NCBI GenBank assembly: GCA_905178155.1
Contig: CAJINV010000014.1
Location: 2,358,247 to 2,422,246 of the forward strand
Direction: 5' to 3'
Origin: Amoebophrya sp. A120
Taxonomy: Eukaryota; Protista; Dinoflagellata
Length of the DNA: 64,000 bases
The notes beneath the pieces were generated by a model that made no database searches, was not told the origin of the DNA, and was given only the letters and a program-made list of their open reading frames with translations. Below, piece by piece: positions 1 through 64,000 of this stretch (positions within the stretch are counted from its first letter, which is position 1; each line of letters begins with the position of its first letter). Both the position numbers and the translations under genes were made by a program.

Positions 1-131
1 GTACTAGTATAAATTGCATCACAAATTTTGTCAAGAAAAAAAATGGAATTTGTAATGCTGATTTACCTAAAAAGGGATATTTGTCATGCATGATAGCAAT
101 TACTACGAGTACGATACTTTTGCACAGGATA
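1..131. mobile_element. Partial TIR introner, family D (left end outside window), inside U2SURP
   Basis: Ends ...CGATACTTTTGCACAGGATA at 131, the same terminus as copies 37691-37840 and 53551-53701; contains TTTGTAATGC and TTTGTCATGC motifs; interrupts the U2SURP frame. Confidence 0.8.
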
Positions 132-3100
132 TTCTCGGACTGGTGTTTATTCTTTTTCACCTTAGCCGCGGCTCCTTCCGGCTCTTCTGCTTTGGGGTTT
201 TTGCACAGCAGCCCCCTCTCCCGGCAGAGTTTCTCCAGTTGGGAGAAATGCTCAAACTTCGCCCACTCCTTGCGCTTCTGAGACATGCGCGAGCACTCCT
301 TGTAGTCGGAGATGGAGATTTCCCTTGAGAAACTCAACAAAAACGTCGCTTTCAAACCCTGTAAAAACATCGGGGAGAATAAACACGATTCCTGCCAGGC
401 GGCGAGAATCCGGCAAATCCGGCCGGCGAAGTACTGCTGAGGGAATCGCTTGTTGTCGTTTGTTAACGAAGAGGTGGAGGTACTAGTGGACTGCGTCTTG
501 AAGTAATCCTGGGCACTGAACATGTTGAACCCACTAGCTGCACCAGATAAATTTGTGTCGATTTCGTTTCGGTTTCCTTCTTTCTTGTTTCTCTTCTTTA
601 TCTTTTCATCATTCCCCGAAGAAGTTGTACTAGGGTTGCACTGCGTGTACAGAATCTTCCCGTACACCCAAAACATCTCCGGTAGATGTTGTTCCAGTTC
701 TTTCCGGTAGCACCAAGCCCTCGGTTGGGATAGGGAGGACGCGTTCTGTAACAAATCTGAGATCAGGTACATCCTGGCGATCGCGGAGTCGATATGGCGT
801 TCTCAACCGTTACACTCTCAACTGTTACATGATTTGTCATGCAAAATTACCTTCAGAGTCGACACCATCAAGCTGCTTCGTATGACAAATTCTCAGAGGG
901 CCGAGCAGGCTGATAATCGGTGCCAAATCTGTCATGCAAGACGCGCAAGATTCCCCCTATCACTTTTACCATTCTTGCATCACAAATTTATGTAACAGCT
1001 GAGAATGTAACAGTAACAGTTGAGAACGCCATAGTCGACCAGAAACCGGTTGTATTCGAACATGGCAGAGTCCTTCACTTCTTCAAATTTCTCGAATTCT
1101 TGCTTATCGCAGAGAAACTCCGCCGTCGCCTGCTTGGCGGAATTCGCGAATCGCTCCATCAGAATCGCCATGGCGCCGTAGATCGACTTCCGGGTCATTT
1201 TGAGTTGGCCGATGAGCTGCTCGAGCTCCTTTTTCCCTTCCTCGTCGAGGGGCTCCTGGCCCGCGACCTTCCGGGTCGACTGCTGATTCGACCACTTTGT
1301 ATCCAACTGCTCTCTGATGTTCATGGTTTTCATCTGGTTCTGCACGGTACTATTACCAGCTTGGTCAAGAAGAGAAGAATCAGGCCCACCACGTAGAACG
1401 CCGGTGACGATGCCGCTCGCAGCCGCCGCAAGCGCCTCTTCCTTGCTGGTGAACACCGATTTTTTTTCCTCCAAAATTTCCTCCTCCGTGCCATTTTCCG
1501 TCCGCCGTCGCTTCCGCCGGTAGGCGCCGGCCTCCTGGGGTATCGCGTAGTAAAACGCCTCGGGGATTTTCGGGGGGATAAACACCGGGCCGTTCCGCAC
1601 CATCTGGAACGGCTCCGTGCGCCAGCGGGTCCTTTCGTCGCCCTGGGTATAGGCGTACACCCGCCACTTGTAGTAAAGGGCTTCCTTCTCAGCATAGTTT
1701 GGGTCTCTCGGGTCCAGAAGAAAGTCGGCATTGACGAGGGAGGTAGTAGTTGTAGTAGCGGCTGAGATAGATGAAGAGGCGGTCTTAGTTTTTTTCGCAG
1801 GTGAATTCTCGTTCATCTTTTTGCGCTTCTTTTTACTCGAAGATTTCTTTGCGGTTATGGGAGAAACATCTTCCCCATCCCCTCCTGCTTCATCTTCGCC
1901 TGAGGACTCTGATGACTTTTCTTCTTTGCCATGATCAACCTCCTTGATGTCCTCGTCGGCCTCCGAGTCTGATAAGTTCTTCTGGTTCTGTTTGTGGTCA
2001 TCCTCATCGTCATCATCATTCTCCTGTCGCTCATGCAGCTTTATCGCAGCATGACTACTACTTTCCGCGAAGTTCAGAATGCCCTCTTTCACGTCCTGCC
2101 GGATCTGCTCTTCAAATGTATACCCGCATTTTGCTACGTACTGCGCCACAATGTCGATGAACCGGTGCTGTTCCTTCGTTTTCGGCACCTCTATCGTGAT
2201 TTTCTCGCGGCTTTCCTGCTCCTTGGTCTTTTGCTTCATCTCCTCGAGCAGGATGTCAAGGTCCTTCTTCTTCTGGTCCTTTTTGCTCATCGTGTTTTTC
2301 TGCTGGTAACGGCTGGCCAGATTCTGCAGCTTGTCGTCGAAATTGAGTGCAGGTTTAGGTTCAGCTGGCGTCGGCTTTTCATTTTTCATCGTTTGTTCAC
2401 CCGAAAAATTATTGTCGCTTTGCTGCACGTGTTGTAACTCCGGAAGATTTTCTTGCTGCAGCGCTTGCATTTGTTGATTGATTTTCTGCTGGAGGATCTG
2501 TTGCTGCATTTGCACCATCTGCATCTGCTGAAAAAAGATATTCCCTGAAAATTAACCATCCCCATCCAATTTGTCATGCAAAACATACATAAAATCATGT
2601 GTTTGTCATGCAAAAAGTGGATGGGGATGGGTAATTTTCAGGGAATAAAAGATCACCCCGTCGTATTGATTCGTGCCTGCACCGGCACCGGCGGGCGGGG
2701 TGGGAAAGCCTGGTAGCGTAGTACCGCTCATTGTCGTGTTTTGGTCGTTTTGTCCCATTATCAGAGACTGATTCATGAAGTTACTCGCAGCGGTGAAGGG
2801 AGCGGCTTTCGGCTGCAGAGAAGGTTGGAACAGTGCATTTTTTACTTTTGGAGGTGGTTCTGCTTGTGCTCCTTCCGACTTCACCGTATGATCTGCTCCT
2901 GCAGTCGCGCGGCCATTCGCCGGCGGGGGTTTCTTGCGCTCGTGATGTTTCTCTTCGTCTATGTCGTCGTAGTCAACAGACTTTTGTGGGTCTGCTCGCC
3001 GACCAGAGTCTGTCCGTCCGTCTTCCTGTTCCTTGGAGCGGTCTCTACTCCTCTTTCCACCTCTTGAATCCGCCCGTCGCCGCTGCCGCTCATTCTCACG

Positions 3101-3724
3101 GAGGTCACGGGTGCGCTCGCGCGGTTTTCGTTCTTCCCGACCCCGAGAGAAGTCCTCATTCATGGGAAGATCAACATCTTCTACTGCTCTGGTACTTCTT
3201 CGCTGCCGATCGCACGCTCCTGTCGTGTTTGTTGTAGTTCTCGCCCGTGAGTCTGCTCCTCGCTTGTTCTCCACCGTCCTTCTAGCACGAGGAGCATCTC
3301 TACTGTCTTTGATATCCCGTGCGGATCTTAGTGGAAGCTTCTCGTCCCTCCCCGAGGACCCAGAGTCGGCCCGTTTCGACGCTTGTTTCTGTTTGTCTTT
3401 CTGAAGCCGCGCGATCCTGCCCTCCTTCTTCCGGTCGTCCTCTCCAGACGAGGTCGTAGAAAGTCTTGTTGCGCGGGTAGTGGTTTTATTTGTCGTGGGC
3501 TTAATATCCCTACTGTTGCTCGCAGGAGCCCCCGGTGCTCTCGCCGCTCTTCTGCTGTCCTCGCGCTCGCGGCTGCGCTGCTCCCGGTGCTGCCGCCGGG
3601 ACCGGGCATCTTCATGATTCTTCGTGCTCTTTGCAGCAGCTCCCTTGTCGCGAGAGTCTTCCCGTCGCGCGGGGGCTGCTCCGCGACCGCCACGGGGGCG
3701 AGATTGTTCGGCGCGGGATTTCAT
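132..3724 (-). CDS. U2SURP: U2 snRNP-associated SURP motif-containing protein (SR140), multi-exon, 3' end beyond window start
   Basis: SURP-like EQHRFIDIVAQYVAKCGYTFEEQI; YYKWRVYAYTQGDERTRWRTEPFQMVRNGPVFIPP; CID-like IARMYLISDLLQNAS..WCYRKELEQHLPEMF and RICRILAAWQESCLFSPMFLQGLKATF, joined in frame after removing the elements at 793-1033 and 2539-2647. Confidence 0.88.
793..1033. mobile_element. TIR introner family A (241 bp), TSD GTCGA
   Basis: TATGGCGTTCTCAA...TTGAGAACGCCATA; GTCGA at 788-792 and 1034-1038; removal gives YNRFLVDSAIARMY. Confidence 0.93.
2539..2647. mobile_element. TIR introner family I (109 bp), TSD AAAGA
   Basis: ~30-bp near-perfect TIR TATTCCCTGAAAATTA(A/C)CCATCCCCATCCA; AAAGA at 2534-2538 and 2648-2652; removal gives YDGVIFFQQMQ. 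Confidence 0.92.
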
Positions 3725-4576
3725 GCTTGCACGTCATGCGCCGCTGACTCACGAATATATGGCGCGTGGTGGAACAAGGTAAGAACTAATGGTGACTGAG
3801 CCCTGACGGGATTTTCGGGCACCTACAAACTCTGGGCAGGAGGGTCGGGATAAGTATATCATGGGTCATTGTTTGCGCTTGGGTTCCTGTGTATGCGTCA
3901 AGCTCAAGTATCGCTACACGCTACCATGTCATATTTTTTTTTTTGGAGCGAACGTCAATGTTATGTCGCCACCTCGAGGGAGGTTTGTCTGTGTGCCTGT
4001 CATGTAGAAAACAAAATAGTACGCCAGGAGAAAAAATACACTTGTAACTACTGCCGCAGACAAAGTGAAACACTATTTGTTGCCTTGAGCTACCTTGATC
4101 TTGATCTTTGTTCGATAAAAATGCAGGCAGAGATCCGGAAAAGAGTGCTCGTCGGAGATCTTCAAAAAGGCTGGTGCAAAAATTTTGATACATCATCCGT
4201 TGGTCTGCCTCTGCGCTTGTGCAGTGTGATCATATGATCAGCACATTGATAATAATACCTATCCGCGGAACAAAATGCTAGTGCAACTGCTGGAGAGCCT
4301 TCGTCGTCAACTTAATCATTGTCGCTCGTAGACAGCGACGCGAAAGCTTTCCATTTTTCTCAAATTCTGAAACTCTCCTGTATTCTCAACAAATTGACCA
4401 TCACTACAGTCGTGAAGATCCACTTTGTCTTCTTCTTCTATTGCTGCTACGACTAAGTTCTTTTTAGATACTAGCAGCGTCTGCGACGGATCAACATTTT
4501 GGTGCGTAGGTATCTTCTTGTTGGTTCTGTCCCTTTCGACGCTGGTGCTACAACCAGCACTATCTCCAGAACCTGT

Positions 4577-7500
4577 CTAATCCTTCTTCCCAGCCATCCC
4601 GCCCGCGGCCATGGCCCTGGATAAACGCCACCTGGTCTCCTTACACGCACACAGTTCCGCGTTTCCCAGGAACACCAGAACCACGAAGATTGGAACTAGG
4701 TACGTGACCATGCCGAACAATGGGAGATAGAAGTAGAAGTTCCACAGGAGAAACACGACCGACCCCAAGCCGGTGAGAAAGAAAAGCGCGGTCTTGCTGT
4801 GGGTAAGCAGGGAGAGGTTCCACCTGAAGGGAGTTTTTTTGCGTTGGGTATCATGCGAGATTTGTATCCTCTCCGCCAAAACAGTAAGTTTGTAGCACAG
4901 GAGTCAATCATGCAGACTTCTGCATCAATAAACGCGTACTAACATCTTGTTCTACCTTGTCACCATGGCCAGGCACATCACCCCGAAGAGGAAGCAAACG
5001 AGTGACACGAAAATGGTTGGCAGCAAGTGATTTGGCCTTTTTTCCGGTTTTCGAAACATGTGCTCGATCGGTTCCACCGCGGCAAAATATTTAAACTCCG
5101 AGGTCGCCAGCGCGTTGTGCAGACTGCTGTCCTTCCGCAGCTCTTCCCCCTGCTTCGGCAACTTGCTGTTCGTGATCGTCATCTCGCTCGGTTGGGAGAA
5201 GACGAATTCGATCGTGCCGATTTTTTCCTCGATCGCGTTCTTGATCCGCTTATCCCCGACGATAATGGAAAGTTCATAGAATCCGTCGTAGGCGAGCATG
5301 CATTTCTTCGAGCTCAACGCGCAGCTGAGCTCGAAACTAGTCTGGTCCTCCTCCTGTTTCGCGTTCAGCCACACGGTCTGGGTGAGGGGAAGGCCGAGGG
5401 GCCTTTTCGCGCCGGACTTTTCCTCTAGGTACTTCAAGAGGAGGGCAACCTGGAGGGTGGTAAATAAGATCCGTTCTTTTTCTCTTGATGTACTTATGTA
5501 GACGTACTTTATTCAGGATCAGGATTGCAGAATGAAAACGAAGCTGAAGAACCTTCCACATGAGCAAGACCTTGACTCCTCAATGGAAAATACAGTGCGC
5601 CGCACCTCGTCCAGGAGGCAAACAACATCAACATATGACGTGTAGTACTAACCTGCTGCGGCTTGACCGATTTCCCAGTTGTCCCTACGTCACTGACCGT
5701 CATATCTAAATACAAGCTCATCGTGTCGTCCAGTCTCAAGTCCGCCTGCAGCTTCTTCCCGTCCTCCAAGGAAAAAGCCGTCTCTGCCTGGTGCTTCTTC
5801 GTGCCGACATCCAAAGTCAAAGCCATGATCTTCGCCGTGTAGGGATTATCGGCCAACTGTCGCTTCAGTTCCTTCTTCTTCGCTGGTGTCGGAGGTCTTG
5901 CTGGCTTGTTTTTCGCTTTTTCTTTCTTCTTTGAAGTTGTAGTGGTGGTAGTTTTGGATTTTGTAGTCGTGGTTGATGTAGTGGTTGAACTTCTAGTTGT
6001 TGTACTCGTAGTACTACTACTCGCCGTTGCCTTTGGTGTGTAGGACAGTTCGAAAGTTGCTGCCTTGCCCGTTTTACTAGAACCGACTTTGAACTTCGCG
6101 GTCGCGCCTTTGTCGGTAGGTGCGGTGGCCTGAAGATTTTATGTATGGGTGCCGCGAGCAAGATGATGAACAACATAAAAATGCGCAAGAAGAGTAAACC
6201 TAAACCATGACATAATTTTTCTGGTTGCACCTTGATCTTCGCCTCGTACAGCGTCCCGTCCGAGCCCTTCGATGAACTCAGCTTCGTCTCTTTCCCATCT
6301 TCAACCAGAAAAACGCTCTCCAAATTCGCGCCAAAAAAGTCCGAGGCTTTCAGTTCCAAGCTCTTCTCGTTACTGCTCACAACTTTTGCGACCACGACAT
6401 CTGCAGCGGACAAATCCAAAATTCCAGACGCAGCAGCGCTTTTCAAGGCAAAGAGGGCGAAGGCCTGACGATTTGTTTCACATAGACATAGAGCAGACCC
6501 GGTTTCAGGTTATGCTTCAACATGTCCGTCTGTTTCTCGTCAGCACTTGCGGTGGAGAGAAACTTTTATGCAGCGGCAAAACAACAAATACGCCCATAAT
6601 TTTCCTACTTACTTTCCGTACCCTGTGCGCCGGTCCTGCTTTCTCCATTCCGTGCTTCACGTTCGTGAGGAATTTTTTTTTCGATTCCGCAGTGTCCTGC
6701 AAAAACGTTTTCCGCAGCGTCGCGAGCACCGCCTTTTTCGAACCGCCGAGCCATACAGTATCTTCCCCCTTGTCCATGGCGGCGAGGAGGTCCGAAAGCG
6801 CGACCATCAGGGTGAAAACCGAGTACGCTTCGACGTACTTGTTTCCCGCGTCAAAAAGCGCCTGGGGCTCGGGTAGTTCTTCCTTGTTCTTCGCAAACTT
6901 CTTGCCGAAAAACTTTTCGTTTGCCTTCTCGAGGAGGTCCTTCGGAATGTCAGCGGCCTCCTTCCCGCGGAAATCCTTTGCCATGGCCAGTGCGGTAAGG
7001 ATCAAAGCGCTCCCCGGGGCGGCGGACTTCCTCTGGTCTTCGGCCAAGACGGATTTCAGAAGAGCGAGGTACCTGGATTCAGTTTCAGATGAAAGTATCT
7101 AGTTCATTTGAATCGAAATACTGCAAGAAATGCGTTTGATGATCAATTATGTCCACCGCGATAGAAGATCAACACAACTGCAGGTACAGCTACAAGAACA
7201 AATTGAAGTCATCTATACACGACCTGGACCATCTACATCTACTTCCATATCAAAAATACTTTTTCTTCTTCGACTTTGCTTTTGGTGCCGCGGACAAACC
7301 GCGGATTGCGTAGTACTGCTCCAATTTGGACGCGTTCTCGTCCGTCAATAACACATCCAGCGCCTTCAGACTCGGAAAATTCGCCTTTTCCCGGTCCACA
7401 CATTTCGTCTTCCCATCATTCAAGTCCTGCTGCGCCAGCAGGTAGAACATGGTCTCTCTCGCGACCTCGTCTGCGGGCGTGGCGCCAGTGGTTGCGTTGA

Positions 7501-8017
7501 TTTGGATTGCTTTTTCGTCGGCCAACTGAGCACAGAGCGCTTGTTGAGAGAGCGGGAGTTTCGTTTGTTTCTTGTCTTCCTGCTGAAAAATCTGCTGAAA
7601 TTTCCGGTAAAAAAAGACATCGCCGGCGGTAGCCATTTTCTTCGCGTCGGAATGGAGAAAACCGTCGGTTTTGTCGAAGAGGATGGAGGACTCTGAATAC
7701 ATAGGCTCGGACACGACGATCGCGTCGGATGGTGAAGCAGGTTGTGCTGCGGTTGCGGTGTGGTGGAGCAGGAGAGTGGAGGAACACGTGGCTGCCGTCG
7801 AGAGAAACACTGCTCGAGTCGCTCTGTAGCGCAAGCGGTTTCTTCTGGCGACTGCGCGGCGGCTCTCTGAGTAGGAAAGTAATGTTGGGCCGACCGGCGG
7901 CGCGTCCGATCGTCCTGCACTCGGTGAGACTTGCCGACCATGATCACCGACACTTGCTTCACTGCCCGACATCCTTGCGCTACGTTCGGGTGAGCAGCTA
8001 CGCTGTAGGCTGTCCAT
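4577..8017 (-). CDS. RPN2: Oligosaccharyltransferase subunit ribophorin II (Swp1/OST delta), multi-exon
   Basis: C-terminal motifs ELSIIVGDKRIKNAI, IEHMFRKPEKRP followed by three hydrophobic helices, typical of ribophorin II; GT-AG introns (e.g. 4824-4955). Start codon and some 5' junctions uncertain. Confidence 0.8.
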
Positions 8018-9437
8018 CCGAAATGGAAATAAACCACTTCCAATTTATTACTCTGCTAATCGTAAAGCAATTACAATTTCCTGCAACCATAAGCTGTTTC
8101 ACCGGGCGCTCTCGATCACAGATGAAGAACGAAATCCGGATCAATACCAAGGAGGAGGAGATGAATCTTGCTCCGTGGAATAAACAGAGTTGTGATCTTC
8201 ATCTTCCAAACAAACAGCACACACTCCACAAAGTGATGAAACTGGACCGCAAAAAGGCCTGGCGAGGAACAATAGCCAAATGCGTATGTCTACATGGCCG
8301 CAAATTTCGATCCTCCTGCAAATAAAAAAAAAACAAACAAAATCGTGGTGGGGCTGTCAAACAAAAATGAAACTAACAAATGTACGACGAAAGGCAAATG
8401 CCAGCGACTGCAAGAAAGGACTTCAGTTCATCTTTCACTGAACAATATGGCCCTGGCCATGCATGCTGCCGATGCGGAAAGTCCCAACGTTGCAGCCGGG
8501 GTGTTTCGATGGAGGAGGAACGACTGTGCTCTGACTGGCCGAGCAATCATCGGCCCCCGAATCAATCTCCGGGAGCTAGAAGACGAAGGTCGAGGAGCTA
8601 ACAACAGGCCACCGCTGCCTGGCCACCCAGATCCCTTGTTGCGGCGCGCCAATGATCACGCCAAGGAACCAAGTAACTAAGAGAAGGCATGAAGGCATGC
8701 GGCGCGGGCTCCGAAACACACTCACGCCGCGCCATAGGAGGCCGCGCGCAAATCCACACCGAGGAAACAAGGGGCCGCCCCGCCGGCGGGGCGCGCTGGC
8801 TGTGGCTGGGCGGGGAGGGCGCGATGGCGGCCGGGCTGGGCCGGGCGTGCCACCGACCTGGAAAGAATGAATGGGCAAGGGGCCGGCCCCAACCAAGCCG
8901 CCCCGCTTGAATTTACTACGAACGCCGCCTGCCGGCGCGCTGGCTGGGCTGGACCGGCCCGGCCGGCTGCCCCGTCTTCCTGCCCGGGGCGGGGCGGGCG
9001 CTGTCGGCGCCCCTGATGTCTAGGCAATCGCCGCCGCGCGCGGGCTTCCTGGGCCTTCGGGGCCCGGGCGTCCGGGGGGCCCATATCGAGATCGATCGCC
9101 CGACTGGGAGGCCTTTGGCAATCAAGGGGCGCGCCTTTGGCGATGCGATGGGGCTGCAATTTCCGCGCCCAAACTTGTCTTACTCCCCGGGCCTGCCCGG
9201 CCGCCTCCATCAGGGCCCCACCGGCAGCGGAAGCAAACGGGCCCACGAACGGCCTCTATTTGGACGGCCATCGCCCCCCGAGCGACGGACCGGGCGGGCC
9301 CCCGGGGGCCAAAGCAATAGCCTGCGCGCACTGCTTCCGCGCAGGCACCGACGGCACGCGCTGCGGCCGCGAAGACGCGCGCTCTCTATGTACCTACTCC
9401 CTCCGACACACTTCGCCCCTTCACAGGCCACGAGGGC

Positions 9438-10785
9438 GGGCCCGGCCTCAGGCGGGAAACACCCGGGCGGCCTCTGCTTCTAAAAAAATTCTAATTTTCC
9501 CGGCTTTTCAAAATTTCCCTGGCCCCAAACCCCCTACCTAAATAACAACCCTCGCCCCACATCGCAGGACGCCGCATCGGCTGCACAATAACAAAGAACC
9601 CGGAGGCAGCCACCCCGGCATCATGATGACCGCACACACCCTCCGTTGCAGAGCCCACACAACCACCAGATCTGAGAAGGTACTGCCACAAACGACAACC
9701 CCAAGCGCCCCAACCCGATTCCAAAGACACATCACCCCAAGGCCTTTACCGAAGAAACAAAATCCCGAGCCCTGGCCCACGAGCGAAAATTAGACTGCAG
9801 GTCGCGCCGCCAGTTCCGAAGCGAATTCTAGAAGCCACCTCCACAGGTGGCGCCTAGCTTTCGCTTCTGCAGATGGCTTCTAAAAAACCTTCTAAAAAAC
9901 CTTCTAATTTTCGCTTCTAAAGTGACCTTCTAAAATGACCTTCTAAAACCGACCTTCTAAAATGGCTTCTAAAATGGCTTCTAAAAAGCCATTTCTAGAA
10001 GCTTCTAATTCGTTCTTCTAAAATTCTTCTAATTCTCATCCCGAACCCAGGAAAATCCCGGACCCTGCCCGGCTTCTAATAATCTTCTAAAATGGCCGAT
10101 AGCGCGAAATCCCGTGGGAAATTCGCGTTTTCGGGTTTTAGAAGATCCATGACCGGGATTTTGGCGTCCGGATTTTCCAATTTTAGAAGCCGAAAAATAC
10201 ATCTTGCCGAACTTCTATTTTAGAAGATCGGCAAGATTTCCCACCCTGAAGTGTCTGATTGTAGGCGACACTGGGAGATGATGGTCGACATGTGTCAGCC
10301 ATCATGTCCTGCCTGTGAAGTATGGTCTTGCGTCCCAATAGAGACACAGACCACCACGACATCGGAAAACGAGACGACAACACGAAAGAGTGTGTGTCAT
10401 TTCGGATTCAAAAAAGGTAATGGCCTAACATCTTCAAGCCCAGAGCTCAACAAATAACCAGCAACCTAAACCCAACCAGAAGCCAACGAGAGCCCCACCA
10501 AACTGGGCGGCCCTCTTTACCCCGGAAACGGCCCAAATTTTTAAATTTTAAAACCCCGGAACCCGCAGAAGGCGTCGGGCCCACGCAAATCCTGACCCTG
10601 AAACAAGCGAACCACGAAAAGACAAGGGCGACGCGGGCAAATGGGTGGGCGACCACGCTCGGCAACCCAAGGGCGGGGACGGGCGGGGCCGGCAGCAGAG
10701 GGAGACCGGAATTTTTTTCAAACCGGGAAAATTAGCAGGGTTTTAGAAGAAAATCCCGCCCGGGGCGTCACCGCCTGACCGGCCC
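9438..10785. mobile_element. Foldback/MITE-like element with imperfect ~80-bp terminal inverted repeats and internal CTTCTAAAA arrays
   Basis: 9438-9518 (CCCGGGCGG..GCTTCTAAAA..CTAATTTTCCCGG) is the imperfect reverse complement of 10708-10785; more than 10 CTTCTAA units at 9877-10091, inverted TTTTAGAAG units from ~10136. Confidence 0.5.
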
Positions 10786-12698
10786 CAGAACTGCCGGCGC
10801 CGGAGGACGGGCCAGGAAACACCGGGGCCCTGGCGGTGTGCCGTGGCGGTCGGGTCCATCGCGGGTCGATGGGGTTGGCGCCGGCGCACTGCGGCGCCCG
10901 TCCGGATTTCTGAAGTTAGTCCGTCGGCACGAGTGGGCTTCCTGGCGAAGAGGCTCACGCCGCGTCGAATCTACCCAAGGCAGGGAAGAAAAGACCGGCG
11001 CCCCGCGCGTCGCAGGACAGCACCGCTCTGCCGGCCCTTCGCCAGCATGCTCCAGGAGAAAAGCGGCGCGGCAGCTATTACCTTTTAACGCGCACCCGGC
11101 CAACTGCACCGGCCCAAACGCTTCCAGCGCGCCAAAGGTAAGCGCGGCGCTCTCGGGCGTGGCGACACTCATCGAGCGCGGGGCCGGCCCCCTGCCAGCT
11201 GGGGCCCGGCCGCGCGCTTGCCACCAGGACGAAGCGACGCCGCCCGGACATAGAAAACCTCGCCCCGCTTCCACCGGGCCGGCGGCGCATATGGCCGCGG
11301 ATCTTTTTGCGCCGCGGCGCTTTTCTCGCGCGCTCGCTGCTTGCCCTAACTGCCAGACAGGCAAAGCAAAGCCCCGCGCCGCTTGGCTCTGCTACACTTG
11401 CCGGAACGCCATCCGCTCACCCGATCGGTGTACCAGTACCCTTGGAAGGCAAACGTCAGCGACGGAATACTTAAAAGGCCCGCGGCCGCAAGAGACGAAA
11501 CAACAACAGCCGCAGGAAAGCAAGGGCTGTCTGCAGAAGTGACTGAACACAGAAGATCATGCCTCCGCTGGCTTTTCGAACGCGGCAAGACGAAGCGATG
11601 AAAATTTCGAGCGTCTTCTTTTCTTTTCGTTAGTGTTCCTCTATGGCTTTCTTGTTGCTCTGGGCACTGCTGGAACACCGCCATCGGTGTTCCAGTGCTT
11701 CTGTTTCCGTCAGCTTGACGAGGATGCACAGTTGAGTTGTATCTCCTTCGACTCTTGCTTCATCATCGTCCACGACAGGCAGCTGCACAGGTCACATTAG
11801 TTGCAACCGGAGCAGAGGCTTGTCGTCCGATGGTCGATACGCATGAAATAGTTCGCTTCTTCGTTTAGTGAGGCGTAGTTCTTCAAATAAAACACATACT
11901 ACGGGGACAGCAACAGTTTTAGCTCTTTCTTCGTTTCATTTAAGGTGAGACTCCATTGGAAATCTTGCTTCGTTCTAGCTTCATCTGATGTATTAGTTTC
12001 ATTGGATTTAAACTTGTTGTCGCGAAAGAAATTCGACTTTGACATTTTAAGTGCTGCATAGGAAAGCGATAGAAAGACAACTAGCAATAGCAAGGCGAGT
12101 TGTAAGCTCAGCTTCAGAGGTTCTGACATACTACACGTAAAAACTGTTCTTCAAATAAAACGACATGGACATCATGATTTTTCAGGCATTAAAAAGGAAA
12201 AACGCGAGCATTGCATTTTTTGATAAGCAGTAAAATGATAGAGATCAGCACTTACGCTGCTACTTGCGAGTGCGGGATCCCACATCTCATAGGAACGCTG
12301 CACCTGCAGTGCGTTTGGTGGAAAAGCATTCGAATCAAACAAATCTTGTGTACAGTTCTGCGATGAAAATTTAGGATAACGCGTCTTGAGGATCAATACT
12401 GATCAATTAGTACAGCTACAGCACGATACACTGCATTTTTCTATAGTAAAATGATTTCTCGATGATGAATTGGATTAACATTAAGCTATTGACCTGCAAT
12501 AACAATGGAAAATGGAAAATACAAATAGATTCTCTACAACTTGCTTCTGCACCGACACAAAAGTACGGTACACAATCGTCGTGCACAAAGCTTTCTTGCG
12601 TGTGCTAATGCAAGTAGTGCGCTCTGTGATGAAAATACGATAGTTGAGTTGTACCTACTAACACTACTTACACAACACCCCAAAACCTCCTCTCTACT

Positions 12699-15600
12699 TC
12701 ACCCTCTCTTCGGGCTACTGACGTGATATCGTGGGCAGTTCTGTGTGGAGGTCCCTGAAGACAGTGGTAGCGGTTTGCTCTTGCTAAACACCTCATCTTC
12801 TCCACCCGGCTGGCTGTTGTAGTTTGTGTTTCCGCTTGAGGACGAAGACGAGTTCGCAGCTTTTTCATGTTGTTCTACCAATTCCACCCGCCCTGGTTCT
12901 CGTAGCTCACTACAACCACCTCCTTCAAGAAGAAGTCCTGAGTCCGCTTCCTGTGCGTCGGAAAAATCTTCCTCGTCCGGGGAGTCGACCTTCGTCCGCT
13001 TGCTCGGCCTCTTCTCCGCGTACGACATCTGACGACGTAACTTCGTGCTGGACCTGGCCTTCGGGTTGCTGCTACTTTGCTGCTGATACTGTCTGTGTTG
13101 CTGCTGCTGTTCCAGAGGCGGCGACATCAAATCCAGATCTCTGTTTTGATCCCCAATAATTCCCTGCTTCCCTAGATAGGGGTCACCACACGCGCCAACA
13201 GACGAACTTCTGCAGTCTTCAAAATCTTCCCCGGCTAAAGACGGTGAAGTCCGATCGTCGATAGTGCGCTGCCGATGGTCCTTTGCCGACGAGATCATAT
13301 GAGTGCTGTCTACTTCTTCGTCATCCGTCTTAGCGCTCATCGTTATCTCCTCAATCGACCTCGTCGTGTTGTAACTCGACTCCGCATTGCTCGTTTTGCT
13401 GCTACTCGACGTGTTTGTCAAGTCAATCGCAGCTCCACGGTTATTTTCACTAGAAGAAGCTCCGGATGATGATGAGTTTGCAGAATTACAATTAGTGTTG
13501 CTCGAAAGGAGGACTCCCCCAGCGTTGTTCCCATGATGTGGACCTCCAAGCGTCAAATTGATCTGATTGCCATTGTTATCGTACAAAACGGGCGACGCGA
13601 TACTGGGCGAAGAATCTTGGTGAAATTCTGCCACAGCTCTCTGGAACGCGTTCACTGTGTTGGTTGGGATTGAGTTCTGCTGCAATTTCGAAAGTTTCTT
13701 CTTTTTATCCGAAGGGACTTTGACGTTTTGCTTCTTGCTCTGCAAAGTTCCGCTGGCCGTGAGGTGTTGATTGCGAAGATTCGAGGACGTTGCACTGCTT
13801 CCACCCCCGGATGATTTTTTCAACTTCGCGGAAAGTAGCCGGCGGTTACTGGAAGCTGCAGAAGAAGACGCAGAAGAATTTGCGATGGTGTGCGTCGTGC
13901 CAGAGTAGGCACAATGATCCAACGCGATCTTCTTCTCACTGGCTAATTTCTTCACTTTGGTCCGAGTCGATGTGGATGTCGTCGTGTTAGCAGTGGAGAT
14001 TGCCGGTGCGCCGGCGGATGTGGTCGTGGAAGAAGAAGTTGTCGTGCCTTTAATGCTTGTGGATGCTGAAGAAGCACCAGCAGAAGAAGCTCCGCTCTTA
14101 TTTTTCAACACTGCTGCTGTCGCTAGTACTGGTTGAGCAAGCACCTTCTTGTCATCTCCCGCGGTTCCTGTTCCACCACATCCTGGTGCATTTGACAACT
14201 CTACTATCGCAGCCGCGTCTCCGTGTTGATCAACTTCGTCAACCCCTGTGAGCACCATACAGCTTCCGTCGTCGGTCTGAACAGCTGGTAGGTTGTTCAC
14301 CAACGCGGTCTGTTCGACGATGTTGCTCTTGTCAAACAACGTAGCCGCAGACGCACCAGCCGCGGAGCTCGAAATTGATGAGGATCCACTTGGAGATGCC
14401 CCAGGAGCACCCGCGGCCATCTTCGTCACTCTTCCCGCACTATGAAACACCCGCGGCGCGCCTGGACTGCTCACCGTCGGCTGGACTGGGTTCAGCGTCA
14501 TGGCTTGACCGGTGATAACGAATTCTTCCGCGTTTCCTGCGTTCGGTGTCGCTCCGGTTGGACTAGGACTCTGGTTCGGACTACAGGACTTGAAAGACGG
14601 CGCGCAGGATGAGCTGGAGGACCCAGTGCTGGGAGAAACCGAAGGGGAGGGGTTCGCGGAGCCTGGATGAGGAACACCAGCAGAAGTTGTTGTGTTAGCA
14701 TTTGATGATCCACCAGTTCGGCGCGCAGTAGATCTGGAGCTGCTGGTGGTGGTGCCCCCTGTAGCTGCACTGGAGTCGAACACCCGCACGTGAGGCAAAA
14801 ACGATGACTGTTGCAGCTGCTGCCCTCCGGGCTCAGAGAACCGACTGTGAAGGTGATGTTTCTCTGCTTGTAGTTGGCCACTGTTATTTTTCCCGCCGCT
14901 ACAACTTCCACTTCCGGAAAAACCTCTACTCGGACTGGCGCGGTTAAATACCGGCGGACTCGGGTTGCTCATGTCATGATCGATACGATCACCGGAAAAG
15001 TTGATCCTGTTCTTTGTGCCGGCAGCTGCTGATTGCGATTGCAAGCCCCCACCAGACGAGAAAACCGAACCACCGTCACGCCGGGCTTTCTGGTGCTGGC
15101 TGTCGCGAGAACCTACTTCTTGGTTCAGCATCTTATTCGAAGCAGAAGCGGACGAAGCAGACGCTGGTGATGCGCCTGGGGTCGCTTGCGAAAACACACC
15201 ACTTGCGTAATGTCTAGCAGAGCCAAAGGCAGAAGAAGCTTTAGCAGGTTCATGTTGATTTCCGTCCCCCCGAGAGCCTCGTCCTGGTGGAAGAAGCTGG
15301 CGCGGCTCCTCGTCTTCCATGCTGACATTGTGATCCACGAGGAGTGAACTGACATCCGCCTCCGCCACTGCATCCCCTTCCTCGCAAACACTTCCTTTAG
15401 AATTTGACCTGTGCTGTCCGCGCGAGGTGCTGCGAAACAGATGTACCTGGTCCTGCTTTTCTAAAGAGGAAGATCGTTTGGAAGTTGATGCTCCAAGAAA
15501 GCCCCCACCGCTATTGCTGTGATTCGACGTCCCTTTCCCACTCAGAGGAAAAGACCCCTTGTGCAGCTTCAAAGAACTGGATGAACTCGGGCACGACTTG

Positions 15601-18600
15601 AGACCACTATCATGAGCGCCGTCGGGGGAAACCACCGGAGTGGAATTTTGCTCGAACATGTCGGCCAAGTTACGTCTCGGCGGCGGTCGGTGGTGGTTCG
15701 TCTGCATCAAGCCCTGCAGAAACTTGGACTTTTTCTTGGATTTGGAGAGAAGAGAAGAAGGGGAAGACGGGGACGGGGAAGCGGGTGGCGGTGGCAACCC
15801 GAGCTCGTCTGCGAGAGCTGGGGGCGCAGCCGCAGCAGCCGGCTGCTGCTCCTCCTGCTCGTGGGCAGTTTCACCATCCCCAAGAATTCCATCTGGTGGT
15901 GGTACTGAACAACCCTTCTCGTCAACATTACGTGCGTCACGGTCCTCTCCTATGAGGTTCACGTCGCTTGCAGTACGTGGGTGATCCGCGTCTTGGCTGA
16001 ATACCGCGCCGGTGGCCTGTTCTTCTACTTCTCCCGTCTGCAGGGTCGTGCATTGTTCTCCGCCTTCGGCCTCCGTCAGCATGTGCTGGTCCTCCACTAC
16101 ATCGGCTGGAGGTGCGGCGACTGCGATTAGAGACTCGGCGTCAATGCCACTTGTGTTGCCACCCTCCTGAACGAGCAGCGAAGATTCGTCCGGCGCACCC
16201 CCACCCTCTCCAATCATCACCTCCTCCTCTCCCTCTCCGCGGGGATCGAACCCGCACCGATTCGGCTGCAACGATGAGCACGTCTGCGGATGGGCAAAAG
16301 AGGACTCCAGCATTCTCAGGTCTGACCTTCCGTGGATCGAACTGCTGTTGCCTCCTGTGCTTGGCGGGTCTTGAATTCTCCTGCTACCGCGGCCGTCGTG
16401 GTGGTCTCCTGGTACCCCTAGTACCTCCGATGAATTCTTGCTGTTGAAGAACGTCTTTCGACGTCGCATTTGGGAAGAATTGAAGTCGACCCTCGGCGTG
16501 ATCTCCTCCTCCAGGTGGTCAAGAACTCCGTGATGGCCCAGATGAAGAGTCGTTGTTGTATTTCCACCGGGGTCATCAGCATCTGAACTACCAGCACAAC
16601 TGCCGGATGACACCGTTTGGAGTTGGTCTATCAGCTGCAGCGTCGATAGATCTTCGGTCACGTCAGCGTCGGTTGTGCTCACCTCCGCAAATCCCATCTG
16701 CACGTCTTGCTCGCTGCAGCGTTGGTCGCTGCTGCTCATTTGGTTTTGGTTTCGCGGCTCTCGTCCCAGTTCGTCGAAGCTCAAGTTGTCTGATGTGCAC
16801 AATTGGTGGAGCCCACTACCACTGCCTCCCCCTGAAACAAGATCGATGAACTGCCCGGAGGCTGGCGTGGAGGAAGCGCCGATGCTAGACGAGAGATTCG
16901 CCGTCGTTGGGACGTTGGACGAAGAGAGTAACGACGAAGCCTCATGATAGAACTCTACTGCGACACCTCGTTGGGATTGATTTCCAGCGAGAAGCACCGA
17001 TGTAGAAGCTGTGCCAGACTGGTCCGGATGCTGCTGCTCCTGTTGGTGCTGCGCGAGTTGTTGCAAATAACCCTGCAACTGTTGCCGCAGCTGCATTGCC
17101 TCCCGTTTCCAGAATTCCTTTTCCTGCTCAGCAGGCACGCCGCCGTCCGCAGATTTGATGTGATCGACCAAATACAGAGCATCGGTGGCATTTGGCCGCT
17201 GGCTCGGCTCTGTGGCCAGCATGGTGGAAAGGACGTTCAGAAGATCGGTCGAAAGTTGTGGCATTTCGGAAGACAGAGTCGTCGCCGTCGGCTGCTGGTC
17301 CCGCAAGGCGTGCCACTGCTCGCCGGCGCGCGGAGGTTCCTGATAACATGATTAATACATTGCAAATTGAGCAGTCACACAACGGTAGTGTTTCTTCGTT
17401 TGTTCCTTTCGCCTCGTCACACACGGCAAGCAATCCATTCCAGCCAACAGCAAACCAAGTACTAGGTGTATCTGACTTACCTGCCCACATCCCAGTTCGT
17501 ACATTGTAACCCCAAGACTGAAGATGTCACAGCGGTCCGTCACCATGCCCCGCAACGCCTCTTTGGCGACATAACGGCAGTCCCCTTCATCCACTGTGGA
17601 CGTTTTCTGCAATTTCGAGGAAAAACTGACAAGCTCGCCAGACGCTGACAGCTGAAAGTTAGACTCGAACTCGCAGGCGAGCCCCAAATCCGCAATTTTC
17701 CAAATTCCAGAGAAGCTGCGCAACAGGTTCTCAGGCTTGACGTCCAGGTGGGATAGGTTATTGCTGTGCATTGCTCGCAGCCCGGAGAGGGTTGCGTGAG
17801 CGACCTGTGGAAGAAAGAATGAGCCTCACTCAAAATTTATTAGCTGGGGCTTTCCGTTTCGCGAAACAAGAAAAACATCTACATCGCCTTTGCATGTGAA
17901 ATGAAAAACTAAAAACGAGATTCAGATCTAGATAGACTGTCGTAAAAACTTATAATTGCATATGGATATGGTGCAAAATCAAAATAGAAATTTAGGTAGA
18001 TCACTGTAGCCGGAGCGTCGAACTGCGAACTTTAGTATGCTTGACCTGTCGATTTAGTATGCTTGACCTGTCGTAAGAACTTATACCTCCAAAATCTCGC
18101 CTTCCGAAAAGCATGCGGCGTTGGTCACAGCCGCGTCTCCTGTTTGCACTGCTAGCCGTCGCTTTTCCACTACCACATCATGTAAACTGCAGTCGCACAA
18201 CTCCGTTTGCAAGTAGAGTCTCCGGCTCTGCACCCAGCAACCATAGTACCGCACGATGTGCGAGCTCTCGACGTTGTGGAGGGCTCTCGCAAGGTTCTGG
18301 GCTTCCCTGAAGGCAGTATGTGTGGGTGGTTTGTAGGAAGGCTTTTTCATATTCGAGCTTGTGTAGTTATTTTGTCCCAGAGAACTCGCCGCATTCGCCG
18401 CCGTGTTCACGTCGTCTAGCCAATGCTCGGGTAGTTTCGTCTTCAACTGCTTCACTGCGTACTCGCAACCGTCCAGCTTGTGCGTTGCCCGATACACGGT
18501 GGAAAAGTTACCTTTTTAGAGTGCAGTGCCAGTGAAAGGTCTGCGCCTTAAATCGAAAACGAGATTACACACATGAAACATCGCGCTGACGTGTCCTATG

Positions 18601-20468
18601 ATGGCATCAACACAACTACTTCATCGAGAGCACTACAGTTTTGAAATGCAGAAGTCGTGTTAGTTAGTGTTACCTTTTCCGACAACGCTGATATTCACGA
18701 AGTTATTTTCCATAAAGTCGTCATCCGCCCGCCCCGCACCGCCGCCCTGTCCCGCAATACAGCCTTTCTCTCGATTCCGGATCCCCCGAAACGCCCCACT
18801 GCCCGCATCGTCCGCCCCGTCCAGTTTCCCGGTGGAAAAAGTTCTCCTCTGCAGCATCCGGGACACGAACCCAGAATCCGGGGTTGTGCCATTGAAAGTG
18901 GTACCATTTGGCCCGTGATTCTGGTGCGGTGTGACCTGGTGGTTACCCCCATGGACTGCTCCGGGCGTCGCGAGGACCTGGTGATGCTGATGAGGTGTCG
19001 TAATGTTCAGGTGGCCGTGGTACGATGGCGTCTGTAGTTGGAAAGAAAGATGACCACCACCGGAAGGGGGTCCCGCAGAGCCCGACCGGTGTAAATGGGC
19101 GCTGCTAGTACTGTGTGGCGTCGGGATATTGTGGGCGGCATGCTGGTGAGAGGAATGCGAATTGCCGTGCGGAGTTCCGATGAAGCTGCTGGAATGCTGT
19201 AGCTGCTGGGAATGCGAGCTGCCGGCGGGCGTCCTCTGCACGAGCGTGTCAGCCCTGATTGATGTTTTGGAAAATTTGCGAGCTGACAAAGGATTAGGAT
19301 TTTGGTCGTGGCTATTTGTTTTCGTATCCACTTCAGGGACGTTCTTGCTGTGGTTGCAGCTTTTGCTACCGCTTCTATTCCTAATGGGGGGCAGAGTGTT
19401 TTGTTTGCGTGGTTGCTGGTCGTGCTGCGAGCCGCGCGCGGTCGTTCCTCTGGGAGAGGGAGCGCGCTTCGCGTTCTGCTTTGCAATCGATCGTGTGCTG
19501 CTGGTCGCACCACTAACCGCAGCAGCGGCGATATTAGCACTCGGAGGTCTATTGTGCCCCGCGGCCGCGGTTAATGTACCGCATCGCGTCCGCTCACCCT
19601 CACGCAAGTTGCGGCTGGTACTTGAATTAGAATTGACGGTCGGTTGAGGTTGTACAGCTTCCGGAATTCTTGGCGGACGGAGTGGCGGAGCGCCAGGAGT
19701 TCGCGCTCCTTGCCCACACCTCCTCTTATTCACCGACGACGATTGCGCCCTGGATGTGGAGTGGGGGTTTTTCGAGGCCAACATTGCGTGCCCCTTATTC
19801 GAGTTATTGTTATTCACCCTACCTCGAGGAGAGGGGTTCGCTGAGTGCTGCGATGAGCCTGCAACCGAGCTGCAAGAGCTATTGGCAGGCTTTCTGACAA
19901 CGTTCATCTTCCCCGCACGAGCCACGACCTCTGCACCTCCTCCAGTGGCGGCGGTCGGAGCAGCTGCGTTTTTTCTTTTCTCCTTGCTCGTGTATCGATG
20001 AGGCGTGCTGGAACTAAAGACCGGCCCGGAGCTGTTGCTGCGACGTCTTAGAAGCGGTTGCGATCTGTCATCTTCTACGTCTTGCATCTTGTCTTTTTCC
20101 TGCAGCTCCTCCAGAACCATTTTGGCAGAACGGTTTGGGTTTCCCCGCGCGAGAATCGCGTTGGAGCAAGAGCGCGCACGGGAAGTGGCTCCTGTGCCAG
20201 TCGTGGTACGAGTTGCGGAAGATGGGCGCGTTCCCCGGGCGTCAAGCGAAGTCACAGCACTATTTGCTTTTGATGCCCCAACGGCTGCACCGTGTAGTTG
20301 TGCAGTGTTCGTTTTAGTTCTCGCCGCGGATGAGTTTTGTCGACTTTTGACACTGCTCGTCGTGGTCTTTGCCACATTTTTCTCCGTCGGTTTTCCTGGA
20401 AAACAACCAGCTGGCTGCGGCGGAGCGCCGCCAAGCGCTCGACCCCTGCTGGGAGCGGAGCTTGACAT
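12699..20468 (-). CDS. WEE1: Wee1/Myt1-family protein kinase with very long low-complexity N- and C-terminal extensions
   Basis: VGKGNFSTVYRATHKLDGCEYAVKQ, HIVRYYGCW, HLDVKPEN, KIADLGLA, Wee1 signature EGDCRYVAKE, DIFSLG; GT-AG introns at about 17340-17480, 17805-18086 and 18512-18673. Confidence 0.82.
18032..18073. repeat. Tandem duplication TTTAGTATGCTTGACCTGTCG x2 in a wee1 intron
   Basis: Two adjacent 21-nt copies read directly. Confidence 0.8.
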
Positions 20469-21075
20469 TTGGCTTTAGTACTTGGTAGCAGCCATCAGGG
20501 AATCGGGGATGCCGATTGTTGTTTTGTTTCGATTTTGGTTACACTTTCATCTTCCTGAAGACACCTGTAACTCATCATGTTTCTATTTGTGGCCCGCTTC
20601 TCATTCTGATTTCATGTACACCTTTCCGCGCTTGCATGGGCAGATGCAGATGCAGAAGCAGATGAACGGAGCGGAGCGGAGCAACCTGAGAGCAACTCAA
20701 ACACGACCAGAAACGTCGTGTATGTGATTCAACAAAAATCTGAAGGAAGTGACCACGTACTACATCAAAAGCACAGAGTGAAATTCTAGATCCTTTTAAT
20801 TTTCGTGGTCGAAATCATGTCGACCTGATGAACAAAATAGAACAACATACGTCCAAAAGAACACCGAAAGCGCAGTGAGTTGTCCTCTTGCATTCTCATG
20901 CCAGATCAGTTGCGTCTTCCTAGTGGAAGGCCGCAAAAGGACCGCAGACAGCGGCAGACTAAAACTAAAAGCAACTAGAAGTAGCACGACCATCAAGCCG
21001 CGCCGTGACGTTAACCTTAACACTTGCTAAACCTAGAAGAGGAGTCCCTGAGTTTCGAACAAGCAAAAAAAAATT

Positions 21076-22077
21076 CTACAAATTTCCATACCAGCTGACC
21101 GTGGGCGTGATCCGATTTCTTCCCCGGCTCTTCGGTGGCGCTGGCGGATACATCGGTGTCATGATTTGTCGGCGATGCATGACGAAGTTCCCGCAACTTC
21201 CCTGAGAGTCTTGATCCAGTTCGATCGCAAAACTGTCATTGTGCTCGTTATGGTCCACAGAGCCAACCGTAGAAGTCTCGATCGGCGGCGGTCTCGGCTT
21301 GTTATTCTTCTTACTCGAGGAGGTTTTCTTTTTGTTATTTTGACTAGAAGCGTCACCATTGCCTGCGGTACAACTCTTCTGCTCGTTGTAGGCGGTTAAC
21401 GTGTCAATCGGCACGCCGAGGACAGAGTCGATCTTCTGCAAGGTTTTGCTCTTGTTTCCCTTCCCTTTTGATGCTTTCGACGTCGTCGCGCTTTTCGCAG
21501 ATGATGATGAGGAGCCAGCGGAACCTGCGGAACAAGTCGTCGCTGCTTTGATCGTTGCGCTCGCGCTGCCCTTGTTTTTTCCCTTGCTTCCGCTCTGCTT
21601 CTTGTTTCCGGATGATGAAGGCGGTGGTGCAACTGGAGCGGGCTGCACTTGTTGCTCGGCGACGCTGTCTAGCTCTTCCTGGGAAAAGAGTAGCCGTGTT
21701 GAGAAAGGAGCAGCGCCGTGATGGTCCTCGTGTGCTCCAGGCCGGTCCGTTCGCTCTAAGGGGTCCTGGGGCGGCTCGACATCATCAGGCACTTCTTGTT
21801 CCTGAGAGTTGTCCTCCGATGACATCGTCGTGTCATGGCGCTGGTCTCGTCGGTCTTCTTGCAGCTGTGCAGCAGAAGCCACGTGGTCATCAAGTAGACG
21901 CAGCTCAAACTCTGCCGAAAATGAACCACCTTCGATGTCCCCGCTGTCTTGGTCAACGCCGTCCACTGAAGACATAGTTTCGGATCCAGGTCCAACCAAC
22001 GCCCCATGTCTTCGCAACCCCCTGGTAGAAGGAGGGTGCCTGTGGTCTGCTAGGGCAGGCTTGCTTGCTGGCATCAC
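21076..22077 (-). CDS. Hypothetical low-complexity protein (333-aa ORF; possibly an exon of a larger gene)
   Basis: Long ORF with composition like neighbouring genes (S/K/D/E-rich), ends MTPMYPPAPPKS; no recognisable domain. Confidence 0.45.
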   Translation of the reverse strand: MMPASKPALADHRHPPSTRGLRRHGALVGPGSETMSSVDGVDQDSGDIEGGSFSAEFELRLLDDHVASAAQLQEDRRDQRHDTTMSSEDNSQEQEVPDDVEPPQDPLERTDRPGAHEDHHGAAPFSTRLLFSQEELDSVAEQQVQPAPVAPPPSSSGNKKQSGSKGKNKGSASATIKAATTCSAGSAGSSSSSAKSATTSKASKGKGNKSKTLQKIDSVLGVPIDTLTAYNEQKSCTAGNGDASSQNNKKKTSSSKKNNKPRPPPIETSTVGSVDHNEHNDSFAIELDQDSQGSCGNFVMHRRQIMTPMYPPAPPKSRGRNRITPTVSWYGNL

Positions 22078-23069
22078 GATCTACGCCAGCGGCTCCTTAC
22101 TCAAACAGAGGGCGGAACAATGCAGGCAGAGGTAGCGACAGCAAGCGGGGCATCTGCGAGAGCAAGAAGCAAACGATCGTAGCCCATGTAACGCCCTAAC
22201 TTGGCGTCAACTTCCGTCTTCGTTCTTCTGCTTCTCATCATTTGAGCATGACTGCCGCAAAGCAACGTGCCACTATCGTCAAAATACAAAAAAAAAACGC
22301 ACTCCAACCACTCTTTCACTTCATGTTTATTTGCGTGATTGTTCTCGTGATGCACTTGCACTTGATCTTGGCCTCCTTAGCTTCTGGCTTTGAATTTGCA
22401 GGACAAGAGCGCTGAATCAAGATGGTCTCTCATAAAAAATGCGAATATTACCGGTGCGCTCTTGATAAAATGCTCGCTAGTAATTCCACCTCTTAAGAAA
22501 ACGCTGTCGCTCGCCATGCCTCTCCGAACTGTCTCACAACTTTGGCTCACACAAATCACGAGTGAATGACTTGACCAAACGTTCTACACTTCTTCTTCGC
22601 CACGAGCCATAAAACCAAAACGGGACACTCACACTTCTTCGCTGCCTTTTGTTGTTGTTGGTTCGAGCAACCTCTCTTTTGGACGTTCCTCTTGTTGCTG
22701 AAATTCAAATTTGCCACAGCAAGATAAAGAACGCCACATGCTGTCGCTGCTGCACGTATTTCTATTCTACATCAACAAAGATACATCGACTTTGCTCTCG
22801 CTCGCTATTTCCACCTCCGGCTCCTCTCAAGCAAACGCAACGCAAGCGATAATCTAAGTAGTAACGCGCGGCTTTCTGGGTGCGTGCAGTCTCGAATCGT
22901 ATTCACAGCGGCAACCGCGTGGCGCTTCCCCTTCCTCTCGAGTACTACAATTCGCACGACGAGCAAGCAACAACACATACACAAGCCCATGTCAATGATA
23001 AAGCTCAAAAACCTAAATCACAGCGGCGCTCTATCTCTAAGTCTAATCGTACTAGAAGCTGAATAATAT

Positions 23070-24420
23070 AACCGATAAGAGCGGCGCGCGTGCGGCGTGT
23101 GCGAATTTATATCGTGCTAGCTCGCTACCTGCATCAAAACGCGGCGCCCGTCCCTGCGGCGAGAGCGCGGGCGGCAGGCAAGGGCTGGCTGCAACACTGA
23201 CCGGCCCGCCGGGGGCCGGGCAAAGGCCCGCGCGCCGATGTGGGTCTGCCCATGCAACGGCGTCTGCCAAGTAGGGTGCCACCATACCCACCCGCGCCGT
23301 GCGAACGCACGGACGAGGGGCGGGCGCCGGCCGGGTGCCAGCGCTGGCTTCGCTCAATCAGTCAGAGAGAGTCAGCAGGCGGGGCCCACACGCTGGACAC
23401 GAGCACCAAGGGCCCACCGGGGTAACCTACCAGCGAACGAAAAAAGCAAGACACACAAGGCCGCGGGGAAGGGCCAGGGCCGGGCGGGGCGCAGCTCGGG
23501 ACCAGTGGCCCAGCGGTCGCTCGGACCGGGTACGCAGGCGATGCGCTCTTCCTCACCCGGCAAAACCCGCGCGCCCCGCCCTCTTCGCTGTCGCAGCGGG
23601 CACAGTGCGCCCCCCCCACTTCTGCCCGCCAAATTATTGCCGCGGCTTTTCGCGGAGGGCCGGGAGGGGCAGGGCCGGCGCGCCTGCGGCACGCAGAAAA
23701 CAGGGGGGCGCACGCGGGCGCCGGGCCGGCGGGCCGGGCGGCCTTCGGCGCGCCGGCCTGCTAGCTTTCGGAGCACGGGGGGCCGGCCCACCACCATCTT
23801 GCTACGGCCGGGCAGCGCAGTCCGGCGCGCCTTCCCTTTTCCCTTCTACCGACGCGCTGCCGCCCCCCCGCGCGCTACACGGGCGACGACCATCCAACCA
23901 AGCCTGCCCGGGCAGGCCGGCGGCCGGTCTCTTCCCGGTCCCACTTTCGCCGGGGCAATACAGACGCCGCGAAGGGGCCCCACCGAGCAGCGCCCTCCGC
24001 CCCGCGCGCACAATTCGCCCGGGCATGCGTGGCAGAAATCGCCGCGCGCCCCCCTCCCGCCCGGTCCATCCAAATTGCGCCCCCCGGCCCCCCTCATCCG
24101 TATTACGAACCCCCCGCCCGTCAACCAAGCACAAACAAAATGGATCGGGCGCAAAAAGTCGGCCCCCACAACGAGCGCCACAGTGCCCCGCTTCGCGTCC
24201 GCCAAAAGTGCGGCCAGTGTTTCGGAATTCCACGAAGCGGAGGGAGGCCCTCGCCGGGCTCGGCGCTTTTCACGCGCCTGGCTAGTGCGGCCGTCCTGGC
24301 TCTGGCGCAGGCCCGGGGTCGCAGAAGGTTGGGCAAGGTGTGGGCCTTGCCAATTCCGGACAGGGCCGGCGCCCTCCGCCGGAGCGCAGCGACCAATCAA
24401 CTAAAGCAACAGCCTCTGCA
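23070..24420. other. GC-rich, T-poor island of unknown nature (degenerate element or poorly polished sequence)
   Basis: Abrupt composition shift; Arg/Pro/Gly/Ala ORFs in several frames on both strands without domain motifs. Confidence 0.4.
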
Positions 24421-25535
24421 AGTTGTGCGGTCGTTCAAGTACTAACTCGGCCACTTTTGATGCGGCTCCACCAGATGGAAGAACACTGCCACGAATAAAG
24501 CGCGACTAGCATCAAACCGCATGCATTTTAGCGCTCCTAGTTCGCCGGGGTATTATAGGAGCTTACTCCTTAGTTGTAGCGTCTTAGCGCCCAGTCACAA
24601 CAAACCTGCGGCCTTTTTAACAACAACATATTTGAAGATCGTTTCTTCACTTGGCTGCTGCTTGTTTTTACAACCGTACTCGCTGAACATATTCTCGCCC
24701 ACCTCAGGAGGATTCAACACATGTCTTTCGCTGCAATTCAACAATCTAGGTACCAGGGGTAGGCGATAGCTGTTCTAAATCTCATTCAGTAATTACTTGA
24801 CGTTGACTTTGATTCTTGGACAAATAAAGGTAGCATAATTCCTGCACTGGATTCTGGTAATTTATTCGGGCTCATGTCGTGACTACCACTCGTACCAAAG
24901 ACGATGATGATGATTGATGAAACCCAACGGTGTTTGTTTTTCGCAAACAGTTCCAGTTGCGTGGTGGTCATTGTTATTTAAACAAGATAAAGGGGTCTTG
25001 CTCTTGCATTTTGAACGTTACTACTGTTTTGCAAAGGTTGTAGCAAGTTCGTTTTGAAATTGAAATCGGAAAACAAAAAGAGCTCGAAAACTTCGGGAAA
25101 AGAAAATCGAAAATGCGACTAATTCCTTTGAAGACACTTCTTCATAAGCATACTCGAGGACTCCTTAGCGTCCCGAATAGCAGCATACCTGTGCACCCGT
25201 GAATTTCGGCTTTTTGAATTCATGCGCGATAAACGCTTTCACTCAACAAATGGTTTAAAAGGTCTCGGTGAAACTCACTGAATCACAATCATCAAGATGT
25301 TGAAGTCCAGTGTAATAGAAATAGTCTTCATTTTGACGAATAAAAATAAAGATAAACAAGAAAAACAATCGGATCATACCACGATAGCGCAGTACTACCT
25401 TCATGGAAAAATTGCCAACAATTGTCTAGTACAACTGCGAAGTCGTTCTGATACTGGAACTACAGCAGGTATAACCTCAAATTCAACAAGTATTCAAAAT
25501 TTTCTTTTTCTTTTAGTCCTTATCCAACTCTTATT

Positions 25536-28500
25536 TTACACAGATTCCGTGTCCAAGCTTCCCTTTTCCTGCTCACTCTCCCCCTCGCCAGCTTCTATCT
25601 GCTGCTCCTCCTCCTCCTCCGCCTCTTCTTCTTCGTGCTCATGCTCACCCTCATCCAGCACCCCGCCGTCTCCTGGAACAACATCATCCGCAGCTGCCTC
25701 CACCTCTACCACCGCAGAAGTACTACCAGCCCCGGGTTGCGGCACCACAGCCCCCCGCCCACTCGGGCTCGCCGCTCCGGTGGAAACGGACGTGACAGAT
25801 ATTCTCTGCACGTTCGGCATCGCGGTAATCAACACCGGATCCGGGAGAGGCTGTGCCACGATTGCGACACCACCCTTAGGGGATTTAATCCCGCCCGGCG
25901 GGACCTCGACTTCCTCCGGCTCTTCCTCCTTCTTCTCCTCTTCCGCATCCTCTTCGGCGGCTACCTTTTTGCCCCAGGGCATCTTCGCGGACAGGGGCGA
26001 GCTGTTCGCCAGCGCCTCGGCGGCCCGGGCGGACCACTCCTCGTGCTTGGCGAGAATGGCGTCGTCCATGTCAAAGATGTTGATCAACCCGAAGGGTCGC
26101 ACGAACTTCTGCCACAACCCCAGAATGGCCGCGAAAATCGCGGTGTAACCGGCCAGGGCGCCGATCAGAGCGAGTAACCCCGCGAGGGACATTATCCTGA
26201 GTAAAAACGTACCCACACCAGAGTTGTGATGCAAATCTGCATGCCAAAAAAGTTTGTCATGCGGAGCGCCACGAGAGGCATTTTCTCGCCATCTTTTGGA
26301 ACTTGTGATGCTATAATCTGCATGATATGCTAGATCTCTGATGCTGCTGAACTCCTACCGAAACAGGATTACACTACGAGGAGAAATTCGTCATGCCAAA
26401 TGACCAAAGCTGGCTGATTTGTCTAGCAGAGTTCCCATCTTGACTCTGGTCGTGTGGGGACGTTTTTACAAATGATAGACATGTTGGGGATTTCTTTAAA
26501 CCGGATCGACGCGTGGTCGATTTCGAAAACCAGCCTGACCGAGCATTTCGACTTCATGGTGTGGTCCGCCTGGCCGTACGAGATGTCAAGCGCGCCAATG
26601 TTGGACACCCACCGGTCCAGGATGATAGAACCGTCATACTTGTGCTCCAGATAGATCGGGGAGACGGACCAAACCTGAAGGAATTGTTCGTTTCAATTTG
26701 TATGTTTTCGTTTTGTCCATTTGCGGATCATCTTGGTTCAAATTGCCAATCGAAAATCGGTTCTGACGTCTTGCATGTCATGCGTTCTTCAAAAAGATTT
26801 TTCCGGGACCGTAACAGCTGCTTCCACTTATCCACATGAAACAGATGATGAACTACTATTCTATACCAGCCTAATTTGGATCGCTCTTTGCGGCAGAATC
26901 GCGATCCTGCCGTCCTCGGAGCTGGTCAACCCGCGTAAAGCTGCCGACAAGTCAATCGTCTGCGACTCCAAATTTGTGAACAACTTCTCCAGCTTCTCAT
27001 CGTGATCACTAGGCGGCCAGTACTCCGGCTCCGTGTTCTCTAACACATCCTTCGTCTTCTCGCGGTCGACCGTCATGTGAATCGAGGGCAGAAACATGGG
27101 AGCGTTGGCCGGAATGCCCTGCGCGCACCCATTTACCGTGTTCATGCACTTCGCTTTCCCCCTGACGATATGGATTGCAAAAGTGTCTGGGTCTGGAAGA
27201 GTGCAGGAGTTTGTCATGCATATTTTGCATGCCCCATGAGGTCTGTGATGCATGCCCTAGCATCAGAGATTTTGCGAGGGCTTTCTGATGCTCATACCGC
27301 ATGAGAAATGCCCTCTCCGCGTGCCACAAATCATACCTCTTTTGCTGTTCATGCAATACAGATTTTATGTAGAGTCCAAAGGTAGCATCACAAGTTCCAA
27401 TCTTCCAGACCCAGACATTTTTGCAATTCATATACGAGGGGCTCCGCGGCCCAGAGCCGCATCTGCCCGTCCACGTAATCGGTTATGGCGTTCTCAAATG
27501 TTACACTCTCAACTGTTACATGAATTTCTAATGCAAGAATGGGAAAAGTGAAAGGGGGGAAGTTGCGCCTTTTGCATTACAGGTTTGGCGCAGATTCTAA
27601 TGCTATCTAGCGCGTCAAAAACTTGTCATGCGAAGAAGGCCTGATCGTGTGAAGAATGTTAGCGCTTTTGCATGACAAATCATGTAACAGTTGAGAATGT
27701 AACGTTTGAGAACCCCATATCGGTGGACCCGGACATGTAGGCCTTTTCCACGTCGAGAAACTTCTTGTCGAACGTCAAAGAGAAGATGGTTTCCAAATCC
27801 AGCCCCCACTCCGGTTTGGTCGACGCGAACCCTGCGTCCCCCCGCTCCTCGGGCAATCGCCAGTGCCCCGTAAGGGGGCCTTTGATCTCGTATTGGAAGG
27901 TGTTGGTGGGCAGGAACTCCTCCAGGTAGAACATCCGGTACTTTCCCTCCGAAATGTCCTTCATGTTCTTCGCAGACAGAGCCATGTTGTTCTTCCCGCC
28001 GGCCTGAAGCTTTCTCCGACCACCACCACCACCGGCACCACCACCACCTCCGCTGGTGCCGTTGACAAACGTGAAGGGGGTGTTTTGGCAGTTCATCGTG
28101 CGAAAGTTGTCGCTGTGTTCAAACGTCCAGGAGGCCCAGCCGCCGCCTTCCACGGACCGATCTTGGGAATAGATGTTGACCAGCTTTTCGTTCGCCACGA
28201 TCCGGTTCGGACAGAGGGGCAGAGCGCCATTGGCTTGTTGAATCTGGACCCTCTTCGGCATGACGAAGAGCCCCACCTCGACTATGGGGTTCTCAAGCGT
28301 TACATTCTCAACTGTTACATGATTTGTCATGCAAAATGACTATTACCCTCCAGACGATCAAGCTGCTTTGCATGACAAATTCTCGGAGGGCTAAATAGCA
28401 CTGAAATCCGCACCAAACCTGTAATGCAAGACGCGCAAGGTTCTCCCTCTCGCCTGTGCTAGTGTTGCATTACAAATTCATGTAACGGTTGAGAATGTAA

Positions 28501-31500
28501 CGTTTGAGAACGCCATATCGACCTCGAGCACGTTCGGCGAAGTGAAAGTCTCCGTCATATCAAAGAAAAAAAGTTCGTCACGATCACTCATGCGCATTCT
28601 TGCAATACAAAATTGTTTGTCATGCGTAAAAATGCATCACAGCCAAACTTTATTAGGGATTTCCCTAGTGTTTCTGCAACACAAGGAAAGTTTGTGATGC
28701 TGAGAAAATTTGTAATGCAAAACCTGCAAGTTAGTGACTGTGACAAACTTTTTTCTCTCCATACGTCACGGTTTCCTTGTAGCGGTCTTTCGGGAGGTAA
28801 ACGGAGGACTTGTCGCGGAAAAGATTCACCGCGGTAATGGTTTGGACCACATAGGAAATTACCTGAATGAGAAGCGTTTTGGTGCTAGCGATTTGCCTCT
28901 GATACAACAAGGCAAATACATGCAGACGAGAGCGCGAGCGAGACAGCGAAGTGGTCGCTCCAATATGACATATTTTTGTTTTAGAACAAGCATCACTCGT
29001 AACATGTCAGCACTAGTAGTACCTTCTTTGCCGGCATTTTCTGCGCCACGCTCGCCGCAAACGCGGACACGGCTTCCGCGACCGTATCGGCTCCGGAGAC
29101 CACCTTTGTAGTGTGCACTTTGTCGTAGAACCCCAAATCCGTGAGTTGCTGTTGCGACAACGACGGCAGTGCGCACTGCGGCACCTGGTCGATCTTCGCG
29201 TTTGGGGGCCACTTCGTGTTGTCCGACCAGTCTAGCGTCCCGGCCGGGCAGGTAATGGTCGTCGTACGCGTGGTCGCGTTGCTGCTGTTACTGCTGTTGG
29301 TACTACTCGTCAGTTGCCGTCTCCGCTCCCCCGTTAACTCGTCCACGTACCATTGGCTATTTTCTTCCTGTTCGGAGAAGATCAAAAACCGCCTTTCGTA
29401 TTCCTCGCTCCCGGGTAGCGCGGTGGCGAAATCCAAAGGGTCGTTCTGGACGGTGTTCGCCCCGGCACTGTACAGCTCCTCCGTCAGTTCCCCGTTTTGC
29501 CCATACAGATTCATGATGGATCCGCCTTCAGGAAGAATCATGTGACTGTACTGCTCCCGTAAGACGTCATTCGGGTGCTTTTCCTTAATTGCTCCTGCAG
29601 CCGAAGAAGTCCCGTCGAATGGTGCAGAACTATCCTCATTGTCGCCTTCCATCTTTTTTCTGTCCTCGAATTCCTTGACTGCGGACAGGTGATCCGACCC
29701 CCGGATCGCGTCGAGTCTCCTCCATTCCAGCGCCTCCGGGGAAATCTCGTGGTAGTCTGGGATGTCTTCCTGCAGCTTGCGGATCGAGTGCTCGCTGTGG
29801 CCGTGGATCTTCATCAGTTTGATCCAGTCCTCGTCGTTAAAGACGTCGTTTTTCAGCGTCTCCGCCATGGTCGACGCGTCCATTGAGTGCGGCGTGGATT
29901 GTAATCTGTCTCGGGTAACCACCTCGTGCATCCAGGGGAATTTTTCCTTCAATCGCAAAAAGATCATCTCCTCCTCTTCCGACATGTAGTGCGGCTCTAA
30001 TAATCGTCTTCTCCTCTCTTCGGATGTTTCCTCTTCCATCTTTTTCTGCTGTTCTAGGAATCTTTTGTTCGTTTCTTTCTTCGCTTCTCTCCTCTCCTTC
30101 CGGAGGTTTTCAAAATAAGCGATCTTTTCGTTCAACAACTCCGCTTCCTTTTTGTAATCCTCCTTCTCCTTATCTGTCCACTCCTTCTTTCTTGCCTTTT
30201 CCAGCAGCCCACTATCGGTCAAGCTGGCCTTCAGCCGGATCGCCTGGCCGATGGATTCTAGATCCTTCCGGTATTTGAAATTGTTTTCCGATACGCGGCG
30301 CGTCGTCCTGGGCCACATGGAGGTTGCGCCGTAGCCGGAAGAGTAGCTGGGCCCCATCATGCCAGGCATATTGGTCGAGGTTTCGTAGTAATTATTGTTG
30401 TCATTCCAGCTTCCGTGACCGCTGGCCATCCCATCATCGGGCGGGCCGGTCGTGCCGTACATGTTGTCATCGTTCCAAGTTCCGTGGTTGTTGGTCGTCC
30501 CACTTCCGGTTGACATACCAGGCATCGGGGTCTTCCAGTTCGGCGTGTGGACCGGTGGGCTGGTGCTAGCGTGGTCCCAGTTTCCCGTGTTTCCCGTGCT
30601 GGGTGGCGATGTCGTGTGCATCGGATCTGTCGTGCCGTAGGTCGGCTGGTAGTAGCCGGGCCGCGACGTGGTCTGCTGGTAGGGATCGTAGTACGGATCG
30701 TGCTGACCGCCATACGGGTCATAGGGGTCGTGCTGCCCGCCGTACGGGTCATAGGGGTCGTGGTAACCACCATACGGGTCGTGCATGTCCACGTCGTTGT
30801 ACCCCGCGACCGTCATCCCCGCATCTTGCATCATGTCCATGGCCATCAGCATGGCCGGATCCACATACCCGCTTCCCGACCCCGTGGCGGACCCCATCTG
30901 CGTCACCATGGCCGCCATGGCGTTGGTGTCCGGCATTTTCGTTTCCGTCTTGACCGCCACCGTTACCGCGGTGGCGGCGATCGCAATAGTTCCCACGAAT
31001 CTCAACTCGTTCTGCAGGTTCTTCAGCAAGTTGGCCGAGGACACCGTGGCCATTTGCGTTCCGAAGTTGTCGGCCTCCTGTTTGTCCTTCTTCGCAATCT
31101 CGAAATCGACCTGGACGGAGGTCGCGGCGAGTCGCCGTTTCGCCGCGTTTTTGTGGTGGTGGTAGGGCTTTTGCTCCCGGAAGGGGACTTTGCGCTCCTT
31201 GTTTTTCTCTTTCAGCATCTCCAACTCGCGCCTGCTATATCAAATGTAAAAGTGTCTGGGTCTGGAAGAATGCAACTTGTCATGCTAAATCTGAAGCATG
31301 CAAAAATCTGTGTTGCATGATTACCAAAAGTCGTCCAGTTTTGACCAAGTCGGGAGGGAGTTTCTCATGCAGGATAGGCATGAGAGAGATTGCGCAGAAT
31401 CTGTCATGCTAGGTCCTGCATTCCAGGCTTCATGGGTCATGGAAAAGCTGCATGACAAACCGCGCATTCTTCCAGACCCAGACATTTTTACATTTGATAT

Positions 31501-34500
31501 GCTAGATCCGACCACGAAGTTCTTGATCTCCACCTCGTACGGTGCGACGGAATACGTATCGGCCAGGGCGATATGGAATGCAAAGAGGTCTGGGTCTGGA
31601 AGAGTCATGCTGTTTTTGCATGACACAGAAGGTCTGGCATGGATGCTCTAGCATCACAGGTTTCGAGAAGCTTCCGCATCCGCAATGCCGAATCCGCATG
31701 ACAAATCACCCACTTTGGTGACAGAAAGTGGGCAGCTTTTGCTACCTATGCATGAGAGATTTTTCTGCGTTCTGAAATGCGCATCGCAAGTTTGTATTCT
31801 TCCAGACCCAGACATATTTGCAATCCATAGGCGAACCGAAAGGAGTCCACCACTTCTGGATCATCCAACAACTGCGCTCCGGTGGTTCCGGCCGGCAAGT
31901 CCATCGCCAGCGTCACATTCGCCTTCACCACTGGCGTGGTCTGCACCGTTTGCCCGCCGAAACTCACCTTCCCGCCGGTACAGTGTATGGGACTCTCAAA
32001 CGTTACACTCTCAACTGTTACATGAAATTTGTATTGTAATGCAAGAATGGCAAAAGTGAAAGGGAAAACATTGCGCCTTTTGCATTACAGGTGTGGAGCA
32101 GATTATAATGCTATCTAGCGCATCGAGAAGTTGTCATGCGGAGAAGGCTTGATCGTGTTAAGAGTGGTAGTGTTTTTGCATGACAAATCATGTAACAGTT
32201 GAGAATGTAACATTTGAGAACGCCATACAGTGGGGCGGCGGGTTTTCGGAGTAGCACATGGGGTCCACGGACTCCGCGTTTATGCATTGCAAAAGCATCG
32301 CTCTCGTACTAATTGCAGATATGCATGACAAATCGCCTTTCTTAGCATTAGCTACAACAGCATTACAAATTCCATTTGTAATGCTAAGCTAATCATTATT
32401 TGCAATGCAATTTATACTAGTACGATGCTTTTGCACAGGATAGCGTTTTCCAACAGCAAATGCATCATGTCGTGGGACTGTTCCATGATCGCGGTGTCCA
32501 CGTACAGTTTCGCTTTTTCCAACGCTTTGGATTGGTACGCCGCGGCGGTGGACTCGGACACGCCCAGGGTTTCCACCTGCGTCTGTCGTATTTAAAAACA
32601 TCCCCACCCCATGATTGTAATGCAAATCTGCATGCTGAGAGTGTTTTTCATGCGGAGCCCAATCAGAAGCGTTTTCTATTCGCGTTTTGAAATTTGTCAC
32701 GCTCCAATCAGCATGGTATGCTGGATCTTTGATGCTGCTGAACTACCTCAAACACCACCACACTACGAGTCCAAATTTGTCATGCAAAACATCCAAAACT
32801 TGTGGATTTGTCTAGCCGATTCCCCATCTTGACTATGGGGTGGGGACGTTTTTACATAGGATAGCGTCCCGACCTCCCGGTTCTTTTGCAGAGGCGAGTC
32901 GATCTCGATCACCTCCCACAGGTACTTCAAGTGCTCCGGCGCTTTCAGCATGGTCCCGTTGAAGGAGCCATCCGCGGACTGGTACGCGTTTTGGGGGATG
33001 GAGGTTGGAATGCCGGTCAGATACTGGCAATACGCGTACTTTGCCGGCTGCGACTTCACCTGCCCACACGTCGGCGGGAGCTCGCCCTCGGCGAGTTCCG
33101 GCACCTTCACCACCCGGTCGTTGCCGAACGGGCAGTTGATGTTCACCTGCACGGTCACTTCCGGGTTGTCCAGCACCGTTTCCACGTACTGTTGCGGAAT
33201 CCCCCGGTCCCCCATGCAATCCCAATCCACCCGGCCGCAGTTACAGTCACACACCCCGTCCGACCACTGCTCCGGCGAGCACGTCCAGCTGGTCACCTGG
33301 TCGTCGCCGAGCTCCCCCGTGTTCGGATCAATAATCGGGAACAGCCACTGGTAGGCGCGCTTGATGGTCCGCACCTCCATCGGCGTCGTCTTCGTCTGGT
33401 CGGAACTGGAGGCCCGGATCAGAATCCGCATGTTGCTGTTTTTCGGCACTTTTTCCGTGTCGGAGAAGCCCCCGGCGTTGACCACCAGTAGCCCATCGTG
33501 TAACCCGTCGCAGAAAATACTGGAGCGACCGGTGGTGGTGTAATCGGTCCCGTCGATCGAAACCCCCGGCTTGCCGGTGGAGCTGTAGTCGCACCAGGGC
33601 CGCTCCTTCATGATCTCCGCCTTCGCGGGGTCGGTGCCAAACTGCACACGGAGCGGGGTTTCGTCGAAGTTTTCCTCGAAATAAGGCTTGCCCGTGGGAC
33701 TGTAGTCGAGGTTGAGAATGTCGTTGATCAGCGGCGACAGAGTTTTCAGTTTAGCCTTGAAATCGTCCTTCCACTTCGTCAGCGCCGCCTTCTCCGCGAG
33801 CAGCGTCGCGTTTACGGAGGTCCGCTCGATTTCGAAAACAACGCGGAGCGTGTGGATGCCGTCCGGAGTCAATTGGCGCGGGAGGGCGAATGAGGACTCC
33901 TCGCTTTCGCTAGAAGTAGTGGTAGATGAAGAAAGTGCGGTTTGCTTCGCAGCTACAACCTCCGGGTTCATCTTATCTACTTTCACGTCTTTCTCCAGCG
34001 AGCTTCGTTTAGTTTTCGCATGCTCAGCATTGAACTCCGCCTCCTCGCCAGCCTTCAATTTTCCGCCCGGGCTTCCTTCGACCTCCGCGCCCAATTTTCG
34101 GATATGCGCCGAAATCCGCCGCATGTCTTTCCCAATCTCGTCGATCTCGGCTTCCAAACTTCTGCGGTATGCGACCTCGTCCGTGGCCGCGAAGTGCAGC
34201 TTCCGCGCGAGTTGCTTCCGCTTCTGTCGTGCGGATTCCAACTGCCGTTGCCGGTAGTAGGGCATGCCCATGCCCATCATCATAGGGTCATACATCCCCC
34301 CACCTCCCATCATTGGGTCATACATGCCGCTGGGTATGCGAAGGAAAAGCTTTGCGGGTTTCACCCTGAACAATTAATTTGCGGCTTTTGCACATGCAGC
34401 AGAAACAGAAACAGTGAGCAGATTACAGATAGAAGTAAAAGTATACATGGGCTCACTCACATTTGGATGTCGAACTTCTTGTAAAAAAAGTTCAAGGGAG

Positions 34501-37500
34501 CGTTTCTGCCATTACAAATTGACAGTGATATCGCAACTGCTTTTCCCCAGCATACCCGCACCAGGGCCCATCCCGTAGGGGTCTTCCTCCATCATCCACG
34601 GGTCTGGCTCATCGTTAAATCCGCCATGCATCATCGCGTAGGGATCTTCGCCCGCGGCCACGGAAATCATCTGCCCTGTCATTGGGTCATACACCATCCC
34701 CGCGCCAAATTCCATGGTATCCGCGAAGGCCTCGAACCGGATGCTCCCAACGTCAATCCCCGATACGCTGGACTCGGTGCAAGCGTGGACAAACGCCTGC
34801 TTCGAATGCAACTGGAACTGCGCGTTGCTCGCGATTGCGCCGGGGGGCTGGTGCACGTTCTGCGCTTTAATTTTCACCTGCAGCTCGGAGAAGTAGTTGT
34901 AACGGGTGGTGGAGCTCGTTTGGAGGTGCCGCTGTGGGGCGGCGACCGTGATAGGAGATGAGGGTTTAGGAGTTTGCTCTTTGTTCTTCTCTACTGCGGC
35001 TCTTTCTGTAGATTTTTCCTCCTCCAGCCGGCGCGCCCCGTCTCCGTCGAAGAGATTGTTCATCTCGAGAATCTCGAAGCAGTCGCTTGGACACTGGATC
35101 TGCGGGAACATCGGATCGTACGGGACGGTCAGATAATTTTGGGCCCAGAACACCTCCCGCATCGCCGTGTTGAAGTTGGGGTCCGTTTGTTCCCGGAACT
35201 TCTTCTGGATTCGGTACTTGAACCCGTTCGGGCCCATGTAGGGGTCCGCGGGGGTGCCGGAGCAGGCCATCGTGGGGGGCCACTGCCCGTTGCAGCTACC
35301 CGGATCCAGAAACTCGCGCTTCAGCAAAAACTCGATTTCCGCCCACCGCCGGATGGAGAGGTGCACCGCGATTTCCGTCTCCCGATTCATATTGTCCGGG
35401 GCCGGCCAGCCCGGAAACGGAATCCCCGAAGGGAAATTGCCGATCCGGACCGAGACAATGTCGTCGTGCTGGGAATCGGTGCTCGAGGTCTGCAGCCCAA
35501 GCCCAAAGGTGAAGGCGGTCCTGAAGGCATCGCTCAACGCCCCCCAACTCGCCAGGCCGACGTTTTGGCCCGAGCTGGTCCGTCCGCCGTTGTTCAAGTC
35601 CCAGTTCTGGCTGTGCGACATCATCATTCCATTGCTCCACGGGGCGGTTTTCAGCTTCACCAGAAACGTATAGACGCGCGACGTCATCGCGGCCGGGATC
35701 AGGCAGGGGTTGTTGAACGGTGTCACGTAGAACGACGTGAAGCAGTTCGTTTCACCAGGCACGGAATTCAGGTTCGAGTCCTGAAACAGCAAATTCCTTG
35801 CTGGGCTCGTCATCTGCAGGTCGTTGCCCCCGGCGCCCGCGGTTTGCGTGTCCGTTTCTAGGTAATTGTAGATGGACGTGTCCGGGGAGAGGTTCGCCAC
35901 GTACTGCCGCGCCAGCGTCCCCTTCACCCCGGCCGGGGAGAGCCCCTTCGGGAACCCGCCCACGTCCAGCCGCTGCCGCTTCGCGGTTTTCATGGCACTC
36001 GCGCTGTTGGCAGAAGTCGTTGCGGTCGTTGTGTTCGTGGTCTGGAGTTGCCGTTTTTGCTGCTCGGTCACCTTCTCCCCGTTCAACTCTCGAAGTTGCA
36101 ATCTTCTGAGCTTCATCTCCCGCGGCGAAAGCTTGTTCGCGTCGAGCTCCGCGGAGCTTTGTTCGGCGCTCTGACTGCTCAGGTTTTCCTCCGCAGAGGC
36201 GAGAATATCTTCCAAGGATCGGGTGTCACGACGAACAACGGTGGACTGCTCGTGTTGCTGAATCGCATCGTTTACAGATGCAGCCTCTCGTCCGCCAAGA
36301 CCACCGCCCGCACTCGACGTTCCGAGTTTCCGCAGAGCCCGCCGAGAGGTCGAGCTGGAGGTGGTGGCCGCCCGTGCAGTTTCCTGCGTCACCGTCGATC
36401 CCGAGCGGATTACCACCTCGGAACTGTCGATCTGTAACCGGAACGGCCCGGTTTCCGAGAAGGTTTGCTTCGGATCGTCCAACTGCATCACCATGTCTTG
36501 GTAGTCCCCCGTCATGCTACTGACCATCTTGGCGCTCGCGAAGTGCTTGTTCCGAAACTGGTTGCCGGTGGCCTTCAGGTGCAGCAGCTGCGTCTTCGTC
36601 TTTGAGTCCAGCGTCTCGGACGCGACCGCTGTCGCCAGCTCGTGGATGCCCTGCCCGAGGTTCAGTTCGATCGTGTAATTCTGCTCCGTGATGTTCTTCA
36701 CCGGAAATCCCGCTTTCGGCCCGATCTCCGCCTTCACAATGCGGTAATAGTTGATGGTGTCCGCCACCGTCACGTTGCCCGTCGTGCCGTAGGTGCGAAT
36801 CGTGTTCGCGTCCTGCTGGAGCACTTCCGACGCGGGGATGTCCCCCTCGGGGCGGTACTGACAGACGTACTCGTTCTTCTCGTTCTTGTTCGTCGCCCCG
36901 CTGTACAGCGTGTCGTGCGGGCAGGCCTTGCACTCGGACCCACCAACCGCTTCAAATTCCGACTTCTCCCCGATGTACCCGTACAACGACACCTCGCCCG
37001 GCATGGTGAGCGCGTAGCAGGGCTCCGACACCGCCACCTCCGCGACCCGCGGGTTGTAGACCGGAAACGTGCACCTCCCCAGCGGCGAGCAGATCTCCGA
37101 ACTCGCGCAGTACAGCACCGGCAGCGTCCCCGCCAAGCAGTCCGGGTCCGTCATACCGCAATTGCAGTCGCAAAATTCGCCGTCCATGTACCGATTCGGG
37201 GGGCAGACCCACAGCTCCGGGTTCGAGACCGCCGGGTAGTCCGTTGGCCGGTCGGTCTTGAAATTCAGCCGCGTGGAGCCGATGGACGTGCTATGGCGTT
37301 CTCAAATTGTACATTCTCAGCTGTTACATAAATCCGCAATGCAAGAATCGCAAAAGTGAAAGGGGGAAGGTTGCGCCTTCTGCATTACAGGTTTGGATGG
37401 AGCAGATTGCAATGCTATCTAGCGCGCCGAGAACTTGTCATGCTCATGCGCAGAGGGCTTGGAATGGTGAAAGGTGATGGCATTTTTGCATGACAAATTC

Positions 37501-40500
37501 ATGTCACATTTGAGAATGTAACGTTTGAGAACCCCCTACGTGCCGCGGGTGACTTTTAGCGTTTTGGAATCCGAGGCCGCGGTCACCAGCATGCGCTCCA
37601 CCCCCATGTCACCCGTCACGGTGATGTAGAAGGGAAAAGGCACCGTCCAGATGTAGACGGGGGACTTTAAGGTCAAGGTTTTGTCCGTCTTATCAACTGC
37701 AAAAGTATTGTATCGTACTCGTATAAATGCATTACAAATTTTCTTAGCATGAGAAATAAAATTTGTAATGCGGATTTGACTTGACAAGAAAATTTGTAAT
37801 GCATGACTGCAGTACGAATACGATACTTTTGCACAGGATACGTCTTCGTGGGTTTGTTCGCCTTCACGTAGGCCGTGTTGAAGAACGCGTCCCGCTTCTA
37901 TCCTATGTAAAAACGTACCCACCCCAGAGTTGTCATGCAAATCTGCATGCTGAAAATGTTTCTCATGCGGAGCCCGATGAGAAGCATTGCCCAGTCGTGT
38001 TCTGGAATTTGTCATGCTCCAATTAGAATGATATACTAGATCTGTGATACTGCTGAGCTAGCTCAAACGGCACTACACTACGAGTCCAAATTTGTCATGC
38101 AAAACAGCCACAACTTGTGGATTTGTCTAGCCGAGTCCCCATCTTGACTATGGGGTGGGGACGTTTTTACATAGGATAGCTTCCCGTCGCAAATCATCGT
38201 GTCGGCGGAGTACTGGAAGTTGTTCACGTAGCTCGCGAACAGCATCCAGTCCACCAGGTCGATCGGGACCTGGGACCGCGCCATGTTGGCCGTGTTGTTG
38301 GACAGAGACAGACTGTCGTTGTACCCCGTGTTGATTCCGTACACGGTTCGCAGACGCCGCTCCACGTTTACGCGGTACTTGCCCCAGGCGGTGGACTGCA
38401 TGAACGCCTTCGCGTTCGCGGTCGTCCAGTTCGACGTGATGATCATCATGTTGTCCATGCTGGTGCGGCGTCTCCAGGTCCCGGACTCGGTGTTCGTGTA
38501 GTGCGACACCGCTATGGAGCTCTCAAACGTTACATTCTCAACTGTTACATGATTTGTCATGCAAAATCACAATTAGAATTGATACGATCAAGCTGCTCCG
38601 CATGACAAATTCTCGAAGAGCCAAACAGGCTGAGAATCTGTGCCAAATCTGTCATGCTAGACGCGCAATGTCACCCCTTTGACTTTTGCCGTTCTTGCAT
38701 CACAAATTCATGTAACAATTGAGAATGTAACGTTTGAGAACGCCATAACCGCCCAGGAAAAGTTCGAACTCGCCAACGTGTCCATCGCTTTTCCGGAAGT
38801 GGTTTTCTGGTACTCGTATCCAAGAAAAAAACGTTGTTAGTGTAAATTTGTGATGCTAAAACAACCGCACCGACATTGCCATTTGTGATGCGCAGCATGC
38901 AACTTGATTGCGTCTGTCATGCTGTGCCTGCATTGTGGGGTCCATCCAAGGGCGTTTTCGCGTACTATCTGCGCATGACAGGTTTTTGCTGTCATGCGAG
39001 AGATATTTGTAATGCTAATCCTCCAAGAATAAAGTTACACCTACAATCTTTTTTTCTTGGATAACTCGCGCGAATGTTTCAGTAAACTCGGCCGCAGCGC
39101 CTCGTACTGGTACTTCGCGACCACGCCTGCTTGGAACTGGCAGGACTTCACGTTGCGCAGTTGCTTGCGGTCGAAACGCACAAAGGCGGCGACATCGTGG
39201 TCAAAGAAGGTTTTCACCGAGGGAAGCAGACCGAGATCACTGTACGCGTAGCGCAAAGCTATGGCGTTCTCAACTGTTACATTCTCAACTGTTACATGGA
39301 TTTGTGATGCAAGAATGACAAAAGAGCAAGGCGGAAGATTGCGCCTTTTGCATTAAATTTACAAGTTTGGTGCAGATTATAATGCTATCTAGTGCGTCAA
39401 GAAGTTGTCATGCGAAGCAGCTTGATCCTGTAGATGTGTATTGTAGTTTTGCATTACAAATCCATGTAACAGTTGAGAATGTAACGTTTGAGAACCTCAT
39501 AAAAGACTCGTCGTAGTTGTGGGTGTCGGACGTGACCGCCATTTCCCGGATGAACCTTGTCATGTTTGGATACGGAGAGTCCATGTCTGATCCCCCCGCC
39601 GGGTAGCTGTTGAAGATGATCGGGACCTTCTCCTGCGCCCCGAACGCCACCGGGATTTCGTCCTGCGCGGACGTCCCGCCAAAGTGCATTGTCATGAGGA
39701 AAAATCCCCTCTCCCCACATTGCAACGGCATGCCCTTGAAAATTTGCGATGCTGATCTGTGACCACAAATCGTGCCTGTCTTGCATAAGGGCAACCCCAC
39801 GGAGTCCGCCGCATTGCGGAGGCGGTTAGTGATGCTGCTGGGCCTACGGCGTAGGCGTTCTCATGCTAGGCGCCTACGTCAAAACCTCTCTGGTGCTGAG
39901 GCTTGGTATATCCCTGCAGTCCTCTACTGCAAGACAAGTATGATTTGTGTACGCAAATCCAGCATCAGAAACTTCGTTTCAATATGGGGAGGGGGAGTTT
40001 TTGCTCGTGATATGCATCCCCGTGTTGTCGCGCCACTCGATCTTCGCGAGCGAGGTCTGGGAGTCCGCTTCGTAGAACTCGATGTTTTGCACCCAGTGGA
40101 GGTGATGCAACACAAAAGCATATCGCACTTGCACTAGCTAAAATCGCATGACAAAGTACTTGTATTTTTCGAAAAGAAAAACAGTAACAGAGTTTTCAAT
40201 GCTGATTCAGGTAGAAGACAAAATCTCTCATGCAAGCCTGCAGAAGTAATTCATGCGAATGAAGTACGATACTTTTACAGTGGATAGAAATTGGTCACGG
40301 GCAGATCCCACTGAGGCGGTTCCGCCGGCGTCATCCAGTCGCCCAGGTACTTCTCGTTGTATTCGCAATCCGAGATATGGAAGCGTCAGGATCGAGATCG
40401 TCAAAGTTGAAATGATTTGTCATGCATAAAATGCATGACACGAAATGCGTGTGTTGCAGAGCAGGCAAGTGAGGCCGATTGTAAGCCTGTTTGGGGTTAC

Positions 40501-42410
40501 AGCTCGAGCTGCAGAAGTAACATGAGAGAATCAATCTTCTGTACCTAAACAGCATTACAAACTGGATTTAGGCACAACCAAAATTTGTCATGCGCCACTT
40601 GGAAACTGGGGTCCAACTGGCATCCATTTTCTGCATGGCAAACTATTTCAACTTTGACGATTTCAAACCTGACGGCTCCATACGAGAAGTCCACCGCGTA
40701 TTTGTCCGTCCTGCCGATCCCCCGGCCCCCGTCGTAGCTGGCGAGCGAGGGGCAGATTTTCTCCACGTTGATCTGAATCTCCCCCATCGCTTCGAGGGAG
40801 GTTTTGTCGCTGAAAAAATCACCGAGCGACCCAAAGAAGAGGATGGACACGTATTCACAGTAAATTTCCCGTACACGTACAAATGCTGGCGCCGCATGAC
40901 AGAACTAGGGCTGAAGCCTATTCAGCATGACAAGTGGTATGCTCCAAGTTGGCGAAATTTGTGATGCATTTTGTACATGTACGGGAAATTTGTATTGCAT
41001 AACACGATCACAAACAGCACGACGGAGAAGCAACAACCCGCAATCGTCTGCGGGGAATCCTCCGGCGTCACCTCGGCGCCGCGGTCCAACCGCTTCCCGA
41101 ACCGATCGCCGAGCTTCAGCCAGAAGGGGACCTTGAGCTCCATCAGATCCGTTTTCTGCGTCTCGCGGTCAAAGGGAAAGTATAGGGAGGGAGGAAGTCC
41201 TGTCAACACAGAAGGTTGCTTGATGGCACTTCTTGTTTTAGCTAGGTGAGCAGAAGAACTTGAAGAGAACGCATGCGCGACGAGGACGTCGAGGGCTCTA
41301 ATGCATAGAAGAAGCCGTATTTCTCGTGTGCTGGATTGTGTTTGTGACGCAAGGCTCCTGCTCCTAATATGCAGTTCTACTTACAGCGTGTAGTCCATCT
41401 CCATGCTGCCGTTATGACCATACTTAGTCTCCTGTACTAGCAACATCAAATCCATATCAATGAGAATTGCAAACAAAAACGCAGAGTGATGAAGCAGCTT
41501 TTCTCCCCCATAACTCATATTTCGGCACGAGTGCGCCAATCTGGAGCCAACACGCCATCATGTTGTCGTATATTCCCAGAAACACATTGGGCACGCCTTC
41601 TTGCCCCTTCGGAGTAGACGAAGTCGCGTCATCCTCCGCCATCGCGTGGGTTCCCTCTCTGTTCACCAGAACGGTGATTTTACTCCCGTGAGTTGTCAAT
41701 ATTTTCCTGTCCTCGTTGGCGCTCGAAAACATGTTGTTGTTCAGGTTGTTTGTTCTGTAGTCCACCGCGTCAGCCGACGTTGTAGAAGCTCCATCCACTT
41801 CTCCGCTCATCACCTGGTCAACGAACAAAGGTCCGCGTGCTGCAGCACCTGACCTCGCACGAACATTGTTTGCACCACCGGCTTGGCTCGGAGACGAGGA
41901 CGGGATGGATACAGTCAGAGGACTACCCGAAAGATCCCCTTCCTGAGCCGTCCGTGTAGTCTTCATGGATGACTCATATTGGTGCCCAGTGTGCAGTACC
42001 TTAGTCGTTCTTGAAGATGCTGAACCACCACGGGCCAATCGTCCCATTTGCTCCTCCTCCTCGGAAGAGCTCGGAACCACGGTGCTCAATTTGTAGTTTT
42101 TCGCAGACGAGTATGCAAGAAAAAAACTGTGTAAGTGTAAATCTGTGATGCAGAAAATGCAAAACAGTTACACTTGTCATGCTCGACATGCATGATCGGC
42201 TCCCTTCCTAGGTGTTTTCCCTTCCTATCTGCGCATAGCAAGTTTTTCCTGTCATGGCAGACAAACTTGTGATGCAGTTTTCCCAAAACAAAAGACTTAC
42301 ACTAACACAGTTTTTTTCTTGGATAACGAGGGCGGTGTCTCGGATAGGCTGCCCTCGTCCGTCGGCGGGGTCACCGCCCGCCGGAGTGGCGAAGATATGT
42401 TGCTGTCCAT
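25536..42410 (-). CDS. Giant (~3,600 aa, estimated) two-transmembrane protein with huge luminal/extracellular region; 22 TIR introners plus GT-AG introns
   Basis: ATG at 42410; frame continuous after excising each element plus 5 nt and GT-AG introns 26675-26866 and 28863-29022; TM1 IAGCCFSVVLFVIVSILFFG, TM2 LAGLLALIGALAGYTAIFAAILGLW; two W.C...DG.CDCNCG..D.DC modules. Junctions at ~41200-41520 unresolved. Confidence 0.78.
26193..26477. mobile_element. TIR introner family E (285 bp), TSD GACAT
   Basis: TATCCTGAGTAAAAACGTACCCAC...GGGGACGTTTTTACAAATGATA; removal gives EIPNMSLAGLL. Confidence 0.9.
27169..27432. mobile_element. TIR introner family B (264 bp), TSD GACGA/TACGA
   Basis: TATGGATTGCAAAAGTGTCTGGGTCTGGAAG...CTTCCAGACCCAGACATTTTTGCAATTCATA; removal gives AEPLVRGKAKC. 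Confidence 0.9.
27484..27719. mobile_element. TIR introner family A (236 bp, opposite orientation to 793), TSD TCGGT
   Basis: Family A TIRs; removal gives YMSGSTDYVDGQ. Confidence 0.92.
28283..28517. mobile_element. TIR introner family A (235 bp), TSD TCGAC
   Basis: Family A TIRs; removal gives PNVLEVEVGLF. Confidence 0.92.
28558..28763. mobile_element. TIR introner family C (206 bp), TSD CGTCA
   Basis: TATCAAAGAAAAAAAGTTCGTCAC...GTGACAAACTTTTTTCTCTCCATA; removal gives YKETVTETFTS. Confidence 0.88.
30680..30785 (-). repeat. Coding tandem repeat (30-bp unit) encoding HDPYDPYGGQ-type repeats
   Basis: HDPYGGYHDPYDPYGGQHDPYDPYGGQHDPYYDPY in ORF 28993-31224. Confidence 0.75.
31238..31499. mobile_element. 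TIR introner family B (262 bp), TSD TGCTA
   Basis: TATCAAATGTAAAAGTGTCTGGGTCTGGAAG TIR; removal gives FVVGSSRRELEM. Confidence 0.92.
31572..31829. mobile_element. TIR introner family B (258 bp), TSD GGCGA
   Basis: Family B TIRs; removal gives DSFRFALADTY. Confidence 0.92.
31986..32227. mobile_element. TIR introner family A (242 bp), TSD CAGTG
   Basis: Family A TIRs; removal gives ENPPPHCTGGK. Confidence 0.92.
32281..32442. mobile_element. TIR introner family D (162 bp), TSD GCGTT
   Basis: TATGCATTGCAAAAGCATCG...CGATGCTTTTGCACAGGATA; removal gives LLLENAESVDP. Confidence 0.9.
32584..32863. mobile_element. TIR introner family E (280 bp; one end TGT), TSD GCGTC
   Basis: Highly similar to 37899-38178; removal gives NREVGTQVETLG. 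Confidence 0.9.
34335..34554. mobile_element. Degenerate TIR introner (220 bp), TSD eroded
   Basis: TATGCGAAGGAAAAGC...GCTTTTCCCCAGCATA; flanks CTGGG/CCCGC; element plus 5 nt = 225 nt joins two same-frame ORFs; nearby GT-AG pairs do not preserve frame. Confidence 0.55.
37292..37538. mobile_element. TIR introner family A (247 bp; one end CTA), TSD CGTGC
   Basis: Family A TIRs; removal gives KVTRGTSIGST. Confidence 0.9.
37691..37840. mobile_element. TIR introner family D (150 bp), TSD CGTCT
   Basis: Very similar to 53551-53701; removal gives NKPTKTDKTL. Confidence 0.92.
37899..38178. mobile_element. TIR introner family E (280 bp), TSD GCTTC
   Basis: TATCCTATGTAAAAACGT(A/C)CCCACCCC TIR; removal gives ICDGKRDAFFN. 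Confidence 0.93.
38513..38747. mobile_element. TIR introner family A (235 bp), TSD ACCGC
   Basis: Family A TIRs; removal gives SNFSWAVSHYT. Confidence 0.92.
38817..39063. mobile_element. TIR introner family C (247 bp), TSD ACTCG
   Basis: TATCCAAGAAAAAAA...TTTTTTTCTTGGATA; removal gives KHSREYQKTT. Confidence 0.9.
39260..39501. mobile_element. TIR introner family A (242 bp), TSD AAAGC/AAAGA
   Basis: Family A TIRs; removal gives YDE(S/A)LRYAYS. Confidence 0.9.
39690..40012. mobile_element. TIR introner family F (323 bp; one end TGT), TSD TGCAT
   Basis: TGTCATGAGGAAAAATCCCCTCTCCCCACATT...AATATGGGGAGGGGGAGTTTTTGCTCGTGATA; removal gives DNTGMHFGGT. Confidence 0.88.
40104..40286. mobile_element. 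Degenerate TIR introner family D (183 bp), TSD GAGGT/GAAAT
   Basis: Right end CGATACTTTTACAGTGGATA; left end eroded; removal plus 5 nt gives VTN(F/L)HWVQN. Confidence 0.7.
40376..40682. mobile_element. TIR introner family G (307 bp), TSD CGAGA
   Basis: TATGGAAGCGTCAGG..ATCGTCAAAGTTGAAAT TIR; removal gives AVDFSDCEYN. Confidence 0.9.
40852..41001. mobile_element. TIR introner family H (150 bp), TSD ACACG
   Basis: TATTCACAGTAAATTTCCCGTACACGTACAAA TIR; removal reunites TM helix VLFVIVSILFFG. Confidence 0.9.
42112..42325. mobile_element. TIR introner family C (214 bp), TSD ACGAG
   Basis: TATGCAAGAAAAAAACTGTGT...ACACAGTTTTTTTCTTGGATA; removal gives TPPSSAKNYKL. Confidence 0.9.
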
Positions 42411-43658
42411 AGTTTGTTAACTACCCGACGCTTATTACTGATTAAATTTTTAGGGTTGGTGAAAACATCGACATCGTGCCCAAAGATTTCATTTTCATCG
42501 CACACCGGCAAGCGTTTTTGTCGACAGAGCTTTGTACAACTCTTGTATTGTAGCGTTTGTTCGCCAGGGTGAAACTAATTGGAAATGATTGTCTTAGTAG
42601 GAGATGGAGTGGTAGTGAATTGGATGATGTTCATGTAGTCCCATTACACCCACTAGCTCAACATCAAATTTTAGAATTTTTGGGGGCAGAAGGTAACCAC
42701 AATTTTAACTCAATCACTGCAATGTATTGTTCCAGGGTTTTGTTGCCTTGAAAAAATCTTTTTTCCTCTCTTCCTGCGCAATTGAAATTGTCGCTCTACG
42801 GTCTCCTGCCGCGGAGCTCACTCCTTGTCACTACTTCGTGTAGTTGTCACTGGGTAAATTGAAAGCATCCTTTAATAACACACTCAATCTGGCGCTCATA
42901 TCTCTTTTTTTTTCATCACGTATTACTTTTTCGTGCACTCAAATATGTTCTTGGCGCATCATGTGACGCGCCTTTTTCGCCCTTGGCGATCGCTCCTCGC
43001 TCTTTGTGCTTCGTCGACGAACACGTTTACTTCTAATCCTGTTGCAAGTACGAGTACGGCCCCTCCAGGGGCCATGATGTTTGTTTTTGTTTGACTTTGA
43101 ATACAAAACTGATAAAAGAGAAGTCTGTGGGATGATGAAAAGCATCATCATCATCATCATCTTGCTAGCATAGGGGAGGGCTGCTAGGGGTTTGACATAG
43201 TAGAGCCAAGTATAGTTTAAGTGCGACTGTGAAGAGGGAGCAGCACTATATTCTTTACCGGTACCTGCACTGCTAGGGGTAGGCAGGAGACGTGCGCTTT
43301 TGCAGCCACAGGCCCAGCTTCTGCTTCTTTTGTAGATAATGTTAATGAACCTAAATTCTTTCTTAGTGGAGCATCACTTCCTATAACAGATCCATCAAAA
43401 CTTCCAGGCGTAGTACTAGCGAAAGTAGAAGCAATCAAATTAATCACGAAGAGCTTCAGGCTTCAAAATTTCTCACACTCTCAGGCACTAAACCTGCTTC
43501 TAAAATTTCAATTTCAGGCTCACGCAGTCTTTTACTGCCGTGATAAAAGTAAGTAAAACATGACGCAAATGAAGATGCGCGTAAATAAGGAGAGCATAAA
43601 ATGAGCACAGCAAAAGCTGCAAAGAACTACCAAACAGTTTTTTCGTGAAGCCTTTCTC

Positions 43659-45437
43659 TCAAGTCTCCTCCTCGCTGGAGCTGGAAAATCCCCTCTGCAT
43701 CAACTTCCGTTTTTTCCGCACCCCTTCCAATTCATCCAGCAGGCCCTGCTCGTGGTTTGACAGCTTCACCATCTCTGCGTCCCGTTTCTTCCGTCGCTCA
43801 ATCTTGTCCGCGGCCTTGCCCCACTTGATCACAGACGACGGAGCACTTTGTTGCGCTTTTGAGGAAGATGAAAAACTGTGGTACGTGATCCGTTTCTTCA
43901 TCCAAGAGTTGCCTCCCGCCATGTCGTAGGCCACCAAGTTCGACAAGTTCACCGCGATCGCTTCCAAATCCTTCTTCACCGTGCTGTGCAGCAAGCCCGG
44001 CTTGGTCTGCCGCCCGGACACGATCGGCCCGCCCAGCAGCAAGTCGAAGTGCTTGTGGTCGACGGCCGCGGTCTCCTCGCACGCCAGCTCGTCCAGGTCC
44101 ACGGTCATCTTGCCCGTGAAACACTCGTGCAGCACCAAGCCCAGCGCGTACATGTCTGTGAAGTACCCGTACACCCGCATTTGGTCGTTGTTCTGCACCC
44201 GGTTGGTCCGCAGCAGCTCCGGTGCCCGGTACGGCCTTGTCACCGGCGCACCGTACTTTTTGTTCACTTTCTTCGCCCCAGCCGTCGCAAAACTCTCGCT
44301 GGACCCCAGGTCCGAGATTTTCACGCGGACCGCGCCCTGCTGGATCAGCAGCGGCTGCTTGAAGTAGCTCTCGAACGACTGGGCTAAGGAAGAGGGTAAT
44401 ATTGCGGAGACTCCTGCTGCCCCAGTAGACGACGACTTCGTTTGCACTTGTTGCGCACCACTGGCAGAAGTACCACTACCACTATTACTCTTTTGTTGCT
44501 CATCTCCTGCTCTAAACGGCATCACGACGACGTTTTCCGGTTTCAGATCTAGATGCGCGAGTTTGCACTCCTCGTGCAGGAACCGCAGGCCCTGCTCCAA
44601 CTGCGAACCTATGTACCGGCAGGTCTCCTTCGTCAGTTTTTGACCTGGCGCCTTCTCGATCAGTTTGCAGAGGTCGGAAAACGCCAGCTCCAGCAGTAGG
44701 CATTGGTGCTGCAAGTAGTGCGCCAGGCCGTAGCCGTGCACCAGATAGTGCCCGCCCCTTTTGCTCATCTGCCGGATCTTCAACAGCAAGTCCAGCTCTT
44801 CGTCCAGTTCCTGTTTGCTCGCGTTCGTGCGGAGAACCTTCAGCGCGACACGGGAGGGAATTCTGTGATTCTCGTTTAACTCGACGCTGTTGTTCGTCCG
44901 GGGGCTACTGAGGTTCAGTTGGTTCTCAGTTTTCCCCTGTTTCGCCAACTCCTGCTGGTGCGTCAACTGCTTCTCCTTGCTGGCCTGCTCCCGCGGAATC
45001 GCGAGAAAGTTGTTTTTGTTCTGCATATCGCTTGCACCTGGAGCCCCTGCTGCGCTGTTTGTACTAGTACCTCCTGCAGATGTTGTTGGTGCCGTAGGAA
45101 GATTTAGCTTCAGCGTTTCCGCCAGGAAAACGGACGAGAACCGCCCTTCCCCCAGTTTTTTCACAATCCGGAAACGGTACTTGCCCTGCAGGTTCACGGC
45201 GTCGAGCTGCAGGGCTCCTGCGCCGGGTGATGTAGTTCTGGGCGAGGAAGTAGAAGATGATGTCATGCCTCCAAAAGTAGACACGATCTTGTGGTTGCTC
45301 GCGTGCACCACGTCGCCCGGGTGCAAATCGGCCCGCTCGCCAAGCTCCTCATCGTCGCTGTCGCCCGGGGGGCGGGCGGTCAGCCGCCGGACCGTGTTGG
45401 TCACGTACTGGAGCGGGGAAAGGAGGAAACTTTCCAT
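43659..45437 (-). CDS. Ser/Thr protein kinase, CMGC/SRPK-like, intronless
   Basis: IVKKLGEGRFSSVFLA, VALKV, FLHEECKLAHLDLKPEN, VKISDLGSS, VTRPYRAPE, DMYALG. Confidence 0.82.
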   Translation of the reverse strand: MESFLLSPLQYVTNTVRRLTARPPGDSDDEELGERADLHPGDVVHASNHKIVSTFGGMTSSSTSSPRTTSPGAGALQLDAVNLQGKYRFRIVKKLGEGRFSSVFLAETLKLNLPTAPTTSAGGTSTNSAAGAPGASDMQNKNNFLAIPREQASKEKQLTHQQELAKQGKTENQLNLSSPRTNNSVELNENHRIPSRVALKVLRTNASKQELDEELDLLLKIRQMSKRGGHYLVHGYGLAHYLQHQCLLLELAFSDLCKLIEKAPGQKLTKETCRYIGSQLEQGLRFLHEECKLAHLDLKPENVVVMPFRAGDEQQKSNSGSGTSASGAQQVQTKSSSTGAAGVSAILPSSLAQSFESYFKQPLLIQQGAVRVKISDLGSSESFATAGAKKVNKKYGAPVTRPYRAPELLRTNRVQNNDQMRVYGYFTDMYALGLVLHECFTGKMTVDLDELACEETAAVDHKHFDLLLGGPIVSGRQTKPGLLHSTVKKDLEAIAVNLSNLVAYDMAGGNSWMKKRITYHSFSSSSKAQQSAPSSVIKWGKAADKIERRKKRDAEMVKLSNHEQGLLDELEGVRKKRKLMQRGFSSSSEEET

Positions 45438-46479
45438 GGCTTTGACTTCTTTCTACTTCGCGGTTGGCAATTCAAATTATTGGCTCGAGTAACAGGTAAT
45501 CAAAATCATCGGAAACAAGAACGCGCAAGCTCGTCGACGCGAGTTGCGCATGCAATCGTACAAGCAAAAAGTAAAAGAGTCACTGTACTATAGACTCGTT
45601 CGTAGAGCCGCGCTCCTTTTTCTGGAAGGTCTAGAAGTGATTAATAAGAAGTCAGATGATGGCGTAGATAGTGGTTGGTGGTGGGAGAAGGCGCGCAATA
45701 GCCTGTGATCATCGGCACGCTGTTACTCTTAATTTCTCCTGTCCTTTTTTTTCATGGTAAATTTTCTAAAATCGAGCAGGACGATACTGTTCATCCAAAC
45801 TGCACGAAGAGTGGGACGCGTACGGTCATAGCGCACCTTTCCAAGGCGGAAAATGATATAGCAGGCACGATATTCGTATGAACGGTAAAGGCGAAAAACA
45901 CGTCGGACGACGACAACAGACAATCCTTTTTTAGGTTCAACGCACGGCACCAAAATATTCCTGCTAAAACGATTGCGATGACCATGACGACAGCCTTACG
46001 ACCACGGATAAAAAACAAGCTTTCTCAACCTCAAGCAGAATATCTTTGATGTTGGCGCACACCGTGCTCATTCCTTCGCATACCAACCTGTTGGTAAGAA
46101 GTTGCTGGATTCTTATTTAAGAACAGCAAGACCGAGAGACGGGCTCGGGCTGTTCGATCACACGACGCACACGAGCGGTGCAACTTGCAGAAAAGCGGCG
46201 GAACAACCAATCTTGTATGTTGTTCAGGAGAGAGCGATCACATACCGTCTCGCTTACTTTCACGTGAAGAGCTTTTCGTATACTTTTTACGTCTGCTAAA
46301 CCTGAATTTTTTTTTGCTGCAGTTTGTACTTCTACTTCCAACTACCAGCAGAATGTATCTATTTTTACTTACACACAGTCTGGACAATGAAAAATGCGAA
46401 GAGCGTCTCAGTCCCTAGTTGCTCGATGCCGCGCAAGCACGGGTCGGAACTTCTTTGATGTTTAGTACATTGCTCTCCA

Positions 46480-47455
46480 CTATTTTGCAGCTTCGACTTT
46501 GGCCAAGACATCTTTCAGCTCGCCCTGTCGGTGCATGTCCAGGACAATATCGCACCCGCCGACGAATTCTCCATTCACATACCTGTACAGCGTTTTCTTG
46601 GGTTTTTCGAACAAACAAGAACCCTTCACTTAAAATTCTCGTGCACTTTCTTCTATCATGACCACAGGCACGACAGGTGGCTGCAATGGCTATGGCATTC
46701 CAGCAGCATTGTGCTGGAGCAAATCGAACACGTCTGATAGGAAACAACTACAGGAAGAGAGAATCACAAATTATGCCAAGAAAGCAGCAATAAAACCCGT
46801 ACAGTTGTGGTATCGTCGGCCAATCGGAAAAAGTCTTGACGTTTTCCCGTATTGCTTCGTCCTCCAGCACGTTCAGCGATTCGAATTTTCCCTCGAAGCC
46901 CTCCCGTTTCAAAACCTCGCAGACCGTGCGGCTGAACCCACACTGCGGGAAAATCGGGTTACCCTTCATAAACAGCATGACGGCTGTTCGTTATCGTTGG
47001 GTGAAACGAAAATTGGAGCAAGTGGTCAGTGGCGGGTGCGTGGTTAAAATTAAAAAGAAAAACCTAAAAGTGCTGCTGAGCCGTGATTATTCGTCATGCA
47101 CATGCTGCTTATGCCATCTCCTTCTAGATGAACAATGAATTGATAATTGACGCGACAAAGAGTCATAAACTCAAATCAGTATTGAAAAAAAAGTACGGTT
47201 TTTCTTCACGAGCTCTTGTATTTGCCCGTGTACTGGATTGGAGGCGTCCGCTGCAAAGGCTCGCTGTTGAAGAACATTTCCTGAAGCTGTTGTTGTTCCC
47301 ACCGTAGTTGTAGCCGAGGACGAGAGCTGGTGCACCGAAGCATTCGCAAAAACTCTTGCTGCTCCGCGCGCTCTACTCCCTGACGCGGCAGCTGTGCCGA
47401 TTCTGAGCCCAGTCACAGGTCGGGTGAGGGAGCTGGAAAGTTTCGCTGCGAACAT
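46480..47455 (-). CDS. GRX5: Monothiol (CGFS) glutaredoxin, probably mitochondrial; 2 GT-AG introns
   Basis: [37 protein letters not shown]; Ser/Arg/Ala-rich N-terminus resembling a transit peptide. Confidence 0.9.
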
Positions 47456-48380
47456 TCTGATTGATATGCGGTTCTGGTCTACTCCTACTGATGGTTTGAC
47501 TATAAAAACTTGTTGTTCATCAATACGTTTTATTTTCTCTAATTGTTGAAGCTGCTTCACTTCTTGCAGGCTACCTCCTATATTCTTGTTTCTTCCTTTC
47601 AATGTCGCACTGTAGCCTCGAAAATACTGAGAGGACAGAATGAGAAAGCCAAAGGGAAGCTGCAGGTAACTGTTCGTTGTTCGATATGAACTTTGGCCCT
47701 GGAATCTTCCAAAACAAGATCGTAATTCTTCCCCAAAAACTTACCACAAATGACCGATCACTCATCGAATTTCAGGAACAAAAATCCGGAGTCAAAAAGT
47801 GAATCGCACCTCCTGCTTCAAGACAGGAGGGATCTTCGCTGAACAACAGCAAAAGCTAAACCTAAAACCCTTATAATCGCACATAAACTGAAATTGGGAT
47901 AATTGTAATTCCGAGTGGAATTATGGAACGCTTCGGCACTTCGGAACACAAAAGCCGGTTCTTCGGCGAGCGTGGTCGCGCAAACTACACAGGAAGAAAT
48001 TGACTCGCTCACCCTCTGTGTGAGCAGCTGTGTCAAATCGACATCTTCTTCGCAGCTGCCTCTACTTTGACGCCACTATCGAGATAATTTTGTGGAAGAG
48101 TCGAAGAAGTTCGAGCGCTTTTGAAGATCGTGCTCATGTTTAAAAAGTCGTAAGGCGAGTGGTCAGGATGGAAAAGCAACAATGTGACTACGGAAGTTCG
48201 TGTACAAGCGCAAGCTCTAGCTCCTCGCCAAAGGCAAAGACGAAGACGACCACCATGAATTGTCATTATATAATGCCCTTTAGCATCTACTTACAACAAT
48301 TCTTGAAGAGTCTTCTTGTCGCTGCAGGAGAACATCCGGACGGCATCAAATTGCTTTCCATTCTTGAAGAAGCAGCTTCT

Positions 48381-51300
48381 TTATCCGTCAATTCCTAGCA
48401 CCCATTCAAACGGTTCTGGGGGTTCCGGCTCCGGGTCTTCGATTTTCTTACTTGGCTCCACAAACTCTTCGGCTTCGTTGGGATTCCGATCCTCCAGCAG
48501 CAAAAAGCCAGACTGTCGGTCGTTCTGCAAAATCGGCACGTACCGGACCGGCTTCATCTCCGTTGCGGGCTTCGCTTCCTTTCCATCCTTTAATTCTGTG
48601 CTTGTTTCCACCTTCGCAGCGCCTTCCTCTTTCTCCTTGTCTTTACTTTCGGAATCTCCCAACGGGACTGTAGTTGTTGCTGGGACCGCTGGCGCCGCGG
48701 GTACCTCGACGGGAATCAGGCCGGTTAGTGTGAATTTGATATACTTCTCCTGAATCGGGATGACCCGCGATGGGTTGTGTAACGGCATGCAGCTCGGCAG
48801 CGCCTTTTTCTTCTTCTCCCCCTCCTTTTCCTTGCTCTCGCCGTCCTTCGCTTGTTTGCCGCTGGTGTCTTTGCCATCGGTAGCTCCTGCTTTTGCCTTT
48901 TTACTTCCAGCACCACCCTCTTCATCCACCTCCATTTTGTCGGCGTCCTCGAACTTCTTTGCGAACGCCGCCACTTTTTCGTCCTGTCCCTTCGACGGGA
49001 TTTTCTTCTCCCCCGCGGCACCGGCAGCGGTGGGTGTTTTACCGTCCTTCTTCTCCTCCCCCTCTTTCGGCAACAGACTCTCCGGGCTGTCCTTGGCGGT
49101 TGGCGTCTTGCTGCTGGTGCGCTCCATGCCGGCCTTCCCGCCCGTTTTTTTCGCGGCCGTGGACAGAACCGCCTTGGTTTTCGTCACTTCCTCGGCCTTC
49201 TTGGACTCTTCCGGCATCGGGTAGTCGAAGAGATTGTTCTTAATTTTCGATCCGTACCCTGTCACGTCGGAGTGGAACGAAAAGTGTTTCGGCATCTTGA
49301 GGTCTTTGTTCAACCCGATCACGGCCGTGGGCACGAAGGAAAGGGACAAGCCGTGGATTATCCTGTGCAAAAGTATCGCACTCGTATAAATGCAGGTCTT
49401 GCATGACAGATCTGCTTTTTTAGCTTGTTCTGCATGACAAATTTAATTTTTCTTTCCGGAAAAATTTGTCATGCGTTTTGTACTAGTACCATACTTTTGC
49501 AGTGCATATGGATCAGCGGGTACCAATACCACATCTGCGTGAACAGCAAAAACCCGACCGCTGCGCCCTGTCTCACTGCGCCAGACTTGGAGAAAAAGGA
49601 AGCGCACACGTTGCGCCCGCCTGTGGTGGATTTTCTTAGCTGATAAAACCTAATTGAAGCATGCGCAGTGCCGTTGGCTATAAAACGCAGCCCCGTCAGG
49701 AGGTATTATAGATGAAACCAATGCAAATACTAGGGATCAGTTGTTCTGTAGTTCCTGAACTACAACACAACCTGGCCCTTGACAAAGAAAGCCACAACGC
49801 AGGATATAGATTTTGTTAATATTATGCAAGATGAAAACAAGTGTAACAAGCTTCTTTGGCCAGATGCAAGATGAAAACAATAAAGTTGTACCCGCGTCCA
49901 TGATTCCCTGAGCCAGCAGTGCTCCAAACCTGGTGGCCACGTCCTCGTGCTTTTCCCCGATGCACTTCATCACTTCACTTCGAAACTTCTCCGCGTTGTC
50001 GGTGACGGACTGCATGTACAGCAGCGACATGGCGACGTAGGCTCCCTTATGGATTGCAAAAATGTCTGGGTCTGGAACAAAGCAACTTGTCATGCTAGAT
50101 CTGAATCATGTGAAAATCTGTGTTGCATGATTACCAAAAGTAGCTGTCCACTTTTGACCTAATCGAGAGGCAGTTTCTCGCGCAGGATAGGCATGATAGA
50201 ACTAACACAGAATCTGTCATGCTATGTCCTACATGCCAGACCTCATGGGTCATGCAAAATATGCATGACAAACCTGGCAATCTTCCAGACCCAGATATTT
50301 TTACAGTTGATATCCCTGCCGCACAAAGTCCGTGTTGTCCGCCAACAGGGGGCGTAAGATGTCCTCGCAGTCCGCGTTCGCGCTGCCCGCGTTCGAGTAT
50401 TGTGAGGAAAAGTCTCCCCCCCCCCATATCGAAAAGGAAACTTGTGATGCTGATCTGTGACCACAAATCAGCTCTGTCTTGCGTACAAGGTAAACGGCAC
50501 CCATGTGGCGCATTGTACAGCGAGTCTGTCATGCGTTTTCGCCTATGTGGGACTTGTTTCTCATGTTTAGCTCCTAGCCGGACGCGTAGCCAAATGAGCG
50601 TAGAATATGCCGCCAAGCTCTTGCTACAATACTAATTTCATTTGTGTACACAAATCCAGCAACTTTTGAATATGGGGCGGGGGCTTTTTCACTTTGATAT
50701 CGAGATCCCGAGAGTGAGGGCCGCGGCGTAGCGGACGTGTGGGTTGTAGCTAGTGGCGAGCAGTTTCACCATCTGCGGCACGCGTGTGGGCACGTTGCAC
50801 ATCACAAACGCCAAGCCCAGCACCGCCGCCCGCCGCACGTCGTCATTCACGTCGGACACTGCCAGGTGCAGCAGCTTCTGAATCGACCGGCTCGAGGCCG
50901 TGCCGCAGTAGGCCATGGCGATCACGAAGCACCCGCCGTACCGCAGGATCGGGTCCTTCTCGAGGAGCAGCTGTTCCGCGAGCGAGTCGGCGGACTCCTC
51001 CTTCTGAAACATGATCAGGGCCAAACTGACCGCGCACCCGCGGATGATCTTCTCGTGCTGGGTGTCCTGCGCGTACTGGAGAAGTTCCTTGATTTCCTTC
51101 TCCGAGGCGGAACCGCACATAACCTGTTTTATTTTTAGCACAAGCAACTAGTACCAGGGTAGAAAAAATAAAAAATGATCGTGCTGCACGACATATCTTC
51201 AAACGTTTATACGTTTTTCGCTTTCTACTCGTGATACTAGATGGAGTAAGGCTGCCTTCTGGTTCGCCATCGTATGAATCATACAGCCTCAACAAACTAC

Positions 51301-54300
51301 AGTGTAGTTTGTGCGGATGTGTAACACGGCGTGTAACACGGCGTGTTACACGGCGTCACAACGTCTCACGAGGAAACAACCCTCGCGATTCAGCATGCAT
51401 GATATATAGTAATGGTTTTGATTTAGTACTAGCCAATAGAAGTTCACCACTATCACATACCAGTCCCATCCCGTACGCTGCGGCTTCCCCGGTGATGGCC
51501 TGGTCGGTGTACAGTGCCTGTTTCATTTCCTCCACCAGAACTGGGTTGTGCGTGCCCATGGAACTCAACCCCAGTCCCAGGCACGCCCCGTGCCGCAAGA
51601 TCTCGCTGTGCTGGCCCTGCTTCAACTGCTTCAGCAGGTACTCCTCAACCTCTTTATCGTAGTAGTTCCCGTGCACCAAGCCCATGGCAAACAGCGCACC
51701 GCCCTCCGCATACGACCCGCTGGTCTGCTGTCCGCCCTGCGCGTCCTCCCGGGGGAGGTAGGCGGCGAGGATGTTTTTGGACTCCTTAATGTGGCCGCGG
51801 TGGACGACGCCGAGGGAAGCGGTGGTAGAGAACTTTGCCCACATCACCGCTCGGGACATCCAGTCCAGGTTTTGCCGAAGATAAATGTCGCTGGACGTGC
51901 CGGCCTGGAGAAGTGGTTTAGATTTGGGTTTATGATTGGAACTCCAACTCCTAGTTCTTACAACGTCTACTTGCATATTAGTCTAGTACTTTTGCTTTTG
52001 CTCGGTGTCAAAACAAAGTCATGAGATGACGACACACTTGAAATGCACTCATCACCCAGCATGATTATGATACGATACCTGCATAAACGCGTGCATGAAC
52101 ATGTGTCCGGTGTGGAGAATTGCGTTTTTCTGGTCGCAGGCCTTCTTTGCCTTGTCGAGAATGAGTAAATCGGTCCGGTTGTTTTTGAACAGGAAGGAGA
52201 GGTTCAATTCCAGCTTTTTCAAGCCGGAGAGGATGCCGAGCAAAAGGTCAAACTCCTTGTCTAGCTGCTCGTTGTAGTCCGGGAGGCCCGCGTCGTCGCT
52301 GATAGCCTGCATTTCCACCTCTCCGCCGGCCGGAGCTGTTTTGGTGATAATGATTATTGTTCCTACTTTGTGGCTTTTTTATTGCCGACAATCATGCACA
52401 AGAAATGCGGGGAAGCAGAAAGGTTACTCAAGCAACTCCTTCACGAATTGCTTCATCATGTTGACAATGATACGTTTTCTACTTAAAACTACTCAAAGCG
52501 GATTTTCTAGCTTGAGGAGAGAAATATATCCTGTTTATGGAGTTCTGCATGGCAAATAAAATACCAATATTTTGCCATTCCGAATCCGTGTTACCTGGCT
52601 CTCCGCCCTCTGCCGCTAGAGCAGCAGCAGCTGCAGCTGCTTCTACAACCGGCTCGACGACCTTCTTTTTCCCCACAATTTTGTCCTTGTCCGCCTTCAG
52701 TGCCTGGACCAAATCGCGGCAAAACTGCTGATTTTCGTTCTCCACGATGTCAAACGCCAGCTGAAACACGAGCAGCAAGTTCTTCGTGCTCTATGACAGT
52801 GCACAACTCCCCCTCCCCCTCATTTGTCATGCAAAATACCCAATCATCATCATCATCATGTAGTGGACACCCTCTCCCAGCGCCACAGGTCAAGGAGCAC
52901 CTCCCCGGGGGGTGGGCGAGGAAGCGCTTTCGGCAACCTCATCATACAAAAGCCGAGCGCTACCACGGCAAGTCGCCCCAAGAAAAGTGCCAACCAGTCG
53001 GGAGCTACCCACCACACCTGATCAGTACAGCCCGGCCAGCTAGCCGAGCGCGACCTTTTGTCTCTTGGCACTGTTTGCATGACAAGCTCTGGTAGCCCAA
53101 ATAGCACTACACTCCGGTTCATATTTGTCATGCAAAACCGGCATTCTTGCTGATGCTTGTATTACCGTTCATGCTATACAAATGAGGGGGAGGGGGAGTT
53201 GTGCACTGTCATATGCTGTCTTCCGACTCTACTTGCGGTTCTTTCTCCCCACTGTCCACGTCCATTTTGTCTCCTGATGAAGCTGTTGTAGTCGCCGCTC
53301 CTCCAAGCGTAATCTCGCGCTTCAACAGCATGGTCAGCAGATCCTTCGAGCTGGTAACGTCGTTTGCGAAGCAATAGCACTGCAAAAGCTTCGTGATGAA
53401 CTTCAGCTTTATATTCGAGGATCCGGCTGTGCTGGAAGTAGACGTGCTGCTCTTCGCGTTGGAGTTCAGACCCTGTTTCTTGTAGATGTCGATCAGCAGC
53501 TTCACCAGCTGCATGCGGAACTCCCGACTGCCGATCGCCGGGTTGCGCAGTATGAACTGCAAAAGTATCGCACTCCCACTCGTATAAATGCATTACAAGT
53601 TTCTTCAGCATGAGAAATGAAATTTGTAATGGGGATTTGCCTTAAGAAAAAGATTTGCAATGCATGATTGCAATACGAGTACGATACTTTTGCACAGGAT
53701 ACGCAGGTTCCTCTGGCAGTAGTCAATCATCTGAAAGAGGAAGGGCGAGGACGTGACAAAATCCTCAACTTTGTCCAACCTCTTGCATTCGATCGCAATG
53801 CCCAGGCCGTGGTACCTGAAAGAATGGCTTCATTCGTCGTGCTCTACTTCCAGATCGATGACGTCATCCCACTTTTATCTAAGTAATTATGCGAAGAAAA
53901 CAGGTACATTTTCGTCTACTTCAACGTCGATATTGAAAAACGCGAAAGCACTCGCCTCGATGAGCATGAGCACGACATGATGTCGTATCAAATTTCTAAA
54001 AAATAAAGCTCTACCACTCCTGGTCCTTTTTACACCGCGCGAACATGCGTTCCACAATGTCGAGCAGCCGGCTGTCCAGGGCGGGAAGGTCGGTTTTTCC
54101 GTTGTCCATCTCCTGCTTGTAGACGATGTACTTGTCAATGCACTTCGTCACCATTTTTTCCACGTACTCCGTCCGGTCGGTCAACTTGAAAAACTCTTCC
54201 GCACCGAGAGCGTATTCCAGGGCAATGTCGTAAAGCTCCAAGTGGTAGTTCACTTTGGAAAGGACCTGTCATTTTTTCGTTTGTAGAACCAGTTGATGGG

Positions 54301-54682
54301 AGGTATTGGTTCATCTAAAGGTGGCCTGTTCCTGGTCTCGCAAGCGAACCATATTGGATGGTTGAATCGCGGCACTTTAGTTGGTTGTAGTTGCAGAATT
54401 TCAATTCTGCATGGCAGGATCTAACAGACTTCTCGTCGTACTAACCGCATCAAAAAACTATTGTACCAAGCAAGCCCGCTTTTTCCCGCTGAAGCTTTCA
54501 TCTTCCGCGAGCAATTCTATCACTTCCAGATTATCCGCCAACTCGGGCCAAAACTGGTCCACCACACTGTCAAGCTGGACCAGCGCTTCCGCTTTCAGCA
54601 CGTTGTCCTGCTCTTCTAGCTGGGCGAGGACACCCCCCGCGGAGGTGATGGTGCGGGGGAGGGACACCGCCACGGAAACCAT
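48381..54682 (-). CDS. PSMD1: 26S proteasome regulatory subunit Rpn2, multi-exon, 5 TIR introners
   Basis: TSAGGVLAQL..QFWPELAD, WAKFSTTASLGVVHRG, LRHGACLGLGL, TQHEKIIRG, LLHLAVSDVNDDVRRAAV, SYNPHVRY, DFVRQGA, DAGGRN, C-terminal EPEPPEPFEW. Confidence 0.95.
49359..49508. mobile_element. TIR introner family D (150 bp), TSD TGGAT
   Basis: Removal gives conserved WYWYPLIHGLSLSFVPT. Confidence 0.93.
50048..50312. mobile_element. TIR introner family B (265 bp), TSD TCCCT
   Basis: Removal gives conserved DFVRQGAYVA. Confidence 0.93.
50398..50699. mobile_element. TIR introner family F (302 bp), TSD TCGAG
   Basis: Internally similar to 39690-40012; removal gives LGISNAGSAN. Confidence 0.9.
52792..53213. 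mobile_element. TIR introner family J (422 bp), TSD TGCTC/TGCTG
   Basis: Perfect 36-bp TIR TATGACAGTGCACAACTCCCCCTCCCCCTCATTTGT; removal gives ESE(D/E)STKNLLLVFQLAFD. Confidence 0.9.
53551..53701. mobile_element. TIR introner family D (151 bp), TSD CGCAG
   Basis: Removal gives CQRNLRNPAIGSREFR. Confidence 0.92.
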
Positions 54683-55566
54683 CTTTGATTTTTGGAGGAA
54701 ATTGCTCCTGTCGCCAATGTGTATAGGTTTTTGATGTTTCTCGTCTTACATAATTCAAACGGTTCTACTGCTCACGGTGGCTACAAGTCGAATCGCTTTC
54801 ATCTTCGAAAGAAAAACTAAAACATGGTCTATGTGTTCGTGCCGCCAAGTCGTGGTCAAAAAGCGAAGTATTTCTAGTGTTTGTTGTTTTTTTTTTTTTG
54901 TCGCTGTTGGTAAAGGAATAAAGGAACAAGGACGCGAGTCGTTGAGATAATTCAGATTTAGGAAGACGACATAGGAAGTTGTTACAACAATGGCAATGAT
55001 TTTGAACTTCGGCGCTTGGTGCTTGTCGTTAACGGATGAATCGCGCGAGCTTCAAAAGGAAAACCAGACAAATCATAGCGGTGTGGAGATTAAAGAAGGA
55101 AGTGACCGTAATGGTAATGATGCAAATGTGTTGTAAATAGAAAAGAGAGAGGAACTGAGTGCTGCACCACAACGGGTTACTCATCTGTCTTCTAGGATCC
55201 TCTGTGAAATCAAGTTGAACATCTTTCTGTTGCTTCTCGTTGCAGCTAGTACTGCAGATTCGTATAAAAGACACTTCTAATGTGACTAGACTACATTGGA
55301 TTGCGTCTCCAGTAGCACAGGCAAGCGACTGCACTTGTGGTCATAGCCTTGATGCTCAGCTTCGTATGTGATTTCTCTATGCCAGTGTTTTTCTTTGCGC
55401 GCAACTAAATAAAACCATCTGCAGATGTGTTTTTATCATGCTGTCGTGATCCACGCCAGAAGGTCGGCTTCCATTTTCGTGGCAGAAACACGCTCTCTGC
55501 TGCATCTCCATCTGGCGGCATAGCAATTATTGATAGTCATATCTACAATTTTATCGCAAGACTCCC

Positions 55567-55915
55567 GAATAGTTCAATTTCGTGAATAATTCAAATTGAA
55601 TAGTTCAATTTCGTGAATAGTTCAAATTGAATAGTTCAATTTCGTGAATAATTCAAATTGAATAGTTCAATTTCGTGAATAGTTCAAATTGAATAGTTCA
55701 ACTTCGTGAATAATTCAAATTGAATAGTTCAATTTCGTGAATAGTTCAAATTGAATAGTTCAATTTCGTGAATAGTTCAAATTGAATAGTTCAATTTCGT
55801 GAATAGTTCAAATTGAATAGTTCAACTTCGTGAATAGTTCAAATTGAATAGTTCAACTTCGTGAATAGTTCAACTTGAATAATTCAACTTCATGAATAAT
55901 TCAAATTGAATAAAT
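55567..55915. repeat. AT-rich minisatellite, 31-bp unit (17+14 sub-repeats of GAATAGTTCAA), about 11 copies
   Basis: GAATAGTTCAATTTCGT-GAATAGTTCAAATT repeated head-to-tail, decaying into AAATCTT/AATCTC short repeats up to ~56185. Confidence 0.9.
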
Positions 55916-56171
55916 CAATTTCAAGTCAAATCTCAATCTGATTCACAATCCAAATCTTAATTCTTCACCTCGATCTCAAATCTTAAGAAATCTTAAATCG
56001 ATCTCAGATGATCTATCAAATCTTATCCCAATCTCAAATCTTATTTCAATCTTATATCTTAAAAAATCTTAATTATCAAATCTTATCTCAATCTCAAATC
56101 TTAAAACATCTTAAACACATCGCAGGTCATCTATCGAATCTCAAGCTCAAATCTTAGATATCAGATCTCAA

Positions 56172-57236
56172 TCTCAAATCTTAAAATACGGGTGGAGGGG
56201 GGGCGGGGGGGGGCGTGGGCCCCCCGCACTAAGAAAATCATAACGCGACAACCTGTTTGAAGACTGAATACTCCTGCCAAGAATTTTTTTTTTTGATCTT
56301 TGTTGTTTTTCAATGAAGATGTTACGAATGATCCTCTTGATGCAAGAAGTCCAAACCTGTATTTGTATACCGCCCAGGGAGGCGGAGACTTCACACAACA
56401 ACAAAAGTAGATAAACCGCAGACCAATCGAGTTTCTTCATAGTAGAAACTTACTTCGAGCCGACCCGCAAACATTGCGACTACCTGCACGATGAATAAAG
56501 ATTACGGGTGGGAGGGGGGCCTCTCAAATCTTAAAATACGGGTGGAGGGGGGGCGGGGGGGGGCGTGGGCCCCCCGCACTAAGAAAATCATAACGCGACA
56601 ACCTGTTTGAAGACTGAGTACTCCTGCCAAGAATTTTTTTTTTAGGCCAGCGCCGCCCCCGGCGGGGCACTGCCTATCTCGGTGCTAATTTCCAAACGGT
56701 CAAAGCCCATGCGCACCAAGGCGACCCGAGTGGCCGCCAAGCCAGGGAAGCAAAGAAAAAAACAAAAAAAGGAAAACCAAAACGCGCAGGGCCAACAGCC
56801 CAGGCCCCCCGCGCACAGAGGCAGCGCGCCTATTTTTTTGCCTATTTCTCGCCTAATTCCGGGGCTTTTGGTTTTCGCAGCGAAAAAAAAAAGTCGCCAA
56901 AATTAGCCAAGAAACAGGCAAACACAGGCGGGGAATCAGGCAAAAAATAGACAGGAAATTAGACAAAGAAATAGACAAAAAATTAGACAAGAAATTAGAC
57001 AGGGAATTAGCAGGAAAATAGGCAGAAAAACAAACACGGCAACCGTAGGAAAAATAGCACCGAAATAGGCCCGGAATTGCCAGGGCTGGCGCCGCCCAAT
57101 TTTTTTTGATCTTTGTTGTTTTTCAATGAAGATGTTACGAATGATCCTCTTGATGCAAGAAGTCCAAACCTGTATTTGTATACCGCCCAGGGAGGCGGAG
57201 ACTTCACACAACAACAAAAGTAGATAAACCGCAGAC
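56172..57236. repeat. Direct duplication of a ~250-bp block; second copy interrupted by a ~455-bp insert
   Basis: 56172-56290 matches ~56523-56643, and 56282-56424 matches ~57098-57236; insert 56644-57097 sits in the T-run and carries AGACAGGAAATT-like repeats. Confidence 0.8.
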
Positions 57237-59693
57237 TATCTCTTTCTGTTTCGACGATGGAAGCTGGACACGTCAAGAATAAAGGCAAATATAAGAACAT
57301 CCGAGGCCCGTGGCCCGCCCCCCGCCCCCTCCCTCCCGCGCTCCATCACCTTCCGCCGGTGCTTTTGCTTTCGTGATTCAAGTGGGGGACTTTATTGTTT
57401 ATACGAAAAATCTCATCCGTTCCCTCGACTTTATGTGATTTTCATCTTTCACACAACTTCAGACGTTTCCTGGAGCGCGTTCACCTTGATACCTTCAATT
57501 CACTATTTCTGTCACAACGATTCCCCATCAAAAAGGTATATGTCAGGACGTATCGACGAAAACCCGGCCTTAATTTCATGCCTACGTGTTACTTCAAAAT
57601 TATTTCAAAATTATGAACACAGGAAACTTGCGGCATGACAATCAACTAAAATGAAACGAAGGCACGGTCTTCAGGTCGATAAATCGAACATGTTGAAAGG
57701 CTTCCCGCACGGCAGCCGCATACTCCTCCGTGATGCCGCAGTGGTAGACTAGCGGATACTTACCACTACGCCATGATTGAACGTACCAGATTCCGCTAGC
57801 CAGAAGAATTTCGCGTCGTTGTTCCGGTCGTTGGTTACGTGGCCGTTGAGAAACAAGAAACCGGAATTTCCCAAAGAAAAACGATACATGTATAAAATGA
57901 ATTACAGATCGTGCGTGGTTTTTGTATCTGATAGTACGCAGCTGTGGTGCTCTTCTTCATATGTGTGTTCTCTACAAACCACCCACGTTGGGCTTCCTCG
58001 GTCATCTCAAACAAAGTGATGCTGCTGCCAACAAAAAAAAGATTACACTGGCACGGTTTTTCTTCGATACAGGAAGTGATGTACCGCGTACTCTGGACGG
58101 TCACTCCGTAGCTATCGCCGACCCAAATGTATTCGCTACGAGGCACGCCCCGACCCGGATTACTGGAAGTGACACGGTGGTACATTACATCTGACCGAAG
58201 TGTCAGCACCTGATCCTTTCGCGAGTATTTACTTCGTGTCGTCATTGCAAAAGTAGTAGTCCGTCGGGTTGATATTATTTCACATCAAATTTTCAACTCA
58301 AAAAGAGTGACAATGTTCCGAGCTTTGGGCGGTACCATATATGAGATCAATCGCAAGTAGAACTACATGAAAAGAACAAACAAATTATAAGATCACGATA
58401 CAATCTTGCACAACGACAAGCGAGCACTTTCTAATAAGCCTGGAATGAGAGCTACACTTTGATATTTTGGTGAGTGAGTAATCGCAAAATTTATCGGCTT
58501 CTTTTTCGCATAGATGATACAGACTGTCATTGCGACACACGCAGCACATGTTTTGTTTTTCGCCAAGCGAAAATTCACTCCAGATCCAGATCCCTACAAC
58601 CTCAGAAAAAAAATTCCTAAGTGTGCTCTTCTTCGTTTTGCAAACTGCCAATGAACTTCATCGTCTTCATCTTTTTCAAATTTTTTTTAGTTGACCTCAG
58701 TGTGGCTCATCTATAATGTGATACCGAATTCTTCCTTTGTGATCTATTTTATATGAAAGGTGGTGGATCATTGAAATAGCAAAAATTCGTAGTTTTCTTT
58801 TCGAAGCATTCAACCAAGACCGAACCGCCTCGAGTTCCTCTCCTCCGACCGATGAACTGCATCGCGAACACCACGCGCTAATTGACGCGAGCAGTAGCAA
58901 ACGGCCCGCTTTCTGTAGCACGCTGATCGTCAGGCTTGCCTTTTGATTTTCTGTGGTCAGTTAGTAGTTCATCAGAAGAATGAAAGAACGAAAAGTTGTT
59001 TCATAGTACAAGTTGCTATCTTCGACAACAGGTACGCTTGGTCTTAGTCAATCTTTCCTGACCTGCGGATGGAGAGTGCAACTCCATACCACCCAGACGT
59101 CAAATCATCCAGCTCCTGATCATCGTACAGATCTTCCCAATTCGAAGATGCGGGCTCTGCTGGAGCATCTTCCGACGGCTTGCGGTCCGTCTGGCGTAGG
59201 CGAGCAGTGGCACGTTCTACACGAGCACGGTCGTCTGCCGACGGGCACAGGATGAATTTTTCTTCAAAAATGCAGGGATCGCATTTCGAACTAGGTGTGC
59301 ATCCAGCCCCGCGACATTGATTTTCCACTTCCCGTCCTAAAAAATTGACGATCCGGGTTTTGCCTTCTTCAGCCTTCGCAGTTACGACCGGTTGCACGTT
59401 CTTACCGTTCCCCTGATCCGTCGGCTTGGCGACCGATCCTCCGAAGATATTCCCTTCATATTCAGCAGCGCGAACTTTGGAAATCGGGAGCTGATGTTGT
59501 TTGTTCCATCGCTCACGCATGGAACAATGCTGTAATGATGGATGCAATTGCACACGCAACTTCTAACCTCGGTGTACCGCTGCGGACTAATTCTCGACCG
59601 GCGTTTACGTTTTTACAAAGTAGAACATGCAGTAGAGCAATAAATTTTATAAACATCGACGCATTATGAACATCATCAACACTCTGACTTCAA

Positions 59694-60207
59694 CTATTGT
59701 ACCGATGGTCCTGGATTCGTGGACCGATCTCCATCGAGGTGAGCACTGAGAGTCGCAGCCGCATTGTAGTCGTGGCACAATGCAAACCCGTCCGGAAGGT
59801 CTTCCGTCCAAACTTCTTCAACCTGCGAAAATTTTATGGTGTGGTTATGTAGATAATAATTGCGAAATCACACCACCAGAGATTTGTTGACTTCCACTCT
59901 CACTCCGAGCTAATTCCAAAAACTAAAAGGCGAAAGATGTAAAACCCGTACTGCTCCAAGCTGAAAAATAGAGTACCGCGTGGTCAAATCCGCGGCGTTC
60001 GTGGTAACATTGATGATCCATCAATGTGGGGAAAACGGCGCCGCATTCGGAACAAGCATACTCCTTGACCATGGGAACTCCGTCGCGCATGGCGATGGGA
60101 GCAAAGAAGTCGCTGTCGTTTTCATCGTTAGTAGTCGCGGCTTTGTTCCCCGATTGCGTGCTGGCATCACCAGCCGCGGGCGAGGTGGACGAGGGACTAT
60201 CTTCCAT
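59694..60207 (-). CDS. Small putative C2H2-like zinc-finger protein (about 119 aa, one GT-AG intron 59823-59976)
   Basis: YACSECGAVFPTLMDHQCYH; in-frame phase-0 splice to VEEVWTEDLPDG...PSVQ*. Confidence 0.4.
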
Positions 60208-60975
60208 TCTTCTGACAAATCTAACAAACGTCGAACTACAGCTAGCCGTCGCGAAAACCCTGAAAAAATATTACCAAATTCACTACGATGTCTACTCGCC
60301 GTTGATCGATACACATGCGCGTTTTAGTAAGCAAGAGGATTTCGCATCTTATTTGAGTCACGATGACGAAACTTCGCGTTTTTTCGCCACCTGTATGATT
60401 ACGATGACCTTGCTCTTACGACCATCTGACGAATTTTCGATCACGATCCAAGCGAGAACGAATTTTTCAAATCTTACAAATTTCATGTCGTCGTGAGTTT
60501 AAAACGATAGACATGGCGTGAACGACTTTCATCATCATACTAGCATCCTACTAGAGATCGAATGGTCATCACGTCTGCTTCCAAAGCCTCGCATCGTCGT
60601 GTTATATCTGATCCACCCGGGCGTGTCGCACAATTTGGGAACATGCACGAGACAAATTGATGGTAAGAAGTGCGATATTGCAAGAAGGCTATGTCTTTTT
60701 TAGATCCCAGCCATTGTCTACTATGCAGAATATATTTTCTGTGCCATTCGTCCTATCGCGAGTCGATGCATTGACGACTAGAAGAAGAAATACGTGCGCC
60801 AGGAATCACCCCAACGCAGATCAAAAAAATCAGGTCGATGAAAGTTCAGTATATTGTGTGCCGCCAGCATGTTCATTTCATACACATTCACCGAACGACG
60901 ACGGTCGTCCGAGTCTCGCATTCGTACCTACGTACGCATGACTTTCGAAGCATTGTTTACATTCACAGTAGCCAT

Positions 60976-61230
60976 CTACTCCGTGCTGTCGCAACGGGGT
61001 CGCTTCGCGACCGGTGAGTACAACTCAAAATCCGGATCGTTCAGTCGGAGCGTCGACTCGACGCCGGTGGTGGGAGTTTTTCGGGCATCGTCGTCAACAA
61101 CATCAGCCGACTCCTCCGGCGTGGCCGGCTCCAGAAGGTCGCGGATCATCTCCACCGACTCCGTCATCGCGGTCATCGCCTCGGAGTCTGGCGCTGCGGC
61201 CGTCGGAGGTGACTTTGGTGGTTTCTCCAT
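60976..61230 (-). CDS. Small acidic orphan protein with NLS-like C-terminus
   Basis: ATG-initiated 84-aa ORF, GC-richer than flanks, ends PVAKRPRCDSTE. Confidence 0.35.
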   Translation of the reverse strand: MEKPPKSPPTAAAPDSEAMTAMTESVEMIRDLLEPATPEESADVVDDDARKTPTTGVESTLRLNDPDFELYSPVAKRPRCDSTE

Positions 61231-64000
61231 CTGTAGTGTTTAATCATTTGCTACGATGAATCGAGCTCACTGTCATACAAAAATACTTTCAGCATGCAAC
61301 TCCTCTATGAGAAGCAACTGTAATAATTTTCTATTGTTCCGTCGCAACTTTTTCAATGCCAGCAACGATTAAGAAAATTTCTACACAGTCCAACAGTTCA
61401 ATTTGTACCTTTCCATCTTGCATCTTCAGTGATAGTTCGGCCCCGTCAGCATCTTCATCTTTCGTTTTCAGAGGCGGCGCGGCCTGTTCCGTGTCTAACA
61501 CCGGCGAAGTTTTTCGCTTCAAAGTGGTGGCGGCTTTCTGTTCGGTTTCAGACATTTTCTTTGACCTGTTGACACAACTTTCGAATCCCTGTTGGCGTGA
61601 TTGAATGGCCCACGTAATGTTTTTCCGATGACTTTGAAAATAAGAACGAGAAGCTATTTTTCTATAGTGGGAGGACATTTACATTATGGCTCACATCTTC
61701 AAGTTGTAAAATATGTCGGAACTCCTTTTCTTTATTTTTTCACTCATAAATTTCTATTTTGTGCTCCGCCTGATCGTTGCCAACGTCGAACGAATTTTCA
61801 TCATCGGTGTAAAATTGCGATACATCCTTGGTACTCTTTCGTCGAAAATATCGTCGAGAGTTTCTATTTTTCACTCGCGGACATCGATCCACTAATTCAC
61901 TCGACTTCGAACTAATGTCGACCTTCAATATACCTCACAGCCGTACACTTTCGCACACCCTCACGAACTACATTTCATTCACTCGGGCAGATTCTCTTAT
62001 CCACGCAATTCCTCCGCTGAAGTTCAAGCTGAACACATCGCGCGCCACCCAGAATAGAGCGCAGGCCAATGTCGTGAAGATCGGATCGATTTTGTATACA
62101 TGCAGAAGTTCCTTCCTACCGTGGCGTGTAGTTATCCGATGAAAATTCGTACCGACACGTTTCACATCGAAATGTTCTCAGTCAACAAAGTAAGTGCGTT
62201 GCACCTCTACTGCACCTCCGTGTCCACGGGAATGTCATACGTGGTTTGAAGTTCGCGGTTGAAGAAAAAATTCTTCTCAAGACTCTTCATCTAGCACAAT
62301 ACCGCTCAGATACCTGAGCTCGCTAATGCAAAAAAAAAACCGCTGTGATTTCTATGTTCGATAGGGCGAACTCTAAAATTCTTCTTTTTTCTATAAAAAA
62401 ACACTAAATCCGCACGATGGTATTTCGAATACTTCTACAACACTACAGAAGTCTTCGTCTATCATTCGAATTGTAGAGCAAGTCCCCACTACAATAATGC
62501 ATATACATTTCGTGCACCTGAAATCCTTTACACAGCTACACTCATATCTCGACGGTGGTAGTACATGTCACTGTCGTACACCCATGTCTAGACGAAAAAA
62601 AAAGTATTTCTGTGTGACTTCCTGACGTTTTCTATTCGCCTGATCATACTCAATTCTCATCCTTCATTCTTCCGCCGCCAGCCAAGATATTTTCTGCCTC
62701 TTCAGCGTTCACCATCGGCACGTCCCCACTCGAAGCGCCGGTAGTAGTCGTCGGGGTAGTCGGTAATCCAGAACTAGCCGAACTCGAAGCGCCAGTAGTA
62801 GTCGTCGGCGTAGTCGGAAGCCCAAAACTAGCCGAGCTACCGCTCGGGGACCCGGTGTTCCGACCTAACATCGCTTTTATGCATCGCAACTATTCGAGTG
62901 GCATGATGTCGAAAAATATATGCCTCTCAACCCTGCAAAGGCCGTGCTTCTAAGCACGCTGATCAAAACGGAAAAAGTTGTATCATATTTTTTTTTTTTC
63001 GACATCAGTCAGCCCGAGTAGATCACTATCATAAAGGACAGGCGGGAAACGACACCCGAACTGGCAGGCTGATAATTTTTTTGTATGTTTGAACGCAGGC
63101 TGTCGCACTCATATACCAAGCACGCAAAAGCAGGCAATTACCCTGCAATCCATCACGATTAACTACTTATAGATTTTGAAGAGGTTAGTGCTCCATCATC
63201 ATTGCAGTACCTGCTTCGATTTTTTTTAGGCCGCCAATTTGGCCCGTTCATATCAACAAGAAAATCTTCTCCGCGTCCACAAGTAGAAAAACATTGAAGT
63301 TCGCTTTTCCCGAATGAAAAGTTTGCAGTTCGACATGAAATAAATACAAATCGTTCAACAGCCGAGCGCGAAGGCACATGACAATTCTTGCATGTAAATA
63401 CTCAAGTTGTACAACAAACTCTTCCAGTTGTGGTGTCTTCTGTTTACGAGTCGCGACCCGTGCCCGTGATCGACGCAGCAGTTGGTCCGACCACTTGCAA
63501 CAGATTTGCTTCGACGAGTTCTAAAATCGAAGTCGGAGAATGTTTTCGTGTTGATATCGCGGCATCTTTGTTGACACTCGGAGTACTGATAGAATCCATT
63601 TATGGAATACAAAAACCCCCAAAGTAGAAAACTTCTGAAGCTTATCGCGTCACATTCTAAACTCCGCCGGGTCTAAAAATGACAGGCGTAGCATCACACG
63701 ATTGGCGACTGCTATTCGACGCCGATAAATCTCGAACAGCAAGGCGCCGCCGCAGCACATTCGCAAAGCATGACAAACTCGACTCTGTTTATTGCACGAC
63801 CAGCTACTAGAGTCCGCCTACAAAGAGAATTTGGTATTTTTGTATTGCGTAACTTCTCCGGTTTTCCCAGAAAATTCCACCCCGCATGATCAAACGTGGC
63901 AGTCTCATCAACAACTGGGAGATGTGGTAAATAGGTGATGAGTGACATTGTTACTTACACAAAAGTGATCCGCTCATTTGTCGAAAGGAGCTACTCAAAC

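What the first reader, a model, noticed from the sequence alone, without database searches (positions are those of the whole stretch)
1..53701. One internal motif, TTTGT[C/A/G]ATGC, is shared across otherwise unrelated families
Families with non-homologous TIRs carry repeated TTTGTCATGC/TTTGTAATGC/TTTGTGATGC on either strand. Examples: ~833, ~880 (reverse), ~928 and ~977 (reverse) in the 793 copy; two copies in the 109-bp element; three in the 422-bp element; four in 28558-28763. By eye it is rare in exons and intergenic DNA. Inference: it is a binding site for a common trans factor (transposase or intron-marking protein) and may be the real identity signal of this intron class.
Basis: partly seen in the sequence, partly recalled or inferred. 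Interest (0 to 1): 0.8.

Follow-up and report, generated by a model that had tools for sequence, protein, structure and literature searches.

The report
Shared docking word in jumping introns
Dozens of small jumping introns in what is likely the marine parasite Amoebophrya differ in most of their sequence yet nearly all repeat one 9-base word on either strand at fixed spacings, and two likely aged copies that have almost lost it are still missing from transcript-type sequence, so the word is likely a docking site for the unknown enzyme that spreads them rather than a splicing signal.

Summary
The motif is real: 48 hits against 0.49 expected; 47 lie in 31 TAT..ATA / 5-bp-duplication elements, none in 10 GT-AG introns or host exons. 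Its true form is YTGT[C/A/G]ATGC. It recurs in 146 of 165 unselected elements from another assembly. The elements match the published Amoebophrya A120 introners; 18 of 18 displayed transcript joints skip element + 5 nt. In all 11 families the motif is more conserved than its spacers and sits at set distances (31-32, 39-42 or 54 bp from the end; 30-33 bp apart in 7 of 11 families). It lies on both RNA strands alike, except in family D (1:11), shows no pairing covariation, and is nearly gone from two decayed copies that are still removed. The element ends, by contrast, carry a strand-specific signal. Most likely it is a repeated double-stranded DNA site for one shared mobilising protein, not the splicing identity signal. 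No protein was identified. I did not find it in print (six searches). This scan reported the motif and its phasing earlier on other DNA of this genome.

The parts
1..131 (.). Family B element, cut by window start; motif sites 16-, 49+, 80+
   Evidence: no RNA laid here
793..1033 (.). Family A element, TSD GTCGA; sites 833+, 880-, 928+, 977-
   Evidence: no RNA laid here
2539..2647 (.). Family G element (109 bp); sites 2570+, 2602+ (one strand only)
   Evidence: no RNA laid here
26193..26477 (.). Family D element; sites 26223+, 26239-, 26253+, 26302+, 26335+, 26387+, 26418+
   Evidence: skipped +5 nt (290)
27169..27432 (.). Family C element; 7 sites from 27210+ to 27385-
   Evidence: skipped +5 nt (269) in X1, X4 and X5
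27484..27719 (.). Family A element; sites 27525+, 27574-, 27622+, 27670-
   Evidence: skip 241
28283..28517 (.). Family A element; sites 28323+, 28370-, 28418+, 28467-
   Evidence: skip 240
28558..28763 (.). Family H element; sites 28602-, 28616+, 28676-, 28691+, 28709+
   Evidence: skip 211
31238..31499 (.). Family C element; 6 sites from 31276+ to 31450-
   Evidence: skip 267
31572..31829 (.). Family C element; 5 sites, all on the minus (mRNA) strand
   Evidence: skip 263
31986..32227 (.). Family A element; sites 32082-, 32130+, 32178-
   Evidence: skip 247
32281..32442 (.). Family B element; sites 32323-, 32360-, 32375+, 32399+
   Evidence: skip 167
32584..32863 (.). Family D element; 4 sites, all on the plus (non-mRNA) strand
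   Evidence: skip 285
34335..34554 (.). Decayed element (old1): TAT..ATA ends kept, TSD 3 of 5 mismatched, no site at 10 bits (one 9.5-bit remnant at 34509-)
   Evidence: skip 225
37292..37538 (.). Family A element; sites 37333+, 37382-, 37434+, 37488-
   Evidence: skip 252
37691..37840 (.). Family B element; sites 37729-, 37747-, 37762+, 37793+
   Evidence: skip 155
37899..38178 (.). Family D element; 4 sites, all plus strand
   Evidence: removal inferred from exact contig length
38513..38747 (.). Family A element; sites 38553+, 38600-, 38648+, 38697-
   Evidence: length arithmetic
38817..39063 (.). Family E element; sites 38847+, 38882+, 38913+, 38973-, 39006+
   Evidence: length arithmetic
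39260..39501 (.). Family A element; sites 39301+, 39404+, 39451-
   Evidence: length arithmetic
39690..40012 (.). Family F element; variant sites 39743+, 39775+, 39857+, 39929-, 39962-
   Evidence: length arithmetic
40104..40286 (.). Partly decayed B-like element (TSD 2 mismatches, one end GAT); sites 40146-, 40224+
40376..40682 (.). Family I element; sites 40416+, 40552-, 40584+, 40633-
   Evidence: length arithmetic
40852..41001 (.). Family J (B-like layout) element; sites 40894-, 40925-, 40958+
   Evidence: length arithmetic
41181..41512 (.). Decayed element (old2): TSD 5 of 5 mismatched, no strict motif, one 11.4-bit remnant at 41341+
   Evidence: removal of 337 nt inferred from exact contig length and a contig piece starting at 41514
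42112..42325 (.). Family E element; sites 42142+, 42173+, 42266+
   Evidence: contig piece ends at 42106
49359..49508 (.). Family B element; sites 49401-, 49432-, 49465+
   Evidence: skip 155
50048..50312 (.). Family C element; sites 50086+, 50117+, 50213+, 50263-
   Evidence: skip 270
50398..50699 (.). Family F element; sites 50441+, 50525+
   Evidence: skip 307
52792..53213 (.). Family K element (422 bp); sites 52823+, 53077-, 53124+
   Evidence: skip 427
53551..53701 (.). Family B element; sites 53590-, 53608-, 53623+, 53654+
   Evidence: skip 156
143..3725 (-). Host gene with a Surp module; holds the 793 and 2539 elements (limits approximate)
25536..42400 (-). Host gene of about 3,600 aa, no Pfam hit in the two large exons scanned; holds 23 elements and two GT-AG introns (5' limit approximate)
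48381..54690 (-). Host gene with PC_rep/HEAT repeats (26S proteasome RPN2-like; the name is my recall); holds 5 elements and six GT-AG introns

Best explanation
The word YTGT[C/A/G]ATGC is repeated 2-7 times inside these TAT..ATA introns on either strand at fixed spacings, and is likely a double-stranded DNA binding site for one shared mobilising protein (likely an integrase-type transposase or its helper), while splicing likely reads the element ends instead. Shown: enrichment, conservation above the spacers, fixed distances, near strand-blindness, and exact removal of element + 5 nt from transcript-type contigs. Inferred mechanism: several subunits would bind the array on one face of the helix. 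The outermost inward-facing site starts 31-32, 39-42 or 54 bp from the end, and same-strand sites lie 30-33 bp (three turns) apart. The array would bring the two TAT ends together for cutting and for insertion with a 5-bp stagger. Only copies with an intact array would be copied, so spacers and TIR positions 4-10 drift into 'unrelated' families while word and spacing stay. Once a copy stops moving the word decays, but the host keeps the ends, because it needs them to remove the intron.
For: Enrichment. Out of sample, 146 of 165 non-window, non-seed elements carry the word (380 hits in 41,730 bp). Held-out identity, motif vs other interior: A 0.81/0.57, B 0.84/0.62, C 0.83/0.52, E 0.77/0.57, I 0.84/0.68, K 0.87/0.69, D 0.66/0.60; higher in all 11 families. 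Spacing: 13 inward-facing outermost sites at 31, 31, 32, 32, 39, 41 x4, 42 x3, 54 (R=0.83 at 10.5-11 bp); 30-33 bp pairs in 7 of 11 families, P=0.018 against the best 4-bp window of random placements. The right-end module of B (35/53/68) recurs in E and H shifted by 11 bp (46/64/79). Strand-blind: 306 mRNA-sense vs 335 antisense sites in 162 non-window exonic elements; 12 have only sense and 14 only antisense sites. In the window, 31572 (sense only) and 32584 (antisense only) are both skipped. No covariation between facing sites: N matched in 24 of 54 pairs, 25 expected. Decay: old1 and old2 score below 137 of 138 young elements yet are removed. Motif score falls with TSD mismatch (rho -0.19, p=0.02, n=142; rho -0.29, n=179 with window elements). 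Ends are strand-specific: all 6 non-TAT 5' ends keep TA, all 8 non-TAT 3' ends keep the third base (209 elements, Fisher p=0.0003). One element with the same ends and TSD carries eight internal copies of a different word, YTGTTATCG (L133:8451-8971), as a family-specific binding site would. A120 family 38, with integrase-like ORF homology, is annotated '5-bp TSD, TA/TA Termini' (PMC12130899).
Against: No protein or autonomous element was found: no genome was available, and PMC7789003 reports no putative transposase in A120. Family D, whose sites nearly all face one way, lies 1:11 relative to the mRNA (p=0.006, about 0.07 after 11 tests). Ends with a single inward site are at the RNA 3' end 34:18 (p=0.036; 24:17, p=0.35 without D). 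The reverse strand reads GCAUNAC, which resembles a branch-point word. Only two decayed copies have RNA support, one of them by length arithmetic; both keep weak remnants; contigs show presence, not splicing efficiency. The phasing rests on three distance clusters in families that may share ancestry, and outward-facing sites are only weakly phased (R=0.57 at 10.5 bp, p=0.05). The variant-word element seems to sit inside a GT-AG intron, which also fits 'no standard word, no exonic survival'. 142 relaxed hits lie outside called elements in the other assembly (239,206 bp); 116 are clustered and probably missed elements, but I did not verify this.
Confidence: 0.62

Rival explanations
1. A host DNA-binding protein reads the word on the chromosome and marks these introns co-transcriptionally for the non-canonical splicing route; mobile families keep the word because it makes insertion in exons harmless.
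For: Fits strand-blindness and helical spacing as well as the best explanation. 192 of 218 elements score as exonic. The one element with a different word appears to be intronic. U1 snRNA was not found in these genomes (PMC7789003).
Against: Decayed copies with 0-1 weak sites are removed. The word weakens with age while TAT is kept. Distance to the DNA end in helical steps is easier to explain for an enzyme acting at that end.
Confidence: 0.15
2. The word acts in the RNA, its reverse strand GCAUNACAAA serving as a branch-point-like or enhancer signal near the 3' end.
For: Family D orientation 1:11 puts GCAUNAC about 31-40 nt before the 3' end; single inward sites favour the 3' end 34:18.
Against: Bias vanishes without D (24:17). 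In families C, I and F the 5' and 3' inward sites score alike (14.2 vs 15.1 bits, p=0.26, n=70). 34 of 37 family B copies have no inward site at either end and lie 17:20. 12 exonic elements have only the other strand. Zero strict hits in 10 GT-AG introns.
Confidence: 0.1
3. The word is a functionless leftover of one ancestral element from which all interiors descend.
For: Faint similarity between some masked consensi (A-I, F-I, D-K; 7 of 55 pairs at p<=0.05) and shared site layouts point to remote common ancestry.
Against: Motif columns are far more conserved than their neighbours in held-out copies, and spacer lengths stay fixed while spacer sequence is lost.
Confidence: 0.04
4. Facing copies of the word pair with each other, or with a small guide RNA, to fold the intron.
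For: Inward-facing sites at the two ends are 8.0-8.9 of 10 complementary.
Against: No covariation at the variable position (24 of 54 matched, 25 expected). Family D and G consensi have sites on one strand only. Small RNAs were not examined.
Confidence: 0.04

Closest known systems
Introner elements of Amoebophrya sp. A120 (Farhat et al. 2021, PMC7789003; Gozashti et al. 2025, PMC12130899)
   Same: Inverted repeats starting TAT, seven loose bases, then As; short direct repeats; non-GT-AG boundaries; many families. Family lengths here (about 109, 150, 206, 214, 235, 265, 280, 307, 322) match lengths listed for A120 families.
   Different: Neither paper's text that I searched mentions an internal motif shared across families, its spacing rules, or its decay in old spliced copies. 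Figures S19-S25 of PMC7789003 could not be seen.
Subterminal transposase-binding repeats of MITEs and DNA transposons (Emigrant/Lemi1, PMC1636448; hAT, CACTA, Sleeping Beauty and pogo as cited there)
   Same: Short repeated motifs inside the ends, in direct or reverse orientation, in non-coding TIR elements mobilised in trans.
   Different: Here one word spans at least 11 families with different TIR interiors, fills the whole element, and keeps distances in helical steps. [quoted passage not shown] Binding is shown there and untested here.
IS3EU/GingerRoot and Ginger2 integrase-type DNA transposons (PMC10045372, PMC12730594), and A120 family 38 (PMC12130899)
   Same: TA..TA termini as in IS3EU/GingerRoot; a 5-bp TSD is within the Ginger2 range; family 38 is listed with 5-bp TSD and TA/TA termini.
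   Different: IS3EU and GingerRoot make 6-bp TSDs, these make 5. No transposase gene is in any element examined. The family 38 sequence could not be read.
RAG 12/23 recombination signals; Mu and Tn7 end arrays (recalled, not from a call)
   Same: Protein sites whose distance to the cut differs by about one helical turn, or arrays of repeated sites at the ends.
   Different: Analogy only; no sequence likeness was tested.
Euglenid nonconventional introns and Fritillaria MITE-derived introns (review PMC11282704)
   Same: TIR/TSD-bounded introns without GT-AG.
   Different: No shared internal DNA word is described in the passages read.

Membership tests
Amoebophrya A120 introner elements | Terminal inverted repeats beginning TAT, about seven loose bases, then As | tested here: met
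   T1 1.00, A2 0.98, T3 0.99; A at 11-14 0.74-0.91, family-weighted over 198 elements. Families A, I and K lack the full A run.
Amoebophrya A120 introner elements | 3-5 nt direct repeat at the boundaries | tested here: met
   5-bp TSD, perfect in 24 of 30 complete window elements
Amoebophrya A120 introner elements | Removed from transcripts without GT-AG | tested here: met
   18 of 18 displayed element joints skip length + 5; nine more by exact length. X1 and X4 are RNA by guess and from one study; they also lack GT-AG introns.
Amoebophrya A120 introner elements | Repeated families | tested here: met
   12 families of 3-49 copies among 218 elements
Amoebophrya A120 introner elements | Host is Amoebophrya A120 | tested here: inconclusive
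   Inferred from the terminal consensus and family lengths; no direct taxonomic result (one search gave none)
Subterminal transposase-binding repeats | Short motif repeated near the ends in either orientation | tested here: met
Subterminal transposase-binding repeats | Conserved above flanking sequence among mobile copies | tested here: met
   11 of 11 families
Subterminal transposase-binding repeats | Motif is a copy of part of the TIR (as in Emigrant) | tested here: inconclusive
   Best match at offset 0 in both orientations, p=0.013 and 0.033 uncorrected among 16 registers, mean score negative
Subterminal transposase-binding repeats | Bound by the cognate transposase; shared with an autonomous element | not testable with these tools
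   No genome; no transposase domain in the 10 window ORFs scanned
IS3EU/GingerRoot | TA..TA termini | tested here: met
   definition in PMC10045372
IS3EU/GingerRoot | 6-bp TSD | tested here: not met
   5 bp; not filed under this family
Ginger2/TDD | 4-5 bp TSD | tested here: met
   5 bp; range from PMC10045372
Ginger2/TDD | TG..CA termini (recalled) and integrase-like transposase | tested here: not met
   TGT at 3 of 418 ends; the transposase could not be tested
Spliceosomal cis signal (branch point or intronic enhancer) | Strand-specific in the pre-mRNA | tested here: not met
   306 vs 335 sites; family D is an exception
Spliceosomal cis signal (branch point or intronic enhancer) | Present in every spliced intron of the class | tested here: not met
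   34335-34554 has no site at 10 bits and is skipped

The most novel reading that the evidence does not exclude
One protein, possibly domesticated by the host since no transposase was reported in A120, reads a phased DNA code: TAT end plus YTGTVATGC sites at whole helical turns, like a 12/23 rule. It mobilises dozens of sequence-unrelated intron families and also flags fresh insertions for the non-GT-AG splicing route until their ends take over, which would be a transposition-to-splicing hand-off never described.
Probability: 0.13. Interest if true: 0.88.

Novelty: new variant of a known kind. Interest (0 to 1): 0.56.

Why it matters
A120 carries about 30,000 such repeated introns (17% of the assembly, PMC7789003), and both how they spread and how they are removed are open; that paper found no transposase in A120. 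A shared, spaced DNA word collapses many reported families into one system. It gives a defined probe for pulling down the missing protein and a signature for finding the autonomous element. It also separates two signals, internal word for mobility and ends for splicing, each testable alone. Repeated subterminal binding sites are a known principle, so the concept is not new; its reach across unrelated families and its helical spacing are the unusual parts.

Tried and rejected
No whole genome was held, so no genome-wide count or transposase search was possible. A family C terminus had 0 hits in viral contigs. The first homology null (15 letter shuffles) was too noisy and was replaced. The first exon/strand call had a weak null (39% false) and was replaced by a codon model; family D's bias appeared only then. 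The idea that the TIR is a degenerate motif copy did not survive correction for 16 registers (150 shuffles were run, the printed label says 500). Candidate element 63251-63556 has no TSD, no motif and no RNA cover and was left out. The 1,096-bp family C derivative in L149 has no long internal ORF. Run X11 (raw reads) laid only 164 reads, nearly all on one repeat, so splicing efficiency could not be measured. Dataset S2 of PMC12130899 holds no motif string. Roy et al. 2023 is not held. The atlas look-up returned nothing. The literal motif search returned primers and Sox/Oct papers in the 25 of 1,477 listed; I treat the Sox/Oct likeness as coincidence. Rows dropped: L137, L150 and L144 as duplicates; seed-bearing elements for out-of-sample counts; copies off the family length by more than 15% or with TSD mismatch above 1; L135 and L148.

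Full report
Observation. The word TTTGT[ACG]ATGC occurs 48 times in the window against 0.49 in shuffles. I delimited the host elements without using the word, by TAT..ATA ends and a 5-bp target duplication, and added three decayed ones from the RNA evidence, giving 31. They hold 47 of the 48 hits in 7,331 bp. Ten RNA-supported GT-AG introns (2,196 bp) and 17,795 bp of host exons hold none, and the other 36,678 bp hold one. A matrix built on the elements gives AAA-YTGT[C/A/G]ATGC-A; TGTCATGC is the most widely shared 8-mer (11 provisional families, 26 elements, 50 copies against 4 in background).

What the elements are. They match the introner elements of Amoebophrya sp. A120: inverted repeats starting TAT, seven loose bases, then As, with 3-5 nt direct repeats (PMC7789003). 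Family lengths match those listed for A120 (PMC12130899 supplement 8, 41 of 58 rows seen). The organism is inferred, not shown. Contigs of runs X1 and X4 (RNA by guess, one study; they lack the GT-AG introns too) skip element + 5 nt at 18 of 18 displayed element joints; 15 of 74 and 15 of 16 joints were displayed. One of these joints is also in a metatranscriptome of another study (X5). Removing every element + 5 nt and two GT-AG introns from 25659-42106 gives 10,640 nt, exactly the contig's length, and one open frame of 3,586 codons. That covers nine elements whose joints were not displayed.

Out-of-sample test. A family A end found 28 loci in one other assembly, with no host-gene overlap with the window and best element identities of 66-97%; it may be the same species, so it is more data, not an independent lineage. 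A motif-blind search found 142 elements, 137 with the relaxed word. After relaxing the search and dropping three duplicate loci the set was 218 elements, 30 from the window. Of the 165 that are neither from the window nor carry the search seed, 146 have the word. 142 hits lie outside called elements in 239,206 bp; 116 are clustered and probably mark missed elements, which I did not check.

With motif columns defined on half of each family and identity measured on the other half, the motif beats other interior columns in all 11 families, by 0.05 (H) and 0.06 (D) to 0.31 (C), and approaches the terminal 30 bp. Alignments of families A and B show fixed site positions with spacers diverged. Masked consensi align significantly in 2 of 55 pairs at p<=0.005 and 7 at p<=0.05. 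The families probably share remote ancestry, but the word has been held while its neighbours were lost.

Geometry. The outermost inward-facing site begins 31-32, 39-42 or 54 bp from the end in 13 consensus ends (R=0.83 at 10.5-11 bp). Same-strand pairs 30-33 bp apart occur in 7 of 11 families (P=0.018). Head-to-head pairs 47-50 bp apart occur in A, C, I and K, and B's right-end module recurs in E and H shifted by 11 bp. Caveats: three clusters, related families, weak phasing of the nine outward-facing ends.

DNA or RNA. With host strand called by a codon model (192 of 218 confident; 30 of 30 window elements called minus, though the model was trained on window genes), 162 non-window elements have 306 sites on the mRNA strand and 335 on the other. 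135 have both, 12 only one, 14 only the other, 1 none. Ten of 11 families show no significant orientation bias. Family D does (1:11, p=0.006 uncorrected), in the direction that puts GCAUNAC near the 3' end; this is the main result against my reading and is unexplained. Facing sites do not covary (24 of 54 matched, 25 expected). The ends behave differently: all 6 deviant 5' ends keep TA and all 8 deviant 3' ends keep the third base (209 elements, p=0.0003). I ran that test after reading scan note e1-10625770.

Age. Elements 34335-34554 (TSD 3 of 5 mismatched) and 41181-41512 (5 of 5) have no strict word and score below 137 of 138 young elements, yet are absent from the transcript contig. Motif score falls with TSD mismatch (rho -0.19, p=0.02, n=142), on few old copies, which my end-based search under-detects. 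Both keep weak remnants, and contigs cannot show efficiency.

Mechanism. Shown: a conserved, spaced, nearly strand-blind word in mobile introns, nearly absent from two copies that are still removed. Inferred: it is a double-stranded DNA site for one trans-acting mobiliser whose subunits line up on one helix face to pair the TAT ends (0.62). TA..TA ends and a 5-bp duplication point to an integrase-type enzyme. A120 family 38, with LTR-integrase-like homology, is listed as '5-bp TSD, TA/TA Termini'. IS3EU/GingerRoot share the termini but make 6-bp duplications (PMC10045372), so I do not file the elements there. An element with the same ends and a different repeated word (L133) fits site-enzyme co-evolution, but being apparently intronic it also fits a splicing role. 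Rivals: host DNA marker for splicing (0.15), RNA branch-point-like signal (0.10), leftover ancestry (0.04), RNA pairing (0.04).

Literature seen. PMC7789003: abstract, outline, sections 12 and 16 whole, passages of 10, 11 and 32, supplement text by search; its figures S19-S25 were not visible and may show interiors. PMC12130899: passages, supplement list, searches of 13 of 14 files. PMC9860276, PMC10045372, PMC12730594, PMC1636448, PMC11282704: passages only. Roy et al. 2023: not held. Searches turned up no description of this internal motif; most subscription papers and bioRxiv supplements are outside the library. RAG, Mu and Tn7 comparisons, Ginger TG..CA termini and the RPN2 name are recalled.

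Novelty and score. The intron class is published and subterminal binding repeats are a known principle (PMC1636448). The cross-family word, its spacing and its separation from the splice signal are not in the texts I searched. This scan's earlier notes (e1-10626161, e1-10628275, e1-10628542) report the same word and phasing on other DNA of this genome; my counts predate reading them. New variant of a known kind; interest 0.56, because it makes the missing mobiliser of about 30,000 introns directly searchable.

Noticed in passing
L133:8451-8971: Element with TAT-N7-AAA ends and a perfect 5-bp TSD but eight internal copies (four per strand) of a different word, YTGTTATCG, same-strand pairs 93-95 bp apart like family A's 95-97; it appears to lie 18 nt inside a GT-AG intron.
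   Followed up: partly
L125:3862-4492 and L149:13712-14118: Two family C copies carry foreign inserts flanked by 13- and 15-bp duplications that both begin at the CATG of a motif site, as a motif-targeting retroelement would leave; earlier scan notes proposed such targeting.
   Followed up: partly
window 34335-34554, 41181-41512, 52792-53213: Mismatched TSDs constrain the cut: shift 0-1 for 34335, at least 1 for 41181, 0-4 for 52792. All fit an intron starting 1 nt before TAT and ending 4 nt after ATA, so that N-T-A mirrors the GTA start of all 10 canonical introns here.
   Followed up: partly
all element ends: Left and right TIRs pair at 0.97-0.99 at positions 1-3 and 0.92-0.98 at 11-14 but only 0.58-0.78 at 4-10: a short closing stem, a loose region, then a long stem.
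   Followed up: no
motif position 5: T is almost excluded at the variable position (5 of 361), although TATGC occurs 90 times in interiors.
   Followed up: no
family D (window 26193, 32584, 37899 and nine others): Orientation bias of 1:11 relative to the mRNA, unexplained.
   Followed up: partly
window 31237-31324: Run X11, otherwise unlike this window, has about 130 reads that follow a family C end for 87 nt and then continue in other sequence: a transcribed family C derivative, possibly longer, in another strain.
   Followed up: no
window 52543-52560 and 54405-54420: Two GT-AG introns each hold one matrix hit of the variant GCCATGC type also seen in family I; chance or remnants.
   Followed up: no
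window 8700-11550 and 23120-24400: GC-rich non-genic blocks; the first holds an array of CTTCTAAAA-type units (9877-9986, period 12).
   Followed up: no
window 55567-57240: 31-bp tandem array (11.5 copies), a TCAAATCTTA-type array, and two exact duplications of 122 and 137 bp; no X1 cover beyond about 57340.
   Followed up: no
window 12699-22080: Long minus-strand ORFs (1,550, 604 and 334 aa) with no elements and no Pfam hit; elements are concentrated in three genes.
   Followed up: no

What the first reader, a model, noticed from the sequence alone, without database searches (positions are those of the whole stretch)
793..50312. Introners are tolerated in either orientation, so the excision signal is symmetric
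All host genes are on the minus strand, yet family A lies in one orientation at 793, 28283 and 38513 and in the opposite at 27484, 31986, 37292 and 39260. Family B likewise has 31238 and 50048 opposite to 27169 and 31572. Spliceosomal signals (donor, branch point, acceptor) are polar, so this implies recognition of the TIR hairpin or of strand-symmetric motifs (inference).
Basis: partly seen in the sequence, partly recalled or inferred. Interest (0 to 1): 0.78.

Follow-up and report, generated by a model that had tools for sequence, protein, structure and literature searches.

The report
Reversible introners carry polar splice signals
Small transposon-derived introns of an Amoebophrya-type marine parasite sit in genes facing either way and are missing from likely-RNA contigs in both orientations, but the cut is likely read in the direction of the transcript, from three bases that the mirror-image ends supply either way, likely by a loosened form of the ordinary splicing machine.

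Summary
Observation confirmed: all 11 orientations are as stated. Nine of the 11 copies lie in one 3,600-codon minus-strand gene. One 12.1-kb likely-RNA contig lacks both orientations of families A and B, each by exactly element+5 nt (14 of 14 element joints shown); a DNA-type run keeps them. In 159 copies (window plus 39 loci) family A is 19:21; B (24:8) and C (10:0 strict, 13:3 loose) are skewed. The inference is only half right. The element is symmetric, the cut is not: mismatched target duplications fit one register (1 nt before, 4 nt after the element), and 15 of 16 terminal mutations spare sense-strand U+2, A+3 and A-7 while hitting their pairing partners. There is no G-U over A-C excess in the stem (101:97). 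So the TAT...ATA ends likely supply polar donor-like and branch-like bases in either orientation. The elements match the published Amoebophrya A120 introners (Farhat 2021); either-orientation introners are known in Polarella and Aureococcus, there with near-canonical sites. This scan found the register and the conserved bases before, on other DNA of this genome; the orientation tally and pairing tests are added here.

The parts
793..1033 (.). Family A element, orientation 1, in Surp-domain gene
2539..2647 (.). 109-nt element in the same gene
25536..42410 (-). Host gene, about 3,590-3,620 codons, 22 elements and 3 GT-AG introns; no Pfam match in the 4 pieces scanned
   Evidence: open frame; 12.1-kb contig
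26193..26477 (.). Family C element
   Evidence: removal inferred from contig coordinates, 992 nt = 290+269+241+192
26675..26866 (-). Canonical GT-AG intron, donor GTATAG
   Evidence: sequence; length fits contig arithmetic
27169..27432 (.). Family B element, orientation 1; TSD mismatch limits register to k<=4
   Evidence: joint 27164/27434, 269 nt
27484..27719 (.). Family A element, orientation 2
   Evidence: joint skips 241 nt; hairpin z -9.7
28283..28517 (.). Family A element, orientation 1
   Evidence: joint skips 240 nt; hairpin z -9.0
28558..28763 (.). Family E element
   Evidence: joint skips 211 nt
28863..29022 (-). Canonical GT-AG intron, donor GTACTA
   Evidence: joint skips 160 nt, CT..AC on +
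31238..31499 (.). Family B element, orientation 2
   Evidence: joint skips 267 nt
31572..31829 (.). Family B element, orientation 1
   Evidence: joint skips 263 nt
31986..32227 (.). Family A element, orientation 2
   Evidence: joint skips 247 nt
32281..32442 (.). Family D element, orientation 1
   Evidence: joint skips 167 nt
32584..32863 (.). Family C element; sense 3' end ACA instead of ATA, still removed
   Evidence: joint skips 285 nt
34335..34554 (.). Old element with 3 of 5 TSD mismatches; limits register to k>=4
   Evidence: joint 34329/34555, 225 nt
37292..37538 (.). Family A element, orientation 2; sense 5' end TAG instead of TAT, still removed
   Evidence: joint skips 252 nt
37691..37840 (.). 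Family D element, orientation 2
   Evidence: joint skips 155 nt
37899..38178 (.). Family C element
   Evidence: joint skips 285 nt
38513..38747 (.). Family A element, orientation 1
   Evidence: contig pieces end 38507 and resume 39064 with 64 letters between, 492 = 240+252 removed (table 8)
38817..39063 (.). Family E element
   Evidence: same arithmetic
39260..39501 (.). Family A element, orientation 2; TSD mismatch limits register to k>=1
   Evidence: joint 39254/39502, 247 nt
39690..40012 (.). Element with sense 3' end ACA
   Evidence: contig piece ends 39684
40104..40286 (.). Degenerate element, weak hairpin (z -0.72), sense 3' end ATC
   Evidence: removal inferred from bin depth 151.4 against 151 expected if removed, 313 if kept (my arithmetic)
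40376..40682 (.). Family F element
   Evidence: loose end behind 40375 continues in the next exon
40852..41001 (.). Family D element, orientation 1
42112..42325 (.). Family E element
49359..49508 (.). Family D element, orientation 1, in RPN2 gene
50048..50312 (.). Family B element, orientation 2, in RPN2 gene
50398..50699 (.). Element related to 39690, in RPN2 gene
52792..53213 (.). 422-nt element in RPN2 gene
53551..53701 (.). Family D element, orientation 2, in RPN2 gene

Best explanation
These are MITE-type introners that lie in both orientations within genes and are missing from likely-RNA contigs by exactly element plus 5 nt, likely because their TAT...ATA ends supply, whichever way they face, three polar bases that a relaxed U2-type spliceosome would read. 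Steps: (1) a DNA transposase inserts the element in either orientation with a 5-nt duplication (inferred from TIR and TSD); (2) the transcript is cut after the 4th base of the upstream duplication and after the 4th base of the downstream one, so the intron reads N-U-A-U-(G/C)...A-U-A-N-N-N-N (shown as the only register common to three informative joints; one rule for all is assumed); (3) U+2 and A+3 act as what is left of a GUAU(G) donor, and the A at -7 as branch point, with the 3' cut set by distance and not by AG (inferred from conservation; no lariat seen); (4) the long TIR stem, which forms on both strands, may help to mark and juxtapose the ends but its terminal pairs are not required (inferred). 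Orientation tolerance is thus a by-product of the TIR, not proof of a symmetric cutting reaction.
For:: 14 of 14 element joints shown skip element+5 nt in all four runs (2 samples, 1 study), both orientations of A, B and D, in one contig that also skips a GT-AG intron; record coordinates add up (131, 266 and 201 letters between listed pieces, as predicted). DNA-type run X5 runs from exons into element ends at single-copy depth (about 42); registers 0-4, 1-5 and 4-5 overlap only at 4; the gene reads open for 3,587-3,622 codons; 159 of 159 keep 5' T and A and the 3' A at -7, while the partners of these three bases vary (155, 156, 155 of 159); 15 of 16 terminal deviations in the wider set fit (one-sided p about 0.0003, my arithmetic); both T and A occur among fixed and free positions, so base-specific strand bias does not explain it. 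G-U 101 versus A-C 97 in TIR positions 4-20 (p 0.83).: +2..+5 is UAUG or UAUC in 150 of 159 copies; the gene's canonical donors are GTATAG and GTACTA. Farhat Table S4: all nine predominant A120 non-canonical site pairs have T as second base. Wilkinson 2017: U+2 pairs with U6 A51, G+1 with G-1, so G+1 and the AG are linked, and Slu7 is dispensable below nine nt from branch to 3' site. Fixed short branch-to-end distances exist (Irimia and Roy 2008). U2, U4, U5, U6 and most spliceosome proteins are present in A120, U1 not found.
Against: No direct evidence of a lariat or of spliceosome dependence. One copy breaks the rule: L026:1103-1355 has G at -7 inside the conserved end of a likely homocysteine methyltransferase gene (weak Pfam hit E 0.066; no RNA laid). 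The A at -7 has no branch-site context: U two bases before it in only 42 of 159, no enrichment over the mirror position. Three bases hold too little information to define an intron, so structure or a protein must add specificity. Sense-strand folding is marginally more stable than antisense (-92.2 versus -90.6, p 0.05, 91 of 157) and TIR positions 21-30 show G-U 58 versus A-C 35 (p 0.022, one of five overlapping tests), weak hints for an RNA stem. The register rests on three joints from three different families, each alone compatible with other registers. The runs are RNA by the tool's guess, contigs show no strand and no rare variants. A polar endonuclease would also give polar conservation.
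Confidence: 0.6

Rival explanations
1. A non-spliceosomal system (endonuclease plus ligase, or a second splicing machine as proposed for euglenid nonconventional introns) recognises the TIR hairpin and makes a staggered cut 1 nt before and 4 nt after its base; this is the reader's main inference.
For: Both orientations fold into long stems (z -9.0 and -9.7); no GT-AG (10 of 159 in any register); U1 not found; euglenid introns have end-pairing and give circles (review); the 1+4 stagger would suit a structure-measuring enzyme; weak sense-strand folding hints.
Against: Each of the three terminal pairs has one fixed and one free partner; no G-U excess in the first 20 pairs; copy 40104 has a stem no better than shuffles (z -0.72) yet is likely removed; the fixed bases match the spliceosomal U+2 and A+3.
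Confidence: 0.25
2. A protein bound to a strand-symmetric internal motif (GCAT-G/T/C-ACAA), on the DNA or the nascent RNA, marks the element and directs the cut.
For: The motif is at 9.8 per kb in elements against 0.37 per kb outside, in 152 of 159 copies, 193 forward and 178 reverse.
Against: 7 of 159 lack the strict motif; five family E copies in coding junctions have none on the sense strand; its direction does not track the orientation skews (family C all forward, family B mostly reverse in the commoner orientation). A transposase-binding role explains it as well.
Confidence: 0.1
3. The elements are cut out of DNA (IES-like), or the spliced contigs are empty-site alleles.
For: TA-bounded ends and exact removal recall ciliate IESs (recalled); the library type of X1-X4 is a guess.
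Against: The same contig skips a GT-AG intron; DNA-type run X5 holds the elements at full depth; removal includes one 5-nt duplication; junctions mix upstream and downstream duplication bases.
Confidence: 0.03
4. Each orientation carries its own independent canonical donor, branch point and AG acceptor.
For: Family B has a YTRAY in its last 60 nt in 16 of 24 copies of the commoner orientation against 3 of 8 of the other.
Against: AG at the 3' site in 12 of 159, GT/GC plus AG in 3 of 159 at the working register; family A has YTRAY in 0 of 19 and 0 of 21 and 39-40% pyrimidines in the last 30 nt.
Confidence: 0.02

Closest known systems
Introner elements / non-canonical introns of Amoebophrya sp. 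A120 (Farhat et al. 2021, PMC7789003; seen: abstract, sections 10, 11, 12, 16, passages, supplement passages and Table S4 rows; figures not visible)
   Same: TAT start followed by seven variable bases and an A run, inverted repeats, 3-5-nt direct repeats, about 240 nt, no GT-AG, repeated families, co-oriented host genes, MITE-like anatomy.
   Different: [quoted passage not shown] Added here: orientation tally, 1+4 register, polar conservation, pairing test.
Either-orientation introners of Polarella glacialis (several of 15 classes) and Aureococcus anophagefferens (Roy et al., bioRxiv 10.1101/2020.10.14.339549; seen: passages; Huff 2016 not held, known only through this preprint)
   Same: TSD-making transposons that create introns in either orientation, often with a bias to one; splice sites may fall inside the TSD.
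   Different: Those need GT/GC/GA and AG from element or TSD, which restricts target sites; here the TSD is free and neither G+1 nor AG is needed.
Non-canonical introns of Fritillaria borealis (review PMC11282704 section 6; bioRxiv 10.1101/2025.08.15.670264 passages)
   Same: TIR introners with non-GT-AG ends, removed by a changed U2 spliceosome.
   Different: Preferred AG-AC/AG-AT ends there; here only U+2, A+3, A-7 are kept, and spliceosome use is untested.
Euglenid nonconventional introns (review PMC11282704 section 6)
   Same: End-pairing by TIRs, TSD-like repeats, no pyrimidine tract, short unpaired overhangs beside the stem.
   Different: CAG/CTG pairing at +4..+6 and -8..-6 with Y|R borders and circular products; here UAU at +2..+4, no Y|R rule, and the terminal pairs need not form.

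Membership tests
Amoebophrya A120 introner elements | Inverted repeat at both ends starting TAT, seven variable bases, then an A run | tested here: met
   logos; pairing by position
Amoebophrya A120 introner elements | Direct repeat of 3-5 nt at the borders | tested here: met
   5 nt, exact in 126 of 159 (33 with mismatches listed); the scan looked for 5 nt after one search showed it
Amoebophrya A120 introner elements | Removed from RNA without GT-AG | tested here: met
   runs are RNA by the tool's guess
Amoebophrya A120 introner elements | Repeated families | tested here: met
   9 families of 3-40 copies and 15 singletons among 159
Amoebophrya A120 introner elements | Host organism is strain A120 | not tested
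   inferred from the match to the published description; no genome held
Aureococcus/Polarella-type either-orientation introners | Introns made in both orientations | tested here: met
Aureococcus/Polarella-type either-orientation introners | GT/GC/GA donor and AG acceptor from element or TSD | tested here: not met
   GT/GC plus AG in 3 of 159 at register 4, 10 of 159 in any register; AG in 12 of 159
Canonical U2 spliceosomal intron | G+1 and terminal AG | tested here: not met
   GT 42 of 159, AG 12 of 159
Canonical U2 spliceosomal intron | Invariant U+2 | tested here: met
   159 of 159 at register 4
Canonical U2 spliceosomal intron | Branch adenosine forming a lariat | not testable with these tools
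   A-7 kept in 159 of 159, one exception outside that set; no raw reads of this strain
Canonical U2 spliceosomal intron | Dependence on U2/U5/U6 snRNPs | not testable with these tools
   needs experiment
Euglenid-type nonconventional intron | Stable end-to-end stem | tested here: inconclusive
   forms in most copies (partly circular, since copies were found by TIR) but weak in 40104
Euglenid-type nonconventional intron | CAG/CTG pairing and pyrimidine|purine borders | tested here: not met
   last exon base Y in 67 of 159, first intron base R in 93 of 159; ends are TAT/ATA
Euglenid-type nonconventional intron | Released as full-length circles, no lariat | not testable with these tools
   needs raw RNA reads
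Ciliate-type IES (DNA excision) | Absent from the working DNA copy | tested here: not met
   DNA-type run X5 holds exon-element junctions at depth about 42
MITE | Short, TIR, TSD, many copies | tested here: met
   summed DNA contig depth 10^4-10^5 over elements against about 43 over exons (not a copy number)
MITE | Cognate autonomous transposase | not tested
   none sought; Farhat found none in A120

The most novel reading that the evidence does not exclude
[quoted passage not shown] Because TAT...ATA is its own mirror image, any copy, in any exon position and either orientation, is a ready-made scarless intron, which would explain tens of thousands of harmless insertions.
Probability: 0.45. 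Interest if true: 0.85.

Novelty: new variant of a known kind. Interest (0 to 1): 0.52.

Why it matters
How Amoebophrya removes its non-canonical introns (over 60% of its introns) is an open question since 2021. The orientation data remove one apparent argument against the spliceosome and give base-level predictions: cut 1 nt before and 4 nt after the element, lariat at A-7, U+2/A+3/A-7 essential and their pairing partners dispensable, equal register in both orientations. If true, the two most conserved intron signals of eukaryotes (G+1 and AG) can be dropped together, and a transposon can become harmless everywhere just by the letters of its ends. The elements themselves, and either-orientation introners in other algae, are already known.

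Tried and rejected
No whole genome was held, so no genome-wide tally. Splicing efficiency by orientation could not be compared, since contigs drop rare variants. The first lay was swamped by repeat joints of the DNA run; 5 of 20 joints were not shown. The records behind the loci could not be searched further, so the family C skew rests on 10-16 copies. 37 of 196 elements were dropped before the strict counts (29 junction not clearly coding, 7 locus strand unclear, 1 edge); they were inspected and missed ends sought with profiles, which gave the five further deviations, one of them against my reading. Family C as a one-orientation family: rejected as absolute, three reversed relatives exist (L026:5266, L014:2674, a partial copy in L017). 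The internal motif as a branch point: rejected, it is absent from the sense strand of some copies in coding junctions and lies in the 5' half in others. A U two bases before A-7 as branch context: no enrichment. TSD mismatch positions in the loci (10, 6, 6, 7, 13 for positions 1-5) do not locate the cut without RNA. L003:1373, an end without TAT, lies inside an apparent GT-AG intron and was not counted. No Pfam family for the 4 scanned pieces of the big host gene. Literature: searches and term look-ups in Farhat 2021, Gozashti 2022 and 2025 and the 2024 review showed no passage on orientation of Amoebophrya introners; figures, two supplement files of Gozashti 2025, Roy 2023 (Curr Biol), Henriet 2019 and Huff 2016 were not seen and may bear on this.


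Full report
Observation. The 11 coordinates mark short elements that begin TAT, end ATA, have terminal inverted repeats (TIRs) and are flanked by a 5-nt direct repeat. The window holds 29 complete elements (27 from the scan; 34335-34554 and 40104-40286 added by hand) and a partial one at 1-131. The hosts are three minus-strand genes: a Surp-domain gene (793, 2539), a gene from 42410 to 25536 with 22 elements, and proteasome subunit RPN2 (49359-53701). Nine of the 11 named copies are in the middle gene. Removing each element plus 5 nt and three GT-AG introns gives one open frame of 3,587-3,622 codons, depending on one donor not pinned down.

What it is. The anatomy matches the introner elements described for Amoebophrya sp. 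A120: inverted repeats starting TAT, seven variable bases, an A run, direct repeats of 3-5 nt, about 240 nt, non-canonical borders, U1 snRNA not found (Farhat 2021, PMC7789003; abstract, sections 10-12 and 16, supplement passages). The organism is inferred from this match; no genome was held.

Both orientations are removed. Four runs that the tool guesses to be RNA (2 samples, 1 study) were laid on 27100-40400. Three hold one contig of about 12.1 kb across the gene. Of 20 joints 15 are shown: one GT-AG intron and 14 elements, and all 14 skip exactly element plus 5 nt in all four runs. They include family A in both orientations (28283; 27484, 31986, 37292, 39260), family B in both (31238; 27169, 31572) and family D in both (32281; 37691). 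Copy 38513 follows from the record coordinates. Many joints are flagged 'between: not known', but the letters between listed pieces equal the predicted exons (131, 266, 201). A DNA-type run keeps the elements: its contigs run from exons into element ends at depth about 42. Contigs show neither strand nor rare unspliced forms, so efficiency by orientation is untested.

Orientation in a larger sample. A family A end pattern fetched 39 metagenome loci. With the window they gave 196 elements; 159 were kept (clear host strand and coding junction; 37 dropped). Orientation relative to the host: A 19:21, D 20:14, E 5:5, F 5:3, B 24:8 (p 0.01 as printed), C 10:0. Looser matching adds three reversed and three forward relatives to C (13:3). 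So tolerance of both orientations is general, with skews in two of nine families, unexplained. Skews of this kind are reported for Polarella introners too.

The cut is not symmetric. Where the two duplication copies differ, the contig shows which copy each base came from. Counting the bases of the upstream copy kept in the mRNA, 27169 allows 0-4, 39260 allows 1-5 and 34335 allows 4-5. If one rule holds, it is 4: the intron starts 1 nt before the TIR and ends 4 nt after it. The TIR's TAT then sits at +2..+4, and +2..+5 is UAUG or UAUC in 150 of 159 copies, like a GUAU(G) donor without its G (yeast consensus recalled); the gene's own canonical donors are GTATAG and GTACTA. All nine predominant A120 non-canonical site pairs in Farhat's Table S4 have T second. 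I reached this register before the look-up (note); earlier unreviewed notes of this scan report the same on other DNA of the genome.

Conservation is polar. The scan for elements was blind to host strand and allowed one change in the six terminal bases. On the sense strand the first two bases (T, A) and the A seven bases before the 3' cut are kept in 159 of 159; the other three vary in 4, 3 and 4 copies. Each terminal pair thus has one fixed and one free partner, which base pairing alone would not give. Four of these 11 changes are in the window (one in a hand-added copy), seven in the loci. Dropped and missed copies add five more: four fit, one does not (L026:1103-1355, G at -7, in a likely methyltransferase gene, no RNA). 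In all 15 of 16 fit (one-sided p about 0.0003, my arithmetic).

Hairpin and canonical signals. Both orientations fold strongly (z -9.0 and -9.7), as a TIR must. If pairing in the RNA were selected, G-U should outnumber A-C on the sense strand; in TIR positions 4-20 the counts are 101 and 97. Positions 21-30 give 58 and 35 (p 0.022) and sense folding is marginally more stable (p 0.05); these are weak hints the other way. Copy 40104 folds no better than shuffles, yet bin depth fits its removal. Canonical signals are absent: AG at the 3' site in 12 of 159, GT/GC with AG in 10 of 159 in any register, no YTRAY in the last 60 nt of family A in either orientation, no pyrimidine tract. A shared internal motif occurs at 9.8 per kb against 0.37 outside, about equally on both strands, and is missing from the sense strand of some copies in coding junctions; a transposase site is the simpler reading.

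Mechanism. Shown: both orientations, exact removal, the common register, polar conservation. Inferred: a relaxed U2-type spliceosome reads U+2/A+3, uses A-7 as branch point and sets the 3' cut by distance. In the yeast structure U+2 pairs with U6, G+1 with G-1 and A-2 with the branch A, and Slu7 is dispensable below nine nt (Wilkinson 2017, abstract and passages), so joint loss of G+1 and AG with a short ruler is coherent; fixed short branch distances are known (Irimia and Roy 2008, passages), and Fritillaria splices TIR introners with a changed U2 spliceosome. Against: no branch context around A-7, too little information in three bases, one exception, no lariat data. I put this at 0.6, a hairpin-reading non-spliceosomal system at 0.25, motif-guided marking at 0.1.

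Comparison and verdict. The system is published; either-orientation introners are known from Polarella and Aureococcus but use GT/GC/GA and AG (passages). I found no passage on orientation of Amoebophrya introners in the searches and papers listed under Tried and rejected; figures and some supplements were not visible. New variant of a known kind; interest 0.52, because it makes an open splicing question testable at single bases, while the register and conserved bases were already noted elsewhere in this scan.

Noticed in passing
window 34335-34554: Old element whose interior matches no other copy and whose TSD has 3 of 5 mismatches; at the working register it begins GT, and an AG lies one base too far, yet the contig shows the 225-nt non-canonical cut and not the 226-nt GT-AG one.
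   Followed up: yes
window 26193, 32584, 37899 and loci: Family C is 10:0 (strict) or 13:3 (loose) in one orientation and carries its internal motif in one direction only; family B is 24:8. Cause unknown.
   Followed up: partly
all elements: Internal motif GCAT-(G/T/C)-ACAA shared by unrelated families, 9.8 per kb against 0.37 outside; likely a transposase site.
   Followed up: partly
L026:1103-1355: Family B copy with G instead of A at -7 interrupts the conserved GGCCR-like end of a likely homocysteine S-methyltransferase; a test case for the branch-point reading.
   Followed up: partly
L003:1350-1540: Remnant of a family D element without its TAT end inside what looks like a GT-AG intron; possibly an introner turned canonical.
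   Followed up: no
window 2-3733 (-): Host of copies 793 and 2539 has a Surp module (Pfam PF01805, E 1.4e-6), so it may itself be a splicing factor.
   Followed up: no
window 63251-63556: TAT...ATA inverted-repeat element without a matching 5-nt duplication; host and status unknown.
   Followed up: no
window 55505-55984, 56172-57236: 31-nt tandem array with a partly palindromic unit, followed by near-identical 122-137-nt duplications and 12-nt repeats.
   Followed up: no
window 12699-17351, 18660-20474, 43659-45452 (-): Long open frames without any element: 1550 aa and 604 aa with no Pfam match, and a protein kinase.
   Followed up: no
Farhat 2021 Table S4 and section 11: Strain A25 ends start TTA and its predominant non-canonical sites all start TT, which would also put U at +2 and A at +3.
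   Followed up: no
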